From Capsulimonadales bacterium (GTDB taxonomy: Bacteria; Armatimonadota; Armatimonadia; Armatimonadales; Armatimonadaceae): DNA of 64,000 bases. Of the stretch, positions 1 through 64,000 are shown in pieces. Location of the stretch: NCBI GenBank assembly GCA_033762295.1, contig JANRLW010000093.1:1-64000 (forward strand). The letters run 5' to 3'. The notes beneath the pieces are model-generated. The model was not told where the DNA came from. It saw only the letters and a program-made list of their open reading frames with translations, and did not search any database. The translations under genes were made by a program, and so were the position numbers. Within the stretch, counting starts at the first letter, position 1, and each line of letters opens with the position of its first letter.

Positions 1-1119
1 CAGATGAACGCCACCCTCCTGCCCGATGGCCTGATTTTCGTTACCGGCGGCGTCCGTGGCGCCGGTTTCAACGATATGACCACCCCGGTGCTCTCCTCGG
101 AGGTGTGGGACCCGGTGACCGAACAGTTTACGACCTGGGCCAGTATGGCGGTGGGTCGCTGGTACCACTCGACCGTCGTTCTGCTTCCGGACGGACGACT
201 GCTCTCCGCCGGGGGAGATAACAACCTGAACGCCGAAATCTTCTCTCCGCCCTATCTGTTCCAGGGACCGCGCCCCGTCATCACGTCGGCGCCCGGTCTG
301 GTCCGCTACGGCGCGACCTTCGACGTCGAAACGCCCGATGCGTCGAAGGTGACCAACGCGAACTGGATTCGGCTCTCCTCCGTCACCCATGCCCGAAATT
401 TCGATCAGCGGATCAACCGGCTGTCGTTTCAGGCCACGGCGACCGGCTTGCGAGTCACCGCTCCGTCCGATCCCAACCTCTGTCCGCCGGGCTACTATAT
501 GCTCTTCCTGCTCAACGAGAAGGGGGTTCCGTCGGTTGCCAGGATTCAGCGGATCGGCGACGGCGTCCTGACCGTCACCCCGCCGACCAACCTGACCGCC
601 GTTCCGGGCGCTGGCCAGGTGAGCCTCAACTGGTCCGCCAGCCCCGAGGCGCTGGCCTACACGATCAAGCGGGGAACCCGCAAGGGCGGCCCGTACTCGA
701 CCACCGTGGCACGCGGCGTGACGACCACGTCCTACACCGATACCGGTCTCGCCAATGATAAAACCTATCATTACGTGGTCATTGCCACGAACGGTAACCT
801 GGAAAGCGTCCCGTCAAGCCCGGTCTCCGCAAAACCCCGGACGCTTCCGGCCGCGCCGACCGGCCTGACGGCGACCGCGACATCGGGAACCCGTATTGCC
901 CTTTCCTGGGTCGACAATGCCACCAACGAGCAGGGATTCTACATCGAGCGGTCGACCGACGGCGTGACGTTCGCCCAGATCGCCCGTGTCGGGCCGAATG
1001 CCCGGACCTACGGAAACGGCGGTCTGCCCCGCAAGACCCGCTACTCCTACCGGGTTCGCGCCTATAACGCGACCGGTCCTTCCGGCTACTCCGACATCGC
1101 CTCCGCCACGACCAACTAG
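1..1119 (+). CDS. Galactose/glyoxal oxidase-like (AA5-type) kelch protein with DUF1929-like domain and two C-terminal fibronectin type III domains; 5' truncated by the window edge
   Basis: RWYHSTVVLLPDGRLLSAGG and SVTHA copper-ligand motifs, CPPGYYMLF, two FN3-like repeats (PTNLTA..LNW, APTGLTAT..LSW..YRVRAYN); frame open from base 1. Confidence 0.8.
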   Translation, partial: QMNATLLPDGLIFVTGGVRGAGFNDMTTPVLSSEVWDPVTEQFTTWASMAVGRWYHSTVVLLPDGRLLSAGGDNNLNAEIFSPPYLFQGPRPVITSAPGLVRYGATFDVETPDASKVTNANWIRLSSVTHARNFDQRINRLSFQATATGLRVTAPSDPNLCPPGYYMLFLLNEKGVPSVARIQRIGDGVLTVTPPTNLTAVPGAGQVSLNWSASPEALAYTIKRGTRKGGPYSTTVARGVTTTSYTDTGLANDKTYHYVVIATNGNLESVPSSPVSAKPRTLPAAPTGLTATATSGTRIALSWVDNATNEQGFYIERSTDGVTFAQIARVGPNARTYGNGGLPRKTRYSYRVRAYNATGPSGYSDIASATTN

Positions 1120-1140
1120 ACGGAGGAGCGTCGAACGAAG

Positions 1141-1167
1141 ACCGCCCGGCGCGAAACGCCGGGCGGT
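1141..1167. terminator. Hairpin between convergent genes, probable bidirectional terminator
   Basis: ACCGCCCGGCG-cgaaa-CGCCGGGCGGT perfect 11-bp stem, pyrimidine-rich tail on +. Confidence 0.7.
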
Positions 1168-1180
1168 TCTCCATTTTCTT

Positions 1181-2548
1181 CTATTTTCCGCCGATCGCGA
1201 CCAGATGCCCCTGCGTGCGCCAGAACAGAACCCCCGCGGAGATGGCCGGGGTCGCCATGCAGACCTCGCCCATCGGGTTCACCCCGATCACCTCGAAGGC
1301 CGGTCCGGCTTTGACGACGTAGACATCGCCCTCCTCGCTCGTAAAAAACAGCTTGCCGTCGGCGGCCACCGGCGAGGCGGTGAACCCGGTACGCCCGGTC
1401 CCCAGACGCTCCTGGTAGACCTGTTTGCCCGTCTTGGCCTCGAAGCAGGTCAGGACACCGTTATCCCGGCAGCTGTACAGATAACCGCGATAAGCCAGCG
1501 GCGTCTGCATGTACGCCCCGCCGCGCGGAATGCTCCAGGCGATATGGGTGTTGGATGTCGCGTCCCCCGTCAGGGTGATGTCGCCCTTCGCGGTCGGTCG
1601 GATCGCGTAGAGCGGGGACAGACGCCCGTGCGCGTTCGTGATAAAGATCAGCCCCTCGGCGACCAGCGGCGTCGGGACCGGGATGTCGCCGCCGCCGGTC
1701 AGACGCCACACTTCCTTGCCGGTGGCGACATCGTACGCGCCGATATGCTTCCAGCCGTTGACGATCATCTGCTTGCGCCCGCCGACCTCGACGATCGACG
1801 GCGTGCTCCAGGTCGGAACATCCTTGCGCGGCGTCCGCCAGAGTTCGCGGCCATCCTTCAGATCGAACGCGGCGACGAACCCGTTCTTCTGAATATCGCA
1901 CTGAACCAGCGCCTTGCCGTCGACCGGAATCGGCGAACTCGCAAACCCCCACTGCGCGTCCGGCACCATGAAGAACCCGGAATCCAGCACGCCGAGGCTC
2001 TTCTTCCAGCGCAGGTTGCCGTCCATATCGTAGCAGTACAGCCCTTCCGAGCCGAAGAACGCGAGGACGTTCTTGCCATCGGTCGCCATGGTCGAGTTGG
2101 CATGCGTCGCCTTGGTATGGCGCTTGACACGGGGAACCCCTCGATACGCGGTCCGCTGCCAGAGAATTTTTCCGGTTTTTTTGTTCAGGCAGTAGACGCG
2201 AAACTCATGGGACGTGTCGTCCTCAACCGGGGCGATATCGCCGTAAAGCCCCACCTTCAGTTCCGGTTTCGCCGCGCCGCTGATCGCCGTCGTCACGAAA
2301 AGGCGATCGCCCCAGACGATCGGACTGGAATGACCCAGGCCCGGAATCGCCGTTTTCCACTGAACATTTCTGCCCGCTTCAACGTCCCAGGCAGAGGCGA
2401 CCGGTGTACCGTCGGCGACCCCACTGGCGTTCGCGCCCCGAAAGGAGGGCCAGTGGTCGCCCGGTTGGGCCTCTGCGGGCGCGAGGATCGCCCCTGTGAG
2501 GAAGGCGAGCGAAGCGAGTATCGACGTGAGCGGCGGAAGTACGTTCAT
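1181..2548 (-). CDS. Secreted PQQ-binding-like beta-propeller protein (1 of 7)
   Basis: Signal peptide, WPSFRG start motif, repeated SSP...W blades; GAAAGGGA SD before ATG 2548. Confidence 0.85.
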   Translation of the reverse strand: MNVLPPLTSILASLAFLTGAILAPAEAQPGDHWPSFRGANASGVADGTPVASAWDVEAGRNVQWKTAIPGLGHSSPIVWGDRLFVTTAISGAAKPELKVGLYGDIAPVEDDTSHEFRVYCLNKKTGKILWQRTAYRGVPRVKRHTKATHANSTMATDGKNVLAFFGSEGLYCYDMDGNLRWKKSLGVLDSGFFMVPDAQWGFASSPIPVDGKALVQCDIQKNGFVAAFDLKDGRELWRTPRKDVPTWSTPSIVEVGGRKQMIVNGWKHIGAYDVATGKEVWRLTGGGDIPVPTPLVAEGLIFITNAHGRLSPLYAIRPTAKGDITLTGDATSNTHIAWSIPRGGAYMQTPLAYRGYLYSCRDNGVLTCFEAKTGKQVYQERLGTGRTGFTASPVAADGKLFFTSEEGDVYVVKAGPAFEVIGVNPMGEVCMATPAISAGVLFWRTQGHLVAIGGK

Positions 2549-2596
2549 GATCGGTGTCCCTTTCAAAATGCGCGTAAATTAACGATCGGCGGAAAC

Positions 2597-2606
2597 AAAA
2601 CGTTTT
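2597..2606. promoter_or_regulatory. Possible LacI-type operator core in the divergent promoter region
   Basis: Perfect palindrome AAAACGTTTT between divergent genes. Confidence 0.3.
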
Positions 2607-2780
2607 CGGTTTACGATATGTCAGGTGGCCGGAACCATCGCGGCTCTCCGGTGTTATCAACTTCGCCGTGGGACCGCCGATTCCTGTGCCGGAAAAACGT
2701 CGATCTCTTGCCACCGCTCCGGGGCAGGATATTTCCCGGTCCGACGAGAATGTTGACCCGGTTTTGCCGGAGGTATCATT

Positions 2781-3494
2781 ATGAATCAGCCTACATCGCG
2801 GCGCGCCGCCTTTACCCTGATCGAGCTGCTCGTCGTCATCGCCATAATCGCGATACTTGCCGCCATCCTGTTCCCGGTCTTCGCTCAGGCACGGGAAAAA
2901 GCCCGACAGACGTCCTGCCTTTCCAATAACAAGCAGTACGCCCTGGCGACGCTGATGTATCTTCAGGATTATGATGAGACCTTTCCGATGTCCGCCTATC
3001 TGAACCAGGTGTGCGTCGCAACGTTCTATCAGGTGGTCGAACCGTACGTCAAGAACCAGCAGGTCACCCGTTGCCCGAGCGAGGACAGCGCGATCCGGAT
3101 TGCGGATCTGGTCGGCTTCCCGTGCGCCGGAACCCCGCCGTTCACCAGCTACGTGGTCAATCACGCGCTATTCGTCAACGGGTTCGTCCCGGGCATCTCG
3201 GCGACGACCCTCGGCGCGGTGAACCGCTCCGCCGAGACGATCATGATCTACGACGGCAACGCCACCTTCGGCGCGGCGCCCGGACAGCAGATCCAGCTGG
3301 TACAGGCCCGGCATACGGGAACGTTCAGCGCGAGTTTCGTCGACGGACACGTCAAGGCGATTCAGGCGACCGAGACCGGCAAAGCGAATCAGTTCACGGT
3401 CGCCGGACCGGGGCGGGAACTCAAGGTATACACCATCGGCGCGAACGGTGGTTTCTATGCGGGCGGAACGGAGTGCCTCGGTATTCCGCAGTAG
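2781..3494 (+). CDS. Prepilin-type N-terminal cleavage/methylation protein, DUF1559/H-X9-DG type
   Basis: [59 protein letters not shown]. Confidence 0.9.
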
Positions 3495-3515
3495 TCCCGG
3501 AAGGAAGGTAATGGC

Positions 3516-4778
3516 ATGCAGCGTTCGTTTTCCTCTCATTCATTCCTGCGCGGTCTTCTGCCCTGTCTGACGGCGGTTCTGGTGGCGCCCGCTTCGGTCG
3601 CCGAGGACTGGCCGCAGTGGCGGGGGGTGAACCGTGATGCCCTCTCGAAGGAAAAAGGTCTTCTGAGCGCGTGGCCGGAGAGCGGTCCTCGCCTGCTCTG
3701 GGTCGGACGCAACCTCGGCGAGGGGCATTCGACCCCGTCGGTCGCGAAGGGCCGCATCTATGGCATGGGGTTGCGGGGAAGCGACGAGGTGGTCTGGGCG
3801 CTGGATGCCAGAACCGGCAAGGAACTCTGGGCCACGAAGATCGCCGACGGCATCACGCTGGAAGCCGCGCAGGGTGGATACGGCTCCCGCTCGACTCCGA
3901 CCGTCGATGGCGATCACCTCTATACTCTGGGCGTCGGCGGCGACCTGGTCTGTATGAGCGTGGCGAACGGCAAACTCCTCTGGAAAAAGAATCTGGTCCG
4001 GGATTTCAACGGCGACGTGCCGCGTTGGGGGTATAGCGAGTCGCCGCTCGTCGATGGCGAGAAGGTGGTGGTGACGCCGGGTGGCGATGCCTTCACCGTG
4101 GTCGCGCTGAACAAGAAAACCGGCGAAACGATCTGGAAGTCGCAGGTGACCGGCGGGAACGGCGCCACCTACTCGTCGCCGATCCTGGCGACGGTCGGCG
4201 GCGTTCGCCAGTATATCCAGTTCCTGACCGGCGCGGTCGTCGGCGTCGATGCGGCCAGTGGGAAGTTTCTCTGGCGGTTCGATGCTCCGGCCTGTCGCCA
4301 GGGGATCAACTGCTCGACTCCGATCTATACCGATTCCTATGTCTTCGCCGCGTCCGCCTACGGACACGGGGGCGGTCTCGCGAAATTAACCGGCAGCGGC
4401 GGCGCAACGACCGCCGAACAGGTCTACTTCACCAAGCAGATGCAAAACCATCACGGCGGAATGGTCGTGGTCGGCGACTATCTCTACGGGTTCGATAACA
4501 ACACTCTGACCTGTCTGGAGTTCAAGACCGGCAAGCTGATGTGGGCCGATCGCAGCGTCGGCAAAGGATCCGTCGCTTATGCCGACGGCAACCTGTACGT
4601 TCGGGGCGAGCAGGGGCCGGTCGCGCTGGTCGCCACCGATCCGAAAGCCTATACGGAAAAGGGCCGATTCGCTCAGCCCGAACGCAGTAACGCCCCGGCC
4701 TGGCCGCATCCCGTGATCGCCAACGGCACGCTGCTCCTGCGCGATCAGGGCAATCTGTTCTGTTACGCGATCAAGTAA
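3516..4778 (+). CDS. Secreted PQQ-binding-like beta-propeller protein (2 of 7)
   Basis: Signal peptide, DWPQWRG, WGYSESPLVDG, WPHPVIANG. Confidence 0.85.
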   Translation: MQRSFSSHSFLRGLLPCLTAVLVAPASVAEDWPQWRGVNRDALSKEKGLLSAWPESGPRLLWVGRNLGEGHSTPSVAKGRIYGMGLRGSDEVVWALDARTGKELWATKIADGITLEAAQGGYGSRSTPTVDGDHLYTLGVGGDLVCMSVANGKLLWKKNLVRDFNGDVPRWGYSESPLVDGEKVVVTPGGDAFTVVALNKKTGETIWKSQVTGGNGATYSSPILATVGGVRQYIQFLTGAVVGVDAASGKFLWRFDAPACRQGINCSTPIYTDSYVFAASAYGHGGGLAKLTGSGGATTAEQVYFTKQMQNHHGGMVVVGDYLYGFDNNTLTCLEFKTGKLMWADRSVGKGSVAYADGNLYVRGEQGPVALVATDPKAYTEKGRFAQPERSNAPAWPHPVIANGTLLLRDQGNLFCYAIK

Positions 4779-4806
4779 TCCGGTAATCCGGTAATCCGGT
4801 GATCCG
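4775..4806 (+). repeat. 8-bp tandem repeat containing the stop codon
   Basis: GTAATCCG x3 + GTGATCCG. Confidence 0.9.
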
Positions 4807-4853
4807 TTACGATCATCAGGACCATTACGACGCATAGTACAAGGAACCAGTCG

Positions 4854-6053
4854 ATGAACCGACATCTGTTCGGCGCGGCCTGTGTCGCGCTGCTGACCCT
4901 TTCCGCCGGCACGGTCGGCGCGACCGACTGGCCGCAATGGCGCGGCCCGAATCGCGACGGCATCTCGCCCGAAACGGGTCTGCCCTCCTCCTTCCCGACC
5001 GGCGGCCCGAAACGGCTCTGGTCGGTCAACGTCGGCGCGGGCTTCTCCAGCGTCAGCGTGGCCAACGGACGTCTGTTCACGATGGGGAACGACGCCAACC
5101 AGGACATCGTCTCCTGCCTCGACCCGCTGACCGGACGGGCTTTCTGGCAGTACCGTTACCCCTGCGGCAGCGGCGATTACGAAGGGCCGCGCGCCACACC
5201 CACCGTCTCCGGAAACAACGTCTACACGCTGAGCCGGGAAGGTCTGGCGCTCTGCCTGAACGTCCGGACCGGCAAGGTCGTCTGGCAGCGGAACATCGCC
5301 CGGGAAACCGGCGCGGAATCGCCGCAGTGGGGATTCGCCGGTTCGCCGCTGCTCGAAGGCAATCTGGTCATTTATAACGTCGGCGGGGGCGGGACCGCGG
5401 TCGACCGCAACACGGGCCGTATCGTCTGGCGATCGGGCGCGGGGCGGGCCGGGTACGCCTCCCCGGTCGCGTTCGTCTCCGGCGGACGGCGCGCCGTCGC
5501 GATCTTCGCGGGCAAGGGACTGGTCGCCGTCGACCCGGCCACCGGGCGACAACTGTGGCAGTACCCCTGGGACACCTCCTACGATGTCAACGCCGCCGAT
5601 CCCATCTTCTCCGGCGACAACGTCTTTATCTCGTCCAACTACGGCAAAGGGGGCGCGCTGCTCCGAATCGCCGGCGGACGACCGACGCCGGTGTGGGAAA
5701 ACCGGAGCATGAAGAACCACTTCAATTCGAGCGTTCTGACCAAAGGCGCCCTGTTCGGCAACGACGAGAATACGCTGCGCTGCGTCGATTTCGCGACCGG
5801 CGCGGAGCGATGGTCGATGCGCGGCATCGGTAAGGGAGGATTAATAGTTGCTGACGGTAAACTATTGGTCCTGACCGAACGCGGCGAACTGGTGCTCCTG
5901 AACGCCGAACCGGGCAAAATGACCGAACTCGGACGCGCCAGCGTGTTGCGCGGCACCTGCTGGACCCATCCCGTTCTTGCCAACGGCCTCCTCTACTGCC
6001 GAAGCCACGAGGGTGTCCTGGTCTGCGTCGAACTGAAGTCCAAAAGGGCATAA
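4854..6053 (+). CDS. Secreted PQQ-binding-like beta-propeller protein (3 of 7)
   Basis: Signal peptide, DWPQWRGPNRDG, GPRATP, WTHPVLANG. Confidence 0.85.
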   Translation: MNRHLFGAACVALLTLSAGTVGATDWPQWRGPNRDGISPETGLPSSFPTGGPKRLWSVNVGAGFSSVSVANGRLFTMGNDANQDIVSCLDPLTGRAFWQYRYPCGSGDYEGPRATPTVSGNNVYTLSREGLALCLNVRTGKVVWQRNIARETGAESPQWGFAGSPLLEGNLVIYNVGGGGTAVDRNTGRIVWRSGAGRAGYASPVAFVSGGRRAVAIFAGKGLVAVDPATGRQLWQYPWDTSYDVNAADPIFSGDNVFISSNYGKGGALLRIAGGRPTPVWENRSMKNHFNSSVLTKGALFGNDENTLRCVDFATGAERWSMRGIGKGGLIVADGKLLVLTERGELVLLNAEPGKMTELGRASVLRGTCWTHPVLANGLLYCRSHEGVLVCVELKSKRA

Positions 6054-6054
6054 A

Positions 6055-8427
6055 ATGGCACTGTATCGAAATCGACGCGGCCCGCAAGCACGGGCCGCTT
6101 TCCCGCAGATAGCTCCTCCGGCAGCACGGCAAGTACGGACGATCGTAACGGCCGTAACGGCGGTGGCGACGATGACGGCACTGAACGGGACCGTCGCCCC
6201 GGCTTCCGCACAGACGCCGGTACGCGGCTGGCTCAACTGGCGCGGCCCCGAACAGACCGGCGTGTCCCGCGAAACCGGCCTGCCCGACACTTGGACACCC
6301 GGCGGCGTCAACGATCTCTGGTCGATCCCGATCTCCGGCGGCGGAACGCCCGTCATCGCGAATGGCAGGGTCTTCGCGTTCGGCTACTCCGGTCAGGGCG
6401 CGGATCTGCAGGAAGTGCTGTTCTGCGCGGACGCCGAAACCGGCAAAATACTCTGGCAGCAACGGTTCAACGACTATCTCTCCGACATTACCTACGACCG
6501 GTATGCCATCGGCAGCCCGTGCGTCGACGCGGAGACGGGAAACGTCTACGTCCTTACCTCCGCCGGCGTTTTCGCCGCCTTCACTCCGGCCGGGAAGAAG
6601 CTCTGGCAACACCCGATGATGGAGTCTCTCGGTCGCCTGACCTTCACCAACGGGCGAACGGGCGGGCCGACGATCGAGGAGGATCTGGTCATCGTCCGTG
6701 GGATCACCGCCAACTGGGGCGGCGAGGGCGCGGCGATGGACCGTCTCTATGCTTTCGATAAGCGGACCGGCCAGCTCGTTTGGGGGTGCAGTCCGGGGGT
6801 CCCGCCCAAGGACAACTCCTTCGCCCGGCCGATCTTCGGTTACCGCAACGGCAAGCGCGTCTTCTACACCGGCGCGGGCGACGGCAGCCTGATTTGCGTC
6901 AACGCGCGCACCGGCGAAACCCTCTGGCGCTACCCGATCTCGGCGGGCGGGATGAACGCCACCGTCCTCCTCTACAAGGACACGGTGATCGGTATCCATG
7001 CCGATGAAAACCTGGACTCCTCCGATGCCGGGCGCATGACCGCGGTGCGTGTCAATTCCGAACCGAAAGCCGCCGAAACCGGACCACCTCTCCTGGACAG
7101 ATCGGCCGAAGCCTGGCGCAACGATCTGGGCGTCATCTCCAGTTCGCCGGTTCTCGACGGGAATCGCATCTATCAGGTGGACAAAACAGGGCATATCTGT
7201 GGGGTCAACGCCGACACCGGGGCGGTGATCTTCCGGTATAAGCTCGCGCCGGACCAGTTGCACGCCTCGCCGCTACTCGCCGACGGAAAGCTGTACGTGC
7301 CGATGCAGAACGGCCTGTTTTACATCCTCAGGCCAGAGGCGAACGGCGTACGGGAACTGGCGAAGGTACAACTGGCGGGCCGCTGTATCGGCGCGCCCTC
7401 CGCCTGGAACGGCAAGGTCTACGTTCACACCACCGAAAAACTGTACTGCTTCGGGAAGAAAGGCAACAACCCCGGTCTGCCGAAGCCGAACGCGCTGCCC
7501 GCCGGACGAAAGCCGGCGGTCGGCCCGACCGCCGCCCTGCAGATCCTGCCGTCCGAGGTGACGTTGCGGCCGGGCGAAAAGGCGGTCTTCACCGTGCGCG
7601 GAATCGATGCCAACGGCTTCGTCACCCGACAGTTCGACAGCGCGAACGTACGGTGGGCCAAATACATCCCGCCGACCGCGCGTGTCCGCTCGGAGATGGA
7701 TGCCTCGTTCAATACCCGCGGCGAACTGACCGTCGCCGAGGGAGCGAAACCGTCGGCCGGAGCGTTCGAAGCGACCGTGGACGGCTTCAAGGGGACGATT
7801 CGCGGACGCGTCCTTCCGAAACTGCCGCTCACCGAGGACTTCGAATCCTTCCAGCCGACCGAGTCCCTGCCGTCCGCGCCGGAAGAGAAGTTCGCCTACC
7901 CGCCATTGCCATGGATCGGTGCGCGGTTCAAGTTCGATATTCGCGAACTCGACGGCAACAAGGTCTTCGCCAAGACCCTCGATAACATCTTCTTCCAGCG
8001 CGCGACCGTCTTTATCGGGCATCCGGACGAGAAAAATTACACCTTCGAGGCGGATGTCATGGCGGACGGCAACCGGCGCACCCTCGGCACGGTCGGCGTC
8101 ATCAACCAGCGTTATTACATCGTTCTGACCGGGAACGCGCAGGAACTGGAAGTGAACTCCAACCAGGAGCGGATCAAGGCGACCGTTCCTTTCAAATGGC
8201 AGCCCAAGACCTGGTACCGGATGAAGACGCGGGTGGACGTCGCTCCGGACGGTTCGGGCATCGTACGGGCGAAAGCCTGGAAGAAGGGCGACCCGGAACC
8301 GGCGGCATGGACGATCGAAGTGCCGCATCGTCAGGCGCATACGAGCGGCTCGCCCGGCCTGTTCGGATTCTCGCCGCAAAGTCTGTTCAAAGTCTATATC
8401 GATAACCTTTCGATCACGCCGAATTAG
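6055..8427 (+). CDS. PQQ-like beta-propeller protein with additional C-terminal beta-rich domains (4 of 7); start uncertain
   Basis: WLNWRGP, propeller blades to about aa 465, then ~300 aa beta-rich extension ending YIDNLSITPN; starts 1 nt after the upstream stop. Confidence 0.8.
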   Translation: MALYRNRRGPQARAAFPQIAPPAARQVRTIVTAVTAVATMTALNGTVAPASAQTPVRGWLNWRGPEQTGVSRETGLPDTWTPGGVNDLWSIPISGGGTPVIANGRVFAFGYSGQGADLQEVLFCADAETGKILWQQRFNDYLSDITYDRYAIGSPCVDAETGNVYVLTSAGVFAAFTPAGKKLWQHPMMESLGRLTFTNGRTGGPTIEEDLVIVRGITANWGGEGAAMDRLYAFDKRTGQLVWGCSPGVPPKDNSFARPIFGYRNGKRVFYTGAGDGSLICVNARTGETLWRYPISAGGMNATVLLYKDTVIGIHADENLDSSDAGRMTAVRVNSEPKAAETGPPLLDRSAEAWRNDLGVISSSPVLDGNRIYQVDKTGHICGVNADTGAVIFRYKLAPDQLHASPLLADGKLYVPMQNGLFYILRPEANGVRELAKVQLAGRCIGAPSAWNGKVYVHTTEKLYCFGKKGNNPGLPKPNALPAGRKPAVGPTAALQILPSEVTLRPGEKAVFTVRGIDANGFVTRQFDSANVRWAKYIPPTARVRSEMDASFNTRGELTVAEGAKPSAGAFEATVDGFKGTIRGRVLPKLPLTEDFESFQPTESLPSAPEEKFAYPPLPWIGARFKFDIRELDGNKVFAKTLDNIFFQRATVFIGHPDEKNYTFEADVMADGNRRTLGTVGVINQRYYIVLTGNAQELEVNSNQERIKATVPFKWQPKTWYRMKTRVDVAPDGSGIVRAKAWKKGDPEPAAWTIEVPHRQAHTSGSPGLFGFSPQSLFKVYIDNLSITPN

Positions 8428-8439
8428 AGATCAAACCTT

Positions 8440-9968
8440 ATGAAACGAACTGTTATACGCGGCCTTTCCTTCGTTGCGCTGGTGGTCGGCGTCCTGCCGC
8501 TGGTCGCCCTCGCCGGTGACTGGCCGTTCTGGGGGCGGGATGCGTCCCGCAACATGGTGTCGGACGAAACCGGGCTTCCGGTCGCGTTCGAGGCCGGACG
8601 GTACAAAGGCAACACCGAAGAGATCGATATGGCGACGACCAAAAATGTCAAATGGGTCGCCAAGCTCGGTTCGCAGTCCTACGGAAACCCGACGGTCGCC
8701 GGCGGTAAGGTCTTCATCGGCACCAACAACGAATCGCCCCGTGATCCGGCGCTGAAAGGCGACCGCGCGATCCTGCTCTGCCTGGACGAAAAGACCGGCG
8801 AGATGATCTGGCAGCTGGCGATCCCCAAACTCGGCACCGGTAAGGTCAGCGACTGGGAGTTTCTCGGACTCTGCTCCTCTCCGGCGGTGGACGGCGACCG
8901 CGTCTATATCGTCACCAACCGCTGCGAGGTGATGTGCCTCGACGTCAACGGACAGGCGAACGGCAATGACGGTCCGTTCAAGGAAGAGGCGACGTACTAC
9001 GCCGACAAGGGCAAGCCCCCGCATACCGTCGGCGCGAAGGATGCCGACATCCTCTGGAAGTTCGACATGCGGTCCGAACTCGGCGTCTTCCCGCACAACA
9101 TCACCAACTGCGGGCCGCTGATTCTCGGCGACCGGATCGTGGTCACGACGTCGAACGGCGTCGACTGGACCCATACCAACATGCCGAACCCGAAGGCGCC
9201 TACCCTCTGCATGCTCAACAAGAACACGGGGGAACTGCTCGGGGAGGAGGCGAGCGGCGTCTCGACACGGACTCTGCACTCCAACTGGTCGTCTCCGGCC
9301 GGCGGACAGGTTAACGGCAAGGATATCATCATCTACGGCGGCGGCGACGGGTTCTGCTACGGACTGGATACCGAGACCGAGGATAAGGACGGCGTCAAGG
9401 TCTTCAAGGAGTTGTGGCGGTTCGACTGCAATCCGCCGCAGTACCGGACGAAAAACGGCAAGCCGCTCAAGTACGCCACGGCGGACGGACCGAGCGAGGT
9501 CATCGCCACCCCGGTGCTGTTTAAGAACCGTGTCTACGTGCCGATCGGGCAGGACCTGAACACGGCGAGGGCCTAGGAAATTTCGTCTGTCTGGACGCCG
9601 TGACCGGCAAGCCGATCTGGAGCTACGACAAGATCCATCGCTCGCTGTCGACCCCGGGCATCGCCGACGGACTGGTATACGTCGGCGATTACAGCGGATT
9701 CATTCACTGTCTGGACGCCGAAACCGGCAAGCCGTACTGGGTGATGGACACCAAGAGCCATATCTGGGGTTCGCCGCTGGTCGCGGACGGCAAGGTATAC
9801 GTCGGAACCGAGGACGGCGACCTGGTCGTCCTGGCGGCGGGCAAGACGATGAAGGAAGTCGCCCGGATCGATATGCGTTCCCCGGTCTATTCGTCGCCGG
9901 TCGTCGCCAACGGCACGCTCTATGTCGCCACCCCGACGCACCTCTATGCCGTCGGCGGCGCGAAATAA
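8440..9968 (+). pseudogene. PQQ-like beta-propeller protein (5 of 7) split by a 1-nt deletion near 9556; pseudogene or sequence error
   Basis: ORFs 8440..9576 and 9600..9968 join to PIGQD[P]EHGEGLGNFVCLDAVTGKPIW (~509 aa) if one base is restored. Confidence 0.8.
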
Positions 9969-9975
9969 TCCATGC

Positions 9976-10010
9976 GGAAGCGGACCCGGTGTTAACCCGG
10001 GTCCGCTTCC
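9976..10010 (+). other. Intra-operon 14-bp stem-loop without U tract
   Basis: GGAAGCGGACCCGG-tgttaac-CCGGGTCCGCTTCC. Confidence 0.7.
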
Positions 10011-10030
10011 CGGCATAAAAAGGGACGAGG

Positions 10031-10306
10031 ATGCGATACCTGCTTGCGGCGCTGGTCGCCGTGGTGATCCTGCTGCATCAGGATATCTGGAACTGGACCG
10101 ATAAGACGCTCGTCTTCGGGTTTCTCCCGATCGGACTGGCGTACCACGGGGGGTATTCGGTGATGGCGGTCGTTACGATGGCGATTCTGGTGCGCTTCCT
10201 CTGGCCGGCCCACCTGGACGACGAGACGATCACCGAACCGGCCGGATCGACCGGAGCGACCGAACCGCGCGCCGCGCACGCGTCACAGGAGGATTCCGCC
10301 CGATGA
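10031..10306 (+). CDS. DUF3311-like small membrane partner of a sodium:solute symporter
   Basis: Two TM segments, LHQDIWNW...FGFLPIGLAYH; ATGA overlap with the symporter. Confidence 0.8.
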   Translation: MRYLLAALVAVVILLHQDIWNWTDKTLVFGFLPIGLAYHGGYSVMAVVTMAILVRFLWPAHLDDETITEPAGSTGATEPRAAHASQEDSAR

Positions 10307-12024
10307 TTCCGGCCATCATCGTCTTTTGCTATCTCGCCATCGTCCTGTACATCGGCATCTTCGCCTTTCGCAAGGGGGCGTCGTCCGGGGAGGACTTTTT
10401 CCTCGCCAATCGCCGTCTCGGCCCGATGGTCTTTCTCCTGTCGCTGTTCGGAACGAACATGACCGCGGTCGCCATTCTGGGCAGTTCCGGGTTCGCGTAT
10501 CAACGGGGTATCGGCGTCTATGGCCTGATGGCCTCGTCGTCCGGCATCATCATTCCGCTGACGCTGTTCTTCATCGGGACGCGGCTCTGGGCGCTCGGAA
10601 AGCGGTTCGGGCATATGACGCAGGTGCAGTACCTGCGCGACCGCTGGGAGATGCGCGGAATCGGGACCTTTATCTTCGCCCTGACCGCCGTCATGCTCGT
10701 TCCCTACATCATCATCGGCGTGATGGGCGGTGGGGAGACGCTGGAGACGATCAGCGGCGGAGCAGTGCCTTACGAGGTGGGCGGCGCGGTCGTTGCCATC
10801 GTCGTCATGAGCTACGTCTTCTTCGGCGGGATGCGCGGGACCGCCTGGGTCAACACCTTCCAGACCGTCCTGTTCCTCTGCTTCGGCGCGATCGCCTTTA
10901 CGCTGATCGCTCAGAGCCTCGGCGGCTTTCCCGGCCTGATGAACCAGCTGGCCGCCTCGCCGAAAGCCTACCTCCTGTCGCGGGAGCGCATTCCGCCGGA
11001 GGAGTTTCTGAGCTATATGTTCATCCCGCTGTCCTCGATCATGTTCCCGCATATAGCGATCATGTGTATGACGGCGGAAAAGATCACCCATTTCAAGCGT
11101 ACGGTCATCTTCTATCCGCTCTGTATCATGTTTATCTGGCTGCCGTCCGTCTACCTGGGCGTGGTGGCGGCGACCCAGTATCCGAACCTGACGCCGGGTC
11201 AGGCGAACGACGTCATCATCCGTCTGTTGACCGACAACACCAATACGCTGGTTTCGGGAATTCTGGGAGCCGGGATCATGGCCTGCGTCATGGCCTCGGA
11301 CAGTCAGATCCTGGCGCTCAGCACCATGTTCACCGAGGACCTTTTCTCCTACTACGGCGGTCGGGCGAAGTACGGTCCCAAAGCGGAGGTCTGGGCGGGC
11401 CGCGCCTTCATCGTCGCGATCAGTGTCGTGGCCTACGGGATCGCGCTGCTGTTGAAGGACCGGGCCAATATCTTCGACCTGGCGATTCGCTTCGCGTTCT
11501 CCGGGTTCGCCGCCCTCGCCCCGGTGATGCTGGCGGCCCTTTTCTGGAAACGAAGCACGAAGTGGGGAGCGCTGGCCGCCTCGATCTGGGTACTGTTCGG
11601 TGTGCTGGGCATCTGGTACCTGACGGCGATTTCGGACCCGATCGCGCCGAGACCGCCCGCACCGCGCCCTGCCGGAACCGCCCCGCCCGGACGTGGCCCG
11701 TCAGGAACCGCCCTGACGGGACCGGCGACCGGACAGACCGGACCGGGCAGTCCGACCGGACCGACCGCCTCGGCGGGCGGGCCACCGACAGGTGGCGCGG
11801 GACGACCCGCCGGGGGTGGGCCGCCGCGCCCGCCGAGCGTGCGTATCTTCCCGCAACTGGGCGACCTGTTCCTGCGCGGGCCGATCAACGTCACCATCTT
11901 CGGGTTCCTGCCGGTGATGCCGATGGTGCTCGGATCGGCGTTGCTGATGATCGTCGTCTCCCTGCTCACCCGGCCGCCGAGCCAGGCGACGCTGGATCGA
12001 TATTTCCCGCCGAAGAACGATTAA
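10303..12024 (+). CDS. Sodium:solute symporter (SSS/PutP-PanF family)
   Basis: EDFFLANRRLGP, YVFFGGMRGTAWVNTFQ, many TM helices. Confidence 0.9.
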   Translation: MIPAIIVFCYLAIVLYIGIFAFRKGASSGEDFFLANRRLGPMVFLLSLFGTNMTAVAILGSSGFAYQRGIGVYGLMASSSGIIIPLTLFFIGTRLWALGKRFGHMTQVQYLRDRWEMRGIGTFIFALTAVMLVPYIIIGVMGGGETLETISGGAVPYEVGGAVVAIVVMSYVFFGGMRGTAWVNTFQTVLFLCFGAIAFTLIAQSLGGFPGLMNQLAASPKAYLLSRERIPPEEFLSYMFIPLSSIMFPHIAIMCMTAEKITHFKRTVIFYPLCIMFIWLPSVYLGVVAATQYPNLTPGQANDVIIRLLTDNTNTLVSGILGAGIMACVMASDSQILALSTMFTEDLFSYYGGRAKYGPKAEVWAGRAFIVAISVVAYGIALLLKDRANIFDLAIRFAFSGFAALAPVMLAALFWKRSTKWGALAASIWVLFGVLGIWYLTAISDPIAPRPPAPRPAGTAPPGRGPSGTALTGPATGQTGPGSPTGPTASAGGPPTGGAGRPAGGGPPRPPSVRIFPQLGDLFLRGPINVTIFGFLPVMPMVLGSALLMIVVSLLTRPPSQATLDRYFPPKND

Positions 12025-12079
12025 CTCTGCGCAAGAAAAAGGAAGCAAAACGGCGGGAATCGCTGTTGAAAGGGGTGCT

Positions 12080-13174
12080 ATGAACCTCAATACACCTGCA
12101 CCGGAAGCCGTTCGGGACGCCGCGGCCGCGCTTGACGCCCATGTTCGCGAAATCATCGCCTGGCACTTCTCCCCGGAAACGGGCTGTCCGTTCTGGCTCG
12201 AGTGGGCCGAACGCACCGGGTTCGATGCCGTTGCCGAAGTCACCTCCGCCGCCGACCTGCTGAAGTTCCCGCACTTTCAGGACGAATGGCTGCGCGACGA
12301 ACCGAACGAACGCTGGATTCCGAAACCGTATACCGGACGCCCGTTCCTGATCTTTGAGACCGGCGGAACCACCGGGATGCCCAAACAGCGCATCGGCTGG
12401 GAGGATCATCTGCGCGACTACGAGGAGTTTTCCGACTATCTGGACGCGCAGTACCCCGACGCATTCCCGCGCGGCGGCAACTGGCTGATGCTCGGTCCGA
12501 CCGGCCCGCGCCGGTTGCGCCTCGCCATCGAGCACCTGGCGCACGTGCGCGGCGGCTCCTGCTACCACGTCGACCTCGATCCCCGCTGGGTGAAACGACT
12601 GATCGCCAGCAAGGATTTCGAAATCGCCAAACGGTACAAGACGCACGTCGTCGAGCAGGGCGCGACCATTTTGAAAAACCGCAAGGTCAGCTGCCTCTTT
12701 ACCACACCCCTGCTGCTGGAAAGCCTGGACGAACATATCAACGTCCCGGACGCCGGAATCCGGGGCGTCTTCTGCGGCGGAACGCAGATGACGCCGCAGA
12801 CGGTCCGCTTCCTGACCGAGGAGGTGCTGGACTACCGGGCGGCGTTCGTTCCCACCTACGGCAACACGCTGATGGGGCTGGCCTGCTCCCGCCCGCTGAC
12901 ACCCGAGGACAACTGGAGCATCACCTACCATGCGCCGCAGCCGCGGGCCGTTCTCCGGGTCGTGGACCCCGGCGACACGACCAAACAGGTCGATCATGGA
13001 GCCTGGGGGCGCGTCGAACTGACCACGCTGACGAAGGAGTTTTTCATGCCGCGCTTCCTGGAACGGGACGAAGCGATCCGGCGCGAGCCATGGGGTTGTT
13101 TCGCCTGGGACGGCGTCGGCGAGGTGCGCCCGTTCGGCGCGCTGGAAACCAAGGCGATCGAAGGGGTCTATTAG
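12080..13174 (+). CDS. EhpF/GriC-like short adenylate-forming enzyme (aryl-carboxylate activating subunit family)
   Basis: WHFSPETGCPFWL, ETGGTTGMPK P-loop, DLDPRWVK, PTYGNT, ERD, terminal IEGVY, all matching my recollection of EhpF; only 364 aa. Confidence 0.75.
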   Translation: MNLNTPAPEAVRDAAAALDAHVREIIAWHFSPETGCPFWLEWAERTGFDAVAEVTSAADLLKFPHFQDEWLRDEPNERWIPKPYTGRPFLIFETGGTTGMPKQRIGWEDHLRDYEEFSDYLDAQYPDAFPRGGNWLMLGPTGPRRLRLAIEHLAHVRGGSCYHVDLDPRWVKRLIASKDFEIAKRYKTHVVEQGATILKNRKVSCLFTTPLLLESLDEHINVPDAGIRGVFCGGTQMTPQTVRFLTEEVLDYRAAFVPTYGNTLMGLACSRPLTPEDNWSITYHAPQPRAVLRVVDPGDTTKQVDHGAWGRVELTTLTKEFFMPRFLERDEAIRREPWGCFAWDGVGEVRPFGALETKAIEGVY

Positions 13175-13189
13175 AAGGGATCTATCCGA

Positions 13190-14611
13190 ATGTCCGCGCC
13201 TTATATCCCGGTCCTGCGCAAGGGCCAACCGTACGACAGCATGGACCGCAACGAACTGAAGAGCGTTCGCGGCGGCGAAACCGTCGGGACCGTCAGCATG
13301 ACGAACGCCGCGATGATCCGGCGTGACCTGCGAAAATCCGCCCGGGACGCGTTCCGGGAGTTCACCGTCGCCCGGATGCTGGAAATCAGCGCGTCGGCGG
13401 GACGCCTGTTTCTGGAGGAGACGCTGCCCCTCGGCGGCGGGGGGACGCAGACGCCGCAACAGTATATCGAAGCGCTCTCCGGGACCAGCGGTCTGCCGCA
13501 CTCGCTCATTCGGCGCAATATGGCCAAGGTCCACCAGGTCTTCACCGAGATGCCGACCATCCTGAAGGGGCTGACACGCGGCATGGACCCCGGAATCCTG
13601 GACACCGGGTACGGGGAGCAGGCCGGGGTGCCGGTCAGCTACTTCGCGGTGACGAACGCGCTGGGCGTCGTTCTTCCGAGCAACTCGCCGGGGGTAAACT
13701 CGCTGTGGATGCCGGCCATCGCGCTGAAGGTCCCGGTGGTGCTGAAACCGGGCCGCGAGGAGCCGTGGACACCGTTCCGGATCGTGCAGGCGTTCATTGC
13801 GGCGGGCTGTCCGGCGGAGGCGTTCTCGTTCTATCCCACCGACCACGAGGGTAGCGCGGCCATCATGGAAGCCTGCGGACGCGCCCTGATCTTCGGAGAC
13901 CAGGGCACGGTCGAGCGGTACGCCGGGAATCCGGGCGTCCAGGTGCATGGGCCGGGCTGGAGCAAAGTCATTATCGGCGAGGACTGTATCGAGGAGTGGC
14001 CGGAATATATCGATTTGATCGCCGATTCGATCGCCGAGAACGGCGGACGCAGCTGTATCAATGCCTCGGCGGTCGTGGTTCCGAAGTACGCCGATCGGAT
14101 CGCCGACGCTCTGGCGCGGAAACTGGCCGAAATCCGACCGCGTTCGGCGACCGACGAGCAGGCGACGCTGGCCGGGTTCGCCAATCCGAAGATGGCGGAG
14201 GCCATGGACGCCGCCGTTACCGAGGGGTTGAAGACCCCCGGCGCGGAGGAGGTGACCGCGAAGTATCGCGGCGCGGACCGACTGGTGACGCAGGACGGCA
14301 GCACCTATCTGTTGCCGACGGTCATCCGCTGTGCGTCGTTCGAGCATCCGCTGGCGAACCGCGAGTATCTCTTCCCGTATGCCAGCGTCGTCGAGACGCC
14401 GCAGACACAGGTCACCGAGAAGATCGGCCCCTCGCTGGTCGTAACGGCGTTGACCCGGGACGAGCGATTCATCCGGGAACTGCTCGACTCGCCGCACATC
14501 GAGCGGCTGAACATCGGCCCCCTGCCGACCTCGCGGGTCCGGTGGGACCAGCCGCACGAGGGAAATCTGTTCGAATTTCTATATCGCCGCCGTTCCATTC
14601 AGCGCGCCTGA
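13190..14611 (+). CDS. Aldehyde dehydrogenase-fold protein, probable acyl-adenylate/acyl reductase (EhpG/GriD/LuxC-like)
   Basis: PSNSP, LKPG, catalytic Cys in ENGGRSCINAS, EYLFP; HGPGWSK replaces the canonical ELGGK. Confidence 0.75.
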   Translation: MSAPYIPVLRKGQPYDSMDRNELKSVRGGETVGTVSMTNAAMIRRDLRKSARDAFREFTVARMLEISASAGRLFLEETLPLGGGGTQTPQQYIEALSGTSGLPHSLIRRNMAKVHQVFTEMPTILKGLTRGMDPGILDTGYGEQAGVPVSYFAVTNALGVVLPSNSPGVNSLWMPAIALKVPVVLKPGREEPWTPFRIVQAFIAAGCPAEAFSFYPTDHEGSAAIMEACGRALIFGDQGTVERYAGNPGVQVHGPGWSKVIIGEDCIEEWPEYIDLIADSIAENGGRSCINASAVVVPKYADRIADALARKLAEIRPRSATDEQATLAGFANPKMAEAMDAAVTEGLKTPGAEEVTAKYRGADRLVTQDGSTYLLPTVIRCASFEHPLANREYLFPYASVVETPQTQVTEKIGPSLVVTALTRDERFIRELLDSPHIERLNIGPLPTSRVRWDQPHEGNLFEFLYRRRSIQRA

Positions 14612-14644
14612 GGGCGGGCGAAACAACCGATAAAGGCAAAATCC

Positions 14645-15706
14645 ATGTACGACACCAGAGCCTATTCCGCCGACGCCGCGACCTCTCCGCTGGCTCCGAG
14701 GACGATTCCGCGCCGGGATCCGACCGAACGCGACGTGCGCATCGAGATCCTTTTCTGCGGTATCTGCCACTCCGACCTGCACACGGTCCGCAATGAGTGG
14801 AGCAGCATCATGCCGACGGTCTATCCGTGCGTTCCCGGTCATGAGATCATCGGGCGCGTGACCGAGGTCGGATCGTATGTCACCCGGTTCGCGCCCGGCG
14901 ATCTGGTCGGAGTCGGCTGCCTGGTGGATTCGGATGGCACCTGCCCGAACTGTCAGGCCGGCTTCGAGCAGTTCTGTCCGAACGCCGTGTTCACCTACAA
15001 CGGACCCGACCGGCATGGGACCGCTCCGGTCACCTACGGCGGATACTCCGATACGATCGTGGTGGACGAGGGGTTTGTTCTGCGCGTTCCGACCAACCTG
15101 GACCTGGCCGGAGCCGCCCCGCTCCTGTGCGCCGGGATCACCACCTACTCCCCGCTGCGTCGGGCGGGTGTCAAGGCGGGATCGAAGGTCGGCATCGTCG
15201 GTCTCGGCGGACTGGGCCACATGGGAGTCAAATTCGCAAGCGCGATGGGGGCGCATGTCGTGGTATTCACGACGTCGCCGCGCAAGATCGAGGACGCCCT
15301 GCGCCTCGGCGCGGACGAAGTCCTTCTCTCGACGGATGCCAACGCCTTGCGGGCGCACGCCGGGACTTTCGATTTTATCCTCGATGCCGTTTCTGCGGAG
15401 CACGATCTCAACACCTACCTGCAGCTTCTCGGTCGCGGCGGTAACCTGACCCTGGTCGGCGCGCCGGAAAAGCCCATGCCGGTGTCGTCCTTCGCCCTGC
15501 TGTTCGGAAACCACTCGCTCTCCGGATCGCTGATCGGCGGTATCCCCGAAACACAGGAGATGCTCGACTTCTGCGGCGAGCGGAATATCACCGCCGATGT
15601 CGAGGTCATCGCGATGCAGCAGGTCAACGAGGCGTACGAGCGAATGCTCCGGTCGGACGTAAAATACCGTTTCTCGATCGATATGGCGTCGCTGGCGTCG
15701 GAATAG
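14645..15706 (+). CDS. Zn-dependent NAD(P)H aldehyde reductase/alcohol dehydrogenase (CAD/YahK-like)
   Basis: CGICHSDLH, PGHEIIG, APLLCAGITTYSPL, GLGGLGHMG, DVKYRFSID. Confidence 0.92.
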   Translation: MYDTRAYSADAATSPLAPRTIPRRDPTERDVRIEILFCGICHSDLHTVRNEWSSIMPTVYPCVPGHEIIGRVTEVGSYVTRFAPGDLVGVGCLVDSDGTCPNCQAGFEQFCPNAVFTYNGPDRHGTAPVTYGGYSDTIVVDEGFVLRVPTNLDLAGAAPLLCAGITTYSPLRRAGVKAGSKVGIVGLGGLGHMGVKFASAMGAHVVVFTTSPRKIEDALRLGADEVLLSTDANALRAHAGTFDFILDAVSAEHDLNTYLQLLGRGGNLTLVGAPEKPMPVSSFALLFGNHSLSGSLIGGIPETQEMLDFCGERNITADVEVIAMQQVNEAYERMLRSDVKYRFSIDMASLASE

Positions 15707-15716
15707 GTCGGAATAG
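15697..15716 (+). repeat. 10-bp tandem duplication ending in the stop codon
   Basis: GTCGGAATAG x2. Confidence 0.85.
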
Positions 15717-15720
15717 CCGG

Positions 15721-16899
15721 ATGTCCGTCGCGGAAATCGACTGGCAGCCGCGAACCCGCCTGATCTTCGGCGCGGGGCGCCTGGTTCGTCTGGGCGACCT
15801 GGCGCGGGAGATCGGCGGAAAACGCGCCCTGCTCGTCACCGACCCCGGAGTTCGGGCCGCCGGTTACGCCGATACCGCCGGCGAACGGCTGGAGACCGCC
15901 GGGGTTGTCGTGTCGGTGTTCGACGAGGTGCCGGAGAACCCGACGTCGGCGACCGTCGAACGGTGCGCGGAAGCGGCCCGTGCGTTCGCCCCGGACCTGC
16001 TGATCGGGCTGGGCGGCGGCAGTGCGATGGATACGGCCAGGGGCGGGAACTTCCTCTACACCAACGGCGGGGCGATGCCGGACTATCGCGGATACGGGAA
16101 GGCCGAAAAGCCGATGCTGCCGCTGATCGCCGTTCCGACGACCGCCGGCACGGGCAGCGAGATGCAGTCGTACGCGGTCATCTCCGACGCTGAAACGCAT
16201 CGGAAGATGGCCTGTGGCGACCCGAAGGCGGCGGCCCGCGCCGCTCTGCTCGACCCGGAACTGACGCTTACCTGCCCGCGCCGGGTGACCGCCTGCGCCG
16301 GGATCGATGCGATCGCGCATGCGGTGGAAACGGCCGTCACGACGAAGGGAACCGCACTGTCGCGTCTGTTCTCACGCGAGGCGTTTCGTCTGCTCGCGGC
16401 GAACTTTCGGCGCGTGCTCGACGCGCCCGACGATCTCGACGCCCGTGGCGCGATGCTGCTCGGCGCGGCGTACGCCGGAAGCGCGATCGAGAACAGCATG
16501 CTCGGAGCGGCGCATTCCGCCGCCAATCCCCTGACCGCCCGGTCGAAGATCGTCCACGGACAGGCGGTCGGAATGATGTTGCCGTACGTCGTCGCGTTCA
16601 ACGCCTCGGAACCGGAAATCGCCGCCGCCTATGAAACGTGGGTTCGGCAGAGCGGACCGCCGATCGGAGAACCCGCCGTGGACTCGCTGATCGAATTCCT
16701 GCGCGGTTGCCTGATGGCCGCCGGTTTTCCGTCCACTCTGCGCGAGGCGGGGGTCACGGAGGAAGCGATTCCTCTCCTGGCGAAAGAGGCGGCGGAACAA
16801 TGGACCGTGCAGTTCAATCCCCGCCCGATCGGGGAGGAGGACTTCGTCGCCCTTTACCGGGATGCCCTGCACGGCGTCCCACCAGCAATTCGGAGGTAA
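15721..16899 (+). CDS. Iron-containing alcohol dehydrogenase
   Basis: GLGGGSAMD, PTTAGTGSE, DAIAHAVE, AHSAA, VHGQA. Confidence 0.92.
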   Translation: MSVAEIDWQPRTRLIFGAGRLVRLGDLAREIGGKRALLVTDPGVRAAGYADTAGERLETAGVVVSVFDEVPENPTSATVERCAEAARAFAPDLLIGLGGGSAMDTARGGNFLYTNGGAMPDYRGYGKAEKPMLPLIAVPTTAGTGSEMQSYAVISDAETHRKMACGDPKAAARAALLDPELTLTCPRRVTACAGIDAIAHAVETAVTTKGTALSRLFSREAFRLLAANFRRVLDAPDDLDARGAMLLGAAYAGSAIENSMLGAAHSAANPLTARSKIVHGQAVGMMLPYVVAFNASEPEIAAAYETWVRQSGPPIGEPAVDSLIEFLRGCLMAAGFPSTLREAGVTEEAIPLLAKEAAEQWTVQFNPRPIGEEDFVALYRDALHGVPPAIRR

Positions 16900-16907
16900 G
16901 GAAGCCC

Positions 16908-18254
16908 ATGCAGTACGATCTGTCTCGATGGTTGGTCGCCGCGCTTCTGATCGGTATTCCGGCGGCGCGCAGTGGGGCGCAGGACTGGCCGAACTGGCGG
17001 GGAGCGCAGTACAACGGCTCGTCGGCGGCAAAGAACCTTCCGGTGAAGTTCTCCCCCACGGAAAACGTGAAGTGGGCGGCGGACCTGCCCGGTCCGTCCG
17101 CCGCGACTCCCGTGATTTCGGGCGGGAATGTCTTCGTTTCCAGCGTCGACCTGAAAAACCGGACGCTCGTCGCGCTTTGCCTGGATCGGGCCACCGGAAA
17201 GGTGAAGTGGCAGCACTCGATCGGCAGCGGCTATCTGCCCGGCGGTGAGGGTAACGCCATTCAGTTGGATGAAAAGAGCAACTATGCTTCGCCGTCCCCG
17301 GTCACCGATGGCCGGCGCGTCGTGTTCTTTTTCGGAAACGGGGACCTCGCCGTGTTCGATCCGCTGGGGAAAAAACTGTGGCAGCGGAATCTGCAGAAGG
17401 AGTTCGGGGATTTCGCGTTCCAGTGGACGTTCGCCAGTAGCCCGGTCCTCTACGGCGGAAAACTGTACGTGCAGATTCTTCAGCGGAACCGTCCGGCAGG
17501 ATCGCGCGGCAAGGCGGACGCGCCCTCGTATCTGCTGGCGCTGTCTCCGGAGACCGGACAGGAACTGTGGCGCAGCGAGCGTCCGACCCCGGCGATCATG
17601 GAATCGCGCGAGGCGTACTCCACCCCGATCCCGCATGAGTACAACGGGCGGAAGGAACTGGTGATTGCCGGCGGCGATTTTGTCACCGGGCACGATCCGA
17701 ATACGGGCCGGGAACTATGGCGTTGGGGCACGTGGAACGAGGGGCATCGTGAAGCGTGGTGGCGTCTGGTGCCGTCGCCGGTCGTGGGGGAGGGGGTCGT
17801 GCTGGTTTGTGCGCCGAAACGCGCCCCGGTCTACGCGGCGAAACTGGGCGGCAGCGGGGTGCTCGGAGCGGATGCCCTAGCCTGGAAGAGCGAGGATCGC
17901 AGTTCGGTGACGAGCGATGTGCCGACCCCGCTCTACTACCAGGGGAAATTCTTTATTCTCAGCGACCTGCGCCGAACGCTGTCCTGCGTCGATCCGAAAA
18001 CCGGCGCGGTGGTGTGGTCGGTGCCGACGCCGGGGCGCGAACCCTGCTGGGCCTCCCCGACCGGCGCGGATGGTAAACTCTATCTCATGACCCTGGGCGG
18101 GACGGTGATCGTGGTTGACGCCGCGACCGGCAAGACGCTGGCCGAAAACCCGATGGATGAACCGGGGTCCGAGATCCGTTCGACCGTCGCCGTCGCGCAT
18201 GGCGCACTGTTCATTCGGACCTCGAACAAACTTTACTGCATCGCAAAAGGATAG
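16908..18254 (+). CDS. Secreted PQQ-binding-like beta-propeller protein (6 of 7)
   Basis: ATG 16908 after AAGGAAG; signal peptide, DWPNWRG, YASPSPVTDG. Confidence 0.85.
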   Translation: MQYDLSRWLVAALLIGIPAARSGAQDWPNWRGAQYNGSSAAKNLPVKFSPTENVKWAADLPGPSAATPVISGGNVFVSSVDLKNRTLVALCLDRATGKVKWQHSIGSGYLPGGEGNAIQLDEKSNYASPSPVTDGRRVVFFFGNGDLAVFDPLGKKLWQRNLQKEFGDFAFQWTFASSPVLYGGKLYVQILQRNRPAGSRGKADAPSYLLALSPETGQELWRSERPTPAIMESREAYSTPIPHEYNGRKELVIAGGDFVTGHDPNTGRELWRWGTWNEGHREAWWRLVPSPVVGEGVVLVCAPKRAPVYAAKLGGSGVLGADALAWKSEDRSSVTSDVPTPLYYQGKFFILSDLRRTLSCVDPKTGAVVWSVPTPGREPCWASPTGADGKLYLMTLGGTVIVVDAATGKTLAENPMDEPGSEIRSTVAVAHGALFIRTSNKLYCIAKG

Positions 18255-18262
18255 CACACATA

Positions 18263-19429
18263 ATGACGAGACAGCGAGGGTGCCGGTTACCGAAATGCGG
18301 CCTGTGGGCGATCATCGGCATCGCGGCGTTGCCCGGCGGGTGGCCGGTGTTCGCCCAGTCCGCGCCGACCCTCCCGGTTCCCTCGCCGGCCGCTCCGACC
18401 CCGGGCGCACGGTCGCTGCGGGTCGCTCCGGGCAAACTTCCGGATAAATTACGCCGGGCATGGCGGTTCCGAACGCGCGGACCGATCACCTCCTCGCCGG
18501 TCGCCGAAGCGGGACGGGTGTACGTCGGTTCCGAGGACGGTTTCGTCTATGCCGTCCGTCTGACCGACGGACGCAAGGTCTGGTCGTTCAAAACCGGCGG
18601 ATCGGTCGAGGCGACGCCCCACCTGACCGGCGAACTCGTCGTCATCGGCTCCTCCGACGGCAACCTCTATGCGCTCGACAGGGTCACCGGAAAACTGCGC
18701 TGGAAGTTCGCCACCGAGGGGAAGATTCTGGGCGGAGCGAACTCCGCGCCGCGCGCCGACGGCAAGGGACGAACGATCGCGGTCGGCAGTTACGATAACC
18801 GGGTCTACGGGATCGATGCCCGTACCGGACGCAAGGTCTGGGCCTACGAGACCGATAACTACGTGAACGGGATGCCCGCCATCTCGGGAAATCGGGTCAT
18901 CATCGGAGGGTGCGACGGAACTCTCCATGTCATCGACCTGAACACCGGAAAACGGCTGCTCGGTCTGCCGATCAGTGACTATATCGCCGGGTCCACCACG
19001 GTCGCCGGAACGCGCGCCTATGTGGGGCATTACGGGAACGCGGTGGTCTGCGCGGATGTCGTCTCCGGCGAAACCGTCTGGACCTATCGCGATCGTGGTT
19101 TTCCCTACTTTTCCACCCCGGCGGTGACCGGCGACCGGGTCATTCTCGGCGGGCGGGATCGGCGCGTCCATGCCATCCGGCGGGACGATGGCAAGGGACT
19201 CTGGCTCTTCCGGACCGGCGGCAAGGTGGATAGTTCCCCGACCGTCTGCGACGGCAAGGTGGTGATCGGTTCCGAGGACGGCAACCTGTACCTGCTCGGT
19301 CTGGACGACGGCAAGGAGCGTTGGCGATATCAGGTCGGCAGTCCGGTCATCAGTTCACCGTACGTGATCGACGGAACCGTTCTGGTCGGGGCGGACGACG
19401 GCTACCTTTACGCCTTTCGGGGGCGTTAA
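18263..19429 (+). CDS. BamB/AfsK-type PQQ-like beta-propeller protein (7 of 7)
   Basis: Regular W.F.T...SSP....G.VY.GS.DG.LYA repeats. Confidence 0.85.
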   Translation: MTRQRGCRLPKCGLWAIIGIAALPGGWPVFAQSAPTLPVPSPAAPTPGARSLRVAPGKLPDKLRRAWRFRTRGPITSSPVAEAGRVYVGSEDGFVYAVRLTDGRKVWSFKTGGSVEATPHLTGELVVIGSSDGNLYALDRVTGKLRWKFATEGKILGGANSAPRADGKGRTIAVGSYDNRVYGIDARTGRKVWAYETDNYVNGMPAISGNRVIIGGCDGTLHVIDLNTGKRLLGLPISDYIAGSTTVAGTRAYVGHYGNAVVCADVVSGETVWTYRDRGFPYFSTPAVTGDRVILGGRDRRVHAIRRDDGKGLWLFRTGGKVDSSPTVCDGKVVIGSEDGNLYLLGLDDGKERWRYQVGSPVISSPYVIDGTVLVGADDGYLYAFRGR

Positions 19430-19455
19430 TCCCGATTAATCGGGATTAATCTCGA
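19426..19455. repeat. 24-bp perfect palindrome and 10-bp tandem repeat joining two convergent stop codons
   Basis: TTAATCCCGA TTAATCGGGA TTAATCTCGA; 19426-19449 is self-complementary. Confidence 0.85.
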
Positions 19456-22196
19456 TCCGGTCGCGCGGCCGGGACTTTGCCTCGCACCGGCGCCGGCGGC
19501 TCGCTGCGTACGCCCCGGACGCTCTTCCAGAGCAGGCGGTTCATCAGGACAGGGTCCGCGCTGTCCGGACGTTTCAGGTCCATTTTGGCCGAGGCCGCGA
19601 GGAGCCTCTCCCACTCCGAACCGGGCGCACCCGCCGTCACCTTCTCCTGAAAGATCGACGGCGACGGCATGATCGCCGTGAAGGGCGCATCGTTGCTCGG
19701 AGCGCTGTCCCAGACGTCGAAGTGATCGGCGATGGCATCGTACTGGCTCAACGGGGGAAGGCCGAGCAACAGTTCCATCGTCCTCAGAACGCTGTCCGTG
19801 TTGTAGAACCGGTGATCGACCGTCCCTTTTTTCACCCACGGGCTGATAACCAGACAGGGTGAGCGGTGCGTATCGATATGATCCGGGCCGTCCTGCGCGT
19901 CATCCTCGATCACGAAGACCGCGGAACTCTTCCAGATCGGGCTTTTCGACAGCAGTTCGACAAACTGGCCGATGGCGTAATCGTTGTCGGCGACGTAGGC
20001 GCGGGGTGTGGGTGCGCCTTTGGACAGGCCGTTGGTATGGTCGTTGCAAAAGCGGACCATGACGAACGCCGGGTAACTCTCGCCGGTCGGGTCCTTCGCC
20101 ATGAACTGATCGAACTCGTTTTTGAACTCCAGGAAGCGGCAGGTGGCTTTATGCTTGCCGTAGGTCTCCATTTTGAACGGCGCACCCGCCCGGAGCGGCC
20201 CTTCGCTGTCGGCGTAATCCATGTCGTAGCGACGGAAATCGTAATCGGTGATCCCGGCGAGGTCGTGCCCCTCCGGCTGCAGTCCGGCATGGGCGGGATA
20301 GTTATCCGGGACGACCGGCGCGGTCCCCGCCGAGAGGCCGAATCCGTAATTCCGGTATGGCAGCCCGGCCCGCTTCACGGCATCCCAGATACCGCCGTTC
20401 GGACCGTCGGCGATGTCGACGATCGGGGGCATGGCTCCGAGGATCGACAGCGTCTTGCCATCGACGTCCCTGGCCGGGTGTCCGCCGACGAGGTAACCGT
20501 TGTTCTGGCCTTCGAAATCGTAGCGTGATTCGGCGGAACGACCGGAGTAGTTATAGGGCAGGTTTTTGATGACATACTCGTTGGCGTAGGAACGGGTGGA
20601 CCAGGTCCAGCCGTCGCCGCTCGCCTCTCCGGAAACGAAGAACCGGTCGAACAGCGCGAAGCGGCGCACGATCGCGTGAACGTTCGGCGTGACTTCCTCT
20701 CCGAAGAGGGTCAGGTTCGGGTCGCCGTCGCCGAGGGGACGCCCGTTTTCGTCCTTCAGGTCGCCGAGAACCTGATCGTAGGTCCGGTTCTCGCGGACGA
20801 TGTAGAAGACGTGTTTGATCTTCCCGGCTTTGCGCCCGAACCGGGCCAGCGGGTTGGTTTTCGGGCGCACCATGCTCTGCGCGATACGCGCATCCTGCAG
20901 CACCTGGCGGGTGAGAGCCGGCAGGGCTTGCGGGGTCGGCAGGTCGATCCACTGCACGGTCCCTTCGATCATCATCAGGTCGTAGAAGTTGTCGTCGGAC
21001 TTGCGCCGCGGATCGTAGGGGGTGAAGGTCGGGTTGGGAAGGCGTCGGTCGATCCCCTTGGCGTTGGCGACGAGCAGTCGCCGGTTATTAGGCAGGGCGG
21101 CGACGCCGGTCGGGTACCACCCGGTCGGAAGAAAGCCAAGAACCCGGCGCGTTCGCACATCGACCTGCGCGACGGCGTTGAGATCGCCGCAGGCGACGTA
21201 CAGGGTCGATTCGTCGGGAGAGAGCGCCAGTCCGACGGGCGAGACGCCCGGCAGGTCGGCGACGGTCTCCGGGCGCAGTTTTATCGTGCCGATCACCTTG
21301 CGGGAGGGGACATCCAGGATGGAGACGGTATCTGCGGTCGCGTTGGCCACGTAAAGCCGGGACTGGTCGGCATTGAAGAGGAGAGCGCAGGGATGCCCGC
21401 CGGTTTCGATACTTGCGAGCAGGGTCGGTGGCTGTGTCGGGGTAACGTTGCCGGTCGCCAGAGCGTAGACGCGCCCGTCCCGCTGGCTGGTGACGAAGAC
21501 GACACTGCCGTCGTTGAGGGCGGCGATGGCGAAGGGATAGTTCGGCAGCGGGGAGATCGATCCGAAGTCGAAGCGATGGATCTCTTTCTTCGTCGTGAGA
21601 TCGTACACGGAGACGGTTCCGTGCTCCCGGACGGGGGCCAATCCCTTCATCGTGGCGAAGACGGACGGTGTGTTATTGGCGACGAAGAGGCGATTACCGG
21701 CCACGGCCACACCGGCCGGCGTATCGCCGGGCTGTAATTTGCGAATATCCTCCTTGCGTGGTCCGTCGATGGTCGCGGTGCGGGAGAGGGTTTTGCCGTC
21801 GGCGGTCAGCGAGAGGACGACGACGGCGTCGTTCCCGCCCTGTCCGGCATAGACGGTATAGGAACCGTCGGAGTTACGAACGGCGGCGAGACCGTAGTAC
21901 AGTCCGTCGCGCGACCCCTGCGGGAAGAGGAGGGAAGCGGTTTTCGCACCGGAGTTCAGATCGAAGACGGTTAAATATTGTCGGAAGCCGATATCGGACA
22001 CCAGAGCGAACCGGCGATCCGGTGTGACGATGACGTTGATCGGCATCGAACCGACGTCGGTTTTGGTCCCGGTCGGCGAGATGAAGCGACCGGTGACCAG
22101 CGGGTCCTGCGCCCGCGCCGGGGTCGTTCCCGTCACGGCAAGGAGGCCGCCGAGGGCAAAAAAGAGCGAAAAATCGATGCGCCGGTCCTGTTTCAC
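19446..22196 (-). CDS. Secreted YVTN/YncE beta-propeller plus alkaline-phosphatase-superfamily phosphoesterase
   Basis: GTG 22196 with GGAGA SD; signal peptide; LYVANA and PTGWYPT blades; IKHVFYIVRENRTYDQVLGD, NDHT, EDDAQDGPDHID. Confidence 0.85.
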   Translation of the reverse strand: MKQDRRIDFSLFFALGGLLAVTGTTPARAQDPLVTGRFISPTGTKTDVGSMPINVIVTPDRRFALVSDIGFRQYLTVFDLNSGAKTASLLFPQGSRDGLYYGLAAVRNSDGSYTVYAGQGGNDAVVVLSLTADGKTLSRTATIDGPRKEDIRKLQPGDTPAGVAVAGNRLFVANNTPSVFATMKGLAPVREHGTVSVYDLTTKKEIHRFDFGSISPLPNYPFAIAALNDGSVVFVTSQRDGRVYALATGNVTPTQPPTLLASIETGGHPCALLFNADQSRLYVANATADTVSILDVPSRKVIGTIKLRPETVADLPGVSPVGLALSPDESTLYVACGDLNAVAQVDVRTRRVLGFLPTGWYPTGVAALPNNRRLLVANAKGIDRRLPNPTFTPYDPRRKSDDNFYDLMMIEGTVQWIDLPTPQALPALTRQVLQDARIAQSMVRPKTNPLARFGRKAGKIKHVFYIVRENRTYDQVLGDLKDENGRPLGDGDPNLTLFGEEVTPNVHAIVRRFALFDRFFVSGEASGDGWTWSTRSYANEYVIKNLPYNYSGRSAESRYDFEGQNNGYLVGGHPARDVDGKTLSILGAMPPIVDIADGPNGGIWDAVKRAGLPYRNYGFGLSAGTAPVVPDNYPAHAGLQPEGHDLAGITDYDFRRYDMDYADSEGPLRAGAPFKMETYGKHKATCRFLEFKNEFDQFMAKDPTGESYPAFVMVRFCNDHTNGLSKGAPTPRAYVADNDYAIGQFVELLSKSPIWKSSAVFVIEDDAQDGPDHIDTHRSPCLVISPWVKKGTVDHRFYNTDSVLRTMELLLGLPPLSQYDAIADHFDVWDSAPSNDAPFTAIMPSPSIFQEKVTAGAPGSEWERLLAASAKMDLKRPDSADPVLMNRLLWKSVRGVRSEPPAPVRGKVPAARPDRD

Positions 22197-22239
22197 GTTC
22201 CGTTCTCCCTGAAAAATCCGAAGGAAGGGATTCAGGGAC

Positions 22240-22272
22240 ATTGTGCCGCATCCTTGTTAAGCCAAGATTAAG
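22240..22272 (-). promoter_or_regulatory. Pho-box-like direct repeat with -10 element for the phosphoesterase gene
   Basis: Minus strand CTTAATcttggCTTAAC (11-bp period), CACAAT 15 nt after the second TTAA. Confidence 0.6.
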
Positions 22273-23269
22273 AGGCTTTCCTCAGGGTGTCCGTCCGAAC
22301 GGGGTTTGTGAAAAACGGACGCTCCGTCCCGCAGTTCGCACAGGCCGCAAAAAATTGGTCTCCCTGTTTTCGGATCTTCTCCGGCTGTTCGCAAACGGTA
22401 CACAGTCGGCGAATCTGCGTATTCCCCTCGCATACCTGACATTTTGCGTAGTAGCCGAACTTACCAAACAGGATGACCACCTGTGAACTTTGACAATGAC
22501 GGCAGGTCAGCACAGGAACGGGTTCGTCAGGCGGGGTAAATGGAACCGCCGGGGTTGAAGCCGGGGGGGAGGGTTCCGTGACACTCTCGAACGATTCTTT
22601 TTGCGGTCCTTGCCTCAACGGACGATGTTCGCGGAGCAAAAAGGTCGATACCCGCTCGATCTCGTCCTGTGAAAGGGACCATCCCCCCTCCGTCACGTTC
22701 GGATTGAAGAGGCTATCGGCTTTTCGGTGACGCTGAAATGTCGCATGAACCTGATCGGTAATCTGATCCGCTTTGACCACCTGAGGCAGGGGCAACTTTT
22801 TCGGTCGATCAATGATGCCGGAATCCGAAATGGAGACCAGTACATCGATGTTCATGGAAACAAAGCCTTTTTGAACCATTCCGAAGAGAGCCTTGTTTCG
22901 CAGTACCTCCCGATGTGCCTGAAGATACTGGCGAAGGAACGCGCCCTGACGTTCCGCCTGACGGATCGGAGACGGCATGCCCTGCCAGGAAGCGTTCCAA
23001 AAACGCGACCACTCTTCCTGTTCGTTGACACGAATCCTGCTGGCCACGCTTTTGCTCTCGATAATCAGGAGGCCGAAGCGGTGCAGGATGAGATGATCGA
23101 CCTGAGCGGCATCCCCGTCCCGTTCCAGCCTCAGGCCATTGAATACCCTCAGGTCCGGTGAATCGGCGAAGGCCCGTCGCAGGTAGAAGGACAGATCCTC
23201 CTCCGCCTTTCGACCGGCGCGAGCCAGGGAATCCGTCGATGTAAAAGTATCCAGTTCTTTTACGATCAT
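22268..23269 (-). CDS. NERD (nuclease-related) domain protein with C-terminal Zn-ribbon motifs
   Basis: AGRKAEE, QVDHLILHRFGLLIIESK, SPIRQAERQ; CRHC/CQVC/CTVC/CANC. Confidence 0.85.
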   Translation of the reverse strand: MIVKELDTFTSTDSLARAGRKAEEDLSFYLRRAFADSPDLRVFNGLRLERDGDAAQVDHLILHRFGLLIIESKSVASRIRVNEQEEWSRFWNASWQGMPSPIRQAERQGAFLRQYLQAHREVLRNKALFGMVQKGFVSMNIDVLVSISDSGIIDRPKKLPLPQVVKADQITDQVHATFQRHRKADSLFNPNVTEGGWSLSQDEIERVSTFLLREHRPLRQGPQKESFESVTEPSPPASTPAVPFTPPDEPVPVLTCRHCQSSQVVILFGKFGYYAKCQVCEGNTQIRRLCTVCEQPEKIRKQGDQFFAACANCGTERPFFTNPVRTDTLRKAS

Positions 23270-23604
23270 GAAGTGTAAAGCTCGCTTCCCTGTAAAATCG
23301 AATTTATTATCGGCTGGGGTTCTTTATTTCCGGATAGGGTTTTCGCCGGTATCCCCGGGGGCAGGGAAACAGCGACGGTTTTGCGGTTTTCGACGGTCGC
23401 GGAGTACGATGCGAACTAAAATGTCCGAATACGTGAAACCGGAACGGCGCGCCCGGGCGACATCGTTCGGAAAATTGCCGTCGCAACCGGACACTCGACA
23501 CCGGTTATTCGAATTTTCCGGCGCGGGCGTCCGATGCGCCCGATCTTGCCGCAGGGGAAAACGGACCGTGCGTGTAATAGAATGGAGAACGAAGTAGAAC
23601 GAAG

Positions 23605-26088
23605 ATGAACTCACTCTCCACTTTCTTTTGCGCATTACTCAGCGTCGCCTGCGTCGGGATGAGCCTCGCCGAACCGGTCGCGCCGCCGCGTTCGCCTGCC
23701 CCGACACCCCGGAAGATCGACTTCAACCGCGATATCCGCCCGATCCTTTCGGATAACTGCTTCGCCTGCCACGGACCGGACGAAAAGAAGCGGCAGGCGG
23801 ACCTCCGTCTGGACGAGCCGAACCGGGCGGTCGTTGCCGGCGATATCCTCGCCAGCGAACTGATCCGGAGAGTCAACCGACCGGTCGGCGATCCGCGACG
23901 GATGCCCCCCGCCGACTTCCATAAGACCCTGACCGCCGAACAGAAACGACACCTGATGCGCTGGATCGACGAGGGCGCGGTCTACAAAAAGCACTGGGCC
24001 TACGAACCGCCGGTCAAGTCCGCCGTTCCCGCCGGAATCAACCCTGTCGACTTTCTGGTCCGCAAACGTCTGGCCGAGGTCGGTCTGAAGCCGTCGCCAT
24101 CCGCTGACCGGAGAACCCTGATCCGCCGCCTGTCGTTCGACCTGATCGGTTTGCCGCCCACCCCCGCCGAGGTCGCGGCGTTCACGGCGGACCGATCTCC
24201 GAACGCGTACGGAAAACTGGTCGAACGACTCCTCGCCAGCCCGCACTACGGCGAACGGATGGCCCTCGGCTGGCTCGACATCGTCCGCTACGCCGACACC
24301 ATCGGCTACCACAGCGACAACCCGCGCAATGTCTGGCCCTATCGCGACTATGTGATCGCCTCCTTCAACGCCAACAAACCGTTCGATCGATTTACGCGCG
24401 AGCAACTGGCCGGCGATCTGCTGCCCGATGCCAGCCGGGAGACGCGGATCGGATCGGCGTTCAACCGGCTCCTCCTGACCACCGAGGAGGGCGGAGCGCA
24501 ACCGAAGGACTATGAGGCACGGTATCTGACCGACCGGGTGCGCGCCGTCGGCACCGTCTGGCTCGGACAGACCACCGGTTGCGCCCAGTGCCACGACCAC
24601 AAGTTCGACCCGATCCGGATGCGGGATTTCTACGCCCTGGGAGCGTACTTCGCCGATATCGAGGAAGCCATCGTCGGAGCGCGTGAACCGGGCCTGCTTC
24701 TGGCCGATGACGATCAATTGAAGGAACTCGCCCGACGAGAGGCGCGGGTCAGCGAACTCCGAAAACGCGTCGACGGACCGCACCCCGAACTGGCCGACGC
24801 GCAGGCCGCCTGGGAAAAGAGCGTCGTTACCGCGCCCGGAAAGACGCCCGGAGAGATCGTGGAAATCGCCAAGATCGCCCCGGAAACGCGAACCCCGGAT
24901 CAGTCCGCGAAATTGACCGCACACTTTACATCGGTCGCCCCGGAGCTTGCCGAACTACGAAGGGAGCGGGACGAGGCGCAGAAGGCGAGGGATGAGTACG
25001 ACCGATCCCTGCCGCGCTGCCTGGTGACCAACCGGAATCCACAGCCCCGAACGGTCCGCGTGCTGCCGCGCGGCAACTTCCTTGATGAAAGCGGGGAGAC
25101 GGTGCAACCCGCCACCCCGGCCTTCCTGCCCGCCGCGACCGGCGGAACCCGGCTCGATCTGGCGAATTGGCTGGTGAACCGCCGTAACCCGCTGACCGCG
25201 CGCACGGTGATGAACCGCCTCTGGAAACAGTTCTTCGGAACCCCGCTCAGCAAGGTGCCGGAGGACCTCGGGGCGCAGGGCGAACCGCCGACCAACCCGG
25301 AACTGCTCGACTGGCTCGCCTGTGAGTTCATGGACCGTGGGTGGGACATCAAGCATATGGTCCGCCTCCTGGTCAACAGCGCGACCTACCGACAGGTCTC
25401 GACCGCCTCGAAAACGCTGCTCGCCCGCGACCCGGACAACCGTGAGTACGCCCGCCAGAGCCGTTTCCGCCCCGAGGCCGAAATCGTCCGGGACAACGCC
25501 CTGTTCGTGGCCGGCCTGCTCTCCCCGAAGATCGGCGGCCCGAGCGTCAAACCCTACCAGCCGGACCGTTACTGGGAGAACCTGAATTTCCCGGTTCGAG
25601 AGTACGTTCCCGATACCGGCGAGAGTCAGTATCGGCGCGGTCTGTATGTCTGGTGGCAGAGAAGTTTCCTGCATCCCTCGCTGCTGGCGTTCGACGCTCC
25701 GAGCCGGGAGGAGTGTACCGCCGAACGCACCCGGTCCAACATCCCGCAGCAGGCGCTGGTTCTACTCAACGATCCGACCTATGTCGAAGCGGCGCGGGTG
25801 TTCGGTGCGCGTCTGGCGAACGAAGCGACGGGGACTCCCGGACAGAGGATCGTCTGGGGATGGCGTCAGGCGCTCCAGCGAACCCCCGATGCCCTGGAGG
25901 CGCGTACCCTTCTCGGCGTCTACGAACGACGGAAGGCGCAGTACGCCGCCGATCCCAACGCCGCGGACGCTCTGCTGAAAACGGGCCTTGCTCCGGTGCC
26001 GGCGACCGCCGCAAAGGCCGACCTCGCCGCCTGGACCCATGTCGCCCGTGTCCTGCTCAACCTGCACGAAACCATCACCCGTCCCTGA
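23605..26088 (+). CDS. Planctomycete cytochrome c + DUF1549/DUF1553 (PSD1) protein
   Basis: IRPILSDNCFACHG, HYGERMA..WLD..RYAD, CAQCHDHKFDP, LLNLHETIT. Confidence 0.92.
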   Translation: MNSLSTFFCALLSVACVGMSLAEPVAPPRSPAPTPRKIDFNRDIRPILSDNCFACHGPDEKKRQADLRLDEPNRAVVAGDILASELIRRVNRPVGDPRRMPPADFHKTLTAEQKRHLMRWIDEGAVYKKHWAYEPPVKSAVPAGINPVDFLVRKRLAEVGLKPSPSADRRTLIRRLSFDLIGLPPTPAEVAAFTADRSPNAYGKLVERLLASPHYGERMALGWLDIVRYADTIGYHSDNPRNVWPYRDYVIASFNANKPFDRFTREQLAGDLLPDASRETRIGSAFNRLLLTTEEGGAQPKDYEARYLTDRVRAVGTVWLGQTTGCAQCHDHKFDPIRMRDFYALGAYFADIEEAIVGAREPGLLLADDDQLKELARREARVSELRKRVDGPHPELADAQAAWEKSVVTAPGKTPGEIVEIAKIAPETRTPDQSAKLTAHFTSVAPELAELRRERDEAQKARDEYDRSLPRCLVTNRNPQPRTVRVLPRGNFLDESGETVQPATPAFLPAATGGTRLDLANWLVNRRNPLTARTVMNRLWKQFFGTPLSKVPEDLGAQGEPPTNPELLDWLACEFMDRGWDIKHMVRLLVNSATYRQVSTASKTLLARDPDNREYARQSRFRPEAEIVRDNALFVAGLLSPKIGGPSVKPYQPDRYWENLNFPVREYVPDTGESQYRRGLYVWWQRSFLHPSLLAFDAPSREECTAERTRSNIPQQALVLLNDPTYVEAARVFGARLANEATGTPGQRIVWGWRQALQRTPDALEARTLLGVYERRKAQYAADPNAADALLKTGLAPVPATAAKADLAAWTHVARVLLNLHETITRP

Positions 26089-26108
26089 TACGAAGAGAAC
26101 GAGACGTT

Positions 26109-27518
26109 ATGACCATACATTCCGAATTGAGACAGTTTCGCGCCCAACAGATGACCCGGCGCACGCTGCTCGGAAAAACGGCGCAGGGACTGGGCGCGCT
26201 TGCCCTCGCCTCGCTGGAGTCGCCCCTGTTCGCGCAGAGCGTCGTGTCCCTGCCGCAAAGGGCGAAGCGGGTGATCTGGCTGACGATGGCCGGTGGACCG
26301 TCGCACCTGGAAACGTTCGACCCGAAGCCGAAACTCGCGGACATGCACGGCCAGCCGATGCCGGAAAGTCTGACCAAGGGCCAGCAGATCGCGCAGTTAC
26401 AGGGGCAGAAACTGATCTGCTTCGCGCCACAGCATCCGTTCGCGGCCTACGGCAAAAATAAAACCGAGATCTGCTCGCTCTTTCCGCAGATCGGTTCGAT
26501 TCTCGATGAGATCTGCCTGGTCCGCTCGATGACGACGGAGGCGATCAACCACGATCCGGCGCATATGTTCATGAACACCGGATCGCAGATCGCCGGTCGT
26601 CCGAGCATGGGCGCCTGGGTCACGTACGGCCTGGGCAGCCTGGCAAAGGACCTGCCCGGCTTCGTCGTGCTGACGTCGCTCGGACAGGGCGGCCAGAACC
26701 AGCCGATCGCGGCGCGACAGTGGAGCAGCGGGTTCCTGCCGAGCAAGTACCAGGGAGTCCAGCTGCGCGGCAAGGGGGATCCGGTCCTCTATCTGGGCAA
26801 CCCGCCGGGGGTCACCCGCGAACGTCAGGCGGAGGATATCCGGGCGATTAACGCGCTGAACCGGAAGTATGACGCGGTGGTCGATGACCCGGAGATCGCA
26901 ACACGGATCGCGCAGTACGAACTGGCGTTCAAAATGCAGGCCAGCGTCCCGGCGTTGATGGACCTGTCGAAGGAAACCCGCGAGACGCTGGAGTTGTACG
27001 GCTGTCAGCCCGGCGACGGTTCGTTCGCCTCCAACTGCCTGCTTGCCCGACGGCTTGCGGAAAAGGGCGTTCGGTTCATCCAGCTCTATCACAAGGACTG
27101 GGACCATCACGGCGATATCAAAGTCGGGATCGAGCAGAAGGCTCAGGAGATCGACCGGGCGTGTATGGCGCTGGTCACCGACCTGAAGCGGCGCGGGATG
27201 CTCGACGAGACGCTGGTCGTCTGGGCGGGCGAGTTCGGGCGAACTCCGATGTCACAGGGTAACGGACGCGACCACCACAACAAAGCGATGTCGGTCTGGC
27301 TGGCCGGAGCGGGTGTGCGCCCCGGTATGGTCTACGGCGCGACCGACGAACTCGGCTATGCGGCGACGGAGAATATCGCCACCGTCCACGACCTGCACGC
27401 CACCATGCTGGATCGGCTCGGCATCCGCCACGAAACCTTCTCCGTCAAGTTCCAGGGACTCGACGCCCGCCTGACCGGCGTCGAACCGGCCCACGTCCTG
27501 AAGGATATTCTGTTGTAA
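26109..27518 (+). CDS. DUF1501 protein (sulfatase-like fold, twin-arginine-like leader)
   Basis: MTRRTLL, GGPSHLETFDPKP, WDHH, GEFGRTP, GRDHH. Confidence 0.9.
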   Translation: MTIHSELRQFRAQQMTRRTLLGKTAQGLGALALASLESPLFAQSVVSLPQRAKRVIWLTMAGGPSHLETFDPKPKLADMHGQPMPESLTKGQQIAQLQGQKLICFAPQHPFAAYGKNKTEICSLFPQIGSILDEICLVRSMTTEAINHDPAHMFMNTGSQIAGRPSMGAWVTYGLGSLAKDLPGFVVLTSLGQGGQNQPIAARQWSSGFLPSKYQGVQLRGKGDPVLYLGNPPGVTRERQAEDIRAINALNRKYDAVVDDPEIATRIAQYELAFKMQASVPALMDLSKETRETLELYGCQPGDGSFASNCLLARRLAEKGVRFIQLYHKDWDHHGDIKVGIEQKAQEIDRACMALVTDLKRRGMLDETLVVWAGEFGRTPMSQGNGRDHHNKAMSVWLAGAGVRPGMVYGATDELGYAATENIATVHDLHATMLDRLGIRHETFSVKFQGLDARLTGVEPAHVLKDILL

Positions 27519-27551
27519 CCGACCGACGGCGACCCGAAGATGCAAACCCCG

Positions 27552-28436
27552 TCAGGAGGTGCGGTGTTTCGCGCCGATATTGGCGGAGTGGGCGAGGGCT
27601 TCGATCCAGCGGTCGCGCCAGAGTTCGTAGTCGGTGAGGACCGAACCGGGGTTGGCGATGCTTCGGGCGACGAACTCCGGCCACCAGGCGCGACCGGTCG
27701 GCTGGCCCGTCGGCTGATAGCGCAGGTCCAGACTCCAGCGGACGCCGTCGGTGAAGTTGGGCGTCGAACGGTGCGGCGTCAGGCGGTGCATGAAAACGAC
27801 CCCGCCCTTTTTCACCGGAACCGGCAGCGGCGCGACGTCCGGCATCGCCTCCTCTTTGATCGTCGCTCCGCCCGGTCCCGCCCGGTGCGGCAGCAGTCCC
27901 GTTTTGAAGACCCCCGGCAGCACCTCCATGCAACCGTTCTCCACCGTCGCGTCGGCCAGGGCGACCCAGCAGGTAAGGATATTCGATTCGTCGGCGTCCT
28001 CGGTCGTCACCCCCAGGTCCTGATGCCAGGGGACGTTGTAGTAGTTGTTGCCCATCTCGGCGGACGGTACTTTCGCACGGATATGCTGGATCGGGTTGCA
28101 GGTGATTTCGGACGTTCCGAGCAGCGATTCCACGGCATCGAGGAGGTTGTCGCAACGGAGAAACTCGAAGAGGGCGCGTCCCCGGACGTACATGACATCC
28201 ATGCTCTTTTCGATCTCCGTCGATTGCTCGTAGAGCCGGGCGAACCGTTTCTCGAACGTCTCCTCGGGGAACAGGTCTCCGATTTTGCCTTCGGCATGGA
28301 GGGCGCGGGCGCGGGCGTCGATCCACGCCTCGTATTCGGCGATGACCGGGGCGAGATTGTCGTCGGTCACCACCCCCTCGGCGGCCAGAACGCCGTTCTC
28401 CTGAAACTGTCGTACCTGTTCATCCGTTAATGGCAT
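27552..28436 (-). CDS. Phytanoyl-CoA dioxygenase (PhyH) family Fe/2OG oxygenase
   Basis: PWHQD, WVALADATVENGCM, PHRSTPN, RWSLDLRY. Confidence 0.88.
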   Translation of the reverse strand: MPLTDEQVRQFQENGVLAAEGVVTDDNLAPVIAEYEAWIDARARALHAEGKIGDLFPEETFEKRFARLYEQSTEIEKSMDVMYVRGRALFEFLRCDNLLDAVESLLGTSEITCNPIQHIRAKVPSAEMGNNYYNVPWHQDLGVTTEDADESNILTCWVALADATVENGCMEVLPGVFKTGLLPHRAGPGGATIKEEAMPDVAPLPVPVKKGGVVFMHRLTPHRSTPNFTDGVRWSLDLRYQPTGQPTGRAWWPEFVARSIANPGSVLTDYELWRDRWIEALAHSANIGAKHRTS

Positions 28437-28514
28437 GGTGTTTTCCTTTCCGCAATCTCCGAAACCTATCAGAGAATGGTTGGAGAGACGAACGGTATTT
28501 CCCTCCTCGATGAG

Positions 28515-30041
28515 TTATGAGTGGGCGTAACGGGCTTCGATGGCACGGGCGAGACGGACGAACGGCCAGCCGAGAACGAAGTAGACAAGAGCGGTCAGCA
28601 GGCCGAGACCGAGGAAGTCGAAGTGGATCATCGCCAGTTCGCCGAACGCTTTGGTCAGTTCGACCATGGTGATGACCGAGACGATGGATGAGTCTTTGAG
28701 GAGGGAGACGAAATCGTTGGTGACCGGCGGAATGGTCAGGCGCAGCGCCTGCGGTAGCAGGATATGACGGAACGTCTCCCAGGCGGTCATCCCCTCGACG
28801 CCCGCCGCCTCTCGCTGGTCGCGCGGCACCGATTGCAGACCCGCCCGATAGTTTTCCGCCTCGTAGGCGGCGTAGTTCAGACCCAGTCCGATGACCGCCG
28901 CGACGAAGGGAGTGAGCGATAGCCCGACCCGTGGCAGGCCGTAGTAGATCAGGTAAAGCTGGATCAGCAGGGGCGTTCCGCGAAACGCCTCGATATAGGT
29001 CCGGGCCAACGCCCGGATCGGCGGCGGTCCGTAGAGCGAGGCCAGCGCCAGAGGGATACCCAGCGCCATCGCGACCAGCATCGCCGTCACGGACAGCAGG
29101 ACGGTCATGCCCGCGCCACGCGTCAAGAGGATTGGAAGATAGACGAAAACATACTTTCGAAGACGATCGTTCAGGGTGGGCGGCGTAAAGGTGGACGCGC
29201 GATATTGCAACAGGATCTCGCCGGTGGCGGCGGTGTCCCCGGTGAAGGCGGCGGGCGTCTCCGGAAAGCGTTCCTGAAAGAGTCGGCGCGTTTCCTCGTT
29301 CCAGAGGCCCCACTTCTGATACGACCGGCGCAGTTCGCCCGACCGGATGACCTCCTCCAGGGCGGCATCGATCTTCGTCCGCAGCGCCTCGTCCGTCCGG
29401 CGAAGCGCGATGCCGTAGCGCATATACCCGATCGGCTTTCCGACACTTTTCAGACGGGCGGGGTCGGCGCAGTACAGAGCGATCGGGAAGTCCATCAGGA
29501 CGGCGGAAGTGCGTCCGAGGGCAAGGTCCTCATAGGCGGTATCCTGATCGTCGTAGGTGGCGATGTCGATGTTCGCTCCCCGCGCGTTTTCCTGTTCCAG
29601 GTATCGCTGAGCGAGCGAAGCCTTCAGCGTCCCGACCTTTCGGCCCTTCAGGTCGGCGAGTGATTGGACATCGTGGGTGTCGATACGGACGGTCAACTGT
29701 TCGGCGGTCGCATAGTAGGGAAGCGAGAACAGAACCTCTTTTTCGCGGTCGGGGGTGATCTCGATCCCGTTGAGAACGATATCGTAGTTCCTCGTCGCCA
29801 GTCCGGGGATCAGACCGTCCCACTGGTTCTGCACGAAGACCGGGGGGCGTCCGAGCCGTCGGGCCAGCATCGCGGCCAGATCGACCTCGAAGCCGACCGT
29901 GCGCGTCGGGTCCTTCGCGTCCTTGAAGATGTACGGCGCGCCGCCCTGAGCATCGCCGCCCCAGCGCAGCGGCTCCTGTGCCCGGACGGAGGAGGCGACC
30001 AGGAGCCACACGAAGAGGAGGTAGGCGGCACGACATTTCAT
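28515..30041 (-). CDS. Polar amino acid ABC transporter, fused substrate-binding and permease protein
   Basis: GFEVDLA, WDGLIPGL; FRGTPLLIQL, AYEAENYRAG, LLKDSS. Confidence 0.9.
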   Translation of the reverse strand: MKCRAAYLLFVWLLVASSVRAQEPLRWGGDAQGGAPYIFKDAKDPTRTVGFEVDLAAMLARRLGRPPVFVQNQWDGLIPGLATRNYDIVLNGIEITPDREKEVLFSLPYYATAEQLTVRIDTHDVQSLADLKGRKVGTLKASLAQRYLEQENARGANIDIATYDDQDTAYEDLALGRTSAVLMDFPIALYCADPARLKSVGKPIGYMRYGIALRRTDEALRTKIDAALEEVIRSGELRRSYQKWGLWNEETRRLFQERFPETPAAFTGDTAATGEILLQYRASTFTPPTLNDRLRKYVFVYLPILLTRGAGMTVLLSVTAMLVAMALGIPLALASLYGPPPIRALARTYIEAFRGTPLLIQLYLIYYGLPRVGLSLTPFVAAVIGLGLNYAAYEAENYRAGLQSVPRDQREAAGVEGMTAWETFRHILLPQALRLTIPPVTNDFVSLLKDSSIVSVITMVELTKAFGELAMIHFDFLGLGLLTALVYFVLGWPFVRLARAIEARYAHS

Positions 30042-30142
30042 CAGGGTTCGTTGCGCATTGTACGATACCTCGCAGGAGATTTGAAAGGGGGAGGAGAAAG
30101 GAACTTCCCCGAGTCCGAACCACGGTGAACGAAGAGGCGAAC

Positions 30143-30170
30143 GGAGATGCGACTGGAGATGCGACTGGAG
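30143..30170 (+). repeat. 12-bp tandem duplication containing the start codon
   Basis: GGAGATGCGACT x2 + GGAG. Confidence 0.85.
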
Positions 30171-30686
30171 GAAGAGGAACTACGACAGGTGACGCTCTAC
30201 GCCGTAATCTGCGCGCGGCCCGTCCTGCCGATTTTCGAGGCGATCCGTCCGCAGGATGTCCGCCCGCGAGACGCCCTCGCCGGGGCGGAAGCGTTCGCCG
30301 GGGGCCAGCGACGAACGGCGGCCCTGCGGGCATCGGCCTGGGCCGCACGTGCGGCGGCGCGCGAGGTCGACCGGGAATCGGCCGCCCATGCCGCGTACGC
30401 CGCCGGTCATGCCGCCGCCGCCGCTTTTCTTCACCCCATCGCCTCCCCGCACCAGGTCAAACATATCCTCGGGGCGGCGATCCATCAGGCGCTCGCCTTC
30501 GAACGGGGGACACCGGAGGATGAGGAGTCCGTCCATGAGCGGCTTCGATGGGCCGCAAGTCTGGCGAACGCCACCGTCCGGGACGTCCTGCAACGCTTCC
30601 CGCCGCCGGACCCCGGACGCGGACGTTTCGGCCGACTCCTGAGCGATCTTGACGCGCAACTGCGCGACGAGCGACCGAAAGGATAA
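30147..30686 (+). CDS. Imm5-like putative immunity protein (start may be 30159)
   Basis: CARPVLPIFE...D.RPR.A, Ala-rich AAGHAAAAAFLH helices. Confidence 0.6.
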   Translation: MRLEMRLEEEELRQVTLYAVICARPVLPIFEAIRPQDVRPRDALAGAEAFAGGQRRTAALRASAWAARAAAREVDRESAAHAAYAAGHAAAAAFLHPIASPHQVKHILGAAIHQALAFERGTPEDEESVHERLRWAASLANATVRDVLQRFPPPDPGRGRFGRLLSDLDAQLRDERPKG

Positions 30687-30720
30687 GACCGGAAGCAAAA
30701 AAGCAGACCCCGGATCGGGA

Positions 30721-32166
30721 TCAGACGGCGGCGGCTTTCCCCGAAAGCGTACGCAGTCGGGCATCGTCGATGCGCGGGAGGTGCGGACAGCAGTTCCCGC
30801 CCGCCGGGAGCAGCTTGCCGGGGTTCAGGATGTCGTTCGGGTTGAAGACCGACCGGACCTTGTACATCGTGTCCAGATCGTCGTCGGAAAAGACGAGCGA
30901 GAGAAACTCCTGCTTCTCGATCCCGATCCCGTGTTCGCCGGTCAGGGAACCGCCCGCCGCGACACAGGCTTTCAGAATCTCGCCGCCCGCCGCCAGAACG
31001 CGCTTGACTTCCTCCGGGTCACGTTCGTCGAACAGCACCGCCGGATGCAGGTTCCCGTCCCCGGCATGGAAGACGTTGGCGATGCGCAGGTTGTATCGCC
31101 GGCCGATCTCGCCGATCTGCTTCAAAATCTGGGGCAATCGGGTGCGCGGAGCGACGCCGTCCTGGGTCGCGCAGGACGGGGCGAGCCGACCGATCGTTCC
31201 GATACTCTTCTTCCGCGCCATCCAGAGTTTCGCCCGCTCCTCGGCGTTCGCCGCCTGCTTGACGTCCATCACGTCCGCCTCGATACAGATGCGCCGGATA
31301 CGTTTGGCCTGTTCGTCGATCCCGGCCTCCGGACCGTCCACCTCGATCAGAAGCACCGCGCCCGCCTCCGAAGGCAGACCCAGATGGTAGGCGGCCTCGA
31401 CCGCCTCCAGTATGGTCCGGTCGATCATTTCGAGAGCGGCGGGCAGAATCCCGGCCGCGATGATATTGGAAACGATCCGGGTGGCGTCGTCGATGGTACG
31501 GCAGATGGCGAGCAGGGTACGGATCGACTCCGGAGCGGGGACGATCCGCACCGTCGCCTCGGTGACGATGCCGAGCGTTCCTTCGGAACCGGTCATCAGT
31601 CCGACCAGGTCATACCCGTGATCGTCCAGCGACAGTTCGATCACCGTGCCGTCGGGCAGAACGACCTGCGTGGCAAGGATATGGTTGACGGTGACACCGT
31701 ACTTCAGGGTATGCGGGCCGCCGGAGTTATTGGCGACGTTGCCGCCGATGGTGCAGACGCCCTGCGACGACGGGTCGGGCGCGTACAGGTAGCCCTGAGG
31801 CGCGACGGCTTTGGTCAGGTAGGTGTTGACGACGCCGGCCTGCGCACGGACGCGCCGGTTGGGTATGTCGACATTGAGAATGCGGTTCATACGGGCGGTG
31901 GACAGCAGAACCTCGTGGTCGTGCGCCAGGGAACCGCCCGCCAGTCCGGTGCCCGCGCCCCTCGGCACGAGCGGGACTTTATAGGTGTGGCATAGCCGGG
32001 CGATCTCGGAGACCTCGGCGGTCGTGCGCGGCAGGACGACGACGCCCGGCAGCGCCTTCTCGATCGTGTAGGCGTCGGAGGAGTAGACGTGCTTCTGGGC
32101 GGTTGTGGAGCGCATCCCCTCATCCCCGAGAAGACGGTGCAATTCGTTCAGGAAAGACTTATCCAT
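30721..32166 (-). CDS. glcD: FAD-linked oxidase, glycolate oxidase subunit GlcD-like
   Basis: PRGAGTGLAGG, APDPSSQ, GGPHTLKYGVT, FHAGDGNLHP, GEHGIGIEK. Confidence 0.8.
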   Translation of the reverse strand: MDKSFLNELHRLLGDEGMRSTTAQKHVYSSDAYTIEKALPGVVVLPRTTAEVSEIARLCHTYKVPLVPRGAGTGLAGGSLAHDHEVLLSTARMNRILNVDIPNRRVRAQAGVVNTYLTKAVAPQGYLYAPDPSSQGVCTIGGNVANNSGGPHTLKYGVTVNHILATQVVLPDGTVIELSLDDHGYDLVGLMTGSEGTLGIVTEATVRIVPAPESIRTLLAICRTIDDATRIVSNIIAAGILPAALEMIDRTILEAVEAAYHLGLPSEAGAVLLIEVDGPEAGIDEQAKRIRRICIEADVMDVKQAANAEERAKLWMARKKSIGTIGRLAPSCATQDGVAPRTRLPQILKQIGEIGRRYNLRIANVFHAGDGNLHPAVLFDERDPEEVKRVLAAGGEILKACVAAGGSLTGEHGIGIEKQEFLSLVFSDDDLDTMYKVRSVFNPNDILNPGKLLPAGGNCCPHLPRIDDARLRTLSGKAAAV

Positions 32167-32221
32167 GGATATACCGCCCTCATTGTAACACGGATTTCGC
32201 TCGCTCCCTGTGTCGGTTCGA

Positions 32222-33352
32222 TCAGCGGGGAATCGGCGCGCCACAGGACTGACGAACGATCAGGCGCATCGGCAGTTCGATCTCCCGGAACGGAAGCGGA
32301 ACGTCGTTCGGCGAAGCGATGCGATGCAAGAGCACGTCGCCCGCCGTCCGGCCCAGCTCCTCGAAGGGCTGCGCGACCGTGGTAATACCGAAAGCGTCGA
32401 GCAGGGAGGGGAGCAGGTCACCGAACCCGGTAACCGCCAGGTCCTCGGGGACGCGCATTCCCAGCCCGCGGGCGAACCGGATCAGGTGCGCGGCGACCAG
32501 GTCGTTGGCGCAGACGACGGCGGTCAGCGGATCGCCGCCCGCCCGCAGAAAACCGGCGACCGTCTCCGTCGACAGGCAGCGACTCCCACCCTCCTGATGA
32601 TGGACCAGACGGGGAAGGTCCGGGTCGATTCCCACCGTCCGCAACGCGTCCGCGTATCCGGCCAGACGACGATGGATCGCACTGGCCTGCGGCTCGCCCG
32701 AAAGGAATCCGATCCGGCGATGACCCAGCGAAAGCAGGTGCTCGGTGACGGTGCGTCCGCCCGCGACATCCTCGAAACCGACAAAATCCGTCTCGAACCC
32801 CGGCAGCAGACGGTCGATCAGAACCAGCGGAAGGGCGTCCCGGAGGCGGCGGTAGGGCGCGACCATCGCCGGAATCTGCGGCCAGACGACCAGGCCACGG
32901 ATACCCCGCTGCCGGAGCGTATCGAGGGGAGGAAGGAAATCGTCCGGTCCCGCGCCGTCCCAGGCCGTGCCCTTGTCGCCGGGATCGTGCCAGTAAGTCG
33001 GGAGATTCTCCTCATCGAGGCGCCGCGCCAGCCCGCGAAAGACGGCGGACGGCGCGGTGGTGTCCGAAAAGGTGCGGATGACCAGAAGCATTCCCCCGAC
33101 CGTCGGAGCCGAACGAAAGCCGGGCGCGACGCGCGTGCCGCGTGTCGAATCGCGGAGCAACACTCCCTCAGCGACCAGATGCTCCAGCGCATGCCGAACG
33201 GTGTCCCGCTGAACGCCGAACTCGGCCATCAACTGGCGTTCGGAAGGAATGCGGTCGTTCGGATAGCCGCCCTGCGCGATCCGGTCCCGCAGGGTTCGAG
33301 CGATTCGACGATACCGAAACAGGGAGCCGTCCGGTGATTCCATCTGTGCCAT
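32222..33352 (-). CDS. GntR-type HTH + LacI-type sugar-binding domain regulator (AraR-like architecture)
   Basis: IPSERQLMAEFGVQRDTVRHAL; LGHRRIGF, VPEDLAVTGFGD, LIVRQSC. Confidence 0.88.
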   Translation of the reverse strand: MAQMESPDGSLFRYRRIARTLRDRIAQGGYPNDRIPSERQLMAEFGVQRDTVRHALEHLVAEGVLLRDSTRGTRVAPGFRSAPTVGGMLLVIRTFSDTTAPSAVFRGLARRLDEENLPTYWHDPGDKGTAWDGAGPDDFLPPLDTLRQRGIRGLVVWPQIPAMVAPYRRLRDALPLVLIDRLLPGFETDFVGFEDVAGGRTVTEHLLSLGHRRIGFLSGEPQASAIHRRLAGYADALRTVGIDPDLPRLVHHQEGGSRCLSTETVAGFLRAGGDPLTAVVCANDLVAAHLIRFARGLGMRVPEDLAVTGFGDLLPSLLDAFGITTVAQPFEELGRTAGDVLLHRIASPNDVPLPFREIELPMRLIVRQSCGAPIPR

Positions 33353-33424
33353 TGGTATACTTCTACCATCCGAAGGGCCGGTCATGCCATGCTTCCGCCG
33401 TGAAGTCGTCGCTCACCTCGAAGA

Positions 33425-33441
33425 TTTAACCGACATTTAAT
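33425..33441 (+). promoter_or_regulatory. Pho-box-like direct repeat upstream of a prepilin gene
   Basis: TTTAACcgacaTTTAAT; TATATT 15 nt after the second TTAA, TATAAT at 33465. Confidence 0.6.
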
Positions 33442-33457
33442 ATACCATTGGTATATT
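33439..33457. promoter_or_regulatory. Palindromic operator, probably for the adjacent GntR regulator
   Basis: AATATACCA-T-TGGTATATT; partial copy CCATTGGTATA at 33349-33359 over the regulator start codon. Confidence 0.7.
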
Positions 33458-33546
33458 TTTGCCGTATAATCGGTTCGAGAGTAAAACGTCGGTGGCGCCC
33501 GCCCCACCCGGCGCGGTCGCCACCGCCCTGAAAGGTATCTTCCATT

Positions 33547-34449
33547 ATGGCTTCTTTTCCAGTCGCCGCAACCCGTGGCCGGCAGGCGTTTACCCTGATC
33601 GAGTTGCTCGTGGTTATCGCCATTATCGCGATTCTGGCCGCCATTCTTTTTCCCGTCTTCGCACAGGCACGGGAGAAAGCCCGACAGACTTCCTGCCTTT
33701 CCAACGTCAAGCAGATCAGTGTCGGCATGCTGATGTACACGCAGGATTACGATGAGTGTCTGCCCGAACCGGGATTGGCCGGGGTCTTCCGCAACGCCAC
33801 TAACTCCGGCCTCGGACAGCTTTTCTCCGGCGTCCTGCCGTTCCACCTGGCGATTCAGCCCTACATCAAGAATTATCAGGTATTCGGTTGCCCGAGCGAC
33901 CCGTTCAAGCAGAACGCCTCCATCGACCGGACCGGCGTCATCGATATGTTCAAGGCGGCGGGCGTTCCCGGAGCGGATCAACTGCCCGCGTATAGCAACG
34001 TCGCGTCGTTCCATCAGGCGGTCGCGAAAATCTTCCCCAACTCCTACGCCACCAACTATTTCCTGTCCTGGCAGTACGGCTATACCTCGCGCGGCAGTAA
34101 CACGTTCCTCGACCGTGATACGTCGATCCCCGGTCGGCGCGGTCGGTCGCTCGTCGAGTTCACCGAGCCGGCGAACACCTGGATTATGACGGAGTACGGC
34201 ACCAACTCCATCACCGGCAACGGCGGCTGGTACTGCTATCCGGGCTACCTGAACGCCCAGATCACCAACGGCAACTTCCAGCGATGGCGCGGTGGTCGCC
34301 GGCATCAGGAAGGGCGGCACTGGCTGTTCGTCGACGGGCATGTCAAATGGCTGAAGGACCCGGCGTTCGAAGTGAACGGCGTCCCGGTCCCGGACGGCGA
34401 TATACGGCTGTCCTATGAGGCGCGGCAGGTCTACACCTACCCCAACTGA
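33547..34449 (+). CDS. Prepilin-type DUF1559/H-X9-DG protein
   Basis: [11 protein letters not shown]..., [20 protein letters not shown]. Confidence 0.9.
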
Positions 34450-34458
34450 GCCGATCGC

Positions 34459-34516
34459 ACGAGAGCGGGGAGAACCCCGCGTATCCCGCTCTCGTCCCTT
34501 CTCGTCCCTTCTCGTC
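34459..34516 (+). terminator. Hairpin after the prepilin gene followed by CTCGTCCCTT tandem copies
   Basis: ACGAGAGCGGG (34459-34469) pairs with CCCGCTCTCGT (34485-34495). Confidence 0.55.
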
Positions 34517-34546
34517 GTGGCCCGTGTCTTCCGGTACAATGAAGGG

Positions 34547-35944
34547 GTGAACCTCTTCGATGTCGAGACGCCGCCCGCCGCGCCCCCGCCCGTGCCCCCG
34601 GTCGCCGACACGGCCTCCGATCGCCCGCCGCTGGCCGCGCGGATGCGTCCGCAAACCCTGGATGAGGTGGTCGGACAGGAGGAACTGATCGGCCCCGGCA
34701 AACCGCTGCGCCGGGCCATCGAGCAGGATAACCTGCGTTCCGCCATCTTCTTCGGGCCGCCCGGCTGCGGCAAGTCCACCGTCGCCGGAGTGATCGCCCG
34801 CACGACGAAAGCCCATTTCGAGAACTTTTCCGCCGTCAGCGGGGGCGTCGCCGAGGTTCGCAAACTGATCGACGCCGCGAGGGAGCGACGCAAGGCGTAC
34901 CAACGGCGGACGCTGCTGTTCGTCGATGAGATCCACCGTTTCAACAAGGCGCAGCAGGACGCCTTTCTGCCGCACGTCGAGGACGGCACGATCATCCTGA
35001 TCGGCGCAACCACCGAAAACCCCTATTTCAGCGTCAATGCCCCCCTGCTGTCGCGCGCCCGTGTCTTCCGATTCTCGGCGCTGACCGGCGAGGACATCGG
35101 CGAGGCGCTGGATCGCGCCCTGACCGATACCGAACGGGGGTTGGGCGCGGATCGGATCGCGCTGGCACCGGACGCGCGGGTCTTTCTCGTCGGAGCGGCG
35201 GGCGGCGATGCGCGTTCGGCGCTGAACGCGCTCGAACTGGCCGCCAGCCTGGCGGGACCGGGCGGGACAATCACCCTGGAATCGGCTGAGGAGGCGGTCG
35301 GACAGCGGACCATCGGGTATGACCGGGATGGGGACGCGCACTACGACACCATTTCGGCGTTCATCAAATCGATGCGCGGCTCCGATCCCGATGCCGCCAT
35401 CTACTATCTCGCCCGGATGCTGGAAGCGGGGGAGGACGCCCGGTTCATCGCGCGCCGACTGGTCATCCTGGCATCCGAGGATGTCGGGAACGCCGACCCG
35501 TCCGCCCTGCCGCTGGCGGTAGCCTGCTTCCACGCCACCGAAAACATCGGTCTGCCGGAATGCGCTCTGAATCTGGCGCAGACGACGCTCTATCTGGCGT
35601 CCGCGCCCAAATCCAATGCCTCGACGGTTGCTCTGGGCCGTGCGCAGGAGGCGGTCCGATCGAGCGCGTTCGCCGGGATTCCGAAGCACCTGCGCGACAG
35701 CCACTACCGGGGCGCGAAGGCGCTCGGTCATGGCGCGGGCTACCTGTACCCCCACGACTTCGCCGGCAGTTACGTCCCGCAGCGGTACCTGCCCGACGGT
35801 CTGCCGGAGGACGGCAGACCGTTCTACGAACCCACCGAAAACGGGGTCGAGGCAAAGATCAAGGCCCGTCTCGCGGCGTTAAAGGCGCGGCATGCGACGA
35901 CGGCGCAGGAGGAACCCGCCTCCGACCGCCCCGGACAGGAATAA
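34547..35944 (+). CDS. rarA: Replication-associated recombination protein A (RarA/MgsA)
   Basis: PLAARMRP, GPPGCGKST, LFVDEIHRFNKAQQD, SAFIKSMRGSDPDAA, SEDVGNADP; GTG 34547 inferred. Confidence 0.93.
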   Translation: MNLFDVETPPAAPPPVPPVADTASDRPPLAARMRPQTLDEVVGQEELIGPGKPLRRAIEQDNLRSAIFFGPPGCGKSTVAGVIARTTKAHFENFSAVSGGVAEVRKLIDAARERRKAYQRRTLLFVDEIHRFNKAQQDAFLPHVEDGTIILIGATTENPYFSVNAPLLSRARVFRFSALTGEDIGEALDRALTDTERGLGADRIALAPDARVFLVGAAGGDARSALNALELAASLAGPGGTITLESAEEAVGQRTIGYDRDGDAHYDTISAFIKSMRGSDPDAAIYYLARMLEAGEDARFIARRLVILASEDVGNADPSALPLAVACFHATENIGLPECALNLAQTTLYLASAPKSNASTVALGRAQEAVRSSAFAGIPKHLRDSHYRGAKALGHGAGYLYPHDFAGSYVPQRYLPDGLPEDGRPFYEPTENGVEAKIKARLAALKARHATTAQEEPASDRPGQE

Positions 35945-36706
35945 GGCGATCACCGACGGTTCCGGGCTGTTCGCCTGACCGTTCGAGATGACGCTCACAT
36001 TATCCACACCCATCGCCAGGACACTGACGCTCTGCACCTGCGCGAACCGCAGCATGTAGCGACCGCCCGGTGAAACGAAGTTGGTGATGTCGATGGTGTA
36101 CTGGATGTAGGGAGCCGGGTCCGAAACCGACGAGCTGAACTCCGTACCGATATAGAGGTTGCGCCGGACGTCCGTCGCCGCCGTCGAGAACGGCGCGGCG
36201 TCGACGTTCAACAGGTCGACCCGTCCGAACTGGTTCGGATCGAAGGGGTCGAAAAAGGAGAACAGTTCGTCAGGCGGAGCGGACGGCGAGACGATCGGGC
36301 CGAACCCGGCATAGTCGGCGACGAACATCTGAAACCGCAGCGTCACCCGGTCCACGAAGCCGTGCGGGACCGTAAAGTACTGATACAGAGCGTAGGCTCC
36401 GGGAAACCCTTCCGAACCGGTCGGCGGCGTCACCGCCGCATAGTGATCCCCGCCGCCACCCGGCAGAGTGTTGGCCGCCGTGTAAAACTGATTGGCGAAA
36501 ATCCCGCCGGGCAGATCCGTTCCCGGCGTGTCCAGGACCCAGCCGCCGAAGGAACCGGGCTCGATCGACCGTCGCCAGGCGAACAGGTTGCCGAGTTCGA
36601 AATCGCCGTTCTTCAATAACTCCAGAGCGTTCAGCGCATGGGCGGGACGGGCGGTCAGCCCGCCGAGCGCGACGACCAGAGCCGCCAGCGAGAACCATCT
36701 TCGCAT
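35879..36706 (-). CDS. Secreted PEP-CTERM sorting domain protein
   Basis: GAGGTGG SD, signal peptide, LLKNGDFE, C-terminal PEPSVIALFLSGAVGGGFLLRRRR. Confidence 0.85.
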   Translation of the reverse strand: MRRWFSLAALVVALGGLTARPAHALNALELLKNGDFELGNLFAWRRSIEPGSFGGWVLDTPGTDLPGGIFANQFYTAANTLPGGGGDHYAAVTPPTGSEGFPGAYALYQYFTVPHGFVDRVTLRFQMFVADYAGFGPIVSPSAPPDELFSFFDPFDPNQFGRVDLLNVDAAPFSTAATDVRRNLYIGTEFSSSVSDPAPYIQYTIDITNFVSPGGRYMLRFAQVQSVSVLAMGVDNVSVISNGQANSPEPSVIALFLSGAVGGGFLLRRRRMPRL

Positions 36707-37078
36707 CGATCCACCTCTTTCCGTTTCCGGAAACCGACCGTGCGGGGCCGAGAACGCGAAACACCCCCGAAACACGAAAAACGCGGCCCATCGTCGGTTA
36801 CCGCTGTCGATTATCGGTCGACGGTTACTCACTGCATAGAATAGTTTTGCCGGGTTTTGTTCGGTATGGACCTTAAATTTCGCCCGATATAAAAAATAAA
36901 CGTACATTAAAGTATGGCAATTAAAGTCGAAAACATACAAACCCGTGAAATTGCTATTTTCAATTTACGTTAATTAAAGGAAACTATAGCCACGGTGGGT
37001 TCCGGGCATTCCGCCGACTCACCCGGCTTACGCCGCCCATGACAAAACGGCTTGTCCCCTGACAGGAAAGGCGCCACA

Positions 37079-38737
37079 ATGGTTTCTCGTATCAGGCAAC
37101 GCGGTCGATGGTTCATCTCCTGTGCCCTTTTGCTTCTCAGCGTTCTTCCCGCCTCCGCACAGAGCGGAATCACCGACGCCGAAGCAACCCGCTTTCTCGA
37201 ACAGTGTACGTTCGGACCCGTGAAAACGGACGTCGATCGGGTCAAACAGATCGGATACTCCGCGTTCGTCAATGAGCAGTTCGGAAAACCGAACTCCAAC
37301 TATACGTTCATCAACACGACCAACGGACTGGCCGGTATGCGTCAGCGGTTCTACCGGAACGCGGTACGGCAGTCGGACCAACTGCGGCAGCGAGTCGCGT
37401 TCGCGCTGAGCCAGGTGGTGGTCAGCTCCGGCGAGGACCCCGATGTCGACTCGTCTCAGCGGATCGCGGCCACGACCGCCTATCAGCACCTTCTGCTCAA
37501 GCACGCCTTCGGCAACTACCGAGCGCTCCTGTACGAGATGACCCTGAACCCGCTGATGGGCGTCTTCCTCGATATGGCGAATAACCGGAAGCCGGACCCG
37601 AAAACCAACAGTCTGCCCAACGAAAACTACGCCCGCGAACTGCTCCAGCTGTTTTCCCTGGGCGTCAACGAACTGAACCGCGACGGTACGATCAAGCGGG
37701 ACATCAACGGCGACCCGATTCCGACCTACGGGAACGAGGAGGTGACGGAGTTCGCGCGGGTCTTCACCGGGTGGACGTTCGCTCCCCGGCCGGGCAAGAC
37801 GTTCAACGGGTTCCAGCCGGAGAACTTCAACGCGCCGATGGCGCTCTGGGCCCCGCTCCATGACGTCGGCGAGAAACGCCTGCTCCGCGGATGGGTCCTG
37901 CCGGCGATCCAGCCGGGAATCCCCACCAACACCAACAACACTGCGCTGATCCTGTACGCCTCGAACGAACTGAACTATGCGATCGACAGCATCTTCAACC
38001 ATCCGAACATCGCGCCGTTCGTCGCCACCCGTCTGATTCAGCACCTGGTCACCGCCAGCCCGACGCCCGCCTATGTGGATCGGGTCGCCGCCGCCTTCGA
38101 GAACAACGGGGCCGGCGTGCGCGGGGACATGAAGACGGTGATCCGGGCGGTCCTGCTCGATTCCGAAGCCCGCGGCACCGCCGTCGCCCAGGCGACTCCC
38201 GGCTACGGACACTGGCGCTCCGGCGTCCTGTTTATCACCAGCCTCCTGCGGCAACTGGATGCCCAGGGAGACCTGGCCGGCATGGACGCCTGGTCGACCG
38301 ACCTCAAACAGCGCGTCTTCGCTCCCCCGAGTGTCTTCAGCTACTACAGCCCGTTTACCACGTTGCCGGTGAGCAACGGCTCGACCACCGTCAGCTACCC
38401 CGCGCCGGAAACCGGCACCATGACCACCGAATCGCTGATTCTGCGGATCAATTTCGTCAATGCCCTGCTCTTCGGGACGATCTCTTCGGACCTTTCCGGC
38501 TATACCGGCGTCACCGGGCTGAATATCCCCGACTATCTGGCCGTGGCTCTGAACACCAATTCGCTGGTCGACCTGATCGCCGTGCGACTGATGCACAACG
38601 ACATAACCTCGGAACTGCGAACGCGGATCGCGACGGCGGTGGACGCGATCCCGGCCACGGAAGCCAACCGGACGAAACGCGCCCGAACCGCCCTGTATCT
38701 GGCCGCCTGCTCCCAGGAATATCAGTTCATTCGATAA
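37079..38737 (+). CDS. DUF1800 family protein
   Basis: ATRFLEQCTFG, DQLRQRVAFALSQ, PNENYARELLQLFSLG, PPSVFSYY. Confidence 0.9.
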   Translation: MVSRIRQRGRWFISCALLLLSVLPASAQSGITDAEATRFLEQCTFGPVKTDVDRVKQIGYSAFVNEQFGKPNSNYTFINTTNGLAGMRQRFYRNAVRQSDQLRQRVAFALSQVVVSSGEDPDVDSSQRIAATTAYQHLLLKHAFGNYRALLYEMTLNPLMGVFLDMANNRKPDPKTNSLPNENYARELLQLFSLGVNELNRDGTIKRDINGDPIPTYGNEEVTEFARVFTGWTFAPRPGKTFNGFQPENFNAPMALWAPLHDVGEKRLLRGWVLPAIQPGIPTNTNNTALILYASNELNYAIDSIFNHPNIAPFVATRLIQHLVTASPTPAYVDRVAAAFENNGAGVRGDMKTVIRAVLLDSEARGTAVAQATPGYGHWRSGVLFITSLLRQLDAQGDLAGMDAWSTDLKQRVFAPPSVFSYYSPFTTLPVSNGSTTVSYPAPETGTMTTESLILRINFVNALLFGTISSDLSGYTGVTGLNIPDYLAVALNTNSLVDLIAVRLMHNDITSELRTRIATAVDAIPATEANRTKRARTALYLAACSQEYQFIR

Positions 38738-38755
38738 GCGACGGAGGAATCGATA

Positions 38756-40144
38756 ATGGAACATATGCTCTCTCGCCGCGCCCTGCTGATCAACGGCGCG
38801 CGTACCCTCGGGGCGGCGGCCCTCGTCTCCCGGTTCGGCGTTCTCAGCGCGATGGCGCAGACGACCGGCGGCAACGAACCCTATAAGGCTCTCGTCTGCA
38901 TCTTTCTCAACGGCGGCAACGACGCCTTCAATATGATCGTCCCGATCGAGGACGCCCCGTACACGGACTACCTGCATGCCCGGCGCGACCTGGCGCTGCC
39001 CCGCGCCGGAGTCGGCGCCCTCCTGCCGATCTTCTCGCAGAACGGCACGGGCGACCGCTACGGACTGCACCCCGAACTTAACAACCTGCACCCGCTGTAT
39101 GAGGCGGGGAAGATGGCGGTGTTGTGCAATGTCGGCACTCTGACCTACCCGATCTCCTCGCCGTCCGAATACCGCAGTCGTCCCGGACTACGTCCGCGCG
39201 AACTGTTTGCGCACGACTATCAGATCGATACCTGGCAGCACCTCGGCATGGAGGAAGGCTGGGGCAACGGCATCGCCCGTATACTGGAACAGCGGGCGAT
39301 CAACCCCAGCCCGACCATCCCGTTCCTGGTCAACGTCGCCGGAGGAGCGTCGATCTATGTCGCCGGGTCCGCGCCCTACATCACCCTCCCGTTCGGCTCA
39401 CAACTTGGCCGCCTGACCCTCAAAGGGTTCACCTCCTCGACCCAGGATCAGGCCCGGCTGAACGCCCTGCGGGAGATCTATCGCATTCCGCATCCCGACC
39501 CGGTCGTCCGGGCGGTCAGCACGCGGACCGACAAGGCGATCTCCGACGGGCAGACCGCTTCCGAAATCCTTTCCACGACCACCCTGAACACCGTCTTCCC
39601 GGAGACCGGCATCGGACGGCAGTTGAAACAGGCGGCGCTGATGATCAAGTCGCGGGACGTTCTGGGAGCGAACAAGCGGCAGATGTTCTTCGCCTCGATC
39701 GGAGGGTTCGATACGCACGATATCCAGCTTTCGACCCATTCCCGACTGATGCGGCAACTCGGCGATGCGCTGGCGGCATTCTACGCGGCGACGGTCGAGA
39801 TCGGCGTGGAAAACAGCGTGACCGCCTTCACCCTGAGCGAGTTCGGTCGCACCGTCCAGAACTCCACCGGCGGTACCGACCATGCCTGGGGCTCGAATGC
39901 CGTGATCGTCGGCGGCGGCGTGCGCGGCGGGCAGTTCTACGGAACCTATCCCTCGCTCGTGCTCGGGGGACCGGACGATATTGAAACCGGCGGCAACGCT
40001 CGCGGACGAATTCTGCCGAAAATCGCGGTCGATCAATACGCCGGGACTCTGGCAAAATGGTTCGGTCTGTCCTCGACGGAGATAGCGGCGGTCCTGCCCT
40101 ATCTCAGCCGGTTCTCGCCCGACGACCTTGGCTTCATGGCATAG
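38756..40144 (+). CDS. DUF1501 family protein with Tat signal (DUF1800 partner)
   Basis: SRRALL, YKALVCIFLNGGND, GGFDTH, SEFGRT, GTDHAWG. Confidence 0.9.
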   Translation: MEHMLSRRALLINGARTLGAAALVSRFGVLSAMAQTTGGNEPYKALVCIFLNGGNDAFNMIVPIEDAPYTDYLHARRDLALPRAGVGALLPIFSQNGTGDRYGLHPELNNLHPLYEAGKMAVLCNVGTLTYPISSPSEYRSRPGLRPRELFAHDYQIDTWQHLGMEEGWGNGIARILEQRAINPSPTIPFLVNVAGGASIYVAGSAPYITLPFGSQLGRLTLKGFTSSTQDQARLNALREIYRIPHPDPVVRAVSTRTDKAISDGQTASEILSTTTLNTVFPETGIGRQLKQAALMIKSRDVLGANKRQMFFASIGGFDTHDIQLSTHSRLMRQLGDALAAFYAATVEIGVENSVTAFTLSEFGRTVQNSTGGTDHAWGSNAVIVGGGVRGGQFYGTYPSLVLGGPDDIETGGNARGRILPKIAVDQYAGTLAKWFGLSSTEIAAVLPYLSRFSPDDLGFMA

Positions 40145-40156
40145 ACCCGGCCTCCG

Positions 40157-40203
40157 CGCAGGAAAAGAACACCCCTCCGGCATCCCTGCCGGAGGGGTGT
40201 TCT
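40157..40203. terminator. Terminator between convergent genes; copy 1 of a duplicated element
   Basis: 17-bp perfect stem AGAACACCCCTCCGGCA-tccc-TGCCGGAGGGGTGTTCT, U-rich tail on the minus strand. Confidence 0.8.
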
Positions 40204-40253
40204 CCCCGGACCTCGTGTCCCTGCCGGGGCGACGCGCAAAGAAGGTCGTTTTT

Positions 40254-41357
40254 TCACGAAGCGTTTTTGTCGTGCAGAAGCGACTCCTCAAAGGATTCCC
40301 AGCGAAAATCGGTGCCGACAATGATGGAAATGGCATCATTGGCCGCAATGGGCGTCCCCGGTTCCGGGCAGGGGTCGGGGACCCCGTTTTTGATCAGGGC
40401 CAGCGGATTGATGCGCACCCGATGGCGTTCGGCCCCGGCGATACAGGCGGTCTGGAACTGCCCCCAGTTCCACCCGACGACCTTTTTCGGATGGACGGTG
40501 CGCGGGTTGGCTCCCACCGAAGGACGGAGCAGTTGTTGAATCGTCACGGCGGTCATGGGGTCATGGCACTCCTGCACCAGCACCAGAATCTCATCGTTTT
40601 CGAGCACGGTGGTCGAGCGCGTTCCGGCGAAGAGCCACTCGTTGTCGGCGGATACCAGTATATGGGCAAGCCGGGTGGTCGGGGGAACGAGTTTCTCAAT
40701 AATCTCCACCACCATACGTGTCGTTCCGTCGCTTTCGTCCACACCGGCCTGCTGCGGGAAAATGAGGATGGTCTTGTTTTCGGCCACTTTAGCCCGCCTG
40801 TAGGTCGTTTCACTGAGCAGGGAACCGCGCAGGAAGTGGACTTTGACACGGGGAAGGTGCAGAATCGCCGTCGGTAATCGCTCCAGCTGACTGTCAATAA
40901 TGCAGATTTCCGCCGTTCGTTCCTCGGCGGCATCCGCTACCAGTTCCGTCGCCAGGGTAATAAATTTACCGTTTCCCGGAAAGTTGATGATGATGTATCC
41001 GTTCCGAAACGGATTGTCCAGTTCGCCCATAAGTCGTCGCTCCCGCAGGTCGTTTCGCCAGTCAAACCAGGAGGAAATCGTTACCCCCAGAAACGCGATG
41101 CCCAGTACTCCGAAGACCATCGTCGTCAATCGCCCCGGCAATGTCGCCGCCGGTTTGTTGCCATACCCGACCGTGGTGACGGTCTGCCACATCTGCCAGA
41201 GCGACTCGTCCCACTCCGCCGTTTCGGTCACCTTGAAAAACACGACAAAAAGCGCACAGCTCAAGAGCAGCCAGAGGAGCGCGTTCGCGAGGTTTTCCAG
41301 GGTCGGGCGTTCCACCAGACGCTTTCTCAGGCGTCGTGGCAGGAATTGAATCAGCAT
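40254..41357 (-). CDS. Two-TM potassium channel with RCK-like cytoplasmic domain
   Basis: QTVTTVGYGN filter between two TM helices; VHFLRGS, ESDGTT Rossmann-like region. Confidence 0.85.
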   Translation of the reverse strand: MLIQFLPRRLRKRLVERPTLENLANALLWLLLSCALFVVFFKVTETAEWDESLWQMWQTVTTVGYGNKPAATLPGRLTTMVFGVLGIAFLGVTISSWFDWRNDLRERRLMGELDNPFRNGYIIINFPGNGKFITLATELVADAAEERTAEICIIDSQLERLPTAILHLPRVKVHFLRGSLLSETTYRRAKVAENKTILIFPQQAGVDESDGTTRMVVEIIEKLVPPTTRLAHILVSADNEWLFAGTRSTTVLENDEILVLVQECHDPMTAVTIQQLLRPSVGANPRTVHPKKVVGWNWGQFQTACIAGAERHRVRINPLALIKNGVPDPCPEPGTPIAANDAISIIVGTDFRWESFEESLLHDKNAS

Positions 41358-41490
41358 CGTTGATTTTCCGGGTGCCGTCCGTTCGGTAAGGGAGTCATGG
41401 TTCCGGTTCGGCAGTCAGGCAACGGAATCCTGCCGTCCGCGCCGCCGGTTCGGCGGACCGTCCTCGCACTGTCAAACTCCCCGGTCACAC

Positions 41491-41531
41491 CGCAGGAAAA
41501 AGAAAAAACCTCCGGCATCCCTGCCGGAGGT
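41491..41531 (-). terminator. Intrinsic terminator upstream of the K+ channel gene; copy 2 of the duplicated element
   Basis: ACCTCCGGCA-ggga-TGCCGGAGGT followed by TTTTTCTTTTT on the minus strand. Confidence 0.8.
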
Positions 41532-41613
41532 CCGTCATCGTCACTTCACCTGCGAACTCGGCAGCGTCGGAACGTCGGTCGTCATCGCCATGACCTCGAA
41601 ACTTCCGGTTGCC
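41495..41613 (-). ncRNA. Candidate small RNA or attenuating leader (contains 16-codon ORF 41591-41541)
   Basis: TATACT -10 at 41625-41620, internal hairpins and a strong terminator, with no long ORF to terminate. Confidence 0.4.
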
Positions 41614-41713
41614 GATGTCAGTATACGGGGTTCTTCCGACGGCGAAAAGGGCTTTTCCCTTCCCTCGACCGTCCGGCGCATTATCCCTTCGCCCGCGTCG
41701 AGCGCACGAAAGA

Positions 41714-41770
41714 CTTAACCGAAATTTAACCTTCTTATTTCATTACCTGGTATATCATTAGGTATATAAT
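41714..41770 (+). promoter_or_regulatory. Pho-box-like repeat, operator-like site and -10 for the prepilin-phosphoesterase operon
   Basis: CTTAACcgaaaTTTAAC; TATATCATTAGGTATATA; TATAAT at 41765. Confidence 0.6.
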
Positions 41771-41814
41771 GGAGGCGTCCGGGACGGTTCACCTCCCCGT
41801 TGAAAGGAAGCCTT

Positions 41815-42624
41815 ATGTCTCACCCTTCTCGGTGCCGAAATGCGGCGTTCACGCTGATCGAACTGCTCGTTGTTATCGCTATTATTGCCATACTGGCAGC
41901 GATTCTGTTCCCGGTTTTCGCGCAGGCGCGCGAATCGGGACGGCGTGCGACCTGTCTTACCCATATGCGGGAGACCGGCCTTGCCTTCCTGATGTACGCC
42001 CAGGATTACGATGAGAAATTTCCCTGCGCCGGACGCGGCGCGATCGTGACCGAACCGGGAACGACCCTCGATATGTACGGCAACTCCCAGGGGGGCGACT
42101 GGCTGGAAATCCGGTTCTGGACCGGAATGATCCTCCCTTACACCAAAAACCGGCAGATTTTCTTCTGTCCGAGCGGTACGCCGGAGGATGGAGTCCCGAA
42201 ATCGATCAACCCGAATAACACGCTGTCCAATCGGCAGATGGGGTGGATTCAGGAAAACATCGCCTGGAACTACGACGGACTTACCCCGCGATACAATTTC
42301 GGACCGCTCGGTGGCGTCGAACGCCCGGCCGAGTGTATGCTGTTGATGGACGCCGCCGAATCGGCGATCGGTCCCTGGGGACGAAACTCCCCGTCCCGAC
42401 TGCGCACGCACATCGAGTACGCCGGTCGCCGCCATCACGGACTGGCCAATATCTGCTACGTGGACGGACATGCGAAAGCGATGCGGGTCGATGCCCTGAT
42501 CAACGGAATCCCGGCGCCCTGCACCGATTACTCCGTCTTTTTCAACTACTGGATTTCGCCGGAGAACTGGCCGAGCGGCGCGCCGATCAAGGATTTCAGC
42601 CGCTGTATCGCCGGAACCCCGTAA
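41815..42624 (+). CDS. Prepilin-type DUF1559/H-X9-DG protein
   Basis: [11 protein letters not shown]..., FFCPS, RHHGLANICYVDGHAK; AAAGGAAG SD. Confidence 0.9.
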   Translation: MSHPSRCRNAAFTLIELLVVIAIIAILAAILFPVFAQARESGRRATCLTHMRETGLAFLMYAQDYDEKFPCAGRGAIVTEPGTTLDMYGNSQGGDWLEIRFWTGMILPYTKNRQIFFCPSGTPEDGVPKSINPNNTLSNRQMGWIQENIAWNYDGLTPRYNFGPLGGVERPAECMLLMDAAESAIGPWGRNSPSRLRTHIEYAGRRHHGLANICYVDGHAKAMRVDALINGIPAPCTDYSVFFNYWISPENWPSGAPIKDFSRCIAGTP

Positions 42625-42664
42625 TCGTCCGGCCAACGGAATGACAAGGAAACAATAGAACCCT

Positions 42665-43567
42665 ATGACGACCGCACGTTCGCGACGGGCCTTCCTGCGG
42701 GAAGGCTCGCTTTTCCTGACCGCCCTGTCGCTGGCGGAAGCGGAGGGCGCTCTCGCTCAGTCGACCCCCGCCACCGTCGCCGCCCTGGTGACCGATGTCC
42801 ACTTCGCCGAAGCCGATGCCCGCGGGTCCCGGCACTACCGTGAATCCATCGCCAAAATGCGCGAGGCCGCCACCACCCTCGGTCGCCGGAAACCGGATAT
42901 CGCCATCGAACTCGGAGATTTCATCGACAGCGCGCCAAAGGCCGGGGCAAAGGAGGAGAAGGCGTTCCTCAAACGGATCAACGAGGAATTCGCGACGCTA
43001 TGCCCCCGACGACACTACGTCCTCGGCAATCACTGCGTTGGCAAACTGAGCAAAAAGCAGTTTCTGGAAACGGTCGAACAGAAAAGCTCCTACTACTCCT
43101 TCGACCGGAACGGCTTTCATTTCATCGTCCTCGATGCCTGCTATCGCCGGGACGGCGTGTCGTACGACGCGGGGAACTTCGAATGGACCGATACCGAGAT
43201 CCCGCCGGAGCAGCGCGAGTGGCTCAAAGCCGACCTTAAAGCGGCCAAAGGCAAGGCGCTGGTCTTCTGCCATCAGCGTATCGACCTGGAACCGGGCAAC
43301 GAGGAAGGCATTCATAGCAGCGCCACCGTGCGCGAGATCCTGCGCGACTCGGGAAAGGTGCTCGCCGCGTTCATGGGGCACAGCCATCGAAACGAGTACC
43401 GGCAGATCGACGGCGTGCATTATGTCGCCCTGGCGGCCATGGTGGAAGGAAGCGGCGCGGAGAACAGCGGATACTCGCTTCTCCACGCCTTCCCGAACGG
43501 CGACCTCCGGCTGGATGGCTTCCGACACCATGCGGAAAACCCGTTCGCCCGCCGCAGCACCCGGTAA
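42665..43567 (+). CDS. Tat-exported calcineurin-like metallophosphoesterase
   Basis: SRRAFL; DVH, GDFID, GNH, HQ, GHSH motifs. Confidence 0.88.
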   Translation: MTTARSRRAFLREGSLFLTALSLAEAEGALAQSTPATVAALVTDVHFAEADARGSRHYRESIAKMREAATTLGRRKPDIAIELGDFIDSAPKAGAKEEKAFLKRINEEFATLCPRRHYVLGNHCVGKLSKKQFLETVEQKSSYYSFDRNGFHFIVLDACYRRDGVSYDAGNFEWTDTEIPPEQREWLKADLKAAKGKALVFCHQRIDLEPGNEEGIHSSATVREILRDSGKVLAAFMGHSHRNEYRQIDGVHYVALAAMVEGSGAENSGYSLLHAFPNGDLRLDGFRHHAENPFARRSTR

Positions 43568-43588
43568 AAGCGACCCGCCGATCGTCAA

Positions 43589-43638
43589 CCGGTTACAGTC
43601 CCGGTTACAAGTCCCGGTTACAAGTCCCGGCTACAGTC
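43589..43638. repeat. 12-13-bp tandem repeat (4 copies) over the stop codon of the minus-strand gene
   Basis: CCGGTTACAGTC CCGGTTACAAGTC CCGGTTACAAGTC CCGGCTACAGTC. Confidence 0.9.
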
Positions 43639-45064
43639 GCGGGACGAGTCGCGGATCGAGGCACTGGCTGTTCAGTCCGCTGGCGTAGTGGCGTCGGTTT
43701 TCGGAAGCCTTCCGTACCTGCGCCATCGCCTGCTCGCGGAACGGAGCCGGCAGGGGTTGGGCGGCGGCGGTCGCCTCCCGGACATACCCGCACATCGCCT
43801 GCATGCCGATGATCTCCTTTAATGCGCTGTTCTTCGGATGGTACTCGCGTTCCGCGTCGGCCACCCGCCGGGCGAGGGCGAGCGTCCGGAGACATTCCGT
43901 CTCGTCCTGTCGAAGATGCTGAAGAAAAGCGATCCGGATCAGGCCGTTCACTTTGTCGGACGTATAGTGCAGGCCGCGCTCCTGCCCCGTCTCATTCGGA
44001 AAGTACTGCAGCATCCGCTGTCCCACCGAGGCCAGAGTCTGACGGGCCGCCTGCGCGTTCCCCCGGGTCCGCTCGTTCTCGGAGATGCGAATCCACGAGT
44101 AGACGTACCAATCGCGCTGACGATGCTGGCCCGCGATCGCTTTCGCATTGGCGATATCCCCGGAATCCGCCAGCGCGAACACCACGCTGCGGAGGGCTTT
44201 CTCCCGGTGGTGTCCGGCGATGGGAGGAGGACCGAACGGAACGGTCAGCGCGACGCCGCGCGCGGATTCTACAGCGCCGATATCGAGAAGGGAGTAGGTG
44301 ATCCGTTCGAGGAAGTAGGCTTTTCGATCACCGGCAGCCGTCTTCGCCACCCGAATCGCCTCCTGAAAGGTCGCCTGGCACCCGGAAGCATCCCCTTCCC
44401 GAAACCGGGCGACGGCGGTCAGGGCGAGTTGTTCGGCGTCGCCGGCCAGTCGGGCGGTCGCTATCGCTCCCGCGAAATCCTTCTGCCGGGTCTGTTCGTC
44501 CGCAATGCGTCGCAGGGCGGACCGGCGATGCTCCTCCGTCTGCCCGGTGGCCGGTTTTCGCAGACGCTGTGCGCCCGCCCGCAGGGAGAGCAGGGCATCC
44601 TCGGTATGACCCGCGCCCACCTGTTCGCGGACGAGATCCTGCAGGGTCCGGGCGACCTCCTCGGCCTGTGCGCAGAGCAGACTGGCTTTCAACGCGTTCG
44701 CAAACGCATCGCGGTCCTTGCCCGACCGTCCGATCTCCGTGAAGGCGCTCGCACGCAGGCGCGGATCACGAATCAGAAGCGCGGTCTCCTTCGCGCCGTC
44801 GCGGTCGCCGATCGCCAGTTGATCGGACGCCATCTCCTTCCACCCACGGTCGGCGTTCTTCGCCGGATAGACCGACCGGACATAGGTCCGAATCCGGGTG
44901 ATCGAAAGTCGGTAGTTGGCCGTATCCCCGGCCTGAGCGAATCGATACGCCTGGGCGGCGTTTTCGCGAAGGATTCCGGTGATGTTCGGCGGCTGCGCCG
45001 ACACCGTCCCCGGCGTCAGCAGGGCGACGACGAACAGTCCGCAAACGATTATCGGGGAACGCAT
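43631..45064 (-). CDS. Secreted TPR-like helical repeat protein of unknown function
   Basis: GGGAGG SD, signal peptide, repeats such as ALRRIADEQ...DFAGAIATA and ALRSVVFALADSGDIANAKAIA. Confidence 0.65.
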   Translation of the reverse strand: MRSPIIVCGLFVVALLTPGTVSAQPPNITGILRENAAQAYRFAQAGDTANYRLSITRIRTYVRSVYPAKNADRGWKEMASDQLAIGDRDGAKETALLIRDPRLRASAFTEIGRSGKDRDAFANALKASLLCAQAEEVARTLQDLVREQVGAGHTEDALLSLRAGAQRLRKPATGQTEEHRRSALRRIADEQTRQKDFAGAIATARLAGDAEQLALTAVARFREGDASGCQATFQEAIRVAKTAAGDRKAYFLERITYSLLDIGAVESARGVALTVPFGPPPIAGHHREKALRSVVFALADSGDIANAKAIAGQHRQRDWYVYSWIRISENERTRGNAQAARQTLASVGQRMLQYFPNETGQERGLHYTSDKVNGLIRIAFLQHLRQDETECLRTLALARRVADAEREYHPKNSALKEIIGMQAMCGYVREATAAAQPLPAPFREQAMAQVRKASENRRHYASGLNSQCLDPRLVPRL

Positions 45065-45210
45065 CTCTTTCCTCCCAAACGGACCTGAGTATTCACCGGA
45101 CACGGTGGTAATTCGATTATCGGGAATCGCAACGGGGGACCGTAGTGCGGGTACAATGCAAACTCGGATGAGAAACGAAAGCGGTGCAAGCGGTGCAAAA
45201 GGTCTGATCC

Positions 45211-48207
45211 ATGGAAAACAAAACGCTGTTTGCGGCGGGCGAGGGCGGCTACCATACCTACCGGATACCGGCGCTTGCCGTCACCAATGCCGGGACCGTT
45301 CTCGCGTTCTGCGAGGGACGCCGGCATTCCGCGAGCGATGCCGGCGATATCGATCTCCTGGTAAAACGCTCGACGGACCATGGCAGGACCTGGAGCGAGA
45401 CGCAGGTCCTGCGGCACGATCCCGGCAACACCTGCGGCAATCCCTGCGTCGTCGTCGATCGCGAAACCGGTGTGATCTGGCTCCTGTCCACCTGGAATCG
45501 AGGCGAGGATACGGAACCGCGCATCATCGCGAAAACCGCGAAGGACACCCGCCGCGTTTTTGTGTGCCGGTCGATGGATGACGGACGGACATGGAGCGTT
45601 CCGCAAGAGATCACCGCCGATGTCAAAAAGCCGGAATGGACCTGGTACGCGACCGGTCCCGGAAGCGGCATTCAAATGGAACGCGGTCCGCACCGGGGCC
45701 GTCTGGTCATTCCCTGCGATCATATCGAGGCGGGAACCGAACGCTACTTCTCGCACGTGATCTACTCCGACGATCATGGAGCAAGCTGGAAACTCGGCGG
45801 ATCGACCCCGGTCGACCGGGTCAACGAATGTACGGTGGCGGAGCGCGAAGAGGGAAGCCTCCTGCTGAACATGCGTAATTACGACCCTGCCCGGCGAAAC
45901 CGGCAGGTGGCGATTAGCGAGGACGGAGGGGCGACCTGGAAAGACCCGGGGTTCGATGACCAGCTGATCGAACCGATCTGCCAGGCCGCCCTCCGTCGCT
46001 ATCGATGGTCGACGGACGGAGTTCCCGGCGTTCTCCTGTTCAGCAATCCGGCGAACCGGAACGCACGAACGAATCTTACCGTGCGCGCCAGTTTCGATGA
46101 CGGGACGACCTGGCCGGTGTCGCTCGTTTTGCGGGAGGGACCGGGCGCGTACTCCGACCTCGCCGTGCTGGCGGACGGGCGTATCGCCTGCCTCTACGAG
46201 ACCGGCTCCGAGACGCCGTATGAGCGACTCCGTTTCACCACCTTTCCGCTGACCGCTCTGGTCGCCGACGACATCGCTCCGGCCGATTTCGATGGGGAGA
46301 CCCTGACCTCGCCGGAGTTCGTGATCGAACGCCGTTATCTCTCCTTCCGGATCGGCGGCAAGGACACGGAGAACCTGACCCTGCAGCTTCTCGTGGAGGG
46401 ACAGGTCGTTCGCAGCGCGACCGGACCGAACGATCGGCCGGGCGGCGCCGACGCGCCGGCCCCGACGTTCTGGGACGTCGGCGACCTGGCGGGGAAGACG
46501 GCGTTCCTCCGGATCACGGACCGGGCGACCGGCGAAGGGGAACCTGTTCCGGTCGACCATATCGTTCTGACCGACCGGACGCCTCCCGTCCTGATCGAGC
46601 GGGCGACCCGCGAGATCACGCTGACGCATCGATATCTGAACCTGCCCGTACGGACCGGCGGACCGAAACGGCGGATGTCGCTGGCGATCGAGGGAGAGCC
46701 GGTACGGGAGTTTGAGATCGAACTGGCCGACGCGGAACCGCACTGGTGGGCGTTCGCGGAGGTCGGCGAGTTTCACGGTCGAAAAGCCGTCCTCACGGTC
46801 GATCGACTGCCGGAGGATTCCGAGGGGTTGGATGCCATCGAATCCTCCGATGAAATCCGGAGCGCCGACACCCTCTACCGAGAGAAACTGCGTCCGCAGT
46901 TCCACTTCTCGCCCCGGCGTGGCTGGACCAACGATCCGAACGGACTGGTCTACCACGGAGGGGAATATCACCTCTTCTTTCAGCATAACCCGTACGGCTG
47001 GGGCTGGGGCAACATGCACTGGGGACACGCCGTCAGCAAGGATCTGATCCGCTGGACGGAACTGCCCGTCGCGCTTTACCCGGACGAACATGGCACCATG
47101 TTCTCCGGGTCGGCGGTGACGGATCGGGAGAATACCGCCGGTTTTCGGACCGGAACCGAGGAACCCCTGATCTGCATCTTCACGGCCGCCGGGAAACCGT
47201 TCACCCAGGGGATCGCCTACAGCAACGACCGGGGCCGGACCTGGACCAAGTATCCGCACAACCCGGTGCTTCCGCATATCGTCGGGGAAAACCGTGACCC
47301 GAAAGTCTTCCGCTATGTGCCGGACAGCAAATGGGTGATGGCGCTGTATCTGGACGGGAACGATTTCGCGCTCTTCTCCTCGAAGGATCTGAAGCGTTGG
47401 GAGAGGATGAGCGACGTCGTCCTGCCCGGATCGACCGAATGCCCCGAGTTTTTCGAGATCGCGTGCGAGGAGGACCCGAAAGAGACGCGATGGATCTTCT
47501 ACGGCGGAAACGGCCTTTACCTGATCGGCAGCTTTGACGGCGTCACGTTCCGGCCGGAATCCGGACCGCACCCGATGCAGTATGGGAACGCCTGGTACGC
47601 CTCGCAGACGTTCAACGACCTGCCGGCGGAGGACGGTCGCCGCATCCTCGTTCCGTGGGCCACGGTTTCCCTGCCGGGAATGCCGTTCAACCAGATGATG
47701 GGTATCCCGGTCGAACTCACCCTGCACCGAACCGGGGAGGGACTGCGCCTTTGGGCCAACCCGGTGCGTGAACTGGAGACTCTGCGGCGAAACCCCCGTC
47801 TCCTCACGCCACAGGACCTGGAACCGGGACGAAACCCGCTGGCGGGAGGGGGATTTGAGGGAGAGGAGTTCGATATCGTCGCCGAACTGTCGTGCGGAAC
47901 GGCGTCGGAGATCGGCTTCGTGATCCGGGGGGTGCCGGTACGTTACGATACGAAGGCCGGAGAACTGATCTGCGGGGACCGGAAAGCGCCGTTGACACCG
48001 GTGAACGGCCGGGTCCGTCTGCGTTTGCTCGTGGATCGCGCCTCCATCGAGATATTCGGGAATGATGGCCGCGCCTACATGGCGATGGGTGCCCTTCTCC
48101 CTGCGGAAAACCGTTCGCTGGAAGTGTACGCCCGGGAGGGGACCGCGCATATCGACTCGCTTCAGGTCTTTGACATGGCTTCCGCCTGGGAGACATCCTC
48201 GCCCTGA
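45211..48207 (+). CDS. Fused GH33 sialidase-like and GH32 beta-fructofuranosidase/levanase-like protein
   Basis: YRIP, five Asp boxes and AYSDL in the N half; WTNDPNG, MHWGHAVS, RDP, ECP, DRASIEIF in the C half. Confidence 0.88.
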   Translation: MENKTLFAAGEGGYHTYRIPALAVTNAGTVLAFCEGRRHSASDAGDIDLLVKRSTDHGRTWSETQVLRHDPGNTCGNPCVVVDRETGVIWLLSTWNRGEDTEPRIIAKTAKDTRRVFVCRSMDDGRTWSVPQEITADVKKPEWTWYATGPGSGIQMERGPHRGRLVIPCDHIEAGTERYFSHVIYSDDHGASWKLGGSTPVDRVNECTVAEREEGSLLLNMRNYDPARRNRQVAISEDGGATWKDPGFDDQLIEPICQAALRRYRWSTDGVPGVLLFSNPANRNARTNLTVRASFDDGTTWPVSLVLREGPGAYSDLAVLADGRIACLYETGSETPYERLRFTTFPLTALVADDIAPADFDGETLTSPEFVIERRYLSFRIGGKDTENLTLQLLVEGQVVRSATGPNDRPGGADAPAPTFWDVGDLAGKTAFLRITDRATGEGEPVPVDHIVLTDRTPPVLIERATREITLTHRYLNLPVRTGGPKRRMSLAIEGEPVREFEIELADAEPHWWAFAEVGEFHGRKAVLTVDRLPEDSEGLDAIESSDEIRSADTLYREKLRPQFHFSPRRGWTNDPNGLVYHGGEYHLFFQHNPYGWGWGNMHWGHAVSKDLIRWTELPVALYPDEHGTMFSGSAVTDRENTAGFRTGTEEPLICIFTAAGKPFTQGIAYSNDRGRTWTKYPHNPVLPHIVGENRDPKVFRYVPDSKWVMALYLDGNDFALFSSKDLKRWERMSDVVLPGSTECPEFFEIACEEDPKETRWIFYGGNGLYLIGSFDGVTFRPESGPHPMQYGNAWYASQTFNDLPAEDGRRILVPWATVSLPGMPFNQMMGIPVELTLHRTGEGLRLWANPVRELETLRRNPRLLTPQDLEPGRNPLAGGGFEGEEFDIVAELSCGTASEIGFVIRGVPVRYDTKAGELICGDRKAPLTPVNGRVRLRLLVDRASIEIFGNDGRAYMAMGALLPAENRSLEVYAREGTAHIDSLQVFDMASAWETSSP

Positions 48208-48310
48208 GGTCGCCGTTCGGCCCGGTACTCTTCGTCGATTGGCATTCGATTCCTGAAAGCGTTATGCTGAAAACGGGAGTCAGAATTCCCAGGAGAACGG
48301 AGATACCATT

Positions 48311-49192
48311 ATGAAAATCGTTGTCACCACGGCGACCGGACATATCGGGTCGCGCGTCGTTCCGTTGCTGATGCAGGCGGGCGCACGACCGACGTTGCTG
48401 GTGCGTCGCCCGGAACGACTCGGGGCGGCGGTACGTGCGGCGTGCGATGTCCGTCAGGGAGACATGAATCATCTCGACGACGTTCTGCAGGCGACCGCCG
48501 ACGCCGACGCGCTGTTCTGGCTGATCCCGACCGATGACCGGTCCGAGGACCCGATCGGCGATATCCTGCGATCCGGGCGACTGGCTGCGGACGCGATTCG
48601 GCAGAACGGGATCTCCCGGATCGTGCTGCTCAGCAGCGCGGGCGCGGCGCGGCGCGAAGCGACGCTGATCGGCGCGCTGGGACAGGTCGAGGACCTTCTG
48701 AATGCGACCGGCGCCCATCTCTGCCATCTGCGGCCCGGCTGTTTCTTTACCAACCTGCTATCGGCCATCGAACCGATGCGCCAGGGCGTTTACCCGACCG
48801 CCTTCCCGCTCGAAGCTCCCCTGCCCTGGAACGACCCCCGGGATATCGGCGATATCGTGGCCGCCCGTTTGCTGTCCGGCGAATGGACCGGTCAGTCGGT
48901 TCAGGGGGTGTACGGCCCGGAACATCTGACCTTTCGTCAGGTGTTGTCGATCGCGGCTGAGGCGGTCGGGCGACCGATCGAACCGATCCCGATTTCCGAG
49001 GAGGAGGAACAGGCGGCGCTGATCGGCGCGGGAATGACCCCGGCGGTGGCGGTGGCCCTGACCGAGATGGCGCGAACGATCGCGACCGCCATGGAAACCG
49101 AACCGGAACGGGACTTCATCACGACCACGCCGACCACCCTGGGCGCCTGGTGTTACGCGAATCTGCGTCCGGCGCTGGCGGAAAACCCGTAA
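48311..49192 (+). CDS. NmrA-like NAD(P)H-binding protein
   Basis: TATGHIGS, LLSSAGA, LRPGCFFTN, PRDIG, GPEHLT. Confidence 0.85.
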   Translation: MKIVVTTATGHIGSRVVPLLMQAGARPTLLVRRPERLGAAVRAACDVRQGDMNHLDDVLQATADADALFWLIPTDDRSEDPIGDILRSGRLAADAIRQNGISRIVLLSSAGAARREATLIGALGQVEDLLNATGAHLCHLRPGCFFTNLLSAIEPMRQGVYPTAFPLEAPLPWNDPRDIGDIVAARLLSGEWTGQSVQGVYGPEHLTFRQVLSIAAEAVGRPIEPIPISEEEEQAALIGAGMTPAVAVALTEMARTIATAMETEPERDFITTTPTTLGAWCYANLRPALAENP

Positions 49193-49198
49193 ACTCCA

Positions 49199-50197
49199 TC
49201 AACGAGAACGAGTTTTGTCCTTGAAGAAGTCCCAGGCCAGTTTCGCGCCTTCGACGTCCCTGCACACCGGGCCAATGAATCGACGAATCAAAGGCTTGTC
49301 CGCCAGCGGATGAGAAATCGAGGGCATGGCGTGTCCGCCACCCTCCACCCGGTAAAAGAGAACGGACGCTCCCCCCGGTGCGGCGGGATACACGGTTTTG
49401 TGGAGGCGGCAGCCGTCACCGGGGTCACGGTCGGGCAGGGTTTCGGTTGTTTTTCGGGCGGTGTCGGTTTTGTTCGCCGCTGTCCACCACTCTACGGTGG
49501 CGTCCGTGGAAAGTGTGCGCCCCCGATTCCCTGCCACATTCCCCCCTTCCCACTTCACCAGCGGGTCTTTTGTCCCGTTGGCAATCATCAGGGGCGTCGT
49601 CCGGCGTGGCGCAACATACTGGCTCCGGTCTTCCGGCAGATTGGCAATAAAGGCCGCTCCTGCCGCAAACAGTTTCGGAGCCTCAATCAGCAGGCGGAAC
49701 GTCATCATGCCGCCATTGGACGCGCCGGTGACATAGACTCGTTTCGAATCCATCGAGTAGTGCGTCTCCGTCCAGCGCAACAGTTCACGGATAAAGCCAA
49801 CATCATCGGCCTGTGAATCGCGGTTCGAGTTGACCGGGCGCAGGTCGTTCCAGTTCTGCTGATCGCCTTTTGTGTCGTTGGTGCGCGGGTTGGTTCCGTT
49901 CGGTGTCAGGAGCAGGAAACCCTCGGATTCGGCGAGTCGCGGCCATTCCCGCGTTCCCCCGGCAGCCTCCTGAAAAATCTTCCGCATACTCTGACCGCCG
50001 CCATGCAGAAGAACGACCACCGGTGCTTTATCGGGCAGTGTTTTCGGGACATAGACCCGGAACCAGCGTATCGTTTGCCCAAAAGTCAACCTGTGTTCGT
50101 GCCAACCCGGTGCGCGAGCGTCCGTAACGGCCTCCTGAGCGCACCCCGTTTTTACCGGCAACACCAGCAAAAACCACAAAACCCAAAACGATTTCAT
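49199..50197 (-). CDS. Secreted PHB depolymerase/LpqC-like esterase
   Basis: LHGGG, DDVGFI, TGASNGG, NGTKDP, GGGHAMP. Confidence 0.85.
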   Translation of the reverse strand: MKSFWVLWFLLVLPVKTGCAQEAVTDARAPGWHEHRLTFGQTIRWFRVYVPKTLPDKAPVVVLLHGGGQSMRKIFQEAAGGTREWPRLAESEGFLLLTPNGTNPRTNDTKGDQQNWNDLRPVNSNRDSQADDVGFIRELLRWTETHYSMDSKRVYVTGASNGGMMTFRLLIEAPKLFAAGAAFIANLPEDRSQYVAPRRTTPLMIANGTKDPLVKWEGGNVAGNRGRTLSTDATVEWWTAANKTDTARKTTETLPDRDPGDGCRLHKTVYPAAPGGASVLFYRVEGGGHAMPSISHPLADKPLIRRFIGPVCRDVEGAKLAWDFFKDKTRSR

Positions 50198-50347
50198 AAC
50201 GGCTCCCCGGCTCTCGCAGACGCAAATCAGGCAAACGAGTTCACTAATGAGGAAGTGAACAAACCCTGGCGAAAATCGTCTGCCCGTATCAGGGAACCAT
50301 CGTTGGGCGGTCCGTCCGCCCGCACGGATGGAGGAAAGGTATACGGA

Positions 50348-52351
50348 ATGCGAGACGCCGGTTTTCCTTGGATCATTCTGTTGACGGGTGTCGTTCTGAG
50401 CGGCGCGTTCCTGCCGTCGCCCGGAGCGTCCGACGCGCGCCGGACGGCGAACGCTCAACCCGACCGGACGGTCGTCCCTCCGCTTTTTCGGGCAAACGAT
50501 CTTTCCGGGAAGGCGGTCCGGGTGCCGGTCGAGGGAGCGAAGGCGACCGTCGTCGCCCTGACGGGAACGACCTGCCCGCTCAGTCAGAAGTACGGACCGA
50601 CTTTAAGCCGTCTGGAGGACGTCTATGCGCCGAAGGGGGTGCGATTCGTCTTCGTAAATCCGTCCTCGATCGAACCCGTGGCGGATATGAAGGCGCAGGT
50701 CCGGCGACTCGGTCTGGACGGTCCTTACCTTTCTGACCGCGAGCGGTCGGTGGCCCGCGCACTCGGGGCGAAGACCACGACGGAGGTCTTCGTGCTCGAC
50801 GATACGGGCCGTATCCGCTACCGTGGCGGCGTCGATGACCAGTACGTCATCGGGGCGAGTCTGCCCGCGCCGCGCCATCGATTCCTGGCCGATGCGCTCG
50901 ATGCCGTCCTTGCCGGGAAGGAACCGGGAGCGACGTCCGCTCCCGCGCCGGGCTGTCTGCTGGCGGACGAGGAAACGTCCGGTCGCGCCACGCCGACCTA
51001 TCATGGCGCGGTCGAACATATTCTCCGGGCGAAGTGCGTCTCCTGTCACCGAACCGGCGGCGTCGCGCCGTTCGCTCTCGACACCTATGAGTCCGTCAAA
51101 GCCCGCGCGGCGATGCTCCGGTACGTGACCGAGCGGGGACTGATGCCGCCCTGGTTCGCCGCGAAGAACGCCGGCGGCCCGTGGCGCAACGATATGTCCC
51201 TGCCCGACGCCGACCGGAAGACCCTGTACGCCTGGATCGAGGGCGGGATGCCCGCAGGTGATCCGAAAGACGCGCCCGCCCCGGTGCGTTACACGGGCGG
51301 ATGGACGATCGGGAAGCCGGACGCCGTCTTCGAACTGCCCCGACCGATCGCCGTAAAAGCCACGGGCACCATGCCGTATCAGAACGTCAACGTCCCTACC
51401 GGCTTTACCGAGGATCGCTGGGTGCGGAAGATCGAGGTTATGCCCGGAGATCGGCGCGTCGTACATCATGTCCTGGTCTTTGTCCGTACGCCGGAGACGG
51501 CCGCCACGGGAGGACGGGAGCGACTTGCCGAACGGGCCGAGGAGTTGGGCGGATTCTTCGGGGTCTATGTCCCCGGAAACAGCGCTCTGATCTACCCGGA
51601 CGGACTGGCGAAACGCATCCCGCGCGGAGCGGTCTTGCGGTTCCAGATTCACTACACACCCAACGGGACCGCGACGACCGACCGGACGAAGATCGGACTG
51701 GTTTTCGCCGAAACACCCCCCCGGAGCGAGGTCCATACCGCCAGTATCGCCAATCTCCGGTTCGCGATCCCGCCCGGCGCGGACCATCACGAGGTCACGG
51801 CGCAACTGCGCGTCCCGACGGATGTTCGTGTGCTATCCTATCTGCCGCACATGCGCGTTCGCGGAAAGGCGGCGCGATACGAGCACACGCGGGAGGGGAA
51901 GACGACCACGCTGCTGGACATCCCGCGTTACGACTTCAACTGGCAGCTGAACTACGTCCTCGCCGAACCGCTGGACGTCAGGGCGGGCGACCAGGTCACG
52001 TTCCGCGCCTGGTACGACAACAGCGACCGCAATCCCGCGAACCCGGACCCCGGCAAGACGGTACGCTGGGGAGCGCAGACGTTCGACGAGATGCACCTCG
52101 GTTACGTCGAGTACATCGTGCCGGGACAGAAGCCGGGCGAGAGCGGGAACGTTCTGCGCCGGTTCGGGCGAGGGGAGCGTGGCACGGGGCTGGAGGCGAT
52201 CTTCGGCGGACTGGACAAGGACCGGGACGGTTTTGTGACGGAAAGCGAGGCTCCGAGACTCTGGGCGCGGATACGGGGAGCGGATGCGAACGGCGACGGG
52301 CGCCTCTCGCTGGAGGAAGCGAAAACGTTCTTCAGCGGTCAACGCCGGTAG
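50348..52351 (+). CDS. Redoxin + CxxCH cytochrome c + type II copper monooxygenase-like + EF-hand protein
   Basis: TCPLSQKY, CVSCH, MPPW, VVHHVLV, QIHY, YDFNWQ, DEM, DKDRDGFVT and DANGDGRLS. Confidence 0.82.
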   Translation: MRDAGFPWIILLTGVVLSGAFLPSPGASDARRTANAQPDRTVVPPLFRANDLSGKAVRVPVEGAKATVVALTGTTCPLSQKYGPTLSRLEDVYAPKGVRFVFVNPSSIEPVADMKAQVRRLGLDGPYLSDRERSVARALGAKTTTEVFVLDDTGRIRYRGGVDDQYVIGASLPAPRHRFLADALDAVLAGKEPGATSAPAPGCLLADEETSGRATPTYHGAVEHILRAKCVSCHRTGGVAPFALDTYESVKARAAMLRYVTERGLMPPWFAAKNAGGPWRNDMSLPDADRKTLYAWIEGGMPAGDPKDAPAPVRYTGGWTIGKPDAVFELPRPIAVKATGTMPYQNVNVPTGFTEDRWVRKIEVMPGDRRVVHHVLVFVRTPETAATGGRERLAERAEELGGFFGVYVPGNSALIYPDGLAKRIPRGAVLRFQIHYTPNGTATTDRTKIGLVFAETPPRSEVHTASIANLRFAIPPGADHHEVTAQLRVPTDVRVLSYLPHMRVRGKAARYEHTREGKTTTLLDIPRYDFNWQLNYVLAEPLDVRAGDQVTFRAWYDNSDRNPANPDPGKTVRWGAQTFDEMHLGYVEYIVPGQKPGESGNVLRRFGRGERGTGLEAIFGGLDKDRDGFVTESEAPRLWARIRGADANGDGRLSLEEAKTFFSGQRR

Positions 52352-52359
52352 ACGCCAAT

Positions 52360-52388
52360 AAAAGGGGACGCGGACGGCGTCCCCTTTT
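52360..52388. terminator. Bidirectional intrinsic terminator
   Basis: AAAAGGGGACGC-ggacg-GCGTCCCCTTTT between convergent genes. Confidence 0.85.
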
Positions 52389-52401
52389 GTTGCGTCTCCG
52401 T

Positions 52402-52437
52402 CTCTATCGCCTCTATCGCCTCTATCGCCTCTATCGG
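52402..52437. repeat. 9-bp tandem repeat over the MoxR stop codon
   Basis: CTCTATCGC x3 + CTCTATCGG. Confidence 0.9.
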
Positions 52438-53438
52438 GGGAGCGGGGTCTTTTCGAGGGCTTCCTCGATGATATGAGAGGGCATCAGACCGCCGTACCGA
52501 GATTTGGTATCCAGTTGCAGACGATGGGCGAGGACGGGCACGGCCAGCGAGCGAACGTCCTCCGGCAGGACGAAGTCTCGTCCGGCCATCGCCGCCCGCG
52601 CCTGCGCCATCCGGTACAGCGCGAGAGAACCGCGCGGCGAGATGCCCAGCCGCAGGCGACCATCCTGACGCGTCACGTCGACAATGCGTAAAATATACTC
52701 GGCTACCGCTCGTTCCACCCGGACCGTCCGAACCGCCGCCTGCAACTCCAGTACGTCCGCCGTCGTCAGGACCGGCTGCAGATCGTTCAGCGGATGATGG
52801 TCGTTGTGGGTGAAAAGCACCTCCAGTTCATGTTCCGGGTCGGGATAACCGAGGGTGATCCGGACGGCGAAACGGTCCAGCTGCGCCTCCGGCAACGGGT
52901 AGGTTCCCGCGTAATCCGACGGATTCTGCGTTGCCACCACCAGAAACGGCGGCGCCAGATCGCGTCGCTGCCCCTCCACGGTCACCGTCCCTTCGCTCAT
53001 GACTTCGAGCAGGGCGGCCTGCGTGCGCGGCGACGTCCGGTTGATCTCATCGGCCAGCAGAATATTCGTAAAGACCGGTCCCTCGCGGAAGGTGAACGAA
53101 CCGTCGCGCGGGTTGTAGAACGAGGTGCCTGTGACGTCCGCCGGAAGCAGGTCCGGAGTGAACTGAATGCGCCGGAACTCACCGTCGATCGACCGCGCCA
53201 GCGCCTTCGCCAGGGTCGTCTTTCCGGTGCCGGGAACATCCTCCAGCAGGATGTGTCCCCCCGCCATCAGCGCGGTCAGCACCATGGCGATCCCTTCGCC
53301 CTTCCCCTTGATGATCCGCCCCAGGTTCTCCTCGATCAAACGTACCCGCCGGACGAACGCCTCCGATAATCCGGGCGCACTGGCGGCGGCACGGGCGTTG
53401 AGCCGTTCCGGAAGAGGTGCAGTCGTAGTAATGGTCAT
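52431..53438 (-). CDS. MoxR family AAA+ ATPase
   Basis: EDVPGTGKT, RIQFTPDLLPAD, DEINR, ATQNP, LPEAQLDRF. Confidence 0.93.
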   Translation of the reverse strand: MTITTTAPLPERLNARAAASAPGLSEAFVRRVRLIEENLGRIIKGKGEGIAMVLTALMAGGHILLEDVPGTGKTTLAKALARSIDGEFRRIQFTPDLLPADVTGTSFYNPRDGSFTFREGPVFTNILLADEINRTSPRTQAALLEVMSEGTVTVEGQRRDLAPPFLVVATQNPSDYAGTYPLPEAQLDRFAVRITLGYPDPEHELEVLFTHNDHHPLNDLQPVLTTADVLELQAAVRTVRVERAVAEYILRIVDVTRQDGRLRLGISPRGSLALYRMAQARAAMAGRDFVLPEDVRSLAVPVLAHRLQLDTKSRYGGLMPSHIIEEALEKTPLPR

Positions 53439-53465
53439 AGTTTCCTTTTCGTGGGTATATGATTG

Positions 53466-55508
53466 CTAACGGTCCGGCGTTTTTGTCCGTTCCATCTCTT
53501 CCACCAATTCCTGTAACGTTCTTATCGTCGGTTCATCGCCCCGGTTTCCGAAGCGGCTTGCCTCATACAGGGCGACGAAGCGCCGTGCGGCGTCCAGGAG
53601 CGACGCCGTCGCCGGCCTCTTCCCGGTCCCGGCATCGTCGGCCAGCCGGTCCAGGTGCTCCCGATACGGGAGGGACGGGGGAAATGCCTGTCCGCGCCGG
53701 GCGAAGACCGCCTCGAAACGAACGATCAGTTCGGCCAGACGACGCTCCGGCGGCGCATAGGCAAACGATGCCAGGGCCAGCGCCATCTTCCGGCGACGGT
53801 ACAGCCGGAACCCGTAGATTCCGCCCGCCCCGAGAATCACGGCGACGATGGCCGCCACCTGTTCCGCACTCAGCCCGGCCAGGAACTCGGCAAATATCTG
53901 CAGTCCGTCCTGAGTCCGCTCCAGCAGACGCCGCCACCACTCCGGGGGGGATTGGTCGGCATCGGGCCGCCCGTCGCCGGGGGTCGCTTCCACCGTCACC
54001 CAGCCGACTCCGGCGATCCATGCTTCCGACCAGGCATGGGCGTCCCGCTGACGGACGACCGTGATATTCGGCCCGTCGCCCTCGTGTGCGAAATACCCCG
54101 TAACGTACCGGGTCGGGACGCCGACACAGCGCAGAAGCATCGCCGACGCCGCCGCGAAATACTCACAGTGAGCCGGTCGTTTCGGTTCGGCGGTCAGGAA
54201 GTTGACCAGGGGTTCCCCGCGTCCGGGACGGAACCGCAGACTGTACGAGTAGTTCCCGATCAGATAACCGATCACCGCTTCGACCTTTTCGGCGTCGGTT
54301 CCCGCACCCTTCGTGATCCGTTTCGCCAGTTCGGTTACCCGTGGGTCGAATCGGGACGGCAACTGCAGATAACGCGTCCGCTCCTCCGCCTTCAACGGGT
54401 TGGCCAGCAGTCCCTGGTAGGTCTCGGACGACGAGACGCCCACCCGGTAGTCGAACGGCGGACGCGCCCGTGTGCGGATCGGTCCTCCGGACTCGGGCGC
54501 CCAGTCCATCTCCGCCGGTTCGATCAGGGCCAGTGTCGCCGTTTGCAGGGGCGCGAAGAGCAGCGGGGTGTCGCCGCCCATCTTCTCGATCGTCATCTCG
54601 GTGATCGTCGCCCGGGCGACGTTCGACGGATTGAGTTCCCGTTCCGTGGCCGGACGATAGCGACGATCCGCAAAGGACGGGTACCAGCGGCCCTGTTCGT
54701 ACCGGTCGAACGCCATGCCGCGCAGATGCGGATCGCCGACAAACCCGGTGATTCGCAGGACGCGCTGCGTTCCGCCGCGCAATCCGAAGGTCTCGCCCAG
54801 CGACGGGTTCGACGCCATACCCGTCGCCTCAAAGTTGAAGCGTTCACCCAGAAGACGGTTGCCCAGTTCGGTGATGCGTCCGCGGTTGAAGTCGACGAAC
54901 AGATAGCCGGTCGCGCCGACTCCCAGCGTGAGGACCAGGAACACCACGCGCCCTACCACCGCCATCCGTGAAAGCAGGCGGGGACGATGGGTGTAGAGCG
55001 CCATTCCCAGAAACAGCATGTACAGCGGGGCCAGATACTTGATGAATCGCTCGTCGAATGTGTTGGCGGACGAAAGCATCAGCAGACCGGAGGCGACGAT
55101 GGCGATCAGGCGGGACCGCACCGGCTGCCCCGACCGCCGCCAGCACTGGATCACGAACTCGGCGGCGTAGACCTGCGCCAGGATGTTTCGGGCGCGGGCG
55201 CTGCCGAACGCGAAGTCTCCGTTGTTGGGCTGCGCCTGATTGAGGACGATGATAATGACGATCAGGCCCAGGCGGACCCACCACCGGTGGAAGGTCTGTC
55301 CTTCCAGTCGGGCCGTGGACACATAGGACGCCAGAATCAACAGCGCGAAGACCGGGGGCAGCGGCATCCATCCGGCGGTCATGGTCAGTGTCAGAAGCGC
55401 GACCAGCCCGGCGGCGGCCACCGTCCAGGGCATGATCCCGCTGTCGGCGCGGCGCAACGCCTCCCGCGTTTCCGCGACGTTCGGGTGGGATATCGAAGGG
55501 ACGGTCAT
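53466..55508 (-). CDS. Membrane transglutaminase-like (TgpA-type) protein
   Basis: N-terminal TM helices; HCEYFA, PTRYVTGY, DAHAWSEAW, WVTVEATP. Confidence 0.88.
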   Translation of the reverse strand: MTVPSISHPNVAETREALRRADSGIMPWTVAAAGLVALLTLTMTAGWMPLPPVFALLILASYVSTARLEGQTFHRWWVRLGLIVIIIVLNQAQPNNGDFAFGSARARNILAQVYAAEFVIQCWRRSGQPVRSRLIAIVASGLLMLSSANTFDERFIKYLAPLYMLFLGMALYTHRPRLLSRMAVVGRVVFLVLTLGVGATGYLFVDFNRGRITELGNRLLGERFNFEATGMASNPSLGETFGLRGGTQRVLRITGFVGDPHLRGMAFDRYEQGRWYPSFADRRYRPATERELNPSNVARATITEMTIEKMGGDTPLLFAPLQTATLALIEPAEMDWAPESGGPIRTRARPPFDYRVGVSSSETYQGLLANPLKAEERTRYLQLPSRFDPRVTELAKRITKGAGTDAEKVEAVIGYLIGNYSYSLRFRPGRGEPLVNFLTAEPKRPAHCEYFAAASAMLLRCVGVPTRYVTGYFAHEGDGPNITVVRQRDAHAWSEAWIAGVGWVTVEATPGDGRPDADQSPPEWWRRLLERTQDGLQIFAEFLAGLSAEQVAAIVAVILGAGGIYGFRLYRRRKMALALASFAYAPPERRLAELIVRFEAVFARRGQAFPPSLPYREHLDRLADDAGTGKRPATASLLDAARRFVALYEASRFGNRGDEPTIRTLQELVEEMERTKTPDR

Positions 55509-56914
55509 AGCACCTCCGCTCCCGAACGGAAAAGATCGCGGTCGATCACGGTGACATCGCGGGTCGCGACGGTCGTCGGTTCCTCGACCAGCAGCAATAC
55601 CTTGACTCCCGCCCCGCCCCGCCGCAGGTTCTCGACAAAGGCCTGTCGTACCTCATCCCACTCCAGGAAGACGCAGACCACCGAGGTCAACTGCTCCAGA
55701 TTGCCCAGAATCTGCGGTTCGACCACCGAAAGCGGTTCCGTTTCGCTCTCCTCGACACAGGCCAGAATATCCAGGATCTGTTCCAGATAGGCGAGGCTGC
55801 GCCCGGCGGTCAGATGATACAGGTTCGGCCCGGCGGCGAAAATATCCACCAGGTAGTCCTGCCGCGCCATGTAATCGCCGACCGCGGCGGCCAGCGAGAC
55901 GGCACGCTCGAACAGCACCCGGCGAATCACCTTGCGATCGACCGGAAGATCGGGAGGAACGAACGTATCCAGAACGACGCCGACCCGCTGGAAGTACTCC
56001 TCGCGCCACTCCCGGACGATCGGCGTTCCCCCCAGACGCGCGGTCGCCCGCCAGTCGATATCCCGGACATTATCCCCCTCGCGGAACTCGCGGTTCCCCA
56101 GATACTCCATGCTCTCGCCGATTTTCGAGGCCAGCGCGACCCCGCCCGGCTGGTGTCGTCGACCGATCGGGACCTCCATTTGCCGGATGGTCGTGAAATT
56201 CGGGTGAACGAACAGCGTGGAAGACTGCGGAAACGAACGATAGGCGGTCATCAGGCCGGTCGGGAAATCGGTCTCCACCCGCCATCCCCACAGGGGATAC
56301 GCGCCGCGCCGGGGACAGAACAGCCCGAGGCGCGCCCGACGGGTCTCTCCTCGGCGCATCGTTCCGAGCGGGACGCCGTCCGGCGGAACGGCGTCGATAC
56401 GCAGCGGCAGGCGTGCCGGCAACAACTGAAGATCGAGGCCCGGCAGATGCCCGTTCTGGGTCACGCTCACCTCGCACACCAGGGTTTCCCCCGCCCGGAC
56501 CCGGTCCGGATGCCGCGCCGTCAGCGTGACACGGGGGCGGAACAGCAGAACGCCGAGAAACGCCACTCCCCAGAGGGCCGCCGCATACAGGAACGGCACA
56601 TACACCTGTATCTCGATTGAGAACGATCCGATGAAGAACAGAGCGAAGGTCAGCAGGGCGAACCAGCGACCGGCGCGCGTAAACCGAACCACCGACAGAC
56701 GCCAGAGCATCCGGGACAGCGGAGAGGGGTAGTAGACGAAATAAAGCCTCCGGGGCGCTTTCTTCGGCGGGGAGAAGGCCGGATGCTGGAACAGGTCTTT
56801 CGTGCTGTCGAAGGCCGGAAACGGAAGACGGTCGTCGTATTCGCGGCGTATCCGCGCCGCGCGCATCGCCGCCCCTATTTGATCGATCAGGTTGCCTGTC
56901 CGGATATCCGCCAT
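55505..56914 (-). CDS. DUF58 family protein
   Basis: EYLGNREFREGDNVRDIDWRATAR; ATGA overlap with the downstream gene. Confidence 0.88.
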   Translation of the reverse strand: MADIRTGNLIDQIGAAMRAARIRREYDDRLPFPAFDSTKDLFQHPAFSPPKKAPRRLYFVYYPSPLSRMLWRLSVVRFTRAGRWFALLTFALFFIGSFSIEIQVYVPFLYAAALWGVAFLGVLLFRPRVTLTARHPDRVRAGETLVCEVSVTQNGHLPGLDLQLLPARLPLRIDAVPPDGVPLGTMRRGETRRARLGLFCPRRGAYPLWGWRVETDFPTGLMTAYRSFPQSSTLFVHPNFTTIRQMEVPIGRRHQPGGVALASKIGESMEYLGNREFREGDNVRDIDWRATARLGGTPIVREWREEYFQRVGVVLDTFVPPDLPVDRKVIRRVLFERAVSLAAAVGDYMARQDYLVDIFAAGPNLYHLTAGRSLAYLEQILDILACVEESETEPLSVVEPQILGNLEQLTSVVCVFLEWDEVRQAFVENLRRGGAGVKVLLLVEEPTTVATRDVTVIDRDLFRSGAEVL

Positions 56915-57012
56915 ATTTTCTCCTGCCGAAACCTCGCTGTTTCCGCCTGCCAACACTCCTATAACGGAAAACAGGTTCGTATCGTTACGCCGGATTTTGC
57001 CGGTTTCTTTTC

Positions 57013-57045
57013 CTTAACACGGACTTAATCCGAATCTGCTATCAT
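57013..57045 (+). promoter_or_regulatory. Pho-box-like direct repeat with extended -10
   Basis: CTTAACacggaCTTAAT; TGcTATCAT with the -10 15 nt after the second TTAA. Confidence 0.6.
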
Positions 57046-57111
57046 ACGGGGTCCGACGGCGAGTCACCGACTCTTCGGACCGACGTTCGCCGATCGGAGA
57101 AAGGAAATGAC

Positions 57112-58338
57112 ATGGCGCGACTTGCTTCCTTCGCCGCTGCCGCTATTATCGGCGGTTCGCTTCTTCCGCTGAATGCCCACGCCCAGAGCGTTCAGGCGAT
57201 TCGGTTTCTCGGAGAACAGTCCTACGGCGCGCCCGGCACGCCCAAACCGACCTTCGGAGGAACGACCATCGGCGGACTCTCCGGGCTGGACTATGACGCG
57301 GCGACCGGCTCCTACGTGTCCAACAGCGACGATCAGGCCAGTCCGCGTTTCTACACCCTGACCGCCGATATCACGTCGGCCTCCTTCAACGGCGTGACGT
57401 TCACCGGGGTGACCTCGCTGCTCGACCCGGCCGGCAACGCCACGTTCGCCACCGGCAATAACGATTTTGAGAATGCCCGTCTTTCGGCGGACGGCAGCCG
57501 TGTCTTTATCACGTCGGAAGGAAACGCCGGGGCGGGCCTGAAAACCTCGATCTACGAGTTCGACCGCGCGACCGGGCGGCAGCTGAATAACTTCGACACC
57601 CCGTCCTCGTTCAATATCAGCCCCGGACACGGCACGTTCGGCAACCTCGGCCTCGAATCGATGACGTTCGCGGACGACGGGACCTATCTTGTCGCCAACG
57701 AAGGGCCGTTGCGGCAGGACAGCCCGGCGCCGAACAGCAACCCGACCGATCCGACCATCTTCAATGTGGCGGAACCGGTGCGCCTGGTGCGGTACTCCAC
57801 CGCTACCAACACCGCTCTGGCCCAGTATATCTACACCATCGACCCGCTGGCCGAACCGACGACGGCGACCAACTTTGCGGTGCAGGGACTGGTCGATATT
57901 CTCAACCTGGGGAACGATCACTATCTGGCGCTCGAGCGTTCGTTCACCGTCGGCGGGACGGCGGGCGGCGGCACCGGGTACACGATCAAGCTGTACCAGT
58001 TCTCACTGACCGGCGCGACCGATGTGAGCGGGCTGGACTCCGTGGTCGGCCAGTCGTATACCTCGGTCGCCAAGAGCCTTCTGCTGGACTTTTCCACCCT
58101 GCGGGATGCCGGCAACAACCCCCTCGTGCTGGACAATATCGAGGCCCTGACCCTGGGACCGGACCTGGGCGGCGGGGAACGCGCCCTGCTGATCGTCTCC
58201 GACGATAACTTCAGCCCGGCGCAAAAGACCCAGTTCCTGGCGTTCGCCATCACGCAGGCGCCGGAACCGGGGGCAATCGTCCTGCTGGGAGTCGGACTGC
58301 TCGGATTCGCGGGCATCGTCCGCCGACCGCGGAAATAG
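57112..58338 (+). CDS. Phytase-like (esterase-like activity of phytase) protein with PEP-CTERM tail
   Basis: GGLSGLDY, NLGLESM, LALERSF, DNIEALTLGP, VSDDNFS; APEPG-TM-RRPRK. Confidence 0.88.
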   Translation: MARLASFAAAAIIGGSLLPLNAHAQSVQAIRFLGEQSYGAPGTPKPTFGGTTIGGLSGLDYDAATGSYVSNSDDQASPRFYTLTADITSASFNGVTFTGVTSLLDPAGNATFATGNNDFENARLSADGSRVFITSEGNAGAGLKTSIYEFDRATGRQLNNFDTPSSFNISPGHGTFGNLGLESMTFADDGTYLVANEGPLRQDSPAPNSNPTDPTIFNVAEPVRLVRYSTATNTALAQYIYTIDPLAEPTTATNFAVQGLVDILNLGNDHYLALERSFTVGGTAGGGTGYTIKLYQFSLTGATDVSGLDSVVGQSYTSVAKSLLLDFSTLRDAGNNPLVLDNIEALTLGPDLGGGERALLIVSDDNFSPAQKTQFLAFAITQAPEPGAIVLLGVGLLGFAGIVRRPRK

Positions 58339-58344
58339 CCGGCG

Positions 58345-58379
58345 AGGCGCTCCCCCGGCGGCCGTCCGGGGGAGCGCCT
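58345..58379. terminator. Hairpin between convergent genes
   Basis: AGGCGCTCCCCCGG...CCGGGGGAGCGCCT 14-bp stem. Confidence 0.7.
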
Positions 58380-58387
58380 TCGACCTT

Positions 58388-59221
58388 CTACAGCGCGACG
58401 CCGATCTCCCGCGCCACGGAGCGGACGTGCGCGGCGGCCAGATCGTACTCCTCGGCGGTCGGCAGATGCTCGAGCAGGAACGGCATATCCGGTCCGAGTT
58501 TCGCCGCTTCGGTCAGAAACACCCGGTAGTCCAGAACGCCCAGACCCGGACGCACCTCGTCCAGATGCACCGTCAGTTTCGGCGCTATCGTGATGTCCTT
58601 GGCGTGAACGCTTTTCACGTACGGTCCCAGCTTTTCGAAGCATTCGCGCAGGAAACCGGCATTGTCGAAGCACCGCGCCGGACAGTTGATCATGTTGACC
58701 GGGTCCAGATGGACGCCGAATTGCGGACGATCGATCGCGGCGATCAGGCGCAGATAGCTGTCCGGCGAGTCGGGGAAAACCCAGGGCATCGGTTCGAGCG
58801 TGTAGAACGTCCGCCGCGGTTCCACGGCATCGATGATCTCGCGCGTCGTATCGACGATCCGGTCGAAGGTCTCCCCGGTCAGATTATCCGGGTGCGGTCC
58901 GTCCCACGTCTCCCCGCGCGCCCCGGCGATGTTGACACAGCAGACCGCCCCGATCCGTTCGGCCAGCGTCAGAGCGGCCTTGCACCGGTCAAGGGCGGCC
59001 TGTCGCACGGCTTCCTCCGGGCTGATCGGATTGCTCCATGCGCCCACTTCCGCGATCACGATGTCGGCGTCCGCCGCCGCTCGCGCGTAAGCGGCGATCC
59101 GTTCCTCGTCGGCGTCAAGCCCGACCGGGCAGTAGGCCGCGCGGTAGTTCAGTCGTCGCAGAGTCGCAATCCATGCCTCGGGGGTCGAGGAATCTCCGGT
59201 CGCCGGTCCGCCCAGTCGCAT
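58388..59221 (-). CDS. Sugar phosphate isomerase/epimerase (xylose isomerase-like TIM barrel)
   Basis: LEPMP, HLDPVN, VHAKD, PGLGVLDY, LEH; AAAGGAG SD. Confidence 0.85.
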   Translation of the reverse strand: MRLGGPATGDSSTPEAWIATLRRLNYRAAYCPVGLDADEERIAAYARAAADADIVIAEVGAWSNPISPEEAVRQAALDRCKAALTLAERIGAVCCVNIAGARGETWDGPHPDNLTGETFDRIVDTTREIIDAVEPRRTFYTLEPMPWVFPDSPDSYLRLIAAIDRPQFGVHLDPVNMINCPARCFDNAGFLRECFEKLGPYVKSVHAKDITIAPKLTVHLDEVRPGLGVLDYRVFLTEAAKLGPDMPFLLEHLPTAEEYDLAAAHVRSVAREIGVAL

Positions 59222-59300
59222 CGTCGTCTCTCCTTTCGAAAGGCCGCGTCGTCGTTCGAAATACAATGCGTCAGGCCGGACCGAACCTCCTCCGTCCCGA

Positions 59301-59675
59301 TTACCAGGTAAGGACGATACGGTAGTGGCTACGCCCGTTCATCTCGTCGGAGATACGAACGCCGGTCGTAAATTTGTTGCTCTTCGCCGGCTGCTGAAAG
59401 ACCTCGACCGGCCCTCGTCCCTCCTGGCGCAGCACCTGGACCCGGATCGATTTTTCCGGCAGCCGTTTGCGGAAGAAACTCTGCACATTCTCGGTTTTCT
59501 TTCCGCTGACGACATGGACTCGGACTTCCTTCTTGCGAAACTCCAGCTCGACGGTGCCATCGACGTCACCGCTCCAAAGAACCCGATTTCCGTTGGTCTG
59601 CGCCGATACCGGCGGAACGCCGGTCAGGAGAATCAGCGCAGAGGCAACGATACCCGGAAACAAACCAGCGCGCAT
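59301..59675 (-). CDS. Small secreted hypothetical beta-rich protein
   Basis: AAAGGA SD, signal peptide ending VSA|Q, WSGDVDG...GRGPV..FQQP...C-terminal W. Confidence 0.7.
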   Translation of the reverse strand: MRAGLFPGIVASALILLTGVPPVSAQTNGNRVLWSGDVDGTVELEFRKKEVRVHVVSGKKTENVQSFFRKRLPEKSIRVQVLRQEGRGPVEVFQQPAKSNKFTTGVRISDEMNGRSHYRIVLTW

Positions 59676-59702
59676 TTGGTTATCCTTTTCTGTCGGATGG
59701 TA

Positions 59703-59738
59703 AGCGAGATATGCGAGATATACGAAATAAGCGAAAAC
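59703..59738. repeat. Degenerate 9-bp tandem repeat in a divergent intergenic region
   Basis: AGCGAGATA TGCGAGATA TACGAAATA AGCGAAAAC. Confidence 0.7.
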
Positions 59739-59916
59739 GGCCAACAGGGGCGACGGAATAGGAACGTATCCGACGGGCAAACAGCCCGAATGTACCATAA
59801 CCCGGCCGGTTTCGCCCACTCAAAACTTCGCTCGTTTGACAGAGGGTCTCCCTGCCGTTACAATCGGAATCGGAGCCGGTATTTCTGCGAAGAAACGGCC
59901 TCCGGAACGCGTCTCC

Positions 59917-62900
59917 ATGCGTCTGAAACGCCTCACGCTCCACGGGTTCAAAACATTCGCCGACAAAACCGACATCGAGTTCTCCGATGGCGTCACCGTC
60001 ATCGTCGGTCCGAACGGCAGCGGCAAATCCAATGTGGTGGACAGTCTCCTCTGGTGCCTCGGGGAACAGAAGGCGTCTTCCCTGCGTGCGTCGAAGGCGC
60101 AGGATGTTATCTTCGCCGGTTCCTCGCGACGCAAGCCGATGGGCATGGCGGAGGTCAGCCTGACCGTCGACAACGAAGACCGTTTTCTCCCGCTCGACTT
60201 CTCCGAGGTGACCGTCACCCGGCGCATCTACCGCTCGGGTGACAGCGAATACCTGCTGAACAAGGTTCCCTGCCGCCTGAAGGATATCACGGAACTGTTT
60301 CTGGACACCGGGGTCGGGCGCGGCGCGTACGCGATCGTCAACCAGAGCGAAATCGACGCGATCCTGTCGGCCCGCCCGGAGGATCGCCGCGAACTGTTCG
60401 AGGAGGCGGCCGGGATCAAAAAATACCGGGTTCGCAAACGCGAGGCGCACCGCAAGCTGGAAAACACCGAGCAGAATCTGATCCGTATCCGGGATATCGC
60501 CCGTGAGGTGGAATCGCAACTGGAACCGCTGGCCGCGCAGGCGGCCACCGCCCGCCGTTACCACGAACTGACCGACCGTCTGCGCGAGATCGAGGTCGGG
60601 TTACTCGCCGCCGATTATGCGCGTTATCGGGACGAATGGGACGAACTGGCGGCGATGGCCGGGAACGCCGACCGTGAGGCCGAGTCCCTGCGGGCGGAGG
60701 CGTCCGCGCTGGAAAACTCGGTCGGCCTGCTGGGTAAACGGATCACCGAGGCGGAAGCCGAAATGGACAGCGCACGCCTTCTGCAGCAGACCGCCCTGGC
60801 CGAGGGGGAACGGATCGCCGGACGGATCGCCCTGTCGACCGAACGGCGCGCCGCCGCCCTGCGCGCCGCCGAATCACTGGAGCGAGACCTGGCCGGACTG
60901 GCGCAGGAGCGGACGGATCGGGAGACGGAAGCGGAACGACTGCGAGCCGAAACGAAGACGTTCGAGGACGACCTGACGCACAGAAACCGGGAACTGGCCG
61001 CCGCCGAGGAGGAGGCGCGCGAAACCGAACGCGCCCTGAACGACCTGACCCGCACGGTGGCCGGGCAGGAGGCCGATTTCCTGCAGATGGCGAAACGACT
61101 GGCCGCGCAGCGTGCCGAATGGGAGGCGGTCAAAACACGGATCGCGGCCCGGGAACGAGAAATTGCCGAGACGGAAACCCGACGGCGGGAGCGGCAACGG
61201 GAACGGGAAACCGGGCGGGAGATGACCGAGGCCCTGACGGCGGCGGTCGCGGAGGCCGACGCGGCCCTGACGGAGGCGCAACGGGTACTGAACGAGGAGC
61301 GGGAACCGGCGCGGCTCCGCGCGGTCGAGCGGACGAACGCCCTGGCCGAGCAACGGACGACCCAGGAGCGCCGCCTGGCGGAACTCCGGGCAAGGCTCCG
61401 CGCCCTGGAGGAGATGGAGGCGGCCCAGGAAGGGTATTTCGCCGGGGTGCGCTCGGTGGTGCGCGCCGTACAGGAACAGCATCTCACCGGGCGTTATCAG
61501 GTGGTGGCGGACGCGATCCGGGTCCCGGCGGAACTGGATACCGCGATCGAGGTCGCGCTCGGCGCCAGCCTTCAGGACATCATCACCGACACCGAGACCG
61601 AGGCCCGGGCGGCCATCCGCTTTCTGAACGAGCGGCGCGGGGGACGGGCGACTTTCCTGCCGCTGGATGCCCTGCGCGACCCGGAGATTCCGGACACTCT
61701 GATTCAGGCGGCCCGGCAGTATGCCGGGGTCCGGGGTAGCGCGGCTCTCCTGGTCGGGCATGAGGCCGAGGTCACCGCCGCCGTCCGCGTTCTGCTCGCC
61801 CGCGTGCTGATCGTCGACGATCTCGAAACGGCCCTGTCGGTGTCCAAACGGCTGCGGCGCGACTGGGCGCGGATCGTGACGCTGAACGGCGAGGTCGTCG
61901 TCCCGACCGGCGCGATCACCGGCGGTTCGCAGGCCCGACAGACCGCCAACCTGCTCGGACGCAAACGGGAGATCGGCGAACTGACGGCGGCGTCGGAGGA
62001 GGGCGAGGCGCGGCGCGAGCAACTGCGCGAACGCGAAGCGGTGGCACGGCGACAGGCGGAGGAGGCGCAGGCGGAGGTCGTTCGCGCGCGAACGGCGGCG
62101 GAACGGGCGCGGGAGACGCGGACGCAGGCCGAGCGACGGCGGGAACTGGCCCATCTGGACCTGGTGCGTCTGGAGCGGGAAACCGAATCGCTGACACAAC
62201 GCATCGTGGCGTTGCGCGACGCGGGAACGTCCGACACGGCCCGGGAGACCGCGCTGGCGGCCGCCGTCTCCGGCAGCGAGTCGATCGATGAGAGCGCACA
62301 GGCGACCCGGGAGGAGATGCAGCGGCGGCGGGCCGTCCTGACCGTGCGGCGCGACGAGGCGCAGAGGAAAACTCGGACCCTCGGCGCGGAGGTGGCGTCC
62401 CTGCGCGAACGCATCCATGCCCGAACCCGTGAGGCCGACCGGAACCGCGATGCCGCCCTGCGGGCGTCCGTGCGTATGGAGGAGCGGCGCACCCAGGCGG
62501 AGGAGGCACAGCGGACCGCGGCCCGGGAGGAGGAGGCCGCGCCCGAACTGCGGGCGGCGGAACAGCGGGTGCGGCAGGCGCTGAACGATTCGACCGGCAG
62601 GTTCGAGAAGTGGCGTGACCGTCGACAATCGCTCCTGAACGAGAACTTTCAGCTCACCGAACGGATCAAGGCGGCGGAACGGGGGGCGTCGCGAGCGACC
62701 GAACAGGCGCAGTCGGCGCGCGTCCGCGCCGCCCGGATCGAGGTCCAGCGGGACGCCATCGTCCAGCGGTTGCTGGAGGAGTACGAACTGCATCCGGACT
62801 CCGCTCTGGCCCTCACCGAGGGGCAACTGCCGGACAAATCGGTGACGCAGGAGATCGGCCGTCTGCGCCGGGAGATCAAGGCGCTGGGCAACGTCAACAC

Positions 62901-63504
62901 CGGCGCGGTCGAGGAGTACGACCGGCTATCGGAGCGAGCGACCTTCCTGCGCGAACAGCAGACGGACCTCGAGCAGGCCCGGGCGACCCTGCTTGCCGCT
63001 ATCGCCGAGATCGACGAGACGACCCGGGGTGTGTTCATGGAGACGTTTCAGGCGGTCGGCGCGGCGTTCTTCCGGCTGTTCGCGCGTCTGTTCGGCGGGG
63101 GCGCGGCGGAACTGGTCCTGACCGATCCGGAGGATATCTTCGAGACCGGCATCGAAATCCTGGCCCAGCCGCCGGGCAAGAAACGGCAGAACCTGTCTCT
63201 GCTTTCGGGCGGCGAACGCGCATTGACGGCGACCGCGCTGCTGTTCGCGTTTCTGGAGGTGCGGCCCGCGCCGTTCTGCGTGCTGGATGAGGTGGACGCG
63301 CCGCTCGACGGCGCGAACGTCGAGAAGTTCACCGACCTGTTGCGCGACTTCGGGAAAACCTCGCAGTTCATCGTCATCACGCATAACCCGACGACGATGG
63401 AGGCCGCGCCGCTGTGGTACGGTGTGACGATGCAGGAGCCGGGAGTTTCGCGCGGCCTGTCGATGCGCGCGCCGGAACCGCCTACAGGGAGCCCATCGGA
63501 TTGA
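59917..63504 (+). CDS. smc: Chromosome segregation protein SMC
   Basis: GFKTFAD, GPNGSGKSN, hinge GRATFLPLD, LSGGE, LDEVDAPLD, long coiled coils. Confidence 0.96.
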   Translation: MRLKRLTLHGFKTFADKTDIEFSDGVTVIVGPNGSGKSNVVDSLLWCLGEQKASSLRASKAQDVIFAGSSRRKPMGMAEVSLTVDNEDRFLPLDFSEVTVTRRIYRSGDSEYLLNKVPCRLKDITELFLDTGVGRGAYAIVNQSEIDAILSARPEDRRELFEEAAGIKKYRVRKREAHRKLENTEQNLIRIRDIAREVESQLEPLAAQAATARRYHELTDRLREIEVGLLAADYARYRDEWDELAAMAGNADREAESLRAEASALENSVGLLGKRITEAEAEMDSARLLQQTALAEGERIAGRIALSTERRAAALRAAESLERDLAGLAQERTDRETEAERLRAETKTFEDDLTHRNRELAAAEEEARETERALNDLTRTVAGQEADFLQMAKRLAAQRAEWEAVKTRIAAREREIAETETRRRERQRERETGREMTEALTAAVAEADAALTEAQRVLNEEREPARLRAVERTNALAEQRTTQERRLAELRARLRALEEMEAAQEGYFAGVRSVVRAVQEQHLTGRYQVVADAIRVPAELDTAIEVALGASLQDIITDTETEARAAIRFLNERRGGRATFLPLDALRDPEIPDTLIQAARQYAGVRGSAALLVGHEAEVTAAVRVLLARVLIVDDLETALSVSKRLRRDWARIVTLNGEVVVPTGAITGGSQARQTANLLGRKREIGELTAASEEGEARREQLREREAVARRQAEEAQAEVVRARTAAERARETRTQAERRRELAHLDLVRLERETESLTQRIVALRDAGTSDTARETALAAAVSGSESIDESAQATREEMQRRRAVLTVRRDEAQRKTRTLGAEVASLRERIHARTREADRNRDAALRASVRMEERRTQAEEAQRTAAREEEAAPELRAAEQRVRQALNDSTGRFEKWRDRRQSLLNENFQLTERIKAAERGASRATEQAQSARVRAARIEVQRDAIVQRLLEEYELHPDSALALTEGQLPDKSVTQEIGRLRREIKALGNVNTGAVEEYDRLSERATFLREQQTDLEQARATLLAAIAEIDETTRGVFMETFQAVGAAFFRLFARLFGGGAAELVLTDPEDIFETGIEILAQPPGKKRQNLSLLSGGERALTATALLFAFLEVRPAPFCVLDEVDAPLDGANVEKFTDLLRDFGKTSQFIVITHNPTTMEAAPLWYGVTMQEPGVSRGLSMRAPEPPTGSPSD

Positions 63505-64000
63505 CCGGCGTTCCGTTTTTCCGGATTTCGAAGTGCAGATGCGGGCCGGTGGTATAGCCGGTCATGCCCACACGTCCGACCATCTGTCCCCGGGCGATGT
63601 TCTGCCCCTCGACGGCGACGATCTCGGACTGGTGTCCGTAGAGAGTGGAGACGCCGCCGCCATGGTCGATGACGACCGAGTTTCCGTAGCCCCGCATATA
63701 CCCGGCGAAGATGACGACGCCGTCCGCCGCCGCCAGGATCGGTGTCCCGATGCCGGCCCCGAAGTCGATCCCGGTATGTAGCTTGGTTACATGAAGGATG
63801 GGATGGTAGCGCATGCCGAACCGGGAGGTGATCGGTCCGTCGACCGGACGGAGGAACCCGCCGGTGAAGGCGATCAGGCGTCGCGCGCGTCCGAGCGGGG
63901 TCTCCTGAAGGGCGCGGATCCGGGCGGCGATCCGCTCGGAATCCGCTTCCAGCGCCGCCAGTTCATCCTCGATTTCGGCGCGGCGGGTCCGCGCTTCGGC
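63482..64000 (-). CDS. Coiled-coil M23 metallopeptidase (murein endopeptidase/EnvC-like); 5' truncated by the window edge
   Basis: Frame open to base 64000; ITSRFGMRYHP, HTGID, YGH, GPHLHFE. Confidence 0.9.
   Translation of the reverse strand, partial: AEARTRRAEIEDELAALEADSERIAARIRALQETPLGRARRLIAFTGGFLRPVDGPITSRFGMRYHPILHVTKLHTGIDFGAGIGTPILAAADGVVIFAGYMRGYGNSVVIDHGGGVSTLYGHQSEIVAVEGQNIARGQMVGRVGMTGYTTGPHLHFEIRKNGTPVNPMGSL

Follow-up and report, generated by a model that had tools for sequence, protein, structure and literature searches.

Within the 64,000-nucleotide stretch of DNA analysed here (the window), an operon on the + strand most likely takes up a carboxylic acid and reduces it to the corresponding alcohol, which would be one part of a pathway not yet described. 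A first-pass annotation had proposed such uptake and reduction, and homology and synteny support it; the acid-to-alcohol chemistry itself is considered probable. A glycosylated end product of the pathway appears to be needed by a family of exported propeller proteins, and the best reading of the gene content is that this genome is a salvaging user and not a de novo producer. No description of the gene cluster was found in the literature searched, which covered main texts, with subscription journals mostly outside the search.

All the genes listed in the first-pass annotation were present at the locus, and its tightly packed run at 2781-19429 was confirmed, with neighbouring genes spaced by -4 to 75 bp and GC3 values of 0.79-0.85. 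The window opens with the 3' part of a kelch/galactose-oxidase-like gene (4..1119, +), the start of which overlaps the end of contig C23 of the same genome; this contig probably adjoins the window. P1 (1181..2548, - strand; PF13360, E 3.6e-25), an apparently exported PQQ-like propeller, is divergent from the operon, a placement shared with genomes G002, G010, G012 and G073 (62–73% identity). The first gene of the operon encodes a prepilin-type N-methyl/DUF1559 protein (2781..3494, +), with an orthologue at the same site in Armatimonadota relatives (56–78% identity). This family is common in the genome, in which 136 tblastn hits were obtained. On the same strand there follow the putatively exported propellers P2 (3516..4778, with a conserved QNHHGG motif) and P3 (4854..6053, used as query for the family profile), P4 (6055..8427, a propeller with a conserved C-terminal region) and the 8-bladed P5 (8440..9968). 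Next are DUF3311, a small membrane partner of the symporter (10031..10306; PF11755 above cut-off), the sodium:solute symporter SSS (10303..12024; PF00474, E 2.9e-43), a truncated adenylating enzyme of the EhpF/GriC type (12080..13174), an ALDH-fold protein (13190..14611), an Ahr-like Zn-dependent alcohol dehydrogenase (14645..15706) and a Fe-containing one (Fe-ADH, 15721..16899; PF00465). The run is completed by the putatively exported propeller P6 (16908..18254, its start set at ATG 16908) and by P7 (18263..19429), an ACSF4/YxaL-type propeller (PF13570, 263 bits vs a cut-off of 133). Rfam gave no matches in the window or in the C23 locus, and the numbers of promoter- and terminator-like sequences were the same as expected from shuffled sequence.

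The operon is real and widely conserved. Its core, P4-P5-DUF3311-SSS-EhpF-like-ALDH-Fe-ADH-P7, was found in Armatimonadota, Verrucomicrobiota and Planctomycetota. The anticipated linkage of the 12080..13174 homologues to propeller, symporter and Fe-ADH genes was observed: among the best 80 of at least 592 confirmed EhpF-like loci, counting only genes within the fetched flanks, P5 was present in 56, P4 in 50, the ALDH in 44, SSS in 37, DUF3311 in 31 and Fe-ADH in 30. This linkage is not due to chance. SSS is replaced by an MFS transporter in 16 fetched loci, and P7 in other genomes directly precedes GT4-ABC-permease genes or a radical SAM gene. The Zn-ADH was rejected as a member of the system, since it was found in none of 13 and none of 80 loci; it is a local insertion outside the conserved unit, and the role previously given to both alcohol dehydrogenases is not supported. 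Among 51 Planctomycetota genomes there were 11 strong and 3 distant matches, and prevalence in Verrucomicrobiota was low in an even draw (2/51, centre included). In genome G229 most of the modules lie within a single stretch of about 50 kb.

The EhpF/GriC-type assignment of the adenylating enzyme proved correct, as it matches EhpF (PDB 3l2k) over its full length (residues 13-364 to 13-366, E 4e-46). As a short member of the ANL enzymes, it lacks the C-terminal subdomain; it carries the motifs ETGGTTGxPK (ETGGTTGMPK at 93), YGNTL and ERD (at 328) and ends in EGVY. E328-R329-D330 was invariant in 41 sequences. The gene is slowly evolving and occurs in one copy per genome, and its clade was separate among the sampled homologues in a quick, midpoint-rooted tree built without EhpF or GriC. 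The EhpF/GriC reductase clade holds at least 8,000 90% clusters, among which distant relatives may be included, and distant EhpF homologues occur as fusions to an aminotransferase or a Zn-ADH. According to the accessible text of PMC10179220, GriC forms an acyl-AMP that GriD reduces to the aldehyde. In EhpF/EhpG (D-alanylgriseoluteic acid, Pantoea agglomerans; 3l2k, 3hgu) and GriC/GriD (grixazone, Streptomyces griseus) a truncated ANL protein ending in EGVY is likewise followed by an ALDH-fold gene (gene order as tabulated in PMC11278526). However, the present locus lacks a phenazine or 3,4-AHBA core and is tied to an importer, Fe-ADH, GT4, an exporter and propellers. The homology to EhpF, and a halogenase and exporter in other genomes, would suit a phenazine- or grixazone-like antibiotic cluster, but we regard this as highly improbable: phenazine core genes are absent from the conserved neighbours and, as stated in the first-pass annotation, from the window, GriH-type DHQS-II (PF01959) had no match in this genome (94% complete; the control matched 3/14), and keeping these genes without synthesis genes makes little sense for an antibiotic. 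PhzA/B had no match in the genome, nor in the control genomes.

The ALDH gene starts 15 bp downstream of the EhpF-like gene, and its product is predicted to be an acyl reductase: Cys289 was invariant in 44 aligned sequences and the general-base Glu was replaced by an invariant His253. Its PDB matches were generic ALDHs. In 80 genomes picked with their EhpF status known, the ALDH was present in 42/42 EhpF-positive and 0/38 EhpF-negative genomes. The symporter reached no named subfamily cut-off, scoring 120 bits with PutP, 106 with PanF and 55 with MctP (54.7; cut-off 625). That PutP and PanF score above MctP, with none of the values near a cut-off, counts against the explanation proposed here. 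DUF3311 adjoins the monocarboxylate permease MctP in Sinorhizobium fredii (accessible text of PMC9100948), so that the DUF3311 and SSS pairing is the same, but at 55 bits vs 625 the MctP substrate is not transferable to this symporter. For the MFS substitute the best-scoring assignment, a weak one, was that of an aromatic acid/H+ symporter (74 bits vs a cut-off of 419).

On contig C23 are genes for a GT4 glycosyltransferase bearing a YCGxCxRD motif, for a small membrane protein and for an ABC exporter of the FtsX type; the GT4, the membrane protein and the ATPase and permease of the exporter are kept at 53–75% identity. An Atlas search of the GT4 returned generic GT4 names only, and the exporter ATPase scored best as LolD-like. 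In an even draw of 151 genomes, the P3-family propellers and GT4 occurred together in 31 and were both absent from 116, with propellers only in four and GT4 only in none. The propeller family (35 genomes) followed GT4 (31) more tightly than it followed the EhpF-like/ALDH genes (12 strong EhpF matches). The four genomes with propellers and no GT4 match count against the proposed explanation. In addition, the EhpF gene was absent from 19 of the 31 GT4-positive genomes, so the aryl alcohol cannot be the sole route to the GT4 acceptor, unless it is imported. These EhpF-negative genomes mostly carry a more distant GT4 subtype (32–41% identity in 18/19). At 19 GT4 loci from EhpF-negative Armatimonadota genomes, a propeller was found in the fetched flank in 12/19 and NapH- or Tat-ferredoxin-like genes in 5/19. 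In the 80 chosen genomes, where relatives are not independent, many genomes are incomplete and thresholds were set by the analysts, EhpF-positive vs EhpF-negative counts were 40 vs 3 for P5, 40 vs 5 for GT4, 42 vs 5 for P3-family propellers (those five being the GT4-bearing five), 26 vs 0 for the radical SAM protein and 23 vs 0 for the UbiC-like protein. The presence pattern is nested, an observation new in this analysis. The co-occurrence with GT4 gives better comparative support to what had been a second option at first, that what the locus makes is used by the propellers as cofactor or ligand.

Two upstream modules were seen only in system-bearing genomes: an aryl module (UbiC-like protein, radical SAM protein, halogenase, thioesterase and CoA ligase) and a terpenoid module (polyprenyl synthase and SHC-like cyclase). 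No orthologue of the genes of either was found in this genome and the GT4/export module lies on another contig, so the view of the locus as a self-contained pathway is not supported. The stand-alone UbiC-like protein matched 2nwi (TM 0.66) and UbiC 1g81 (TM 0.55) in Foldseek, a fold search that cannot separate chorismate lyase from the UTRA ligand-binding domain. Its hhalign alignment with chorismate lyase was collinear and brought the PLG and GR motifs into register (E 0.005, probability 7%), and 0/9 members matched Pfam Chor_lyase or DUF98. The halogenase motif WFWYIP was present in 5/5. DUF116-polyprenyl synthase was found in 5/5 EhpF-positive/UbiC-positive, 0/5 EhpF-positive/UbiC-negative, 0/5 system-negative and 3/5 EhpF-negative/GT-positive genomes. 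A reading of the terpenoid module as a substitute for the EhpF route was rejected, because all five EhpF-positive/UbiC-positive genomes also carry it. The SHC-like cyclase clusters with GT4 and propellers in other genomes; the accessible text of PMC7306690 and PMC12324236 states the product or function of an SHC-like cyclase clade, to which it may belong, as unidentified and mentions no propellers, GT4 or EhpF, the genomic context figure being in the supplement.

Because producers additionally encode a protein of the chorismate-lyase fold, a HemN-like radical SAM protein, a flavin halogenase, a 4HBT thioesterase and a PaaK-like ligase, the imported acid would most likely be a ring-tailored hydroxybenzoate, although we give a hydroxybenzoate-type substrate only an even chance. 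As the polyprenyl/SHC-like module is present in the producers tested, the product may also bear an isoprenoid part. The same chorismate-lyase-fold, radical SAM, halogenase and prenyl genes indicate biosynthesis, and this makes it very unlikely that the propellers free aromatic acids from environmental polymers for the cell to import and reduce or conjugate. Such catabolism or detoxification would agree with the weak aromatic acid/H+ symporter score of the MFS substitute and with the fusions of distant EhpF homologues, but the conserved neighbours include no ring-cleavage genes and the EhpF-like gene is single-copy and slow-evolving. The fungal aryl-alcohol redox cycle is the model for another explanation, in which an aryl acid is reduced inside the cell, the alcohol is exported and oxidised by the propellers in the periplasm, and the acid is re-imported by the symporter. 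The importer is kept in producers too and, like the reductase, shows tight linkage to P4/P5, and the alignment of P5 with PQQ alcohol dehydrogenases runs over its full length (Z 28.6). However, this redox shuttle is improbable, as it leaves unexplained both the EhpF-negative genomes and the link between GT4 and propellers, which is tighter than that of the reductase.

The seven PQQ_2 propellers announced in the first-pass annotation are all present and divergent (best pairwise local identities of 21–37% between full-length proteins), with the correction that P5 is one gene frameshifted near 9555. The frame is intact in the 61/61 relatives in which both halves were matched. The frameshift could reflect an assembly error or decay of the unit, and it counts against the proposed explanation. 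A hydrophobic stretch at the N-terminus is present in all seven (12-residue Kyte-Doolittle values of 1.8-2.9 vs 0.8-1.5 in the four enzymes), which are apparently exported. The WxxWRG propellers, of which a genome carries from one to at least 15, have little in common between subfamilies beyond this N-terminal motif and structural Trp/Gly, so that a binding site common to them all would be hypothetical, which weighs against the proposed explanation; no residue set common to all subfamilies emerged from per-family alignments of 7-27 sequences. The P5 model, obtained with the sequence of an intact relative, is an 8-bladed PQQ-type propeller fold (pLDDT 91.9). PQQ-dependent alcohol dehydrogenases (PedH, XoxF, type I ADH) and tetrathionate hydrolase are likewise exported 8-bladed propellers (Z 27-29 with P5), but identity to them is at most 19% and the scores are far under the family cut-offs (at most 82 bits with TIGR03075, cut-off 480). 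The vicinal Cys-Cys, a motif of PQQ-dependent dehydrogenases, is absent from all window propellers, and CC was seen in 4/55 and 4/58 aligned rows. A search for pqqC gave no match in the genome, and none in the control. P7 passes the Pfam cut-off of the ACSF4 (AASDH) propeller domain, without a fused adenylation domain.

The best structural matches of P5 were BamB, YxaL and Rv3035 (Z 30-35), the top ones being YxaL (Z 35.4), a designed propeller and BamB (Z 34.7). In contrast to these known propellers, the window propellers have a metabolic context and score under the BamB cut-offs (at most 177 bits with the NCBIfam equivalog, cut-off 285), and P5 has an invariant His cluster. These matches would agree with an envelope glycolipid or meroterpenoid pathway whose propellers act, after export, as non-catalytic carriers or scaffolds of the BamB or YxaL kind, as would the LolD-like ATPase, the co-occurrence of polyprenyl synthase and SHC-like cyclase in the producers tested and the absence of the Cys-Cys pair. 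Heterocyst glycolipid synthesis, which uses a GT4 and an FtsX-type exporter, offers a parallel. We consider this pathway rather unlikely, since P5, at 50–84% identity across phyla, keeps five His and numerous acidic residues invariant, as would suit a binding or catalytic site, NapH-/Tat-ferredoxin-like genes flank 5/19 EhpF-negative loci, and importer and reductase are kept in genomes without either upstream module, which fits salvage of a scarce molecule better than a bulk lipid. P4 also carries invariant polar residues; its C-terminal part had no match in a Pfam search, and an Ig/LamG-like Atlas lead reached 0.89, below 0.9. Prediction of a P4-P5 complex gave 0.58 vs 0.00 for the best control, with runs agreeing in at least 70% of contacts and a partner pLDDT of at least 89. 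The mark used is reached by 116/157 solved complexes and 2/215 mismatches, and at values up to 0.60 by only 18/157 solved complexes together with both mismatches; the prediction lends weak support to a complex of P4 and P5.

In the salvage pathway that we favour, DUF3311/SSS would import the acid, the EhpF-like enzyme would convert it to an acyl-adenylate, Cys289 of the ALDH-fold protein would take the acyl group for reduction to the aldehyde, and Fe-ADH would give the alcohol. The GT4 of contig C23 may then glycosylate the alcohol, either free or linked to a lipid, the small membrane protein and the FtsX-type transporter may export the product from the cytoplasm, and the exported propellers, P4 and P5 probably as a pair, may bind it as ligand or cofactor. 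The whole chain from uptake through reduction, glycosylation and export to propeller binding is put at slightly below an even chance.

BamB-like is the usual label for the WxxWRG 'PQQ-like' propellers that Planctomycetota, Verrucomicrobiota and Armatimonadota encode. A speculative and rather unlikely extension of the salvage pathway is that they are exported enzymes whose cofactor is new, namely a hydroxybenzyl compound, glycosylated and ring-tailored, to which a cyclic isoprenoid from the SHC-like cyclase may be joined. Producers would make this cofactor and others would obtain it by salvaging the acid, P4-P5 with its histidine cluster being the loading or core enzyme. The propellers belong to bacteria that abound in soil and water, and they fit none of the characterised families. 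The nested pattern joins an orphan propeller family, a primary-metabolism-like EhpF/GriC clade and the SHC-like cyclase into one testable pathway, and it predicts producers and salvagers and, with them, cross-feeding.

Every gene listed for the locus in the first-pass annotation was present as described, in a tightly packed + strand run from 2781 to 19429, and the seven PQQ-like beta-propellers (P1 to P7) all matched PF13360 and carried hydrophobic N-termini. P5 is one gene with a frameshift near 9555 in the present assembly. An intact relative matched 8518-9561 and 9552-9956 in two different frames and P5 was in frame in all 61 relatives where both halves were matched; the frameshift may be a genuine mutation or may have arisen in the assembly. 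In the C-terminal part of the symporter (SSS), a low-complexity insert rich in Pro and Gly (11650-11850) varies in length. The Zn-ADH gene (14645-15706) was found in 0/13 related loci and in none of the best 80 of at least 592 EhpF-like loci, its slot being occupied by unrelated ORFs in some relatives. Close homologues bear Armatimonadota names. Convergent with the operon end, the - strand encodes at 19446-22241 a protein of 931 aa that combines a propeller of the YncE/lactonase type with a phosphoesterase domain. A DUF1549/DUF1553 planctomycete-cytochrome gene followed by what is presumably a DUF1501 gene lies at 23605-27518, and similar genes occur near several related loci. Close propeller paralogues are found elsewhere in the source genome (C24:11101-12369, C18:4887-6194 and C88:8439-9809), two of the three with a prepilin-type gene directly upstream.

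The linkage proposed around the EhpF-like gene (12080-13174) held in a neighbourhood survey of its homologues. The order P4-P5-DUF3311-SSS-EhpF-ALDH-Fe-ADH (ALDH, 13190-14611; Fe-ADH, 15721-16899) recurs across phyla, being found in Armatimonadota, Verrucomicrobiota and Planctomycetota, and one Omnitrophota record contained its first five genes (P4-P5-DUF3311-SSS-EhpF). Within the best 80 of at least 592 loci, 33 extended for 8 kb or more to either side of the EhpF-like gene, and their neighbours included P5 (26 loci), P4 (25), ALDH (19), SSS (16) and Fe-ADH (14); in 16 fetched loci an MFS transporter took the place of SSS. The EhpF-like gene is single-copy and patchy, occurring in 19 of 41 relatives and giving 12 strong matches among 151 genomes of the phylum. 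Six genomes of the window's family lacked every tested part, and congeners of these carry the core.

The EhpF/GriC-type reading of 12080-13174 was upheld by an end-to-end alignment with EhpF (E 4e-46). The protein retains the P-loop and ERD motifs and terminates at EGVY, and the cassette enzymes clustered tightly in a quick tree (SH-aLRT 94; 22 rows plus one unplaced protein). The product of 13190-14611 is a distant ALDH that, by comparison with KauB, retains the Cys but has His in the position of the general-base Glu, both residues being invariant in 44 sequences. By the general chemistry of ALDHs, an enzyme lacking this Glu is less suited to hydrolysis than to transfer or reduction of the acyl group. 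Distant EhpF homologues are fused to a class-III aminotransferase or a Zn-ADH (proteins P0175 and P0230), fusions with which an aldehyde product would be consistent. All the sequence tests that were run agreed with a working mode like that of EhpF/EhpG and GriC/GriD, which the window pair would share. GriC/GriD are reported to carry out this chemistry with 3,4-AHBA as substrate (PMC10179220). Identity of the locus with a grixazone cluster was rejected, and nothing in it was found to point to a phenazine cluster.

Structure prediction, which had been suggested for the propellers, gave for intact P5 an eight-bladed model (pLDDT 91.9) whose closest structural matches were YxaL, BamB and Rv3035. 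P5 also aligns end to end with PQQ alcohol dehydrogenases and tetrathionate hydrolase, but it has no Cys-Cys, unlike the quinoproteins. Five His (H193, H219, H254, H349 and H421) together with D112, E243, E327, D346, E348, R381 and E438 were invariant in 58 sequences and, because they are located between strands, most of them would face one side of the propeller. The multimer prediction for P4-P5 (0.58 versus 0.00 for the best control) hints at a possible complex. The propeller subfamilies retain differing polar motifs, which would fit different substrates or partners and do not show a shared cofactor site. A new cofactor system is rated here as unlikely.

In other lineages the operon continues with P7, a HemN-like radical SAM enzyme, a UbiC-like protein, a flavin halogenase and GT4, a glycosyltransferase with the YCGxCxRD motif, and then with a 4HBT thioesterase, a small membrane protein, a PaaK-like ligase, an ABC ATPase and an FtsX-type permease. 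The UbiC-like protein resembles the DUF98/chorismate lyase/UTRA fold, and its alignment with E. coli UbiC is weak but collinear. In producer genomes, carrying the five aryl genes (radical SAM, UbiC-like, halogenase, thioesterase and ligase), the halogenase-like flavoprotein showed WxWxIP in 5/5 sequences, which we take to be the flavin halogenase motif. These five genes form a separate operon in two genera of the window's family, and a search of the source genome found no orthologue of them. In the source genome, the other half of the system is a module at C23:29365-36243 (L128:9366-16244) comprising a pilin, GT4, a small membrane protein that matches nothing in Pfam, an ABC ATPase and an FtsX-type permease (1112 aa), with 53-75% identity to the producers' counterparts. 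The end of C23 and the start of the window's contig overlap by 159 bases, 127 of them identical (80%), inside a kelch/galactose-oxidase-like gene with FN3 repeats (1-1119) that occurs only at these two contig ends; this identity suggests that the assembly broke at tandem copies or at variants from different strains. Because of this overlap, and because the operon and GT4/export loci are contiguous in another genome of the family, G012, the module is probably located a few kb to the left of the window.

In 80 genomes of our choosing (42 EhpF+ and 38 EhpF-), matches in the two classes were respectively 42 and 0 for ALDH, 40 and 3 for P5, 40 and 5 for GT4, 42 and 5 for P3-family propellers, 26 and 0 for radical SAM and 23 and 0 for UbiC-like; no p-value is given for these or the following co-occurrence counts because related genomes are not independent. 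Neither a radical SAM nor a UbiC-like match was obtained in 15 of the EhpF+ genomes, the source genome among them, and all 15 belong to Armatimonadota. Among 151 evenly sampled genomes, GT4 and P3-family propellers were both present in 31 and both absent in 116, with four having the propeller only and none GT4 only. EhpF was absent from 19 of the 31 GT4-positive genomes. No other finding weighs as heavily against a simple form of the pathway, and the product may therefore contain the aryl alcohol as a lineage-specific component rather than as its universal core.

GT4 of the EhpF-negative genomes retains the YCGxCxRD motif, and its 19 loci had propeller neighbours in 12 cases, polyprenyl synthase, prenyltransferase or SHC-like genes in seven and NapH- or Tat-ferredoxin-like genes in five. 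Two papers describe the SHC-like clade as one with no identified product or function (PMC7306690; PMC12324236). With small samples of five genomes per class, a DUF116-polyprenyl synthase was present in 5/5 EhpF+/UbiC+, 0/5 EhpF+/UbiC-, 0/5 system-negative and 3/5 EhpF-/GT+ genomes. A single stretch of G229 contains radical SAM, thioesterase, halogenase-like, terpenoid, P4-P5-importer-EhpF and ALDH-Fe-ADH-P7-GT4 genes. The main rival to the pathway preferred below, in which non-catalytic propellers would handle a lipid of the envelope, is in our judgement improbable. The terpenoid module (L189:7041-16640 and L190:3025-11429) also includes a cysteine-desulfurase-like class-V aminotransferase, a GcvH-like protein, a CobW-type GTPase, a radical SAM enzyme and a 4Fe-4S protein, annotations that hint at sulfur or metal insertion. 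A conserved block adjoining GT4 in EhpF-negative genomes (L172:333-9586, L173:3219-15346 and L132:195-9346) consists of a propeller, an NHL propeller, a Tat-type 4Fe-4S protein, a NapH/MauN-like protein, another propeller and a NuoE-F fusion. The minimal locus of G025 (L131:8331-16204) has a propeller, GT4, a pilin, a propeller and a PPDK_N/PEP-utiliser protein, and this genome gave no match to EhpF, ALDH, P5 or polyprenyl synthase.

We found no description of this system in the literature searched. In the pathway that we tentatively prefer, the acid would enter through DUF3311/SSS, be adenylated and be reduced to the aldehyde and then to the alcohol, which would be glycosylated and exported for use by the propellers. 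Pathways for needed small molecules often shed early synthesis and retain uptake and late steps. As the source genome would have lost the former and kept the latter, the window may therefore represent the import and reduction stage of the system together with its clients, a reading that, like the whole chain from acid to propeller, we place a little short of an even chance.

Follow-up and report, generated by a model that had tools for sequence, protein, structure and literature searches.

Carrier-free carboxylic acid reductases built from two proteins have so far come to light in just a handful of pathways for antibiotics and pigments. For the phenazine enzymes EhpF and EhpG, a reductase reaction of this kind is reportedly proposed in the EhpF paper. 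The assignment for a second pair is given in PMC10179220, citing Suzuki 2007; in the account found there, GriC forms an acyl-AMP that GriD reduces to the aldehyde. A comparable division of labor is seen with LuxE and LuxC (7XC6), the fatty acid reductase of luminous bacteria, described as a lid-less adenylating enzyme and a NADPH-dependent reductase of aldehyde dehydrogenase (ALDH) fold that form a complex. The type I CARs of Nocardia and Mycobacterium are described as carrying adenylation, carrier, and reductase domains in a single chain that converts acid, ATP, and NADPH to the aldehyde. A review of the ALDH superfamilies published in 2025 nowhere mentions EhpG, GriD, grixazone, or phenazine in its text.

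We analyzed a stretch of 64,000 nucleotides from a Capsulimonadales bacterium of the Armatimonadota (the window) in which two adjoining genes probably encode a carboxylic acid reductase of the EhpF/EhpG (GriC/GriD) type, composed of two proteins and requiring no carrier. A first-pass annotation had proposed a two-component carboxylic acid reductase, and this reading is supported by EhpF/EhpG-like homology and by gene context. The enzyme kind is already known from GriC/GriD and EhpF/EhpG and is not a new class; by its sequence, the pair appears to belong to this known but little-studied family of two-protein carboxylic acid reductases.

The probable reductase pair lies in a conserved operon

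The genes of the operon are listed below.

3516..4778, + strand, exported PQQ_2/BamB-like beta-propeller PQQa, 420 aa (Pfam PQQ_2, E 1.8e-38)
4854..6053, + strand, exported PQQ_2-like beta-propeller PQQb, 399 aa, with leader peptide (Pfam PQQ_2, E 6.1e-39)
6055..8427, + strand, exported propeller PQQc, 790 aa, with extra C-terminal domain (Pfam PQQ_2, E 4.3e-29)
8440..9968, + strand, propeller gene PQQd, two ORFs (8440-9576 and 9600-9968), both PQQ_2
10031..10306, + strand, DUF3311 small membrane protein (Pfam DUF3311, E 3.5e-8), with a 4-nt overlap with the start of the symporter gene
10303..12024, + strand, sodium:solute symporter family transporter (Pfam SSF, E 2.9e-43)
12080..13174, + strand, EhpF/GriC-type lid-less adenylating enzyme P0001, 364 aa (end-to-end match to PDB EhpF)
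13190..14611, + strand, EhpG/GriD-type ALDH-fold reductase P0002, 473 aa (Cys289, Asn165, and Glu392 kept; Gly254)
14645..15706, + strand, YahK/Ahr-like zinc, NADPH-type aldehyde reductase (PDB YahK, E 1.6e-123)
15721..16899, + strand, iron-containing (group III) alcohol dehydrogenase (Pfam Fe-ADH, E 2.4e-50)
16905..18254, + strand, exported PQQ_2-like propeller PQQe, with leader and DWPNWRG (Pfam PQQ_2, E 2.9e-29)
18263..19429, + strand, exported propeller PQQf of the Beta-prop_ACSF4 type, with leader peptide (263 bits, cut-off 133)

The pair had been described as an orphan, a view that we abandoned: it sits in a tightly packed operon of 12 genes and ~16 kb that combines exported beta-propellers, a DUF3311 protein with a sodium:solute symporter, the reductase pair, and alcohol dehydrogenases, and the cluster recurs in Armatimonadota, Verrucomicrobiota, and Planctomycetota. 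Conservation was counted over the 59 loci whose sequence extends 6 kb or more upstream of the adenylating gene and, for the other side, over the 47 that extend as far downstream. On the upstream side, the PQQa sequence begins with a hydrophobic leader followed by DWPQWRG; in other phyla, too, PQQa orthologues are encoded ahead of the reductase genes. PQQb is syntenic in many loci, PQQc is present in 45 of 59, and orthologues of PQQd are found in 46 of 59. The PQQd gene reads as two ORFs because of a frame change near 9550, with the continuation in the other frame across 9550-9600. An Atlas look-up with the 790-aa PQQc returned generic PQQ-repeat clusters only, one of them a PQQ-repeat protein cluster of 5781 members. 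In the 94.5%-complete genome of this organism, PqqC gave no match and PqqE none above the cut-off, the PqqC control being silent in 14 of 14 control genomes as well, which makes this weak evidence against the propellers being true quinoproteins.

The symporter is the presumed importer of the acid. Its NCBIfam matches to PutP, PanF, ActP, and MctP all fall under the cut-off, and it is 30% identical to a symporter that adjoins an EhpF-like/ALDH pair on a haloarchaeal plasmid. In Sinorhizobium, a DUF3311 gene adjoins that of the monocarboxylate permease MctP, according to PMC9100948, the same arrangement as the DUF3311/SSF pair here. Downstream of the pair, the YahK-like reductase scores 299 bits against the NCBIfam Ahr model (cut-off 470) and is an addition at this locus, occurring in 0 of 47 related loci. 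The iron alcohol dehydrogenase is found in 27 of 47, and three natural fusions of an EhpG-like reductase to an Fe-ADH were identified (P0241, P0251, and P0244). PQQe starts 5 nt past the Fe-ADH stop, and PQQf is syntenic at the 3′ end of the cluster.

Pfam searches of the operon revealed no carrier-protein gene, in line with the proposed carrier-free mechanism, and no regulator gene. An Rfam search of positions 1-24000 of the window for a riboswitch clue gave no match at E up to 0.1, and promoter-like and terminator-like sites were no more frequent than in shuffled sequence. A literature search for the two-component reductase or the cluster in Armatimonadota, Verrucomicrobiota, and Planctomycetota returned nothing relevant.

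P0001 is an EhpF-like adenylating enzyme that lacks a lid domain

The first-pass annotation had remarked on a 364-aa protein that keeps the adenylating-enzyme motifs, is too short for the usual lid domain, and ends in IEGVY. Both motifs are present, the P-loop ETGGTTGMPK at residues 93-102 and YGNT at residues 260-263, and the alignment to EhpF runs from end to end. As a single sequence, P0001 matched PDB EhpF with E 4e-46, residues 13-364 aligning with 13-366 of the 366-aa chain. The chain stops level with the end of EhpF and therefore has no room for a lid domain. The C-terminus itself reads ...AIEGVY, and (I/V)EG(V/I)Y closes all five EhpF-like proteins compared.

EhpF had been named beforehand as a protein to compare and proved to be the sole significant PDB relative, with E 2.5e-56 for a profile of the P0001 subfamily; all other matches in this search had E of 0.06 or higher and no CoA ligase was significant. 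Pfam AMP-binding was detected in P0001 at 31.9 bits (cut-off 29.9), while the NCBIfam matches were weak CoA ligase hits, each far under its cut-off. Homologues are labeled PaaK-like in public sources, and those from Streptomyces carry the annotation arylcarboxylate reductase. The gene is single-copy in its own genome; its subfamily, 70-86% identical across phyla, was confirmed in at least 568 stretches of a one-genome-per-species collection. Purine-rich, ribosome-binding stretches precede the start codons of both P0001 and P0002. An opposite-strand ORF at 11966-14557 was discarded as the usual high-GC artefact, homology support for it being absent.

P0002 is an ALDH-fold protein without the general-base glutamate

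The P0002 gene begins 15 nt after the P0001 stop. The neighbor had been said to keep the catalytic Cys in GGRSC and to carry HGPGWSK in place of ELGGK; coordinates and motifs were confirmed, with HGPGWSK at residues 253-259 and GGRSC at 285-289. Aligning the family profile to classical ALDHs placed Cys289 at the catalytic Cys, Asn165 at the oxyanion Asn, and Gly254 at the general-base Glu. Of the 51 sequences in the family alignment, 50 retain Cys289 and 50 retain Asn165, and the general-base position is Gly in 48 and Glu in none, which bears out the description of a Glu-less ALDH. Arg189 occupies the Glu position of the NAD-type KPSE motif. Over its full length, P0002 is 26-30% identical to ALDH-like genes that adjoin EhpF homologues, the comparison set being drawn from Burkholderia, E. 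coli (ehp-like phenazine cluster), and Halalkalicoccus plasmids. The Cys and Asn are common to P0002 and these partners, and GPGxSK is found in three of the four sequences.

The structural model of P0002, built on the 51-sequence alignment, shows an ALDH fold with a pLDDT of 95.5; it replaced an earlier model from 22 close homologues (pLDDT 67.9), which was set aside. The best solved matches are hydrolytic ALDHs, both by family profile (KauB, E 1.3e-28) and by structure (Foldseek E 5e-24; VIA Z 35.1 for GapN). The earlier annotation had held that best structural matches to CoA ligases and hydrolytic ALDHs, together with a lack of ATP-dependent acid reduction by the pair, would refute a reductase. 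The CoA ligase part was not found, P0001 matching EhpF only, whereas the hydrolytic ALDH part is true of P0002. Since no EhpG or GriD structure surfaced among the solved matches of P0002, this result does not refute the reductase reading. A reductase 71% identical to P0002 (P0183) is encoded by Armatimonas rosea, a named and cultured species, which may bring the system within reach of laboratory work.

Predicted pairing of the two proteins

The two genes have the same distribution among the 151 sampled genomes of the phylum, the identical 13 holding both. Across phyla, the reductase is present in 32 of the 47 loci and absent nearby in 15. In five genomes with a non-adjacent reductase, an orthologue (55-66% identity) was located elsewhere in four. 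Many loci have an extra propeller gene between the adenylating and reductase genes.

A model of the P0001-P0002 complex favors binding, with a score of 0.72, the best of three controls scoring 0.00; custom alignments were used and the calibration is approximate. In that calibration, 116 of 157 solved complexes attained this mark, as did 2 of 215 mismatched pairs. Agreement between runs extended to at least 91% of the contacts, and partner pLDDT was at least 87. The score may in part reflect memory, as a like complex, LuxC-LuxE (7XC6), is already solved. The predicted interface is no more conserved than the remainder of either protein (0.79 vs 0.77 for P0001 and 0.69 vs 0.74 for P0002), and the named contacts (residues 214-218, 238-249, and 278-279 of P0001 with 17-19 and 39-45 of P0002) touch neither active site.

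Proposed reaction and alternative readings

The analysis shows family membership, the active-site residues, co-occurrence, synteny, and the alcohol dehydrogenase fusion. From these we infer a scheme covering the chemistry and its direction, acyl transfer, the cofactor, and import of the acid, the chemistry being carried over by analogy from relatives only 33-40% identical. The acid would probably enter through the DUF3311/sodium:solute symporter pair encoded immediately upstream. P0001 would then convert the carboxylate and ATP to acyl-AMP and PPi, presumably with no CoA or phosphopantetheine half-reaction, as it has no lid domain. The acyl group would pass to Cys289 of bound P0002 to give a thioester, which should escape hydrolysis because the water-activating Glu is absent. 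Reduction of this thioester by P0002 with NAD(P)H would release the aldehyde; NADPH is the likelier cofactor, given Arg189 at the Glu position of the NAD-type motif. The conserved Fe-ADH, and here also the extra YahK-like reductase, could finally reduce the aldehyde to the alcohol. Why a cell would pay both ATP and NADPH for the reduction of an acid that it has taken up is not obvious, which counts against this reading.

The same chemistry could serve biosynthesis, with the acid made in the cell, the aldehyde or alcohol handed to the envelope propellers, and the symporter serving otherwise. The characterized relatives are all biosynthetic, coming from grixazone and phenazine clusters; exported propellers are interleaved with the reductase genes, even between the pair in many loci, and the symporter is present in just 33 of 59 loci. 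Against such a role, Pfam revealed neither a biosynthetic gene for an acid precursor nor an exporter in the operon. The inserts between the reductase-pair genes at loci L083 and L019 likewise contain no acid-biosynthesis or halogenase-type tailoring gene, encoding instead a kinase-WD40 protein, a weak methyltransferase-domain match, a cytochrome c, and family-less ORFs. Moreover, the symporter-reductase triad occurs on a haloarchaeal plasmid without propellers, and we consider the biosynthetic role unlikely. In a route through CoA, as in the sulfoacetate (SauT/SauS) pathway, P0001 would act as an acyl-CoA synthetase, and P0002 would be an aldehyde dehydrogenase of the CoA-acylating kind working in reverse. 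The AMP-binding domain, the weak NCBIfam matches, and the PaaK-like names of homologues point this way, but P0001 has no C-terminal domain, the thioester-forming part of the superfamily, and the LuxC-LuxE paper likewise ties the missing domain of lid-less LuxE to the lack of a CoA-thioester step. We therefore judge this route very unlikely.

The pathway might also run oxidatively, the Fe-ADH converting alcohol to aldehyde, P0002 forming the thioester, and P0001 operating backwards to make ATP from acyl-AMP and PPi. The AdhE-like fusions of reductase and Fe-ADH resemble an enzyme known to work bidirectionally, and a Glu-less reductase would conserve the energy of the thioester. By our estimate from textbook free energies, the overall reductase reaction is also near equilibrium before PPi hydrolysis, which counts in favor of this direction. 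Opposing it, reduction is suggested by Arg189 at the NAD/NADP-discriminating position and by the NADPH-type YahK-like reductase, the transporter encoded upstream is similar to importers of carboxylates and amino acids, and no adenylate-forming enzyme is known to us to run in the ATP-making direction in vivo. Oxidation thus appears very improbable, and ATP-driven reduction of a carboxylate by the P0001-P0002 pair is the reading that we prefer.

More speculatively, the 12-gene operon could represent a pathway, as yet undescribed, that leads from envelope to cytoplasm in Armatimonadota, Verrucomicrobiota, and Planctomycetota. The propellers, apparently PQQ-free, would act on an external compound, the DUF3311/symporter pair would import its carboxylate, and ATP-driven reduction to aldehyde and alcohol would commit it to a route serving catabolism or redox balancing. 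We regard this proposal as doubtful; if true, the EhpF/EhpG enzyme type would be a widespread tool of primary metabolism, beyond natural products. A bolder form of the idea has the N-terminal arm of the reductase substituting in trans for the missing lid domain. Should the chemistry of the pair hold, it would offer a common route from acid to alcohol in environmental bacteria, a compact two-gene biocatalytic reductase free of phosphopantetheinylation, and a way into the large family of PQQ-like propellers that these phyla export.

Comparison with known systems

The closest described enzyme is EhpF, from the D-alanylgriseoluteic acid phenazine pathway of Pantoea agglomerans (3HGU, 3HGV, and 3L2K). 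EhpF and P0001 are of equal length and lid-less, and share the P-loop, the YG(N/S)T motif, and the C-terminal IEGVY; P0002 and the adjacent EhpG-like ALDH partner share the Cys and a GPGxSK-type motif that replaces ELGGK. Identity is only ~33-40% for the adenylating enzyme and 26-30% for the reductase. The phenazine genes are absent here, and the pair is accompanied instead by the importer, alcohol dehydrogenases, and exported propellers. GriC and GriD of the Streptomyces griseus grixazone cluster have the same division of labor between an AMP-binding protein and an ALDH-like reductase. Their substrate is 3-amino-4-hydroxybenzoate made by their own cluster, whereas no such biosynthetic context is present at this locus.

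LuxE and LuxC likewise combine a lid-less adenylating enzyme with an ALDH-fold reductase. LuxC, like P0002, keeps the catalytic Cys and lacks the hydrolytic residues; however, it has lost the equivalents of Asn165 and Glu392, both of which P0002 keeps, making P0002 less stripped down. The LuxC fold is matched with Z 31.9 (rmsd 3.5 Å over 427 residues), no closer than ordinary ALDHs at Z 33-35. With E allowed up to 0.1, the Pfam models for LuxE and LuxC matched neither P0001 nor P0002, nor did they in per-member scans up to 1; among relatives, LuxE was matched by 0 of 21 for P0001 and LuxC by 7 of 51 in the wider P0002 set; membership in the LuxE/LuxC families was ruled out by these scans. LuxE is described as carrying an acyl-bearing Cys364 in its C-terminal tail. 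The tail of P0001 after residue 343 has no Cys, and Cys340 lacks conservation across 21 sequences, which makes it unlikely that P0001 uses an acyl-bearing Cys on a swinging arm. LuxD and luciferase are absent here.

Type I CARs share the net reaction. By Pfam, the locus has neither their phosphopantetheine carrier nor their SDR-type reductase domain, and the reductase is instead of ALDH fold. The order of a P0002 relative followed by an iron alcohol dehydrogenase in the fusions P0241 (872 aa) and P0251 (856 aa) is the same as in AdhE. In AdhE the acyl donor is acyl-CoA, whereas here the genes are separate and the donor would be an acyl-adenylate supplied by a separate enzyme.

Operon around the enzyme pair

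The first-pass annotation had described the adenylating enzyme P0001 and the aldehyde dehydrogenase (ALDH)-fold reductase P0002 as an orphan pair. This was not borne out, as both are encoded inside a multi-gene operon in which every gene lies on the plus strand and the gaps are tiny. The 15-nt spacing between the two genes was confirmed. The DUF3311 and symporter genes overlap by 4 nt, and gaps of 55, 33, 14, 5 and 8 nt separate, respectively, the symporter from P0001, P0002 from the YahK-like gene, the latter from the iron-containing alcohol dehydrogenase (Fe-ADH), Fe-ADH from the next propeller, and the last two propellers from each other.

Features of the operon and its flanks
1181-2566, minus strand: another propeller, on the opposite strand to the operon
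2781-3494, plus strand: protein with an N-terminus of prepilin type, judged by eye from its translation
3516-19429, plus strand: operon; in order, four exported PQQ_2/BamB-like propellers, DUF3311 protein, sodium:solute symporter, P0001, P0002, YahK-like zinc aldehyde reductase, Fe-ADH, two exported propellers
12080-13174, plus strand: P0001, ORF of 364 aa
13190-14611, plus strand: P0002, ORF of 473 aa
14645-15706, plus strand: YahK/Ahr-like zinc aldehyde reductase (PDB YahK, E = 1.6e-123), between the P0002 and Fe-ADH genes
15721-16899, plus strand: Fe-ADH
18263-19429, plus strand: last propeller, PQQf (Pfam Beta-prop_ACSF4, 263 bits)
19446-22241, minus strand: 931-aa protein with a phosphoesterase match and a weaker lactonase-propeller match
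22268-23269, minus strand: NERD nuclease-related protein
23605-26088, plus strand: PSCyt1/PSCyt2/PSD1 protein, of a type typical of planctomycete-like genomes

None of the listed genes outside 3516-19429 showed a link to the operon. Propeller signal peptides were read from the sequences by eye. In animal ACSF4/AASDH the Beta-prop_ACSF4 propeller is fused to an adenylating enzyme; the propeller at 18263-19429 has a signal peptide and is thus exported, which rules it out as a partner in the cytoplasm. The propeller gene PQQd (8440-9968, plus strand) is split between two ORFs, 8440-9576 in one frame and 9600-9968 in another. Its protein reads on sensibly in another frame across ~9550-9600, so a short C run here has either undergone a frameshift or been misassembled; orthologues from elsewhere look unbroken. 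In the window's own genome (94.5% complete), no PqqC match and no PqqE match above cut-off was found, though the PqqC control was positive nowhere.

In Sinorhizobium, the pyruvate/monocarboxylate permease MctP is an SSF protein encoded beside a DUF3311 gene (PMC9100948). The window symporter was rejected as an MctP orthologue, scoring 54.7 bits where the cut-off is 625. The YahK/cinnamyl-alcohol-dehydrogenase relatives of the zinc reductase are broad, and the nearest named families of Fe-ADH, with all matches far under cut-off, act on small polar aldehydes; neither an aromatic nor an aliphatic acid substrate is favoured. No gene for tailoring aromatic acids was found in the window or in two related loci that were inspected.

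P0001 is a lid-less enzyme of the EhpF type

The position, length and motifs first read for P0001 were reproduced, with ETGGTTGMPK at residues 93-102, YGNT at 260-263 and a chain ending in AIEGVY. Pfam AMP-binding scored 31.9 bits over residues 196-299 only, and all NCBIfam matches of P0001 and P0002 were far under cut-offs; the pair is barely visible to generic family models. The solved EhpF structure matched P0001 at E = 4e-46 (P0001 13-364 against EhpF 13-366 of a 366-aa chain), and a profile of close P0001 relatives found EhpF in the PDB at 2.5e-56 and no other entry with E < 0.06. P0001 is indeed too short for the C-terminal lid domain and spans EhpF end to end, and these matches place it, at full length, in the lid-less EhpF clade and not among truncated CoA ligases.

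All five EhpF-like proteins compared (P0001 and those of loci L001 to L004, from bacteria and one archaeon) end in (I/V)EG(V/I)Y despite an overall identity of just 33-40%, and this ending looks like a family signature in sequence. Relatives of P0001 in the database number at least 8000; among the best 120, identity is 70-86% and length 301-399 aa, and where an organism is named it belongs to Armatimonadota, Verrucomicrobiota or Planctomycetota or, in one case, is a Chloroherpetonaceae bin. When plasmids were searched by tblastn, 29 records matched, none reaching 60% identity: 19 from Streptomyces, 4 from Pantoea, 2 from Streptantibioticus and single ones from Burkholderia, E. coli, Halomarina and Halalkalicoccus. 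Several of the Streptomyces entries carry the annotation arylcarboxylate reductase or that of a phenazine biosynthesis protein. On Streptomyces angustmyceticus plasmid p1 (L003, 6920-8002), an EhpF-like gene annotated arylcarboxylate reductase lies amid futalosine-pathway (mqn) genes and has no adjoining ALDH-like gene.

P0002 keeps the catalytic Cys and lacks the general-base Glu

P0002 also lies where first placed, with HGPGWSK at residues 253-259 and GGRSC, including the catalytic Cys, at 285-289. It matches Pfam Aldedh (E = 4e-15), and a profile of 51 family members found KauB as the best classical ALDH (E = 1.3e-28). The profile alignment identifies Cys289 as the catalytic Cys, Asn165 as the oxyanion Asn and Glu392 as the second conserved Glu. 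It also upholds the proposed loss of the general base, placing Gly254 at that Glu position, which holds Gly in 48 of the 51 sequences and Glu in none; Cys and Asn are each retained in 50/51. The KPSE-motif Glu of NAD-dependent ALDHs, which discriminates NAD from NADP, corresponds to Arg189 (Arg in 17/51), from which we would guess that the cofactor is NADPH.

A second structure model (pLDDT 95.5) has a predicted ALDH fold, with a Foldseek ALDH match at E = 5e-24. HMM and structure comparison, proposed earlier for EhpF and LuxC, gave the end-to-end EhpF match and a fold alignable to LuxC: by VIA-align the model scored Z 35.1 against GapN (rmsd 2.7 Å, 436 residues) and Z 31.9 against LuxC of 7XC6 (rank 24, rmsd 3.5 Å, 427 residues), so that predicted P0002 lies at about the same distance from LuxC as from hydrolytic ALDHs.

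The gene after an EhpF homologue is an "aldehyde dehydrogenase family protein" in a Burkholderia record and in an E. coli ehp-like phenazine cluster. P0002 is 26-30% identical over its whole length to these ALDH partners of EhpF homologues and shares with them a GPGxSK-type motif as well as the Cys and Asn. An exhaustive search with P0002 found 1665 cluster representatives at E <= 1e-3, of which 350 remained at E <= 1e-30. Among the best matches, P0241 (872 aa), P0251 (856 aa) and P0244 (625 aa) fuse an EhpG-like reductase and an iron alcohol dehydrogenase, ordered much as in AdhE, which is independent support for passage of the reductase product to an alcohol dehydrogenase.

Predicted complex

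A model of the P0001-P0002 complex scored 0.72 (runs 0.72, 0.72 and 0.70; best of three controls 0.00), a mark that 116 of 157 solved complexes attain, as do 2 of 215 mismatched pairs; these counts hold only roughly for the pair, since alignments of our own were used. Contact agreement between runs was at least 91% and partner pLDDT at least 87. The model supports binding, although it may draw on memory, since the like LuxC-LuxE complex is already solved; no sequence likeness of P0001/P0002 to LuxE/LuxC was detectable. Predicted contacts join P0001 214-218, 238-249 and 278-279 to an N-terminal arm of P0002 (17-19, 39-45), and these positions showed no extra conservation (P0001, 0.79 against 0.77 for the rest; P0002, 0.69 against 0.74). 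The model gives no route by which an adenylate would arrive at Cys289.

Conservation of the locus

A one-genome-per-species collection held at least 568 confirmed P0001-type matches among 599 pattern matches listed, from which 80 loci were kept and searched by tblastn with the window proteins (coverage >= 50%). Of the 47 loci whose sequence runs 6 kb or more downstream past the adenylating gene, 32 held the reductase, 27 Fe-ADH and none the zinc reductase, making the YahK-like gene a genome-specific second aldehyde reductase. With at least 6 kb upstream (n = 59), the symporter was found in 33, PQQd in 46 and the propeller PQQc in 45. The reductase lay less than 600 nt from the P0001 orthologue in 25 of 44 reductase-bearing loci; the other 19 had 1.2-7 kb between them, mostly one extra propeller gene. 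In a verrucomicrobial locus (L083), the adenylating and reductase genes are separated by a gene (13131-17036) for a Ser/Thr kinase of 1301 aa that has WD40 propellers.

Fifteen of the 47 loci had no nearby reductase. Whole-genome searches for five of these found an orthologue elsewhere in four (55-66% identity) and no reductase match in one. Across an even sample of the window's phylum (151 genomes, including its own), P0001 and P0002 orthologues each occurred in the identical 13 genomes, from four families (4/6, 5/6, 2/14 and 1/8), a count from which no statistic is drawn because kin are not independent. The symporter/EhpF-like/ALDH module is also found in Archaea: Halalkalicoccus jeotgali plasmid 2 (L001, 5487-9545) carries it in the window's order, with no propeller genes; over 432 residues its symporter shares 30% identity with that of the window. 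This triad adjoins an SDR gene and an IclR regulator.

Proposed chemistry

The EhpF match and the EhpG-like, Cys-kept, Glu-less partner favour the original reading of an ATP and NAD(P)H carboxylate reductase, and we consider it likely that the pair converts an acid to an aldehyde through an adenylate and a thioester. A carboxylate would be imported, probably through the DUF3311/symporter pair, and adenylated by P0001; the acyl group would pass to a thioester on Cys289 of bound P0002, where it would be spared hydrolysis without a water-activating Glu and be reduced by NAD(P)H. Fe-ADH, and in this genome also the YahK-like enzyme, would take the aldehyde to the alcohol.

A biosynthetic rather than import-linked role for the pair is unlikely. 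A route dependent on CoA is highly improbable, as the lid domain is missing, and operation in the oxidative, ATP-yielding direction, against which the NADPH-type features speak, is less probable still.

Comparison with known reductase pairs

In the EhpF structure paper, the reported proposal is that EhpF/EhpG turn phenazine-1,6-dicarboxylate into its 6-formyl counterpart by way of an adenylate. In grixazone biosynthesis, GriC is described as forming the acyl-AMP of 3-amino-4-hydroxybenzoate, which GriD then reduces to the aldehyde (PMC10179220, citing Suzuki et al. 2007), and a Proteus paper labels an equivalent EhpF homologue/ALDH pair ehpF/ehpG. A 2025 review of ALDH superfamilies mentions LuxC, with no occurrence of GriD, EhpG, grixazone or phenazine, and our literature search for the two-component reductase, and for this cluster in these phyla, gave only two Streptomyces papers citing GriC/GriD.

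Pfam LuxC did not match P0002, though it matched 7 of 51 wider relatives; Pfam LuxE matched 0 of 21 P0001 relatives. The LuxC-LuxE paper describes a lid-less adenylating enzyme working with a Cys-only ALDH-fold reductase and NADPH, a logic analogous to that proposed for P0001/P0002. There LuxE carries the acyl group on Cys364 of a flexible tail, whereas the P0001 tail has no conserved Cys, so acyl hand-over must differ from that in Lux. The operon is undescribed, and P0001/P0002 form a distinct and very conserved subfamily of an enzyme kind that is already known.

Follow-up and report, generated by a model that had tools for sequence, protein, structure and literature searches.

Pho-type promoter boxes ahead of DUF1559 prepilin-type genes: a possible link to organic phosphorus capture

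Why should genes for pilin-like proteins sit behind what looks like a phosphate-control element? In a 64,000-nucleotide stretch of DNA (the window), an earlier note had seen three prepilin-type H-X9-DG genes, two of them with a Pho-like box, and had read their products as interchangeable, substrate-specific subunits of a shared pilus or pseudopilus serving nutrient uptake. We examined the window, the rest of the genome and related genomes. Genes are named here by their first nucleotide; the features concerned are the following.

2781..3494, + strand: third DUF1559 paralogue, without a Pho box, heading a beta-propeller/SSF symporter/dehydrogenase operon
19446..22241, − strand: putative Pho-regulon member, secreted beta-propeller plus PF04185 phosphoesterase, 931 aa
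22256..22272, − strand: putative Pho box of the phosphoesterase gene 19446-22241, PWM 27.5
32222..33385, − strand: regulator divergent from 33547, GntR HTH plus LacI-type Peripla_BP_3 sensor domain
33425..33443, + strand: putative Pho box of 33547, direct repeats TTTAACCG / TTTAATAT, TTAA at 33426 and 33437 (11 nt apart), PWM 25.7
33440..33456, no strand assigned: 17-nt palindrome ATATACCATTGGTATAT without mismatch, in the promoter of 33547 between Pho box and -10 hexamer
33465..33470, + strand: -10-like hexamer TATAAT of 33547, 28 nt past the second TTAA, in the most frequent distance class (26-28 nt)
33547..34449, + strand: prepilin-type DUF1559/H-X9-DG gene, 300 aa, behind the Pho box
41714..41732, + strand: putative Pho box of 41815, direct repeats CTTAACCG / TTTAACCT, TTAA at 41715 and 41726, PWM 23.0
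41753..41770, + strand: two candidate -10 hexamers of 41815, TATCAT at 41753-41758 (27 nt past the second TTAA) and TATAAT at 41765-41770
41815..42624, + strand: prepilin-type DUF1559/H-X9-DG gene, 269 aa from ATG 41815 (alternative start 41800), GAAAGGAAG preceding the ATG
42665..43567, + strand: Tat-signal metallophosphoesterase (Metallophos), starting 40 nt after the stop of the 41815 gene (42624)
57013..57030, + strand: putative Pho box of the phytase-like gene 57112-58338, PWM 21.0
57112..58338, + strand: putative Pho-regulon member, phytase-like esterase (PF13449)

Identity of the box

The box consists of YTTAAY direct repeats with an 11-nt period. The motif TTAACCGAMATTTAA occurs exactly at 33426-33440 and 41715-41729, bearing out the observation that two of the three prepilin genes share an element, while the region upstream of 2781, the first gene of an operon that also encodes PQQ-type beta-propellers, an SSF symporter and dehydrogenases, scored 0.0 at best and has no box. 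With up to three mismatches, TTAACCGAMATTTAA was found 3 times in the window against 0.47 expected, a number reached in 2 of 100 shuffles; the third, weak match (36959-36973) has a single perfect TTAA and a PWM score of 13.0, and boxes were called at a score of at least 14. Genome-wide there are just 3 exact copies, every one upstream of a DUF1559 gene. TTAAT repeats at 19426 form a palindrome of ambiguous orientation and were left out of the counts.

Across the 5.16-Mb genome, 88 TTAA pairs have the 11-nt spacing, whereas a typical count at other spacings is about 6 (range 2-15 over 4-40 nt; 22 at 10 nt), and the strict box pattern has 64 occurrences compared with 3 for a reversed control. 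The PWM was trained on the very sites that it scores, and the 11-nt spacing statistic is independent of it. Boxes lie upstream of pstS-pstCA-pstB-phoU, of four PF04185 phosphoesterases and of genes for a phytase-like protein, Y_phosphatase3, a purple acid phosphatase, GDPD_2 and a GT4; one with five repeats precedes a phnD-headed cluster on contig C112 (phnD by Pfam, the adjoining genes listed only). A PhoB-like regulator/kinase pair is encoded at C36, the regulator at C36:1205-2086. The cyanobacterial SphR (PhoB) box is described as two or more copies of the 8-bp unit CTTAACCT with a TTAA core and a 3-bp linker, in front of pstS and of genes for phosphatases and nucleases (PMC1906773, Su et al. 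2007), and the consensus found here equals CTTAACCT with the same linker, giving the 11-bp period (PMC1906773). On the basis of the spacing excess, the pst and phosphatase genes behind boxes, the SphR-like consensus and the PhoB-like pair, the identification of the box shared by 33547 and 41815 as the organism's Pho box is well supported at the level of sequence. A -10 hexamer follows the repeats at 15 or 26-28 nt, a phasing common to pilin-like and other box-bearing genes.

The promoter of 33547 holds a further element. The palindrome at 33440-33456 is unique in the genome, and TGGTATA repeats occupy the equivalent place in the promoters of 33547 orthologues in two related genomes (G003 and G002). 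It may be an operator of the neighbouring divergent GntR-type regulator; a candidate operator beside a Pho box suggests dual control of this gene.

The DUF1559 family behind Pho boxes

All three window proteins match PF07963 (N_methyl; 32.7-34.1 bits, cut-off 21.2) and TIGR02532, and pass the gathering score of 23.3 for PF07596 (DUF1559/SBP_bac_10) with 38.9, 49.7 and 26.9-27.0 bits. They can be classed as prepilin-type, with a class III signal whose hydrophobic helix is about 20 residues long. The C-terminal-side H-X9-DG motif is present in all three and in 103 of the 133 genome paralogues; the TIGR04294 cut-off of 19 was reached by 33547 alone of the three (24.0). A common N-terminal stretch of 30 residues was read in all three, as the near-identity seen earlier implied, but it is a trait of the whole family: about 133 paralogues in the genome share this N-terminus, the window genes being 3 of them. 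Special kinship among these three was refuted, their nearest paralogues lying on other contigs with identities of at most 49%.

Genes called with a crude GC3 heuristic showed a box (PWM ≥ 14) at 36 of 122 pilin-like genes and at 36 of 3424 other genes (Fisher 1.5e-35); a six-frame count gave 38 of 133 paralogues. About half of all boxes in the genome (about 65 promoters) thus sit ahead of DUF1559 pilin-like genes, and the scale of two box-bearing genes first proposed was far too low, since dozens of paralogues carry the pattern. Pho control of the box-bearing DUF1559 genes is well supported by these promoter data, and their induction by phosphorus starvation would be expected. On the paralogue tree the box label needs 21 changes, compared with 30.6 ± 2.0 in shuffles, and is scattered over many small clades. 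A single Pho subfamily of box-bearing paralogues was ruled out by these 21 changes, at least 6 of which are forced by well-supported branches.

A same-strand neighbour accompanies 20 of the 36 box-bearing DUF1559 genes, the other 16 having no close downstream partner. The partner is a phosphoesterase in 6 of the 20 (three Metallophos proteins, a beta-propeller phytase, a PF04185 protein and a GDPD) and a PSCyt/PSD1 protein in 3 of the 20. Enrichment of phosphoesterase partners by themselves was not significant (6/20 versus 3/30, p = 0.13), and p = 0.007 was obtained only when PSCyt/DUF1501 partners were included. Tabulated by neighbour and promoter, as the earlier note had suggested, paralogue neighbourhoods proved non-random: box-bearing copies head phosphoesterase, phytase, GDPD and PSCyt/DUF1501 operons. 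Other DUF1559 paralogues have TPR, beta-propeller, Metallophos or thiamine genes as partners, and three DUF1559-Metallophos pairs have no box; some partners of box-bearing copies are housekeeping genes, namely RarA (after 33547), MutS2 and GpsA. Downstream of 41815, the expected Tat metallophosphoesterase was recovered at 42665-43567, with a Metallophos match and a twin-arginine leader, SRRAFL, read by eye; the two genes are probably co-transcribed. Complex prediction pairing residues 40-269 of 41815, its head, with residues 34-300 of the Metallophos protein scored 0.00, which is evidence neither way.

Parts of this arrangement recur elsewhere. Orthologues of 33547 retain the box in two of three cases (G003, G021), and the one orthologue of 41815, in G021, keeps both the box, as a 5-position repeat array, and the Metallophos partner; orthologues with retained boxes share 66-75% identity. 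In another family, a box is followed by DUF1559 and Metallophos genes adjoining a box-bearing OprO/P porin (G028), by DUF1559 and a PF04185 phosphoesterase (G035) and by DUF1559 and an S1/P1 nuclease (G034). Of 24 same-family genomes, 10 yielded Metallophos orthologues (11 loci), with a DUF1559 gene plus TTAA repeats in the 1.5-kb flank at 1 of the 11 loci, some flanks ending at contig ends. None of nine boxes sampled in two same-family genomes had a DUF1559 gene behind it. A search of genome contigs with the Metallophos protein gave a single distant match, from Phycisphaeraceae, at 36% identity, too remote to inform synteny or taxonomy.

Pilin-like features and assembly machinery

Across 60 homologues, F+1 and E+5 are invariant. 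Alanine at -1, which is unusual among prepilin peptidase substrates, occurs in 85 of the 133 paralogues. The AF2 model of 41815 (pLDDT 89.9) has a 51-residue N-terminal helix and a small globular head, and among the best 50 of 48,161 chains the only matches spanning the head were PilA4 (Z 5.0), EpsG (Z 4.3) and PulG (Z 3.7). The EpsG alignment covers 94 residues at an rmsd of 3.1, and the fold likeness to pilins is weak (Z ≤ 5). Foldseek returned no PDB match at E ≤ 0.001, and in a profile search of solved structures the N-terminal helix alone was matched. The GspG equivalog TIGR01710 scored 27.1-37.5 bits, below its cut-off of 88.85, over the N-terminal helix only. Among the best 50 of 48,161 chains there was no binding-protein chain with the two-lobed alpha/beta fold that the name SBP_bac_10 implies, absence from these rows being no evidence against a family; the model shows one helix with a small mixed head.

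No pilus assembly gene was found among the 43 window ORFs scanned, in agreement with the earlier reading, or among 34 scanned non-pilin box-bearing genes. Elsewhere, the genome encodes one prepilin peptidase (Peptidase_A24, 34.7 bits), 4 full-length PilB/GspE and 5 PilT-like ATPases and 3 secretins.

Another DUF1559 gene of the same genome lies directly downstream of a TPP riboswitch and is followed by a thiamine pyrophosphokinase gene. For TonB receptors, the genome gave 0 Plug-domain matches and 1 weak TonB-barrel match. The riboswitch-linked paralogue and the absence of Plug-domain matches make a role in capture or uptake somewhat more plausible.

Possible roles and known systems

The explanation that we favour, at about even confidence, is that these are Pho-regulon pseudopilins for capture or hand-over of organic phosphorus compounds. 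A PhoB/SphR-type response regulator would bind two to five YTTAAY direct repeats spaced 11 bp apart, and about 65 promoters would be activated in this way, roughly half of which drive DUF1559 pseudopilin-like genes, 33547 and 41815 among them; at 33547 the neighbouring GntR-type regulator might add control through the palindrome. The products, whose class III signal combines a basic leader and a hydrophobic helix with A/G|F at +1 and E at +5, would be cut by the single prepilin peptidase. After cleavage they would remain as anchored proteins of the inner membrane, or one of the four PilB/GspE-type machines would assemble them into a short type II/type IV-like fibre. In a lineage seemingly without TonB-dependent receptors, the Pho-controlled set would most probably capture organic phosphorus (phosphoesters, nucleic acids, phytate) or pass it to Tat/Sec-exported phosphoesterases that are co-transcribed or co-regulated. 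The conserved helix and variable head suggest that DUF1559 proteins could be exchangeable, substrate-specific envelope modules. Of the co-regulated pilin uptake system proposed earlier, the regulatory and genomic side has found support in the sequence (the identity of the box, the over-representation of DUF1559, non-random neighbours, and processing and assembly genes elsewhere in the genome); processing, assembly into a shared pilus, phosphoester binding and uptake we infer.

The proteins could instead be cargo-specific pseudopilin-like adaptors, which assist a type II-like machine in exporting the co-encoded or co-regulated hydrolases through the outer membrane, or hold these enzymes at the cell surface, and bind no nutrient. 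DUF1559 genes often stand directly upstream of Tat/Sec-exported enzymes, the head is no less similar to EpsG and PulG, which are major pseudopilins, than to pilins, several GspE-type ATPases and secretins are encoded, and the Hxc type II system of Pseudomonas fluorescens is reported to export a protein induced by phosphate limitation (PMC2225411), all of which fits. Yet many box-bearing phosphatases have no DUF1559 neighbour and many DUF1559 genes no enzyme neighbour, most Metallophos orthologues in relatives have no pilin gene nearby, and the riboswitch-controlled copy beside a cytoplasmic-type thiamine kinase suits uptake more than secretion; we regard an adaptor role as unlikely. Adhesion and motility are common roles of type IV filaments, and the Pho-controlled paralogues might accordingly serve general remodelling of the envelope or surface under phosphorus stress (adhesion, aggregation or motility, for example attachment to phosphorus-rich particles), with no direct handling of substrate or enzyme. 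That 16 of the 36 box-bearing genes stand alone and that the box label is dispersed over the family tree would agree with this, as would the existence of substrate-induced adhesive pilins such as PilA of C. bescii (bioRxiv 10.1101/614800). Against it, the order box, DUF1559, phosphoesterase or nuclease is found in four genomes and a vitamin riboswitch controls other paralogues; we think remodelling alone quite improbable.

It would also be conceivable that the boxes ahead of DUF1559 genes do not work as Pho sites and give no phosphorus response, having been copied along with duplicating paralogues or being bound by another OmpR-family regulator. Box-bearing paralogues do cluster beyond chance on the tree, most pilin-like promoters have just two perfect repeats lying one helical turn farther from the -10 hexamer than in many phosphatase promoters, and the PhoB response-regulator model has 43 matches in the genome, several of them full-length. 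However, the motif, its orientation and its phasing at DUF1559 genes equal those at pstS and phosphatase promoters, flanking sequence and start-codon distance vary among boxes, and the supported branches force several independent changes; boxes are moreover kept at diverged orthologues and recur in another family. Non-functional boxes are, in our judgement, very unlikely.

Among the nearest known systems, the SphR regulon shares the box, whereas the host here is probably a member of Armatimonadota and its regulon, at about 65 promoters, exceeds that of SphR by far, half of it being DUF1559; pilin-like DUF1559 genes are absent from the two-box gene table of the SphR study and the text around it (PMC1906773). 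In Planctomycetota, 74 DUF1559-type paralogues are reported for R. baltica (PMC2754498), and 68 members for P. limnophila, where they form the biggest paralogue group and two are essential (PMC10632474). Those DUF1559/H-X9-DG families are built of the same two parts and likewise reach very high copy numbers; what differs here is a defined regulon, with operon partners, for about 30% of copies. GspG/EpsG/PulG and type IVa pilins share the class III signal, F+1, E+5, the long N-terminal helix and a weakly alignable head, but GspG scores are far below cut-off, the DUF1559 head is about twice as large, and the genes, in more than 100 copies, are scattered outside assembly operons. In P. aeruginosa, Hxc/LapA is Pho-regulated. 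The Pseudomonas Hxc system likewise ties a pilin-superfamily machine to phosphate-scavenging proteins under phosphate limitation (PMC2225411), but is one complete, dedicated secretion operon, in contrast to dozens of single genes with their own Pho boxes and no assembly genes alongside. PilA of C. bescii is reported to be induced by xylan and to bind it (bioRxiv 10.1101/614800), and dextran-binding fibres, with fibre-associated uptake as a speculation, are described in Planctomycetes (PMC5394234). In these cases a pilus-like fibre binds a nutrient polymer and is co-regulated with its use, a capture that for DUF1559 we infer; one of them deals with a single major pilin and the other with unidentified fibres, both with carbohydrates, and neither with DUF1559 or phosphorus. 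We found no published link between DUF1559 and phosphate among the papers listed for DUF1559, H-X9-DG, Armatimonadetes prepilins, or prepilin-type cleavage together with phosphate.

In Planctomycetota, Verrucomicrobiota, Lentisphaerota and Armatimonadota, whose genomes have tens to hundreds of copies each, DUF1559 is among the largest protein families without an assigned function. For one genome, some 30% of these copies can now be placed in a clearly defined Pho regulon beside phosphate-releasing enzymes, and Pho boxes ahead of these genes, often followed by such enzymes, allow a role of the family in phosphorus scavenging to be put to the test. A wider proposal, which we hold to be speculative and on balance doubtful, is that DUF1559 pseudopilins are exchangeable, substrate-specific parts of a TonB-independent outer-membrane import system, pilus- or secretin-based, and in Armatimonadota and the PVC phyla the functional counterpart of TonB receptors or SusCD. 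Each would answer to the regulator of the nutrient concerned, about 38 organophosphate-specific copies to PhoB and a thiamine-specific one to a TPP riboswitch. If DUF1559 proteins are indeed capture or hand-over modules, this would account for the ability of these lineages to live on large substrates although they have no TonB receptors, and would open a new branch of Pho-regulon biology and of environmental phosphorus cycling.

Window genes and the motif shared by two of them

Pfam scans of 43 window ORFs, picked by GC3, bore out what an earlier note had read from the sequence of the window. This stretch is positions 1-64000 of contig C93 in a 5.16-Mb genome (132 contigs, ~64% G+C, 94.5% completeness) and holds three prepilin-type genes, named here by their starts (2781, 33547 and 41815), whose products all match N_methyl and SBP_bac_10 (PF07596, the DUF1559 family) above cut-offs and share an N-terminal stretch and a C-terminal H-X9-DG; the TIGR04294 cut-off is passed by 33547 alone. 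As the note had it, 2781 heads a propeller/symporter operon, the stop of 41815 is followed after 40 nt by a gene for a Tat metallophosphoesterase (300 aa, Metallophos match, SRRAFL twin-arginine leader), and none of the 43 ORFs is a pilus-assembly gene by Pfam. The window observation itself is thus confirmed. The genes concerned are:

2781-3494, prepilin-type DUF1559 gene, heading an operon of PQQ-type propellers, an SSF symporter and dehydrogenases
32222-33385, regulator with a GntR HTH and a LacI-type sensor, divergent to 33547
33547-34449, prepilin-type DUF1559 gene, with a RarA/MgsA ATPase gene next
41800/41815-42624, prepilin-type DUF1559 gene, with the Metallophos gene downstream

For the last gene, the more probable start is the ATG at 41815, which follows GAAAGGAAG; the ATPase gene 3' of 33547 is probably unrelated to 33547. 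Homologues of the 41815 protein that bear a source name all carry Armatimonadetes or Chthonomonadales labels, and it is from these labels that the genome is placed, probably, in Armatimonadota.

The motif attributed to both 33547 and 41815 was recovered as the 15-mer TTAACCGAMATTTAA, exact at 33426 and 41715; its one further exact copy in the genome, on contig C106, also lies upstream of a DUF1559 gene. Between the box and the -10 hexamer of 33547 lies a 17-nt perfect palindrome, ATATACCATTGGTATAT (33440-33456), which adjoins the divergent regulator gene and occurs once in the genome; in two same-family genomes, G003 and G002, the orthologous promoters have TGGTATA repeats at the equivalent position. 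This arrangement suggests that 33547 may be under dual control, by Pho and by a ligand-specific repressor.

Further features of the window were recorded. Gene 35879-36940 (-), whose 353-aa product matches no Pfam family, has a degenerate box upstream at 36941-36975 (one perfect TTAAC plus TTGAA, PWM 13.0) and is a possible weak Pho-regulon member. Where the convergent genes 18263-19429 and 19446-22241 meet, TTAATCCCGATTAATCGGGATTAATC (19420-19450) lies between their 3' ends; it is a palindromic TTAAT array of 10-nt period and does not qualify as an oriented Pho box. The NERD-domain gene at 22268-23269 (-), which adjoins the Pho-controlled phosphoesterase gene, lies in a stretch of low G+C (0.577 vs ~0.64) that may be acquired DNA.

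A candidate Pho box and its enrichment before DUF1559 genes

Among the 2397 TTAA sites of the genome, 88 pairs are spaced at 11 nt and 22 at 10 nt, compared with 2-15 at each other spacing from 4 to 40 nt. The 11-nt pairs group into 97 chains of 2-5 repeats with the oriented consensus a-Y-TTAA-Y-(not T), n-T-n-n, second Y-TTAA-Y, and the strict pattern YTTAAY-N5-YTTAAY gave 64 matches, its reversed control 3. The cyanobacterial SphR box, as set out in passages of PMC1906773, has the same build, with CTTAACCT units and 3-bp linkers. An ORF lies downstream in motif orientation for 70 of the 97 chains, and 34 of these ORFs are not pilin-like. They include pstS, followed by fused pstCA, pstB and phoU; phnD (Pfam), behind five repeats at the head of a cluster on C112 whose other members are known from listing alone; four beta-propeller/PF04185 phosphoesterases, including window gene 19446-22241; a phytase-like gene (window 57112-58338); a Y_phosphatase3, a purple acid phosphatase, a GDPD_2 protein and a GT4 glycosyltransferase; DUF1501 and PSCyt-type proteins; and some regulators and proteins of no assigned identity. 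A PhoB-like response regulator gene with an adjoining PAS kinase gene is found on C36. The Pho control proposed from the motif is supported by the 11-nt peak and by the box before pstS, phnD and phosphatases: the motif is very probably the organism's Pho box, a reading strongly supported in silico.

A six-frame search returned 133 prepilin ORFs of DUF1559 size with the common N-terminus, 103 with an exact H-X9-DG and 38 with a box no more than 400 nt away. Scoring -300..+90 of each start in a crude set of 3546 ORFs with a PWM built from oriented box sites, we found a box (PWM ≥14) before 36 of 122 pilin-like genes vs 36 of 3424 others (Fisher 1.5e-35; crude gene calls); at PWM ≥18, the numbers were 36 and 28. 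The PWM was trained on the sites that it scores; neither the TTAA-spacing statistic nor the gene identities depend on it. On these counts, roughly half of the predicted Pho promoters would drive DUF1559 genes. Both kinds of box-bearing gene share a promoter geometry: measured from the last perfect TTAA, a TANNNT hexamer lies at 26-28 nt in 26/36 pilin promoters vs 8/28 others, and at 15 nt in 3/36 vs 10/28, with 33547 and 41815 in the 27-28 nt class. One 11-bp turn separates these two classes, so the pilin promoters resemble weaker forms of the same activated promoter.

Of the 133 paralogues, 85 have Ala and 48 have Gly just before the predicted cleavage site (-1); among the box-bearing copies, 31 have Ala and 7 have Gly. 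Ala at this position is unusual among prepilin peptidase substrates.

Phylogeny, neighbourhoods and relatives

We built a FastTree phylogeny of 113 mature paralogues, leaving out 9 of the 122 (mature length <180 or >420 aa). The box label requires 21 changes on this tree, compared with 30.6 ± 2.0 for shuffled labels (0/300 shuffles as low), and at least 6 changes are imposed by well-supported branches. Its distribution is thus clumped into small clades yet dispersed over the whole family. The three window genes are not mutual closest relatives.

A same-strand gene lies within 200 nt of 20 of the 36 box-bearing DUF1559 genes, and 30 partners of box-less copies were assessed by Pfam.

Partners of DUF1559 genes
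Box-bearing (n=20): Metallophos x3 (including the 41815 pair); beta-propeller phytase, PF04185 phosphoesterase and GDPD protein, one each; PSCyt1/PSCyt2/PSD1 x3 (DUF1501 next in two); beta-helix protein; polyketide-cyclase-like protein; DUF218; GpsA; MutS2; RarA; further DUF1559 x3; no Pfam match x2
Box-less (n=30): TPR x5; Metallophos x3; PQQ propellers x2; glucoamylase; GT4; DUF4198; PepSY_TM; CMD; LON-substrate domain; thiamine pyrophosphokinase; no Pfam match x12

These lists, tabulated with the promoter motifs as the earlier note had proposed, indicate that neighbourhoods are not random, and the phosphoesterase bias is modest. The proposed co-regulation with catabolic modules stands in part: phosphoesterases follow 6/20 box-bearing copies, but also 3/30 box-less ones (p = 0.13), and the difference is significant only with PSCyt/DUF1501 partners added (9/20 vs 3/30, p = 0.007). 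Large TPR proteins recur 3' of DUF1559 genes, in the five box-less cases and one box-bearing case in G034 (locus L139), and the three Metallophos partners of box-less copies form DUF1559-Metallophos pairs with no Pho box; examples of either kind are C40:14576-17471, C40:19609-22940, C18:72331-75818, C85:14626-17089 and C92:1915-4786.

Relatives were sampled among same-family and other-family genomes of the order. Orthologues of 33547 occur in three same-family genomes, with the box dimer kept in G003 (75% identity), a three-position array with a degenerate middle unit in G021 (66%) and no box in the 233 nt up to the contig end in G002 (75%). The single orthologue of 41815, in G021 (68%), has a five-position array upstream and a Metallophos gene downstream; Metallophos orthologues occur in 10/24 same-family genomes, with a pilin gene nearby in G021 only. 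Searches of five genomes for the strict pattern and its reversed control gave 8/1 and 2/17 in the same-family G006 and G009, and 24/12, 40/15 and 24/10 in G034, G035 and G028 of another family. Across the 30 sampled loci, a box precedes a DUF1559 gene at two sites in G034, three in G028 and one in G035, and at none of nine in G006 and G009; other sampled boxes precede phoU-, pitA-, phoB- and pstC-like genes (names read from N-termini, not Pfam).

G028, box-DUF1559, twice; four-repeat box-DUF1559-Metallophos; then box-OprO/P-type porin
G035, box-DUF1559-PF04185 phosphoesterase
G034, four-repeat box-DUF1559-TPR protein
G034, box-DUF1559-194-aa protein-S1/P1 nuclease

A second family of the order thus shows the same architecture, built from non-orthologous genes. 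The G028 locus (L140, G028:C1:625500-634500) is a compact Pho island, its four box arrays within 7 kb predicted to drive three DUF1559 genes, the Metallophos gene and the SLH-domain phosphate porin.

Protein fold and possible roles

The AlphaFold2 model of the 41815 protein (60 homologues; pLDDT 89.9, pTM 0.84) shows an N-terminal helix of 51 residues followed by a small head, in which the H-X9-DG region forms a beta-hairpin. F+1, E+5, a Cys pair, a QDYDE-like acidic patch and DGH are invariant or near-invariant among homologues. A sequence search of solved structures matched the helix alone, and Foldseek of the model returned nothing at E ≤ 0.001. Among the 50 structural matches listed of 48,161 chains, only PilA4 (Z 5.0), EpsG (4.3), a type IVb pilin (4.2) and PulG (3.7) span the head, and none is a binding-protein fold; these weak Z-scores are consistent with a pilin/pseudopilin fold with insertions. 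The genome encodes one prepilin peptidase, four PilB/GspE-type ATPases, five PilT-like ATPases and three secretins, so processing and assembly of DUF1559 proteins would be possible. Short pilin-like ORFs (~112-190 aa) with a distinct N-terminus, FTLIEIMIVV..., lie at C2:8971, C14:70497, C71:28468-29828, C75:54257-54822 and C121:20595-22055, the last a pseudopilin cluster on a contig that also encodes a GspE-type ATPase; these ORFs probably represent the genuine major pilins and pseudopilins, which DUF1559 proteins might join.

Our best available reading, held tentatively as close to an even call, is that the Pho-controlled pilin-like proteins act in phosphorus acquisition, as modules for capture or hand-over. 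With secretins and assembly ATPases encoded and a Tat phosphoesterase next to 41815, the DUF1559 proteins could instead be secretion or anchoring accessories, which we regard as unlikely. General surface remodelling seems rather improbable. That the boxes before DUF1559 genes are non-functional, given the geometry shared with other box-bearing promoters, is very unlikely.

Parallels in published work are all distant: fibres of Planctomycetes that bind dextran (PMC5394234), a C. bescii pilin that is induced by xylan and binds it (bioRxiv 10.1101/614800) and a type II system exporting a phosphate-limitation-induced protein in P. fluorescens (PMC2225411). Passages of the published papers naming DUF1559 give no function for the family.

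A possible link of the family to another nutrient lies on C6, where a TPP riboswitch (RF00059, C6:54384-54502 (-), 63.3 bits vs a gathering score of 54.3) lies directly upstream of a DUF1559 gene (C6:53446-54369) followed by thiamine pyrophosphokinase (locus L138, C6:52720-54502). A polysaccharide deacetylase/NAGPA protein gene comes next. The genome, 94.5% complete, yielded no Plug-domain (PF07715) hit, and its single TonB-barrel match is weak (C116:7850-9118, 56.7 bits); the lineage may be without classical TonB-dependent uptake. Together with the Pho data, the riboswitch and the scarcity of TonB receptors favour a view of DUF1559 paralogues as nutrient-specific envelope modules, each of which would be under its own nutrient's regulator.
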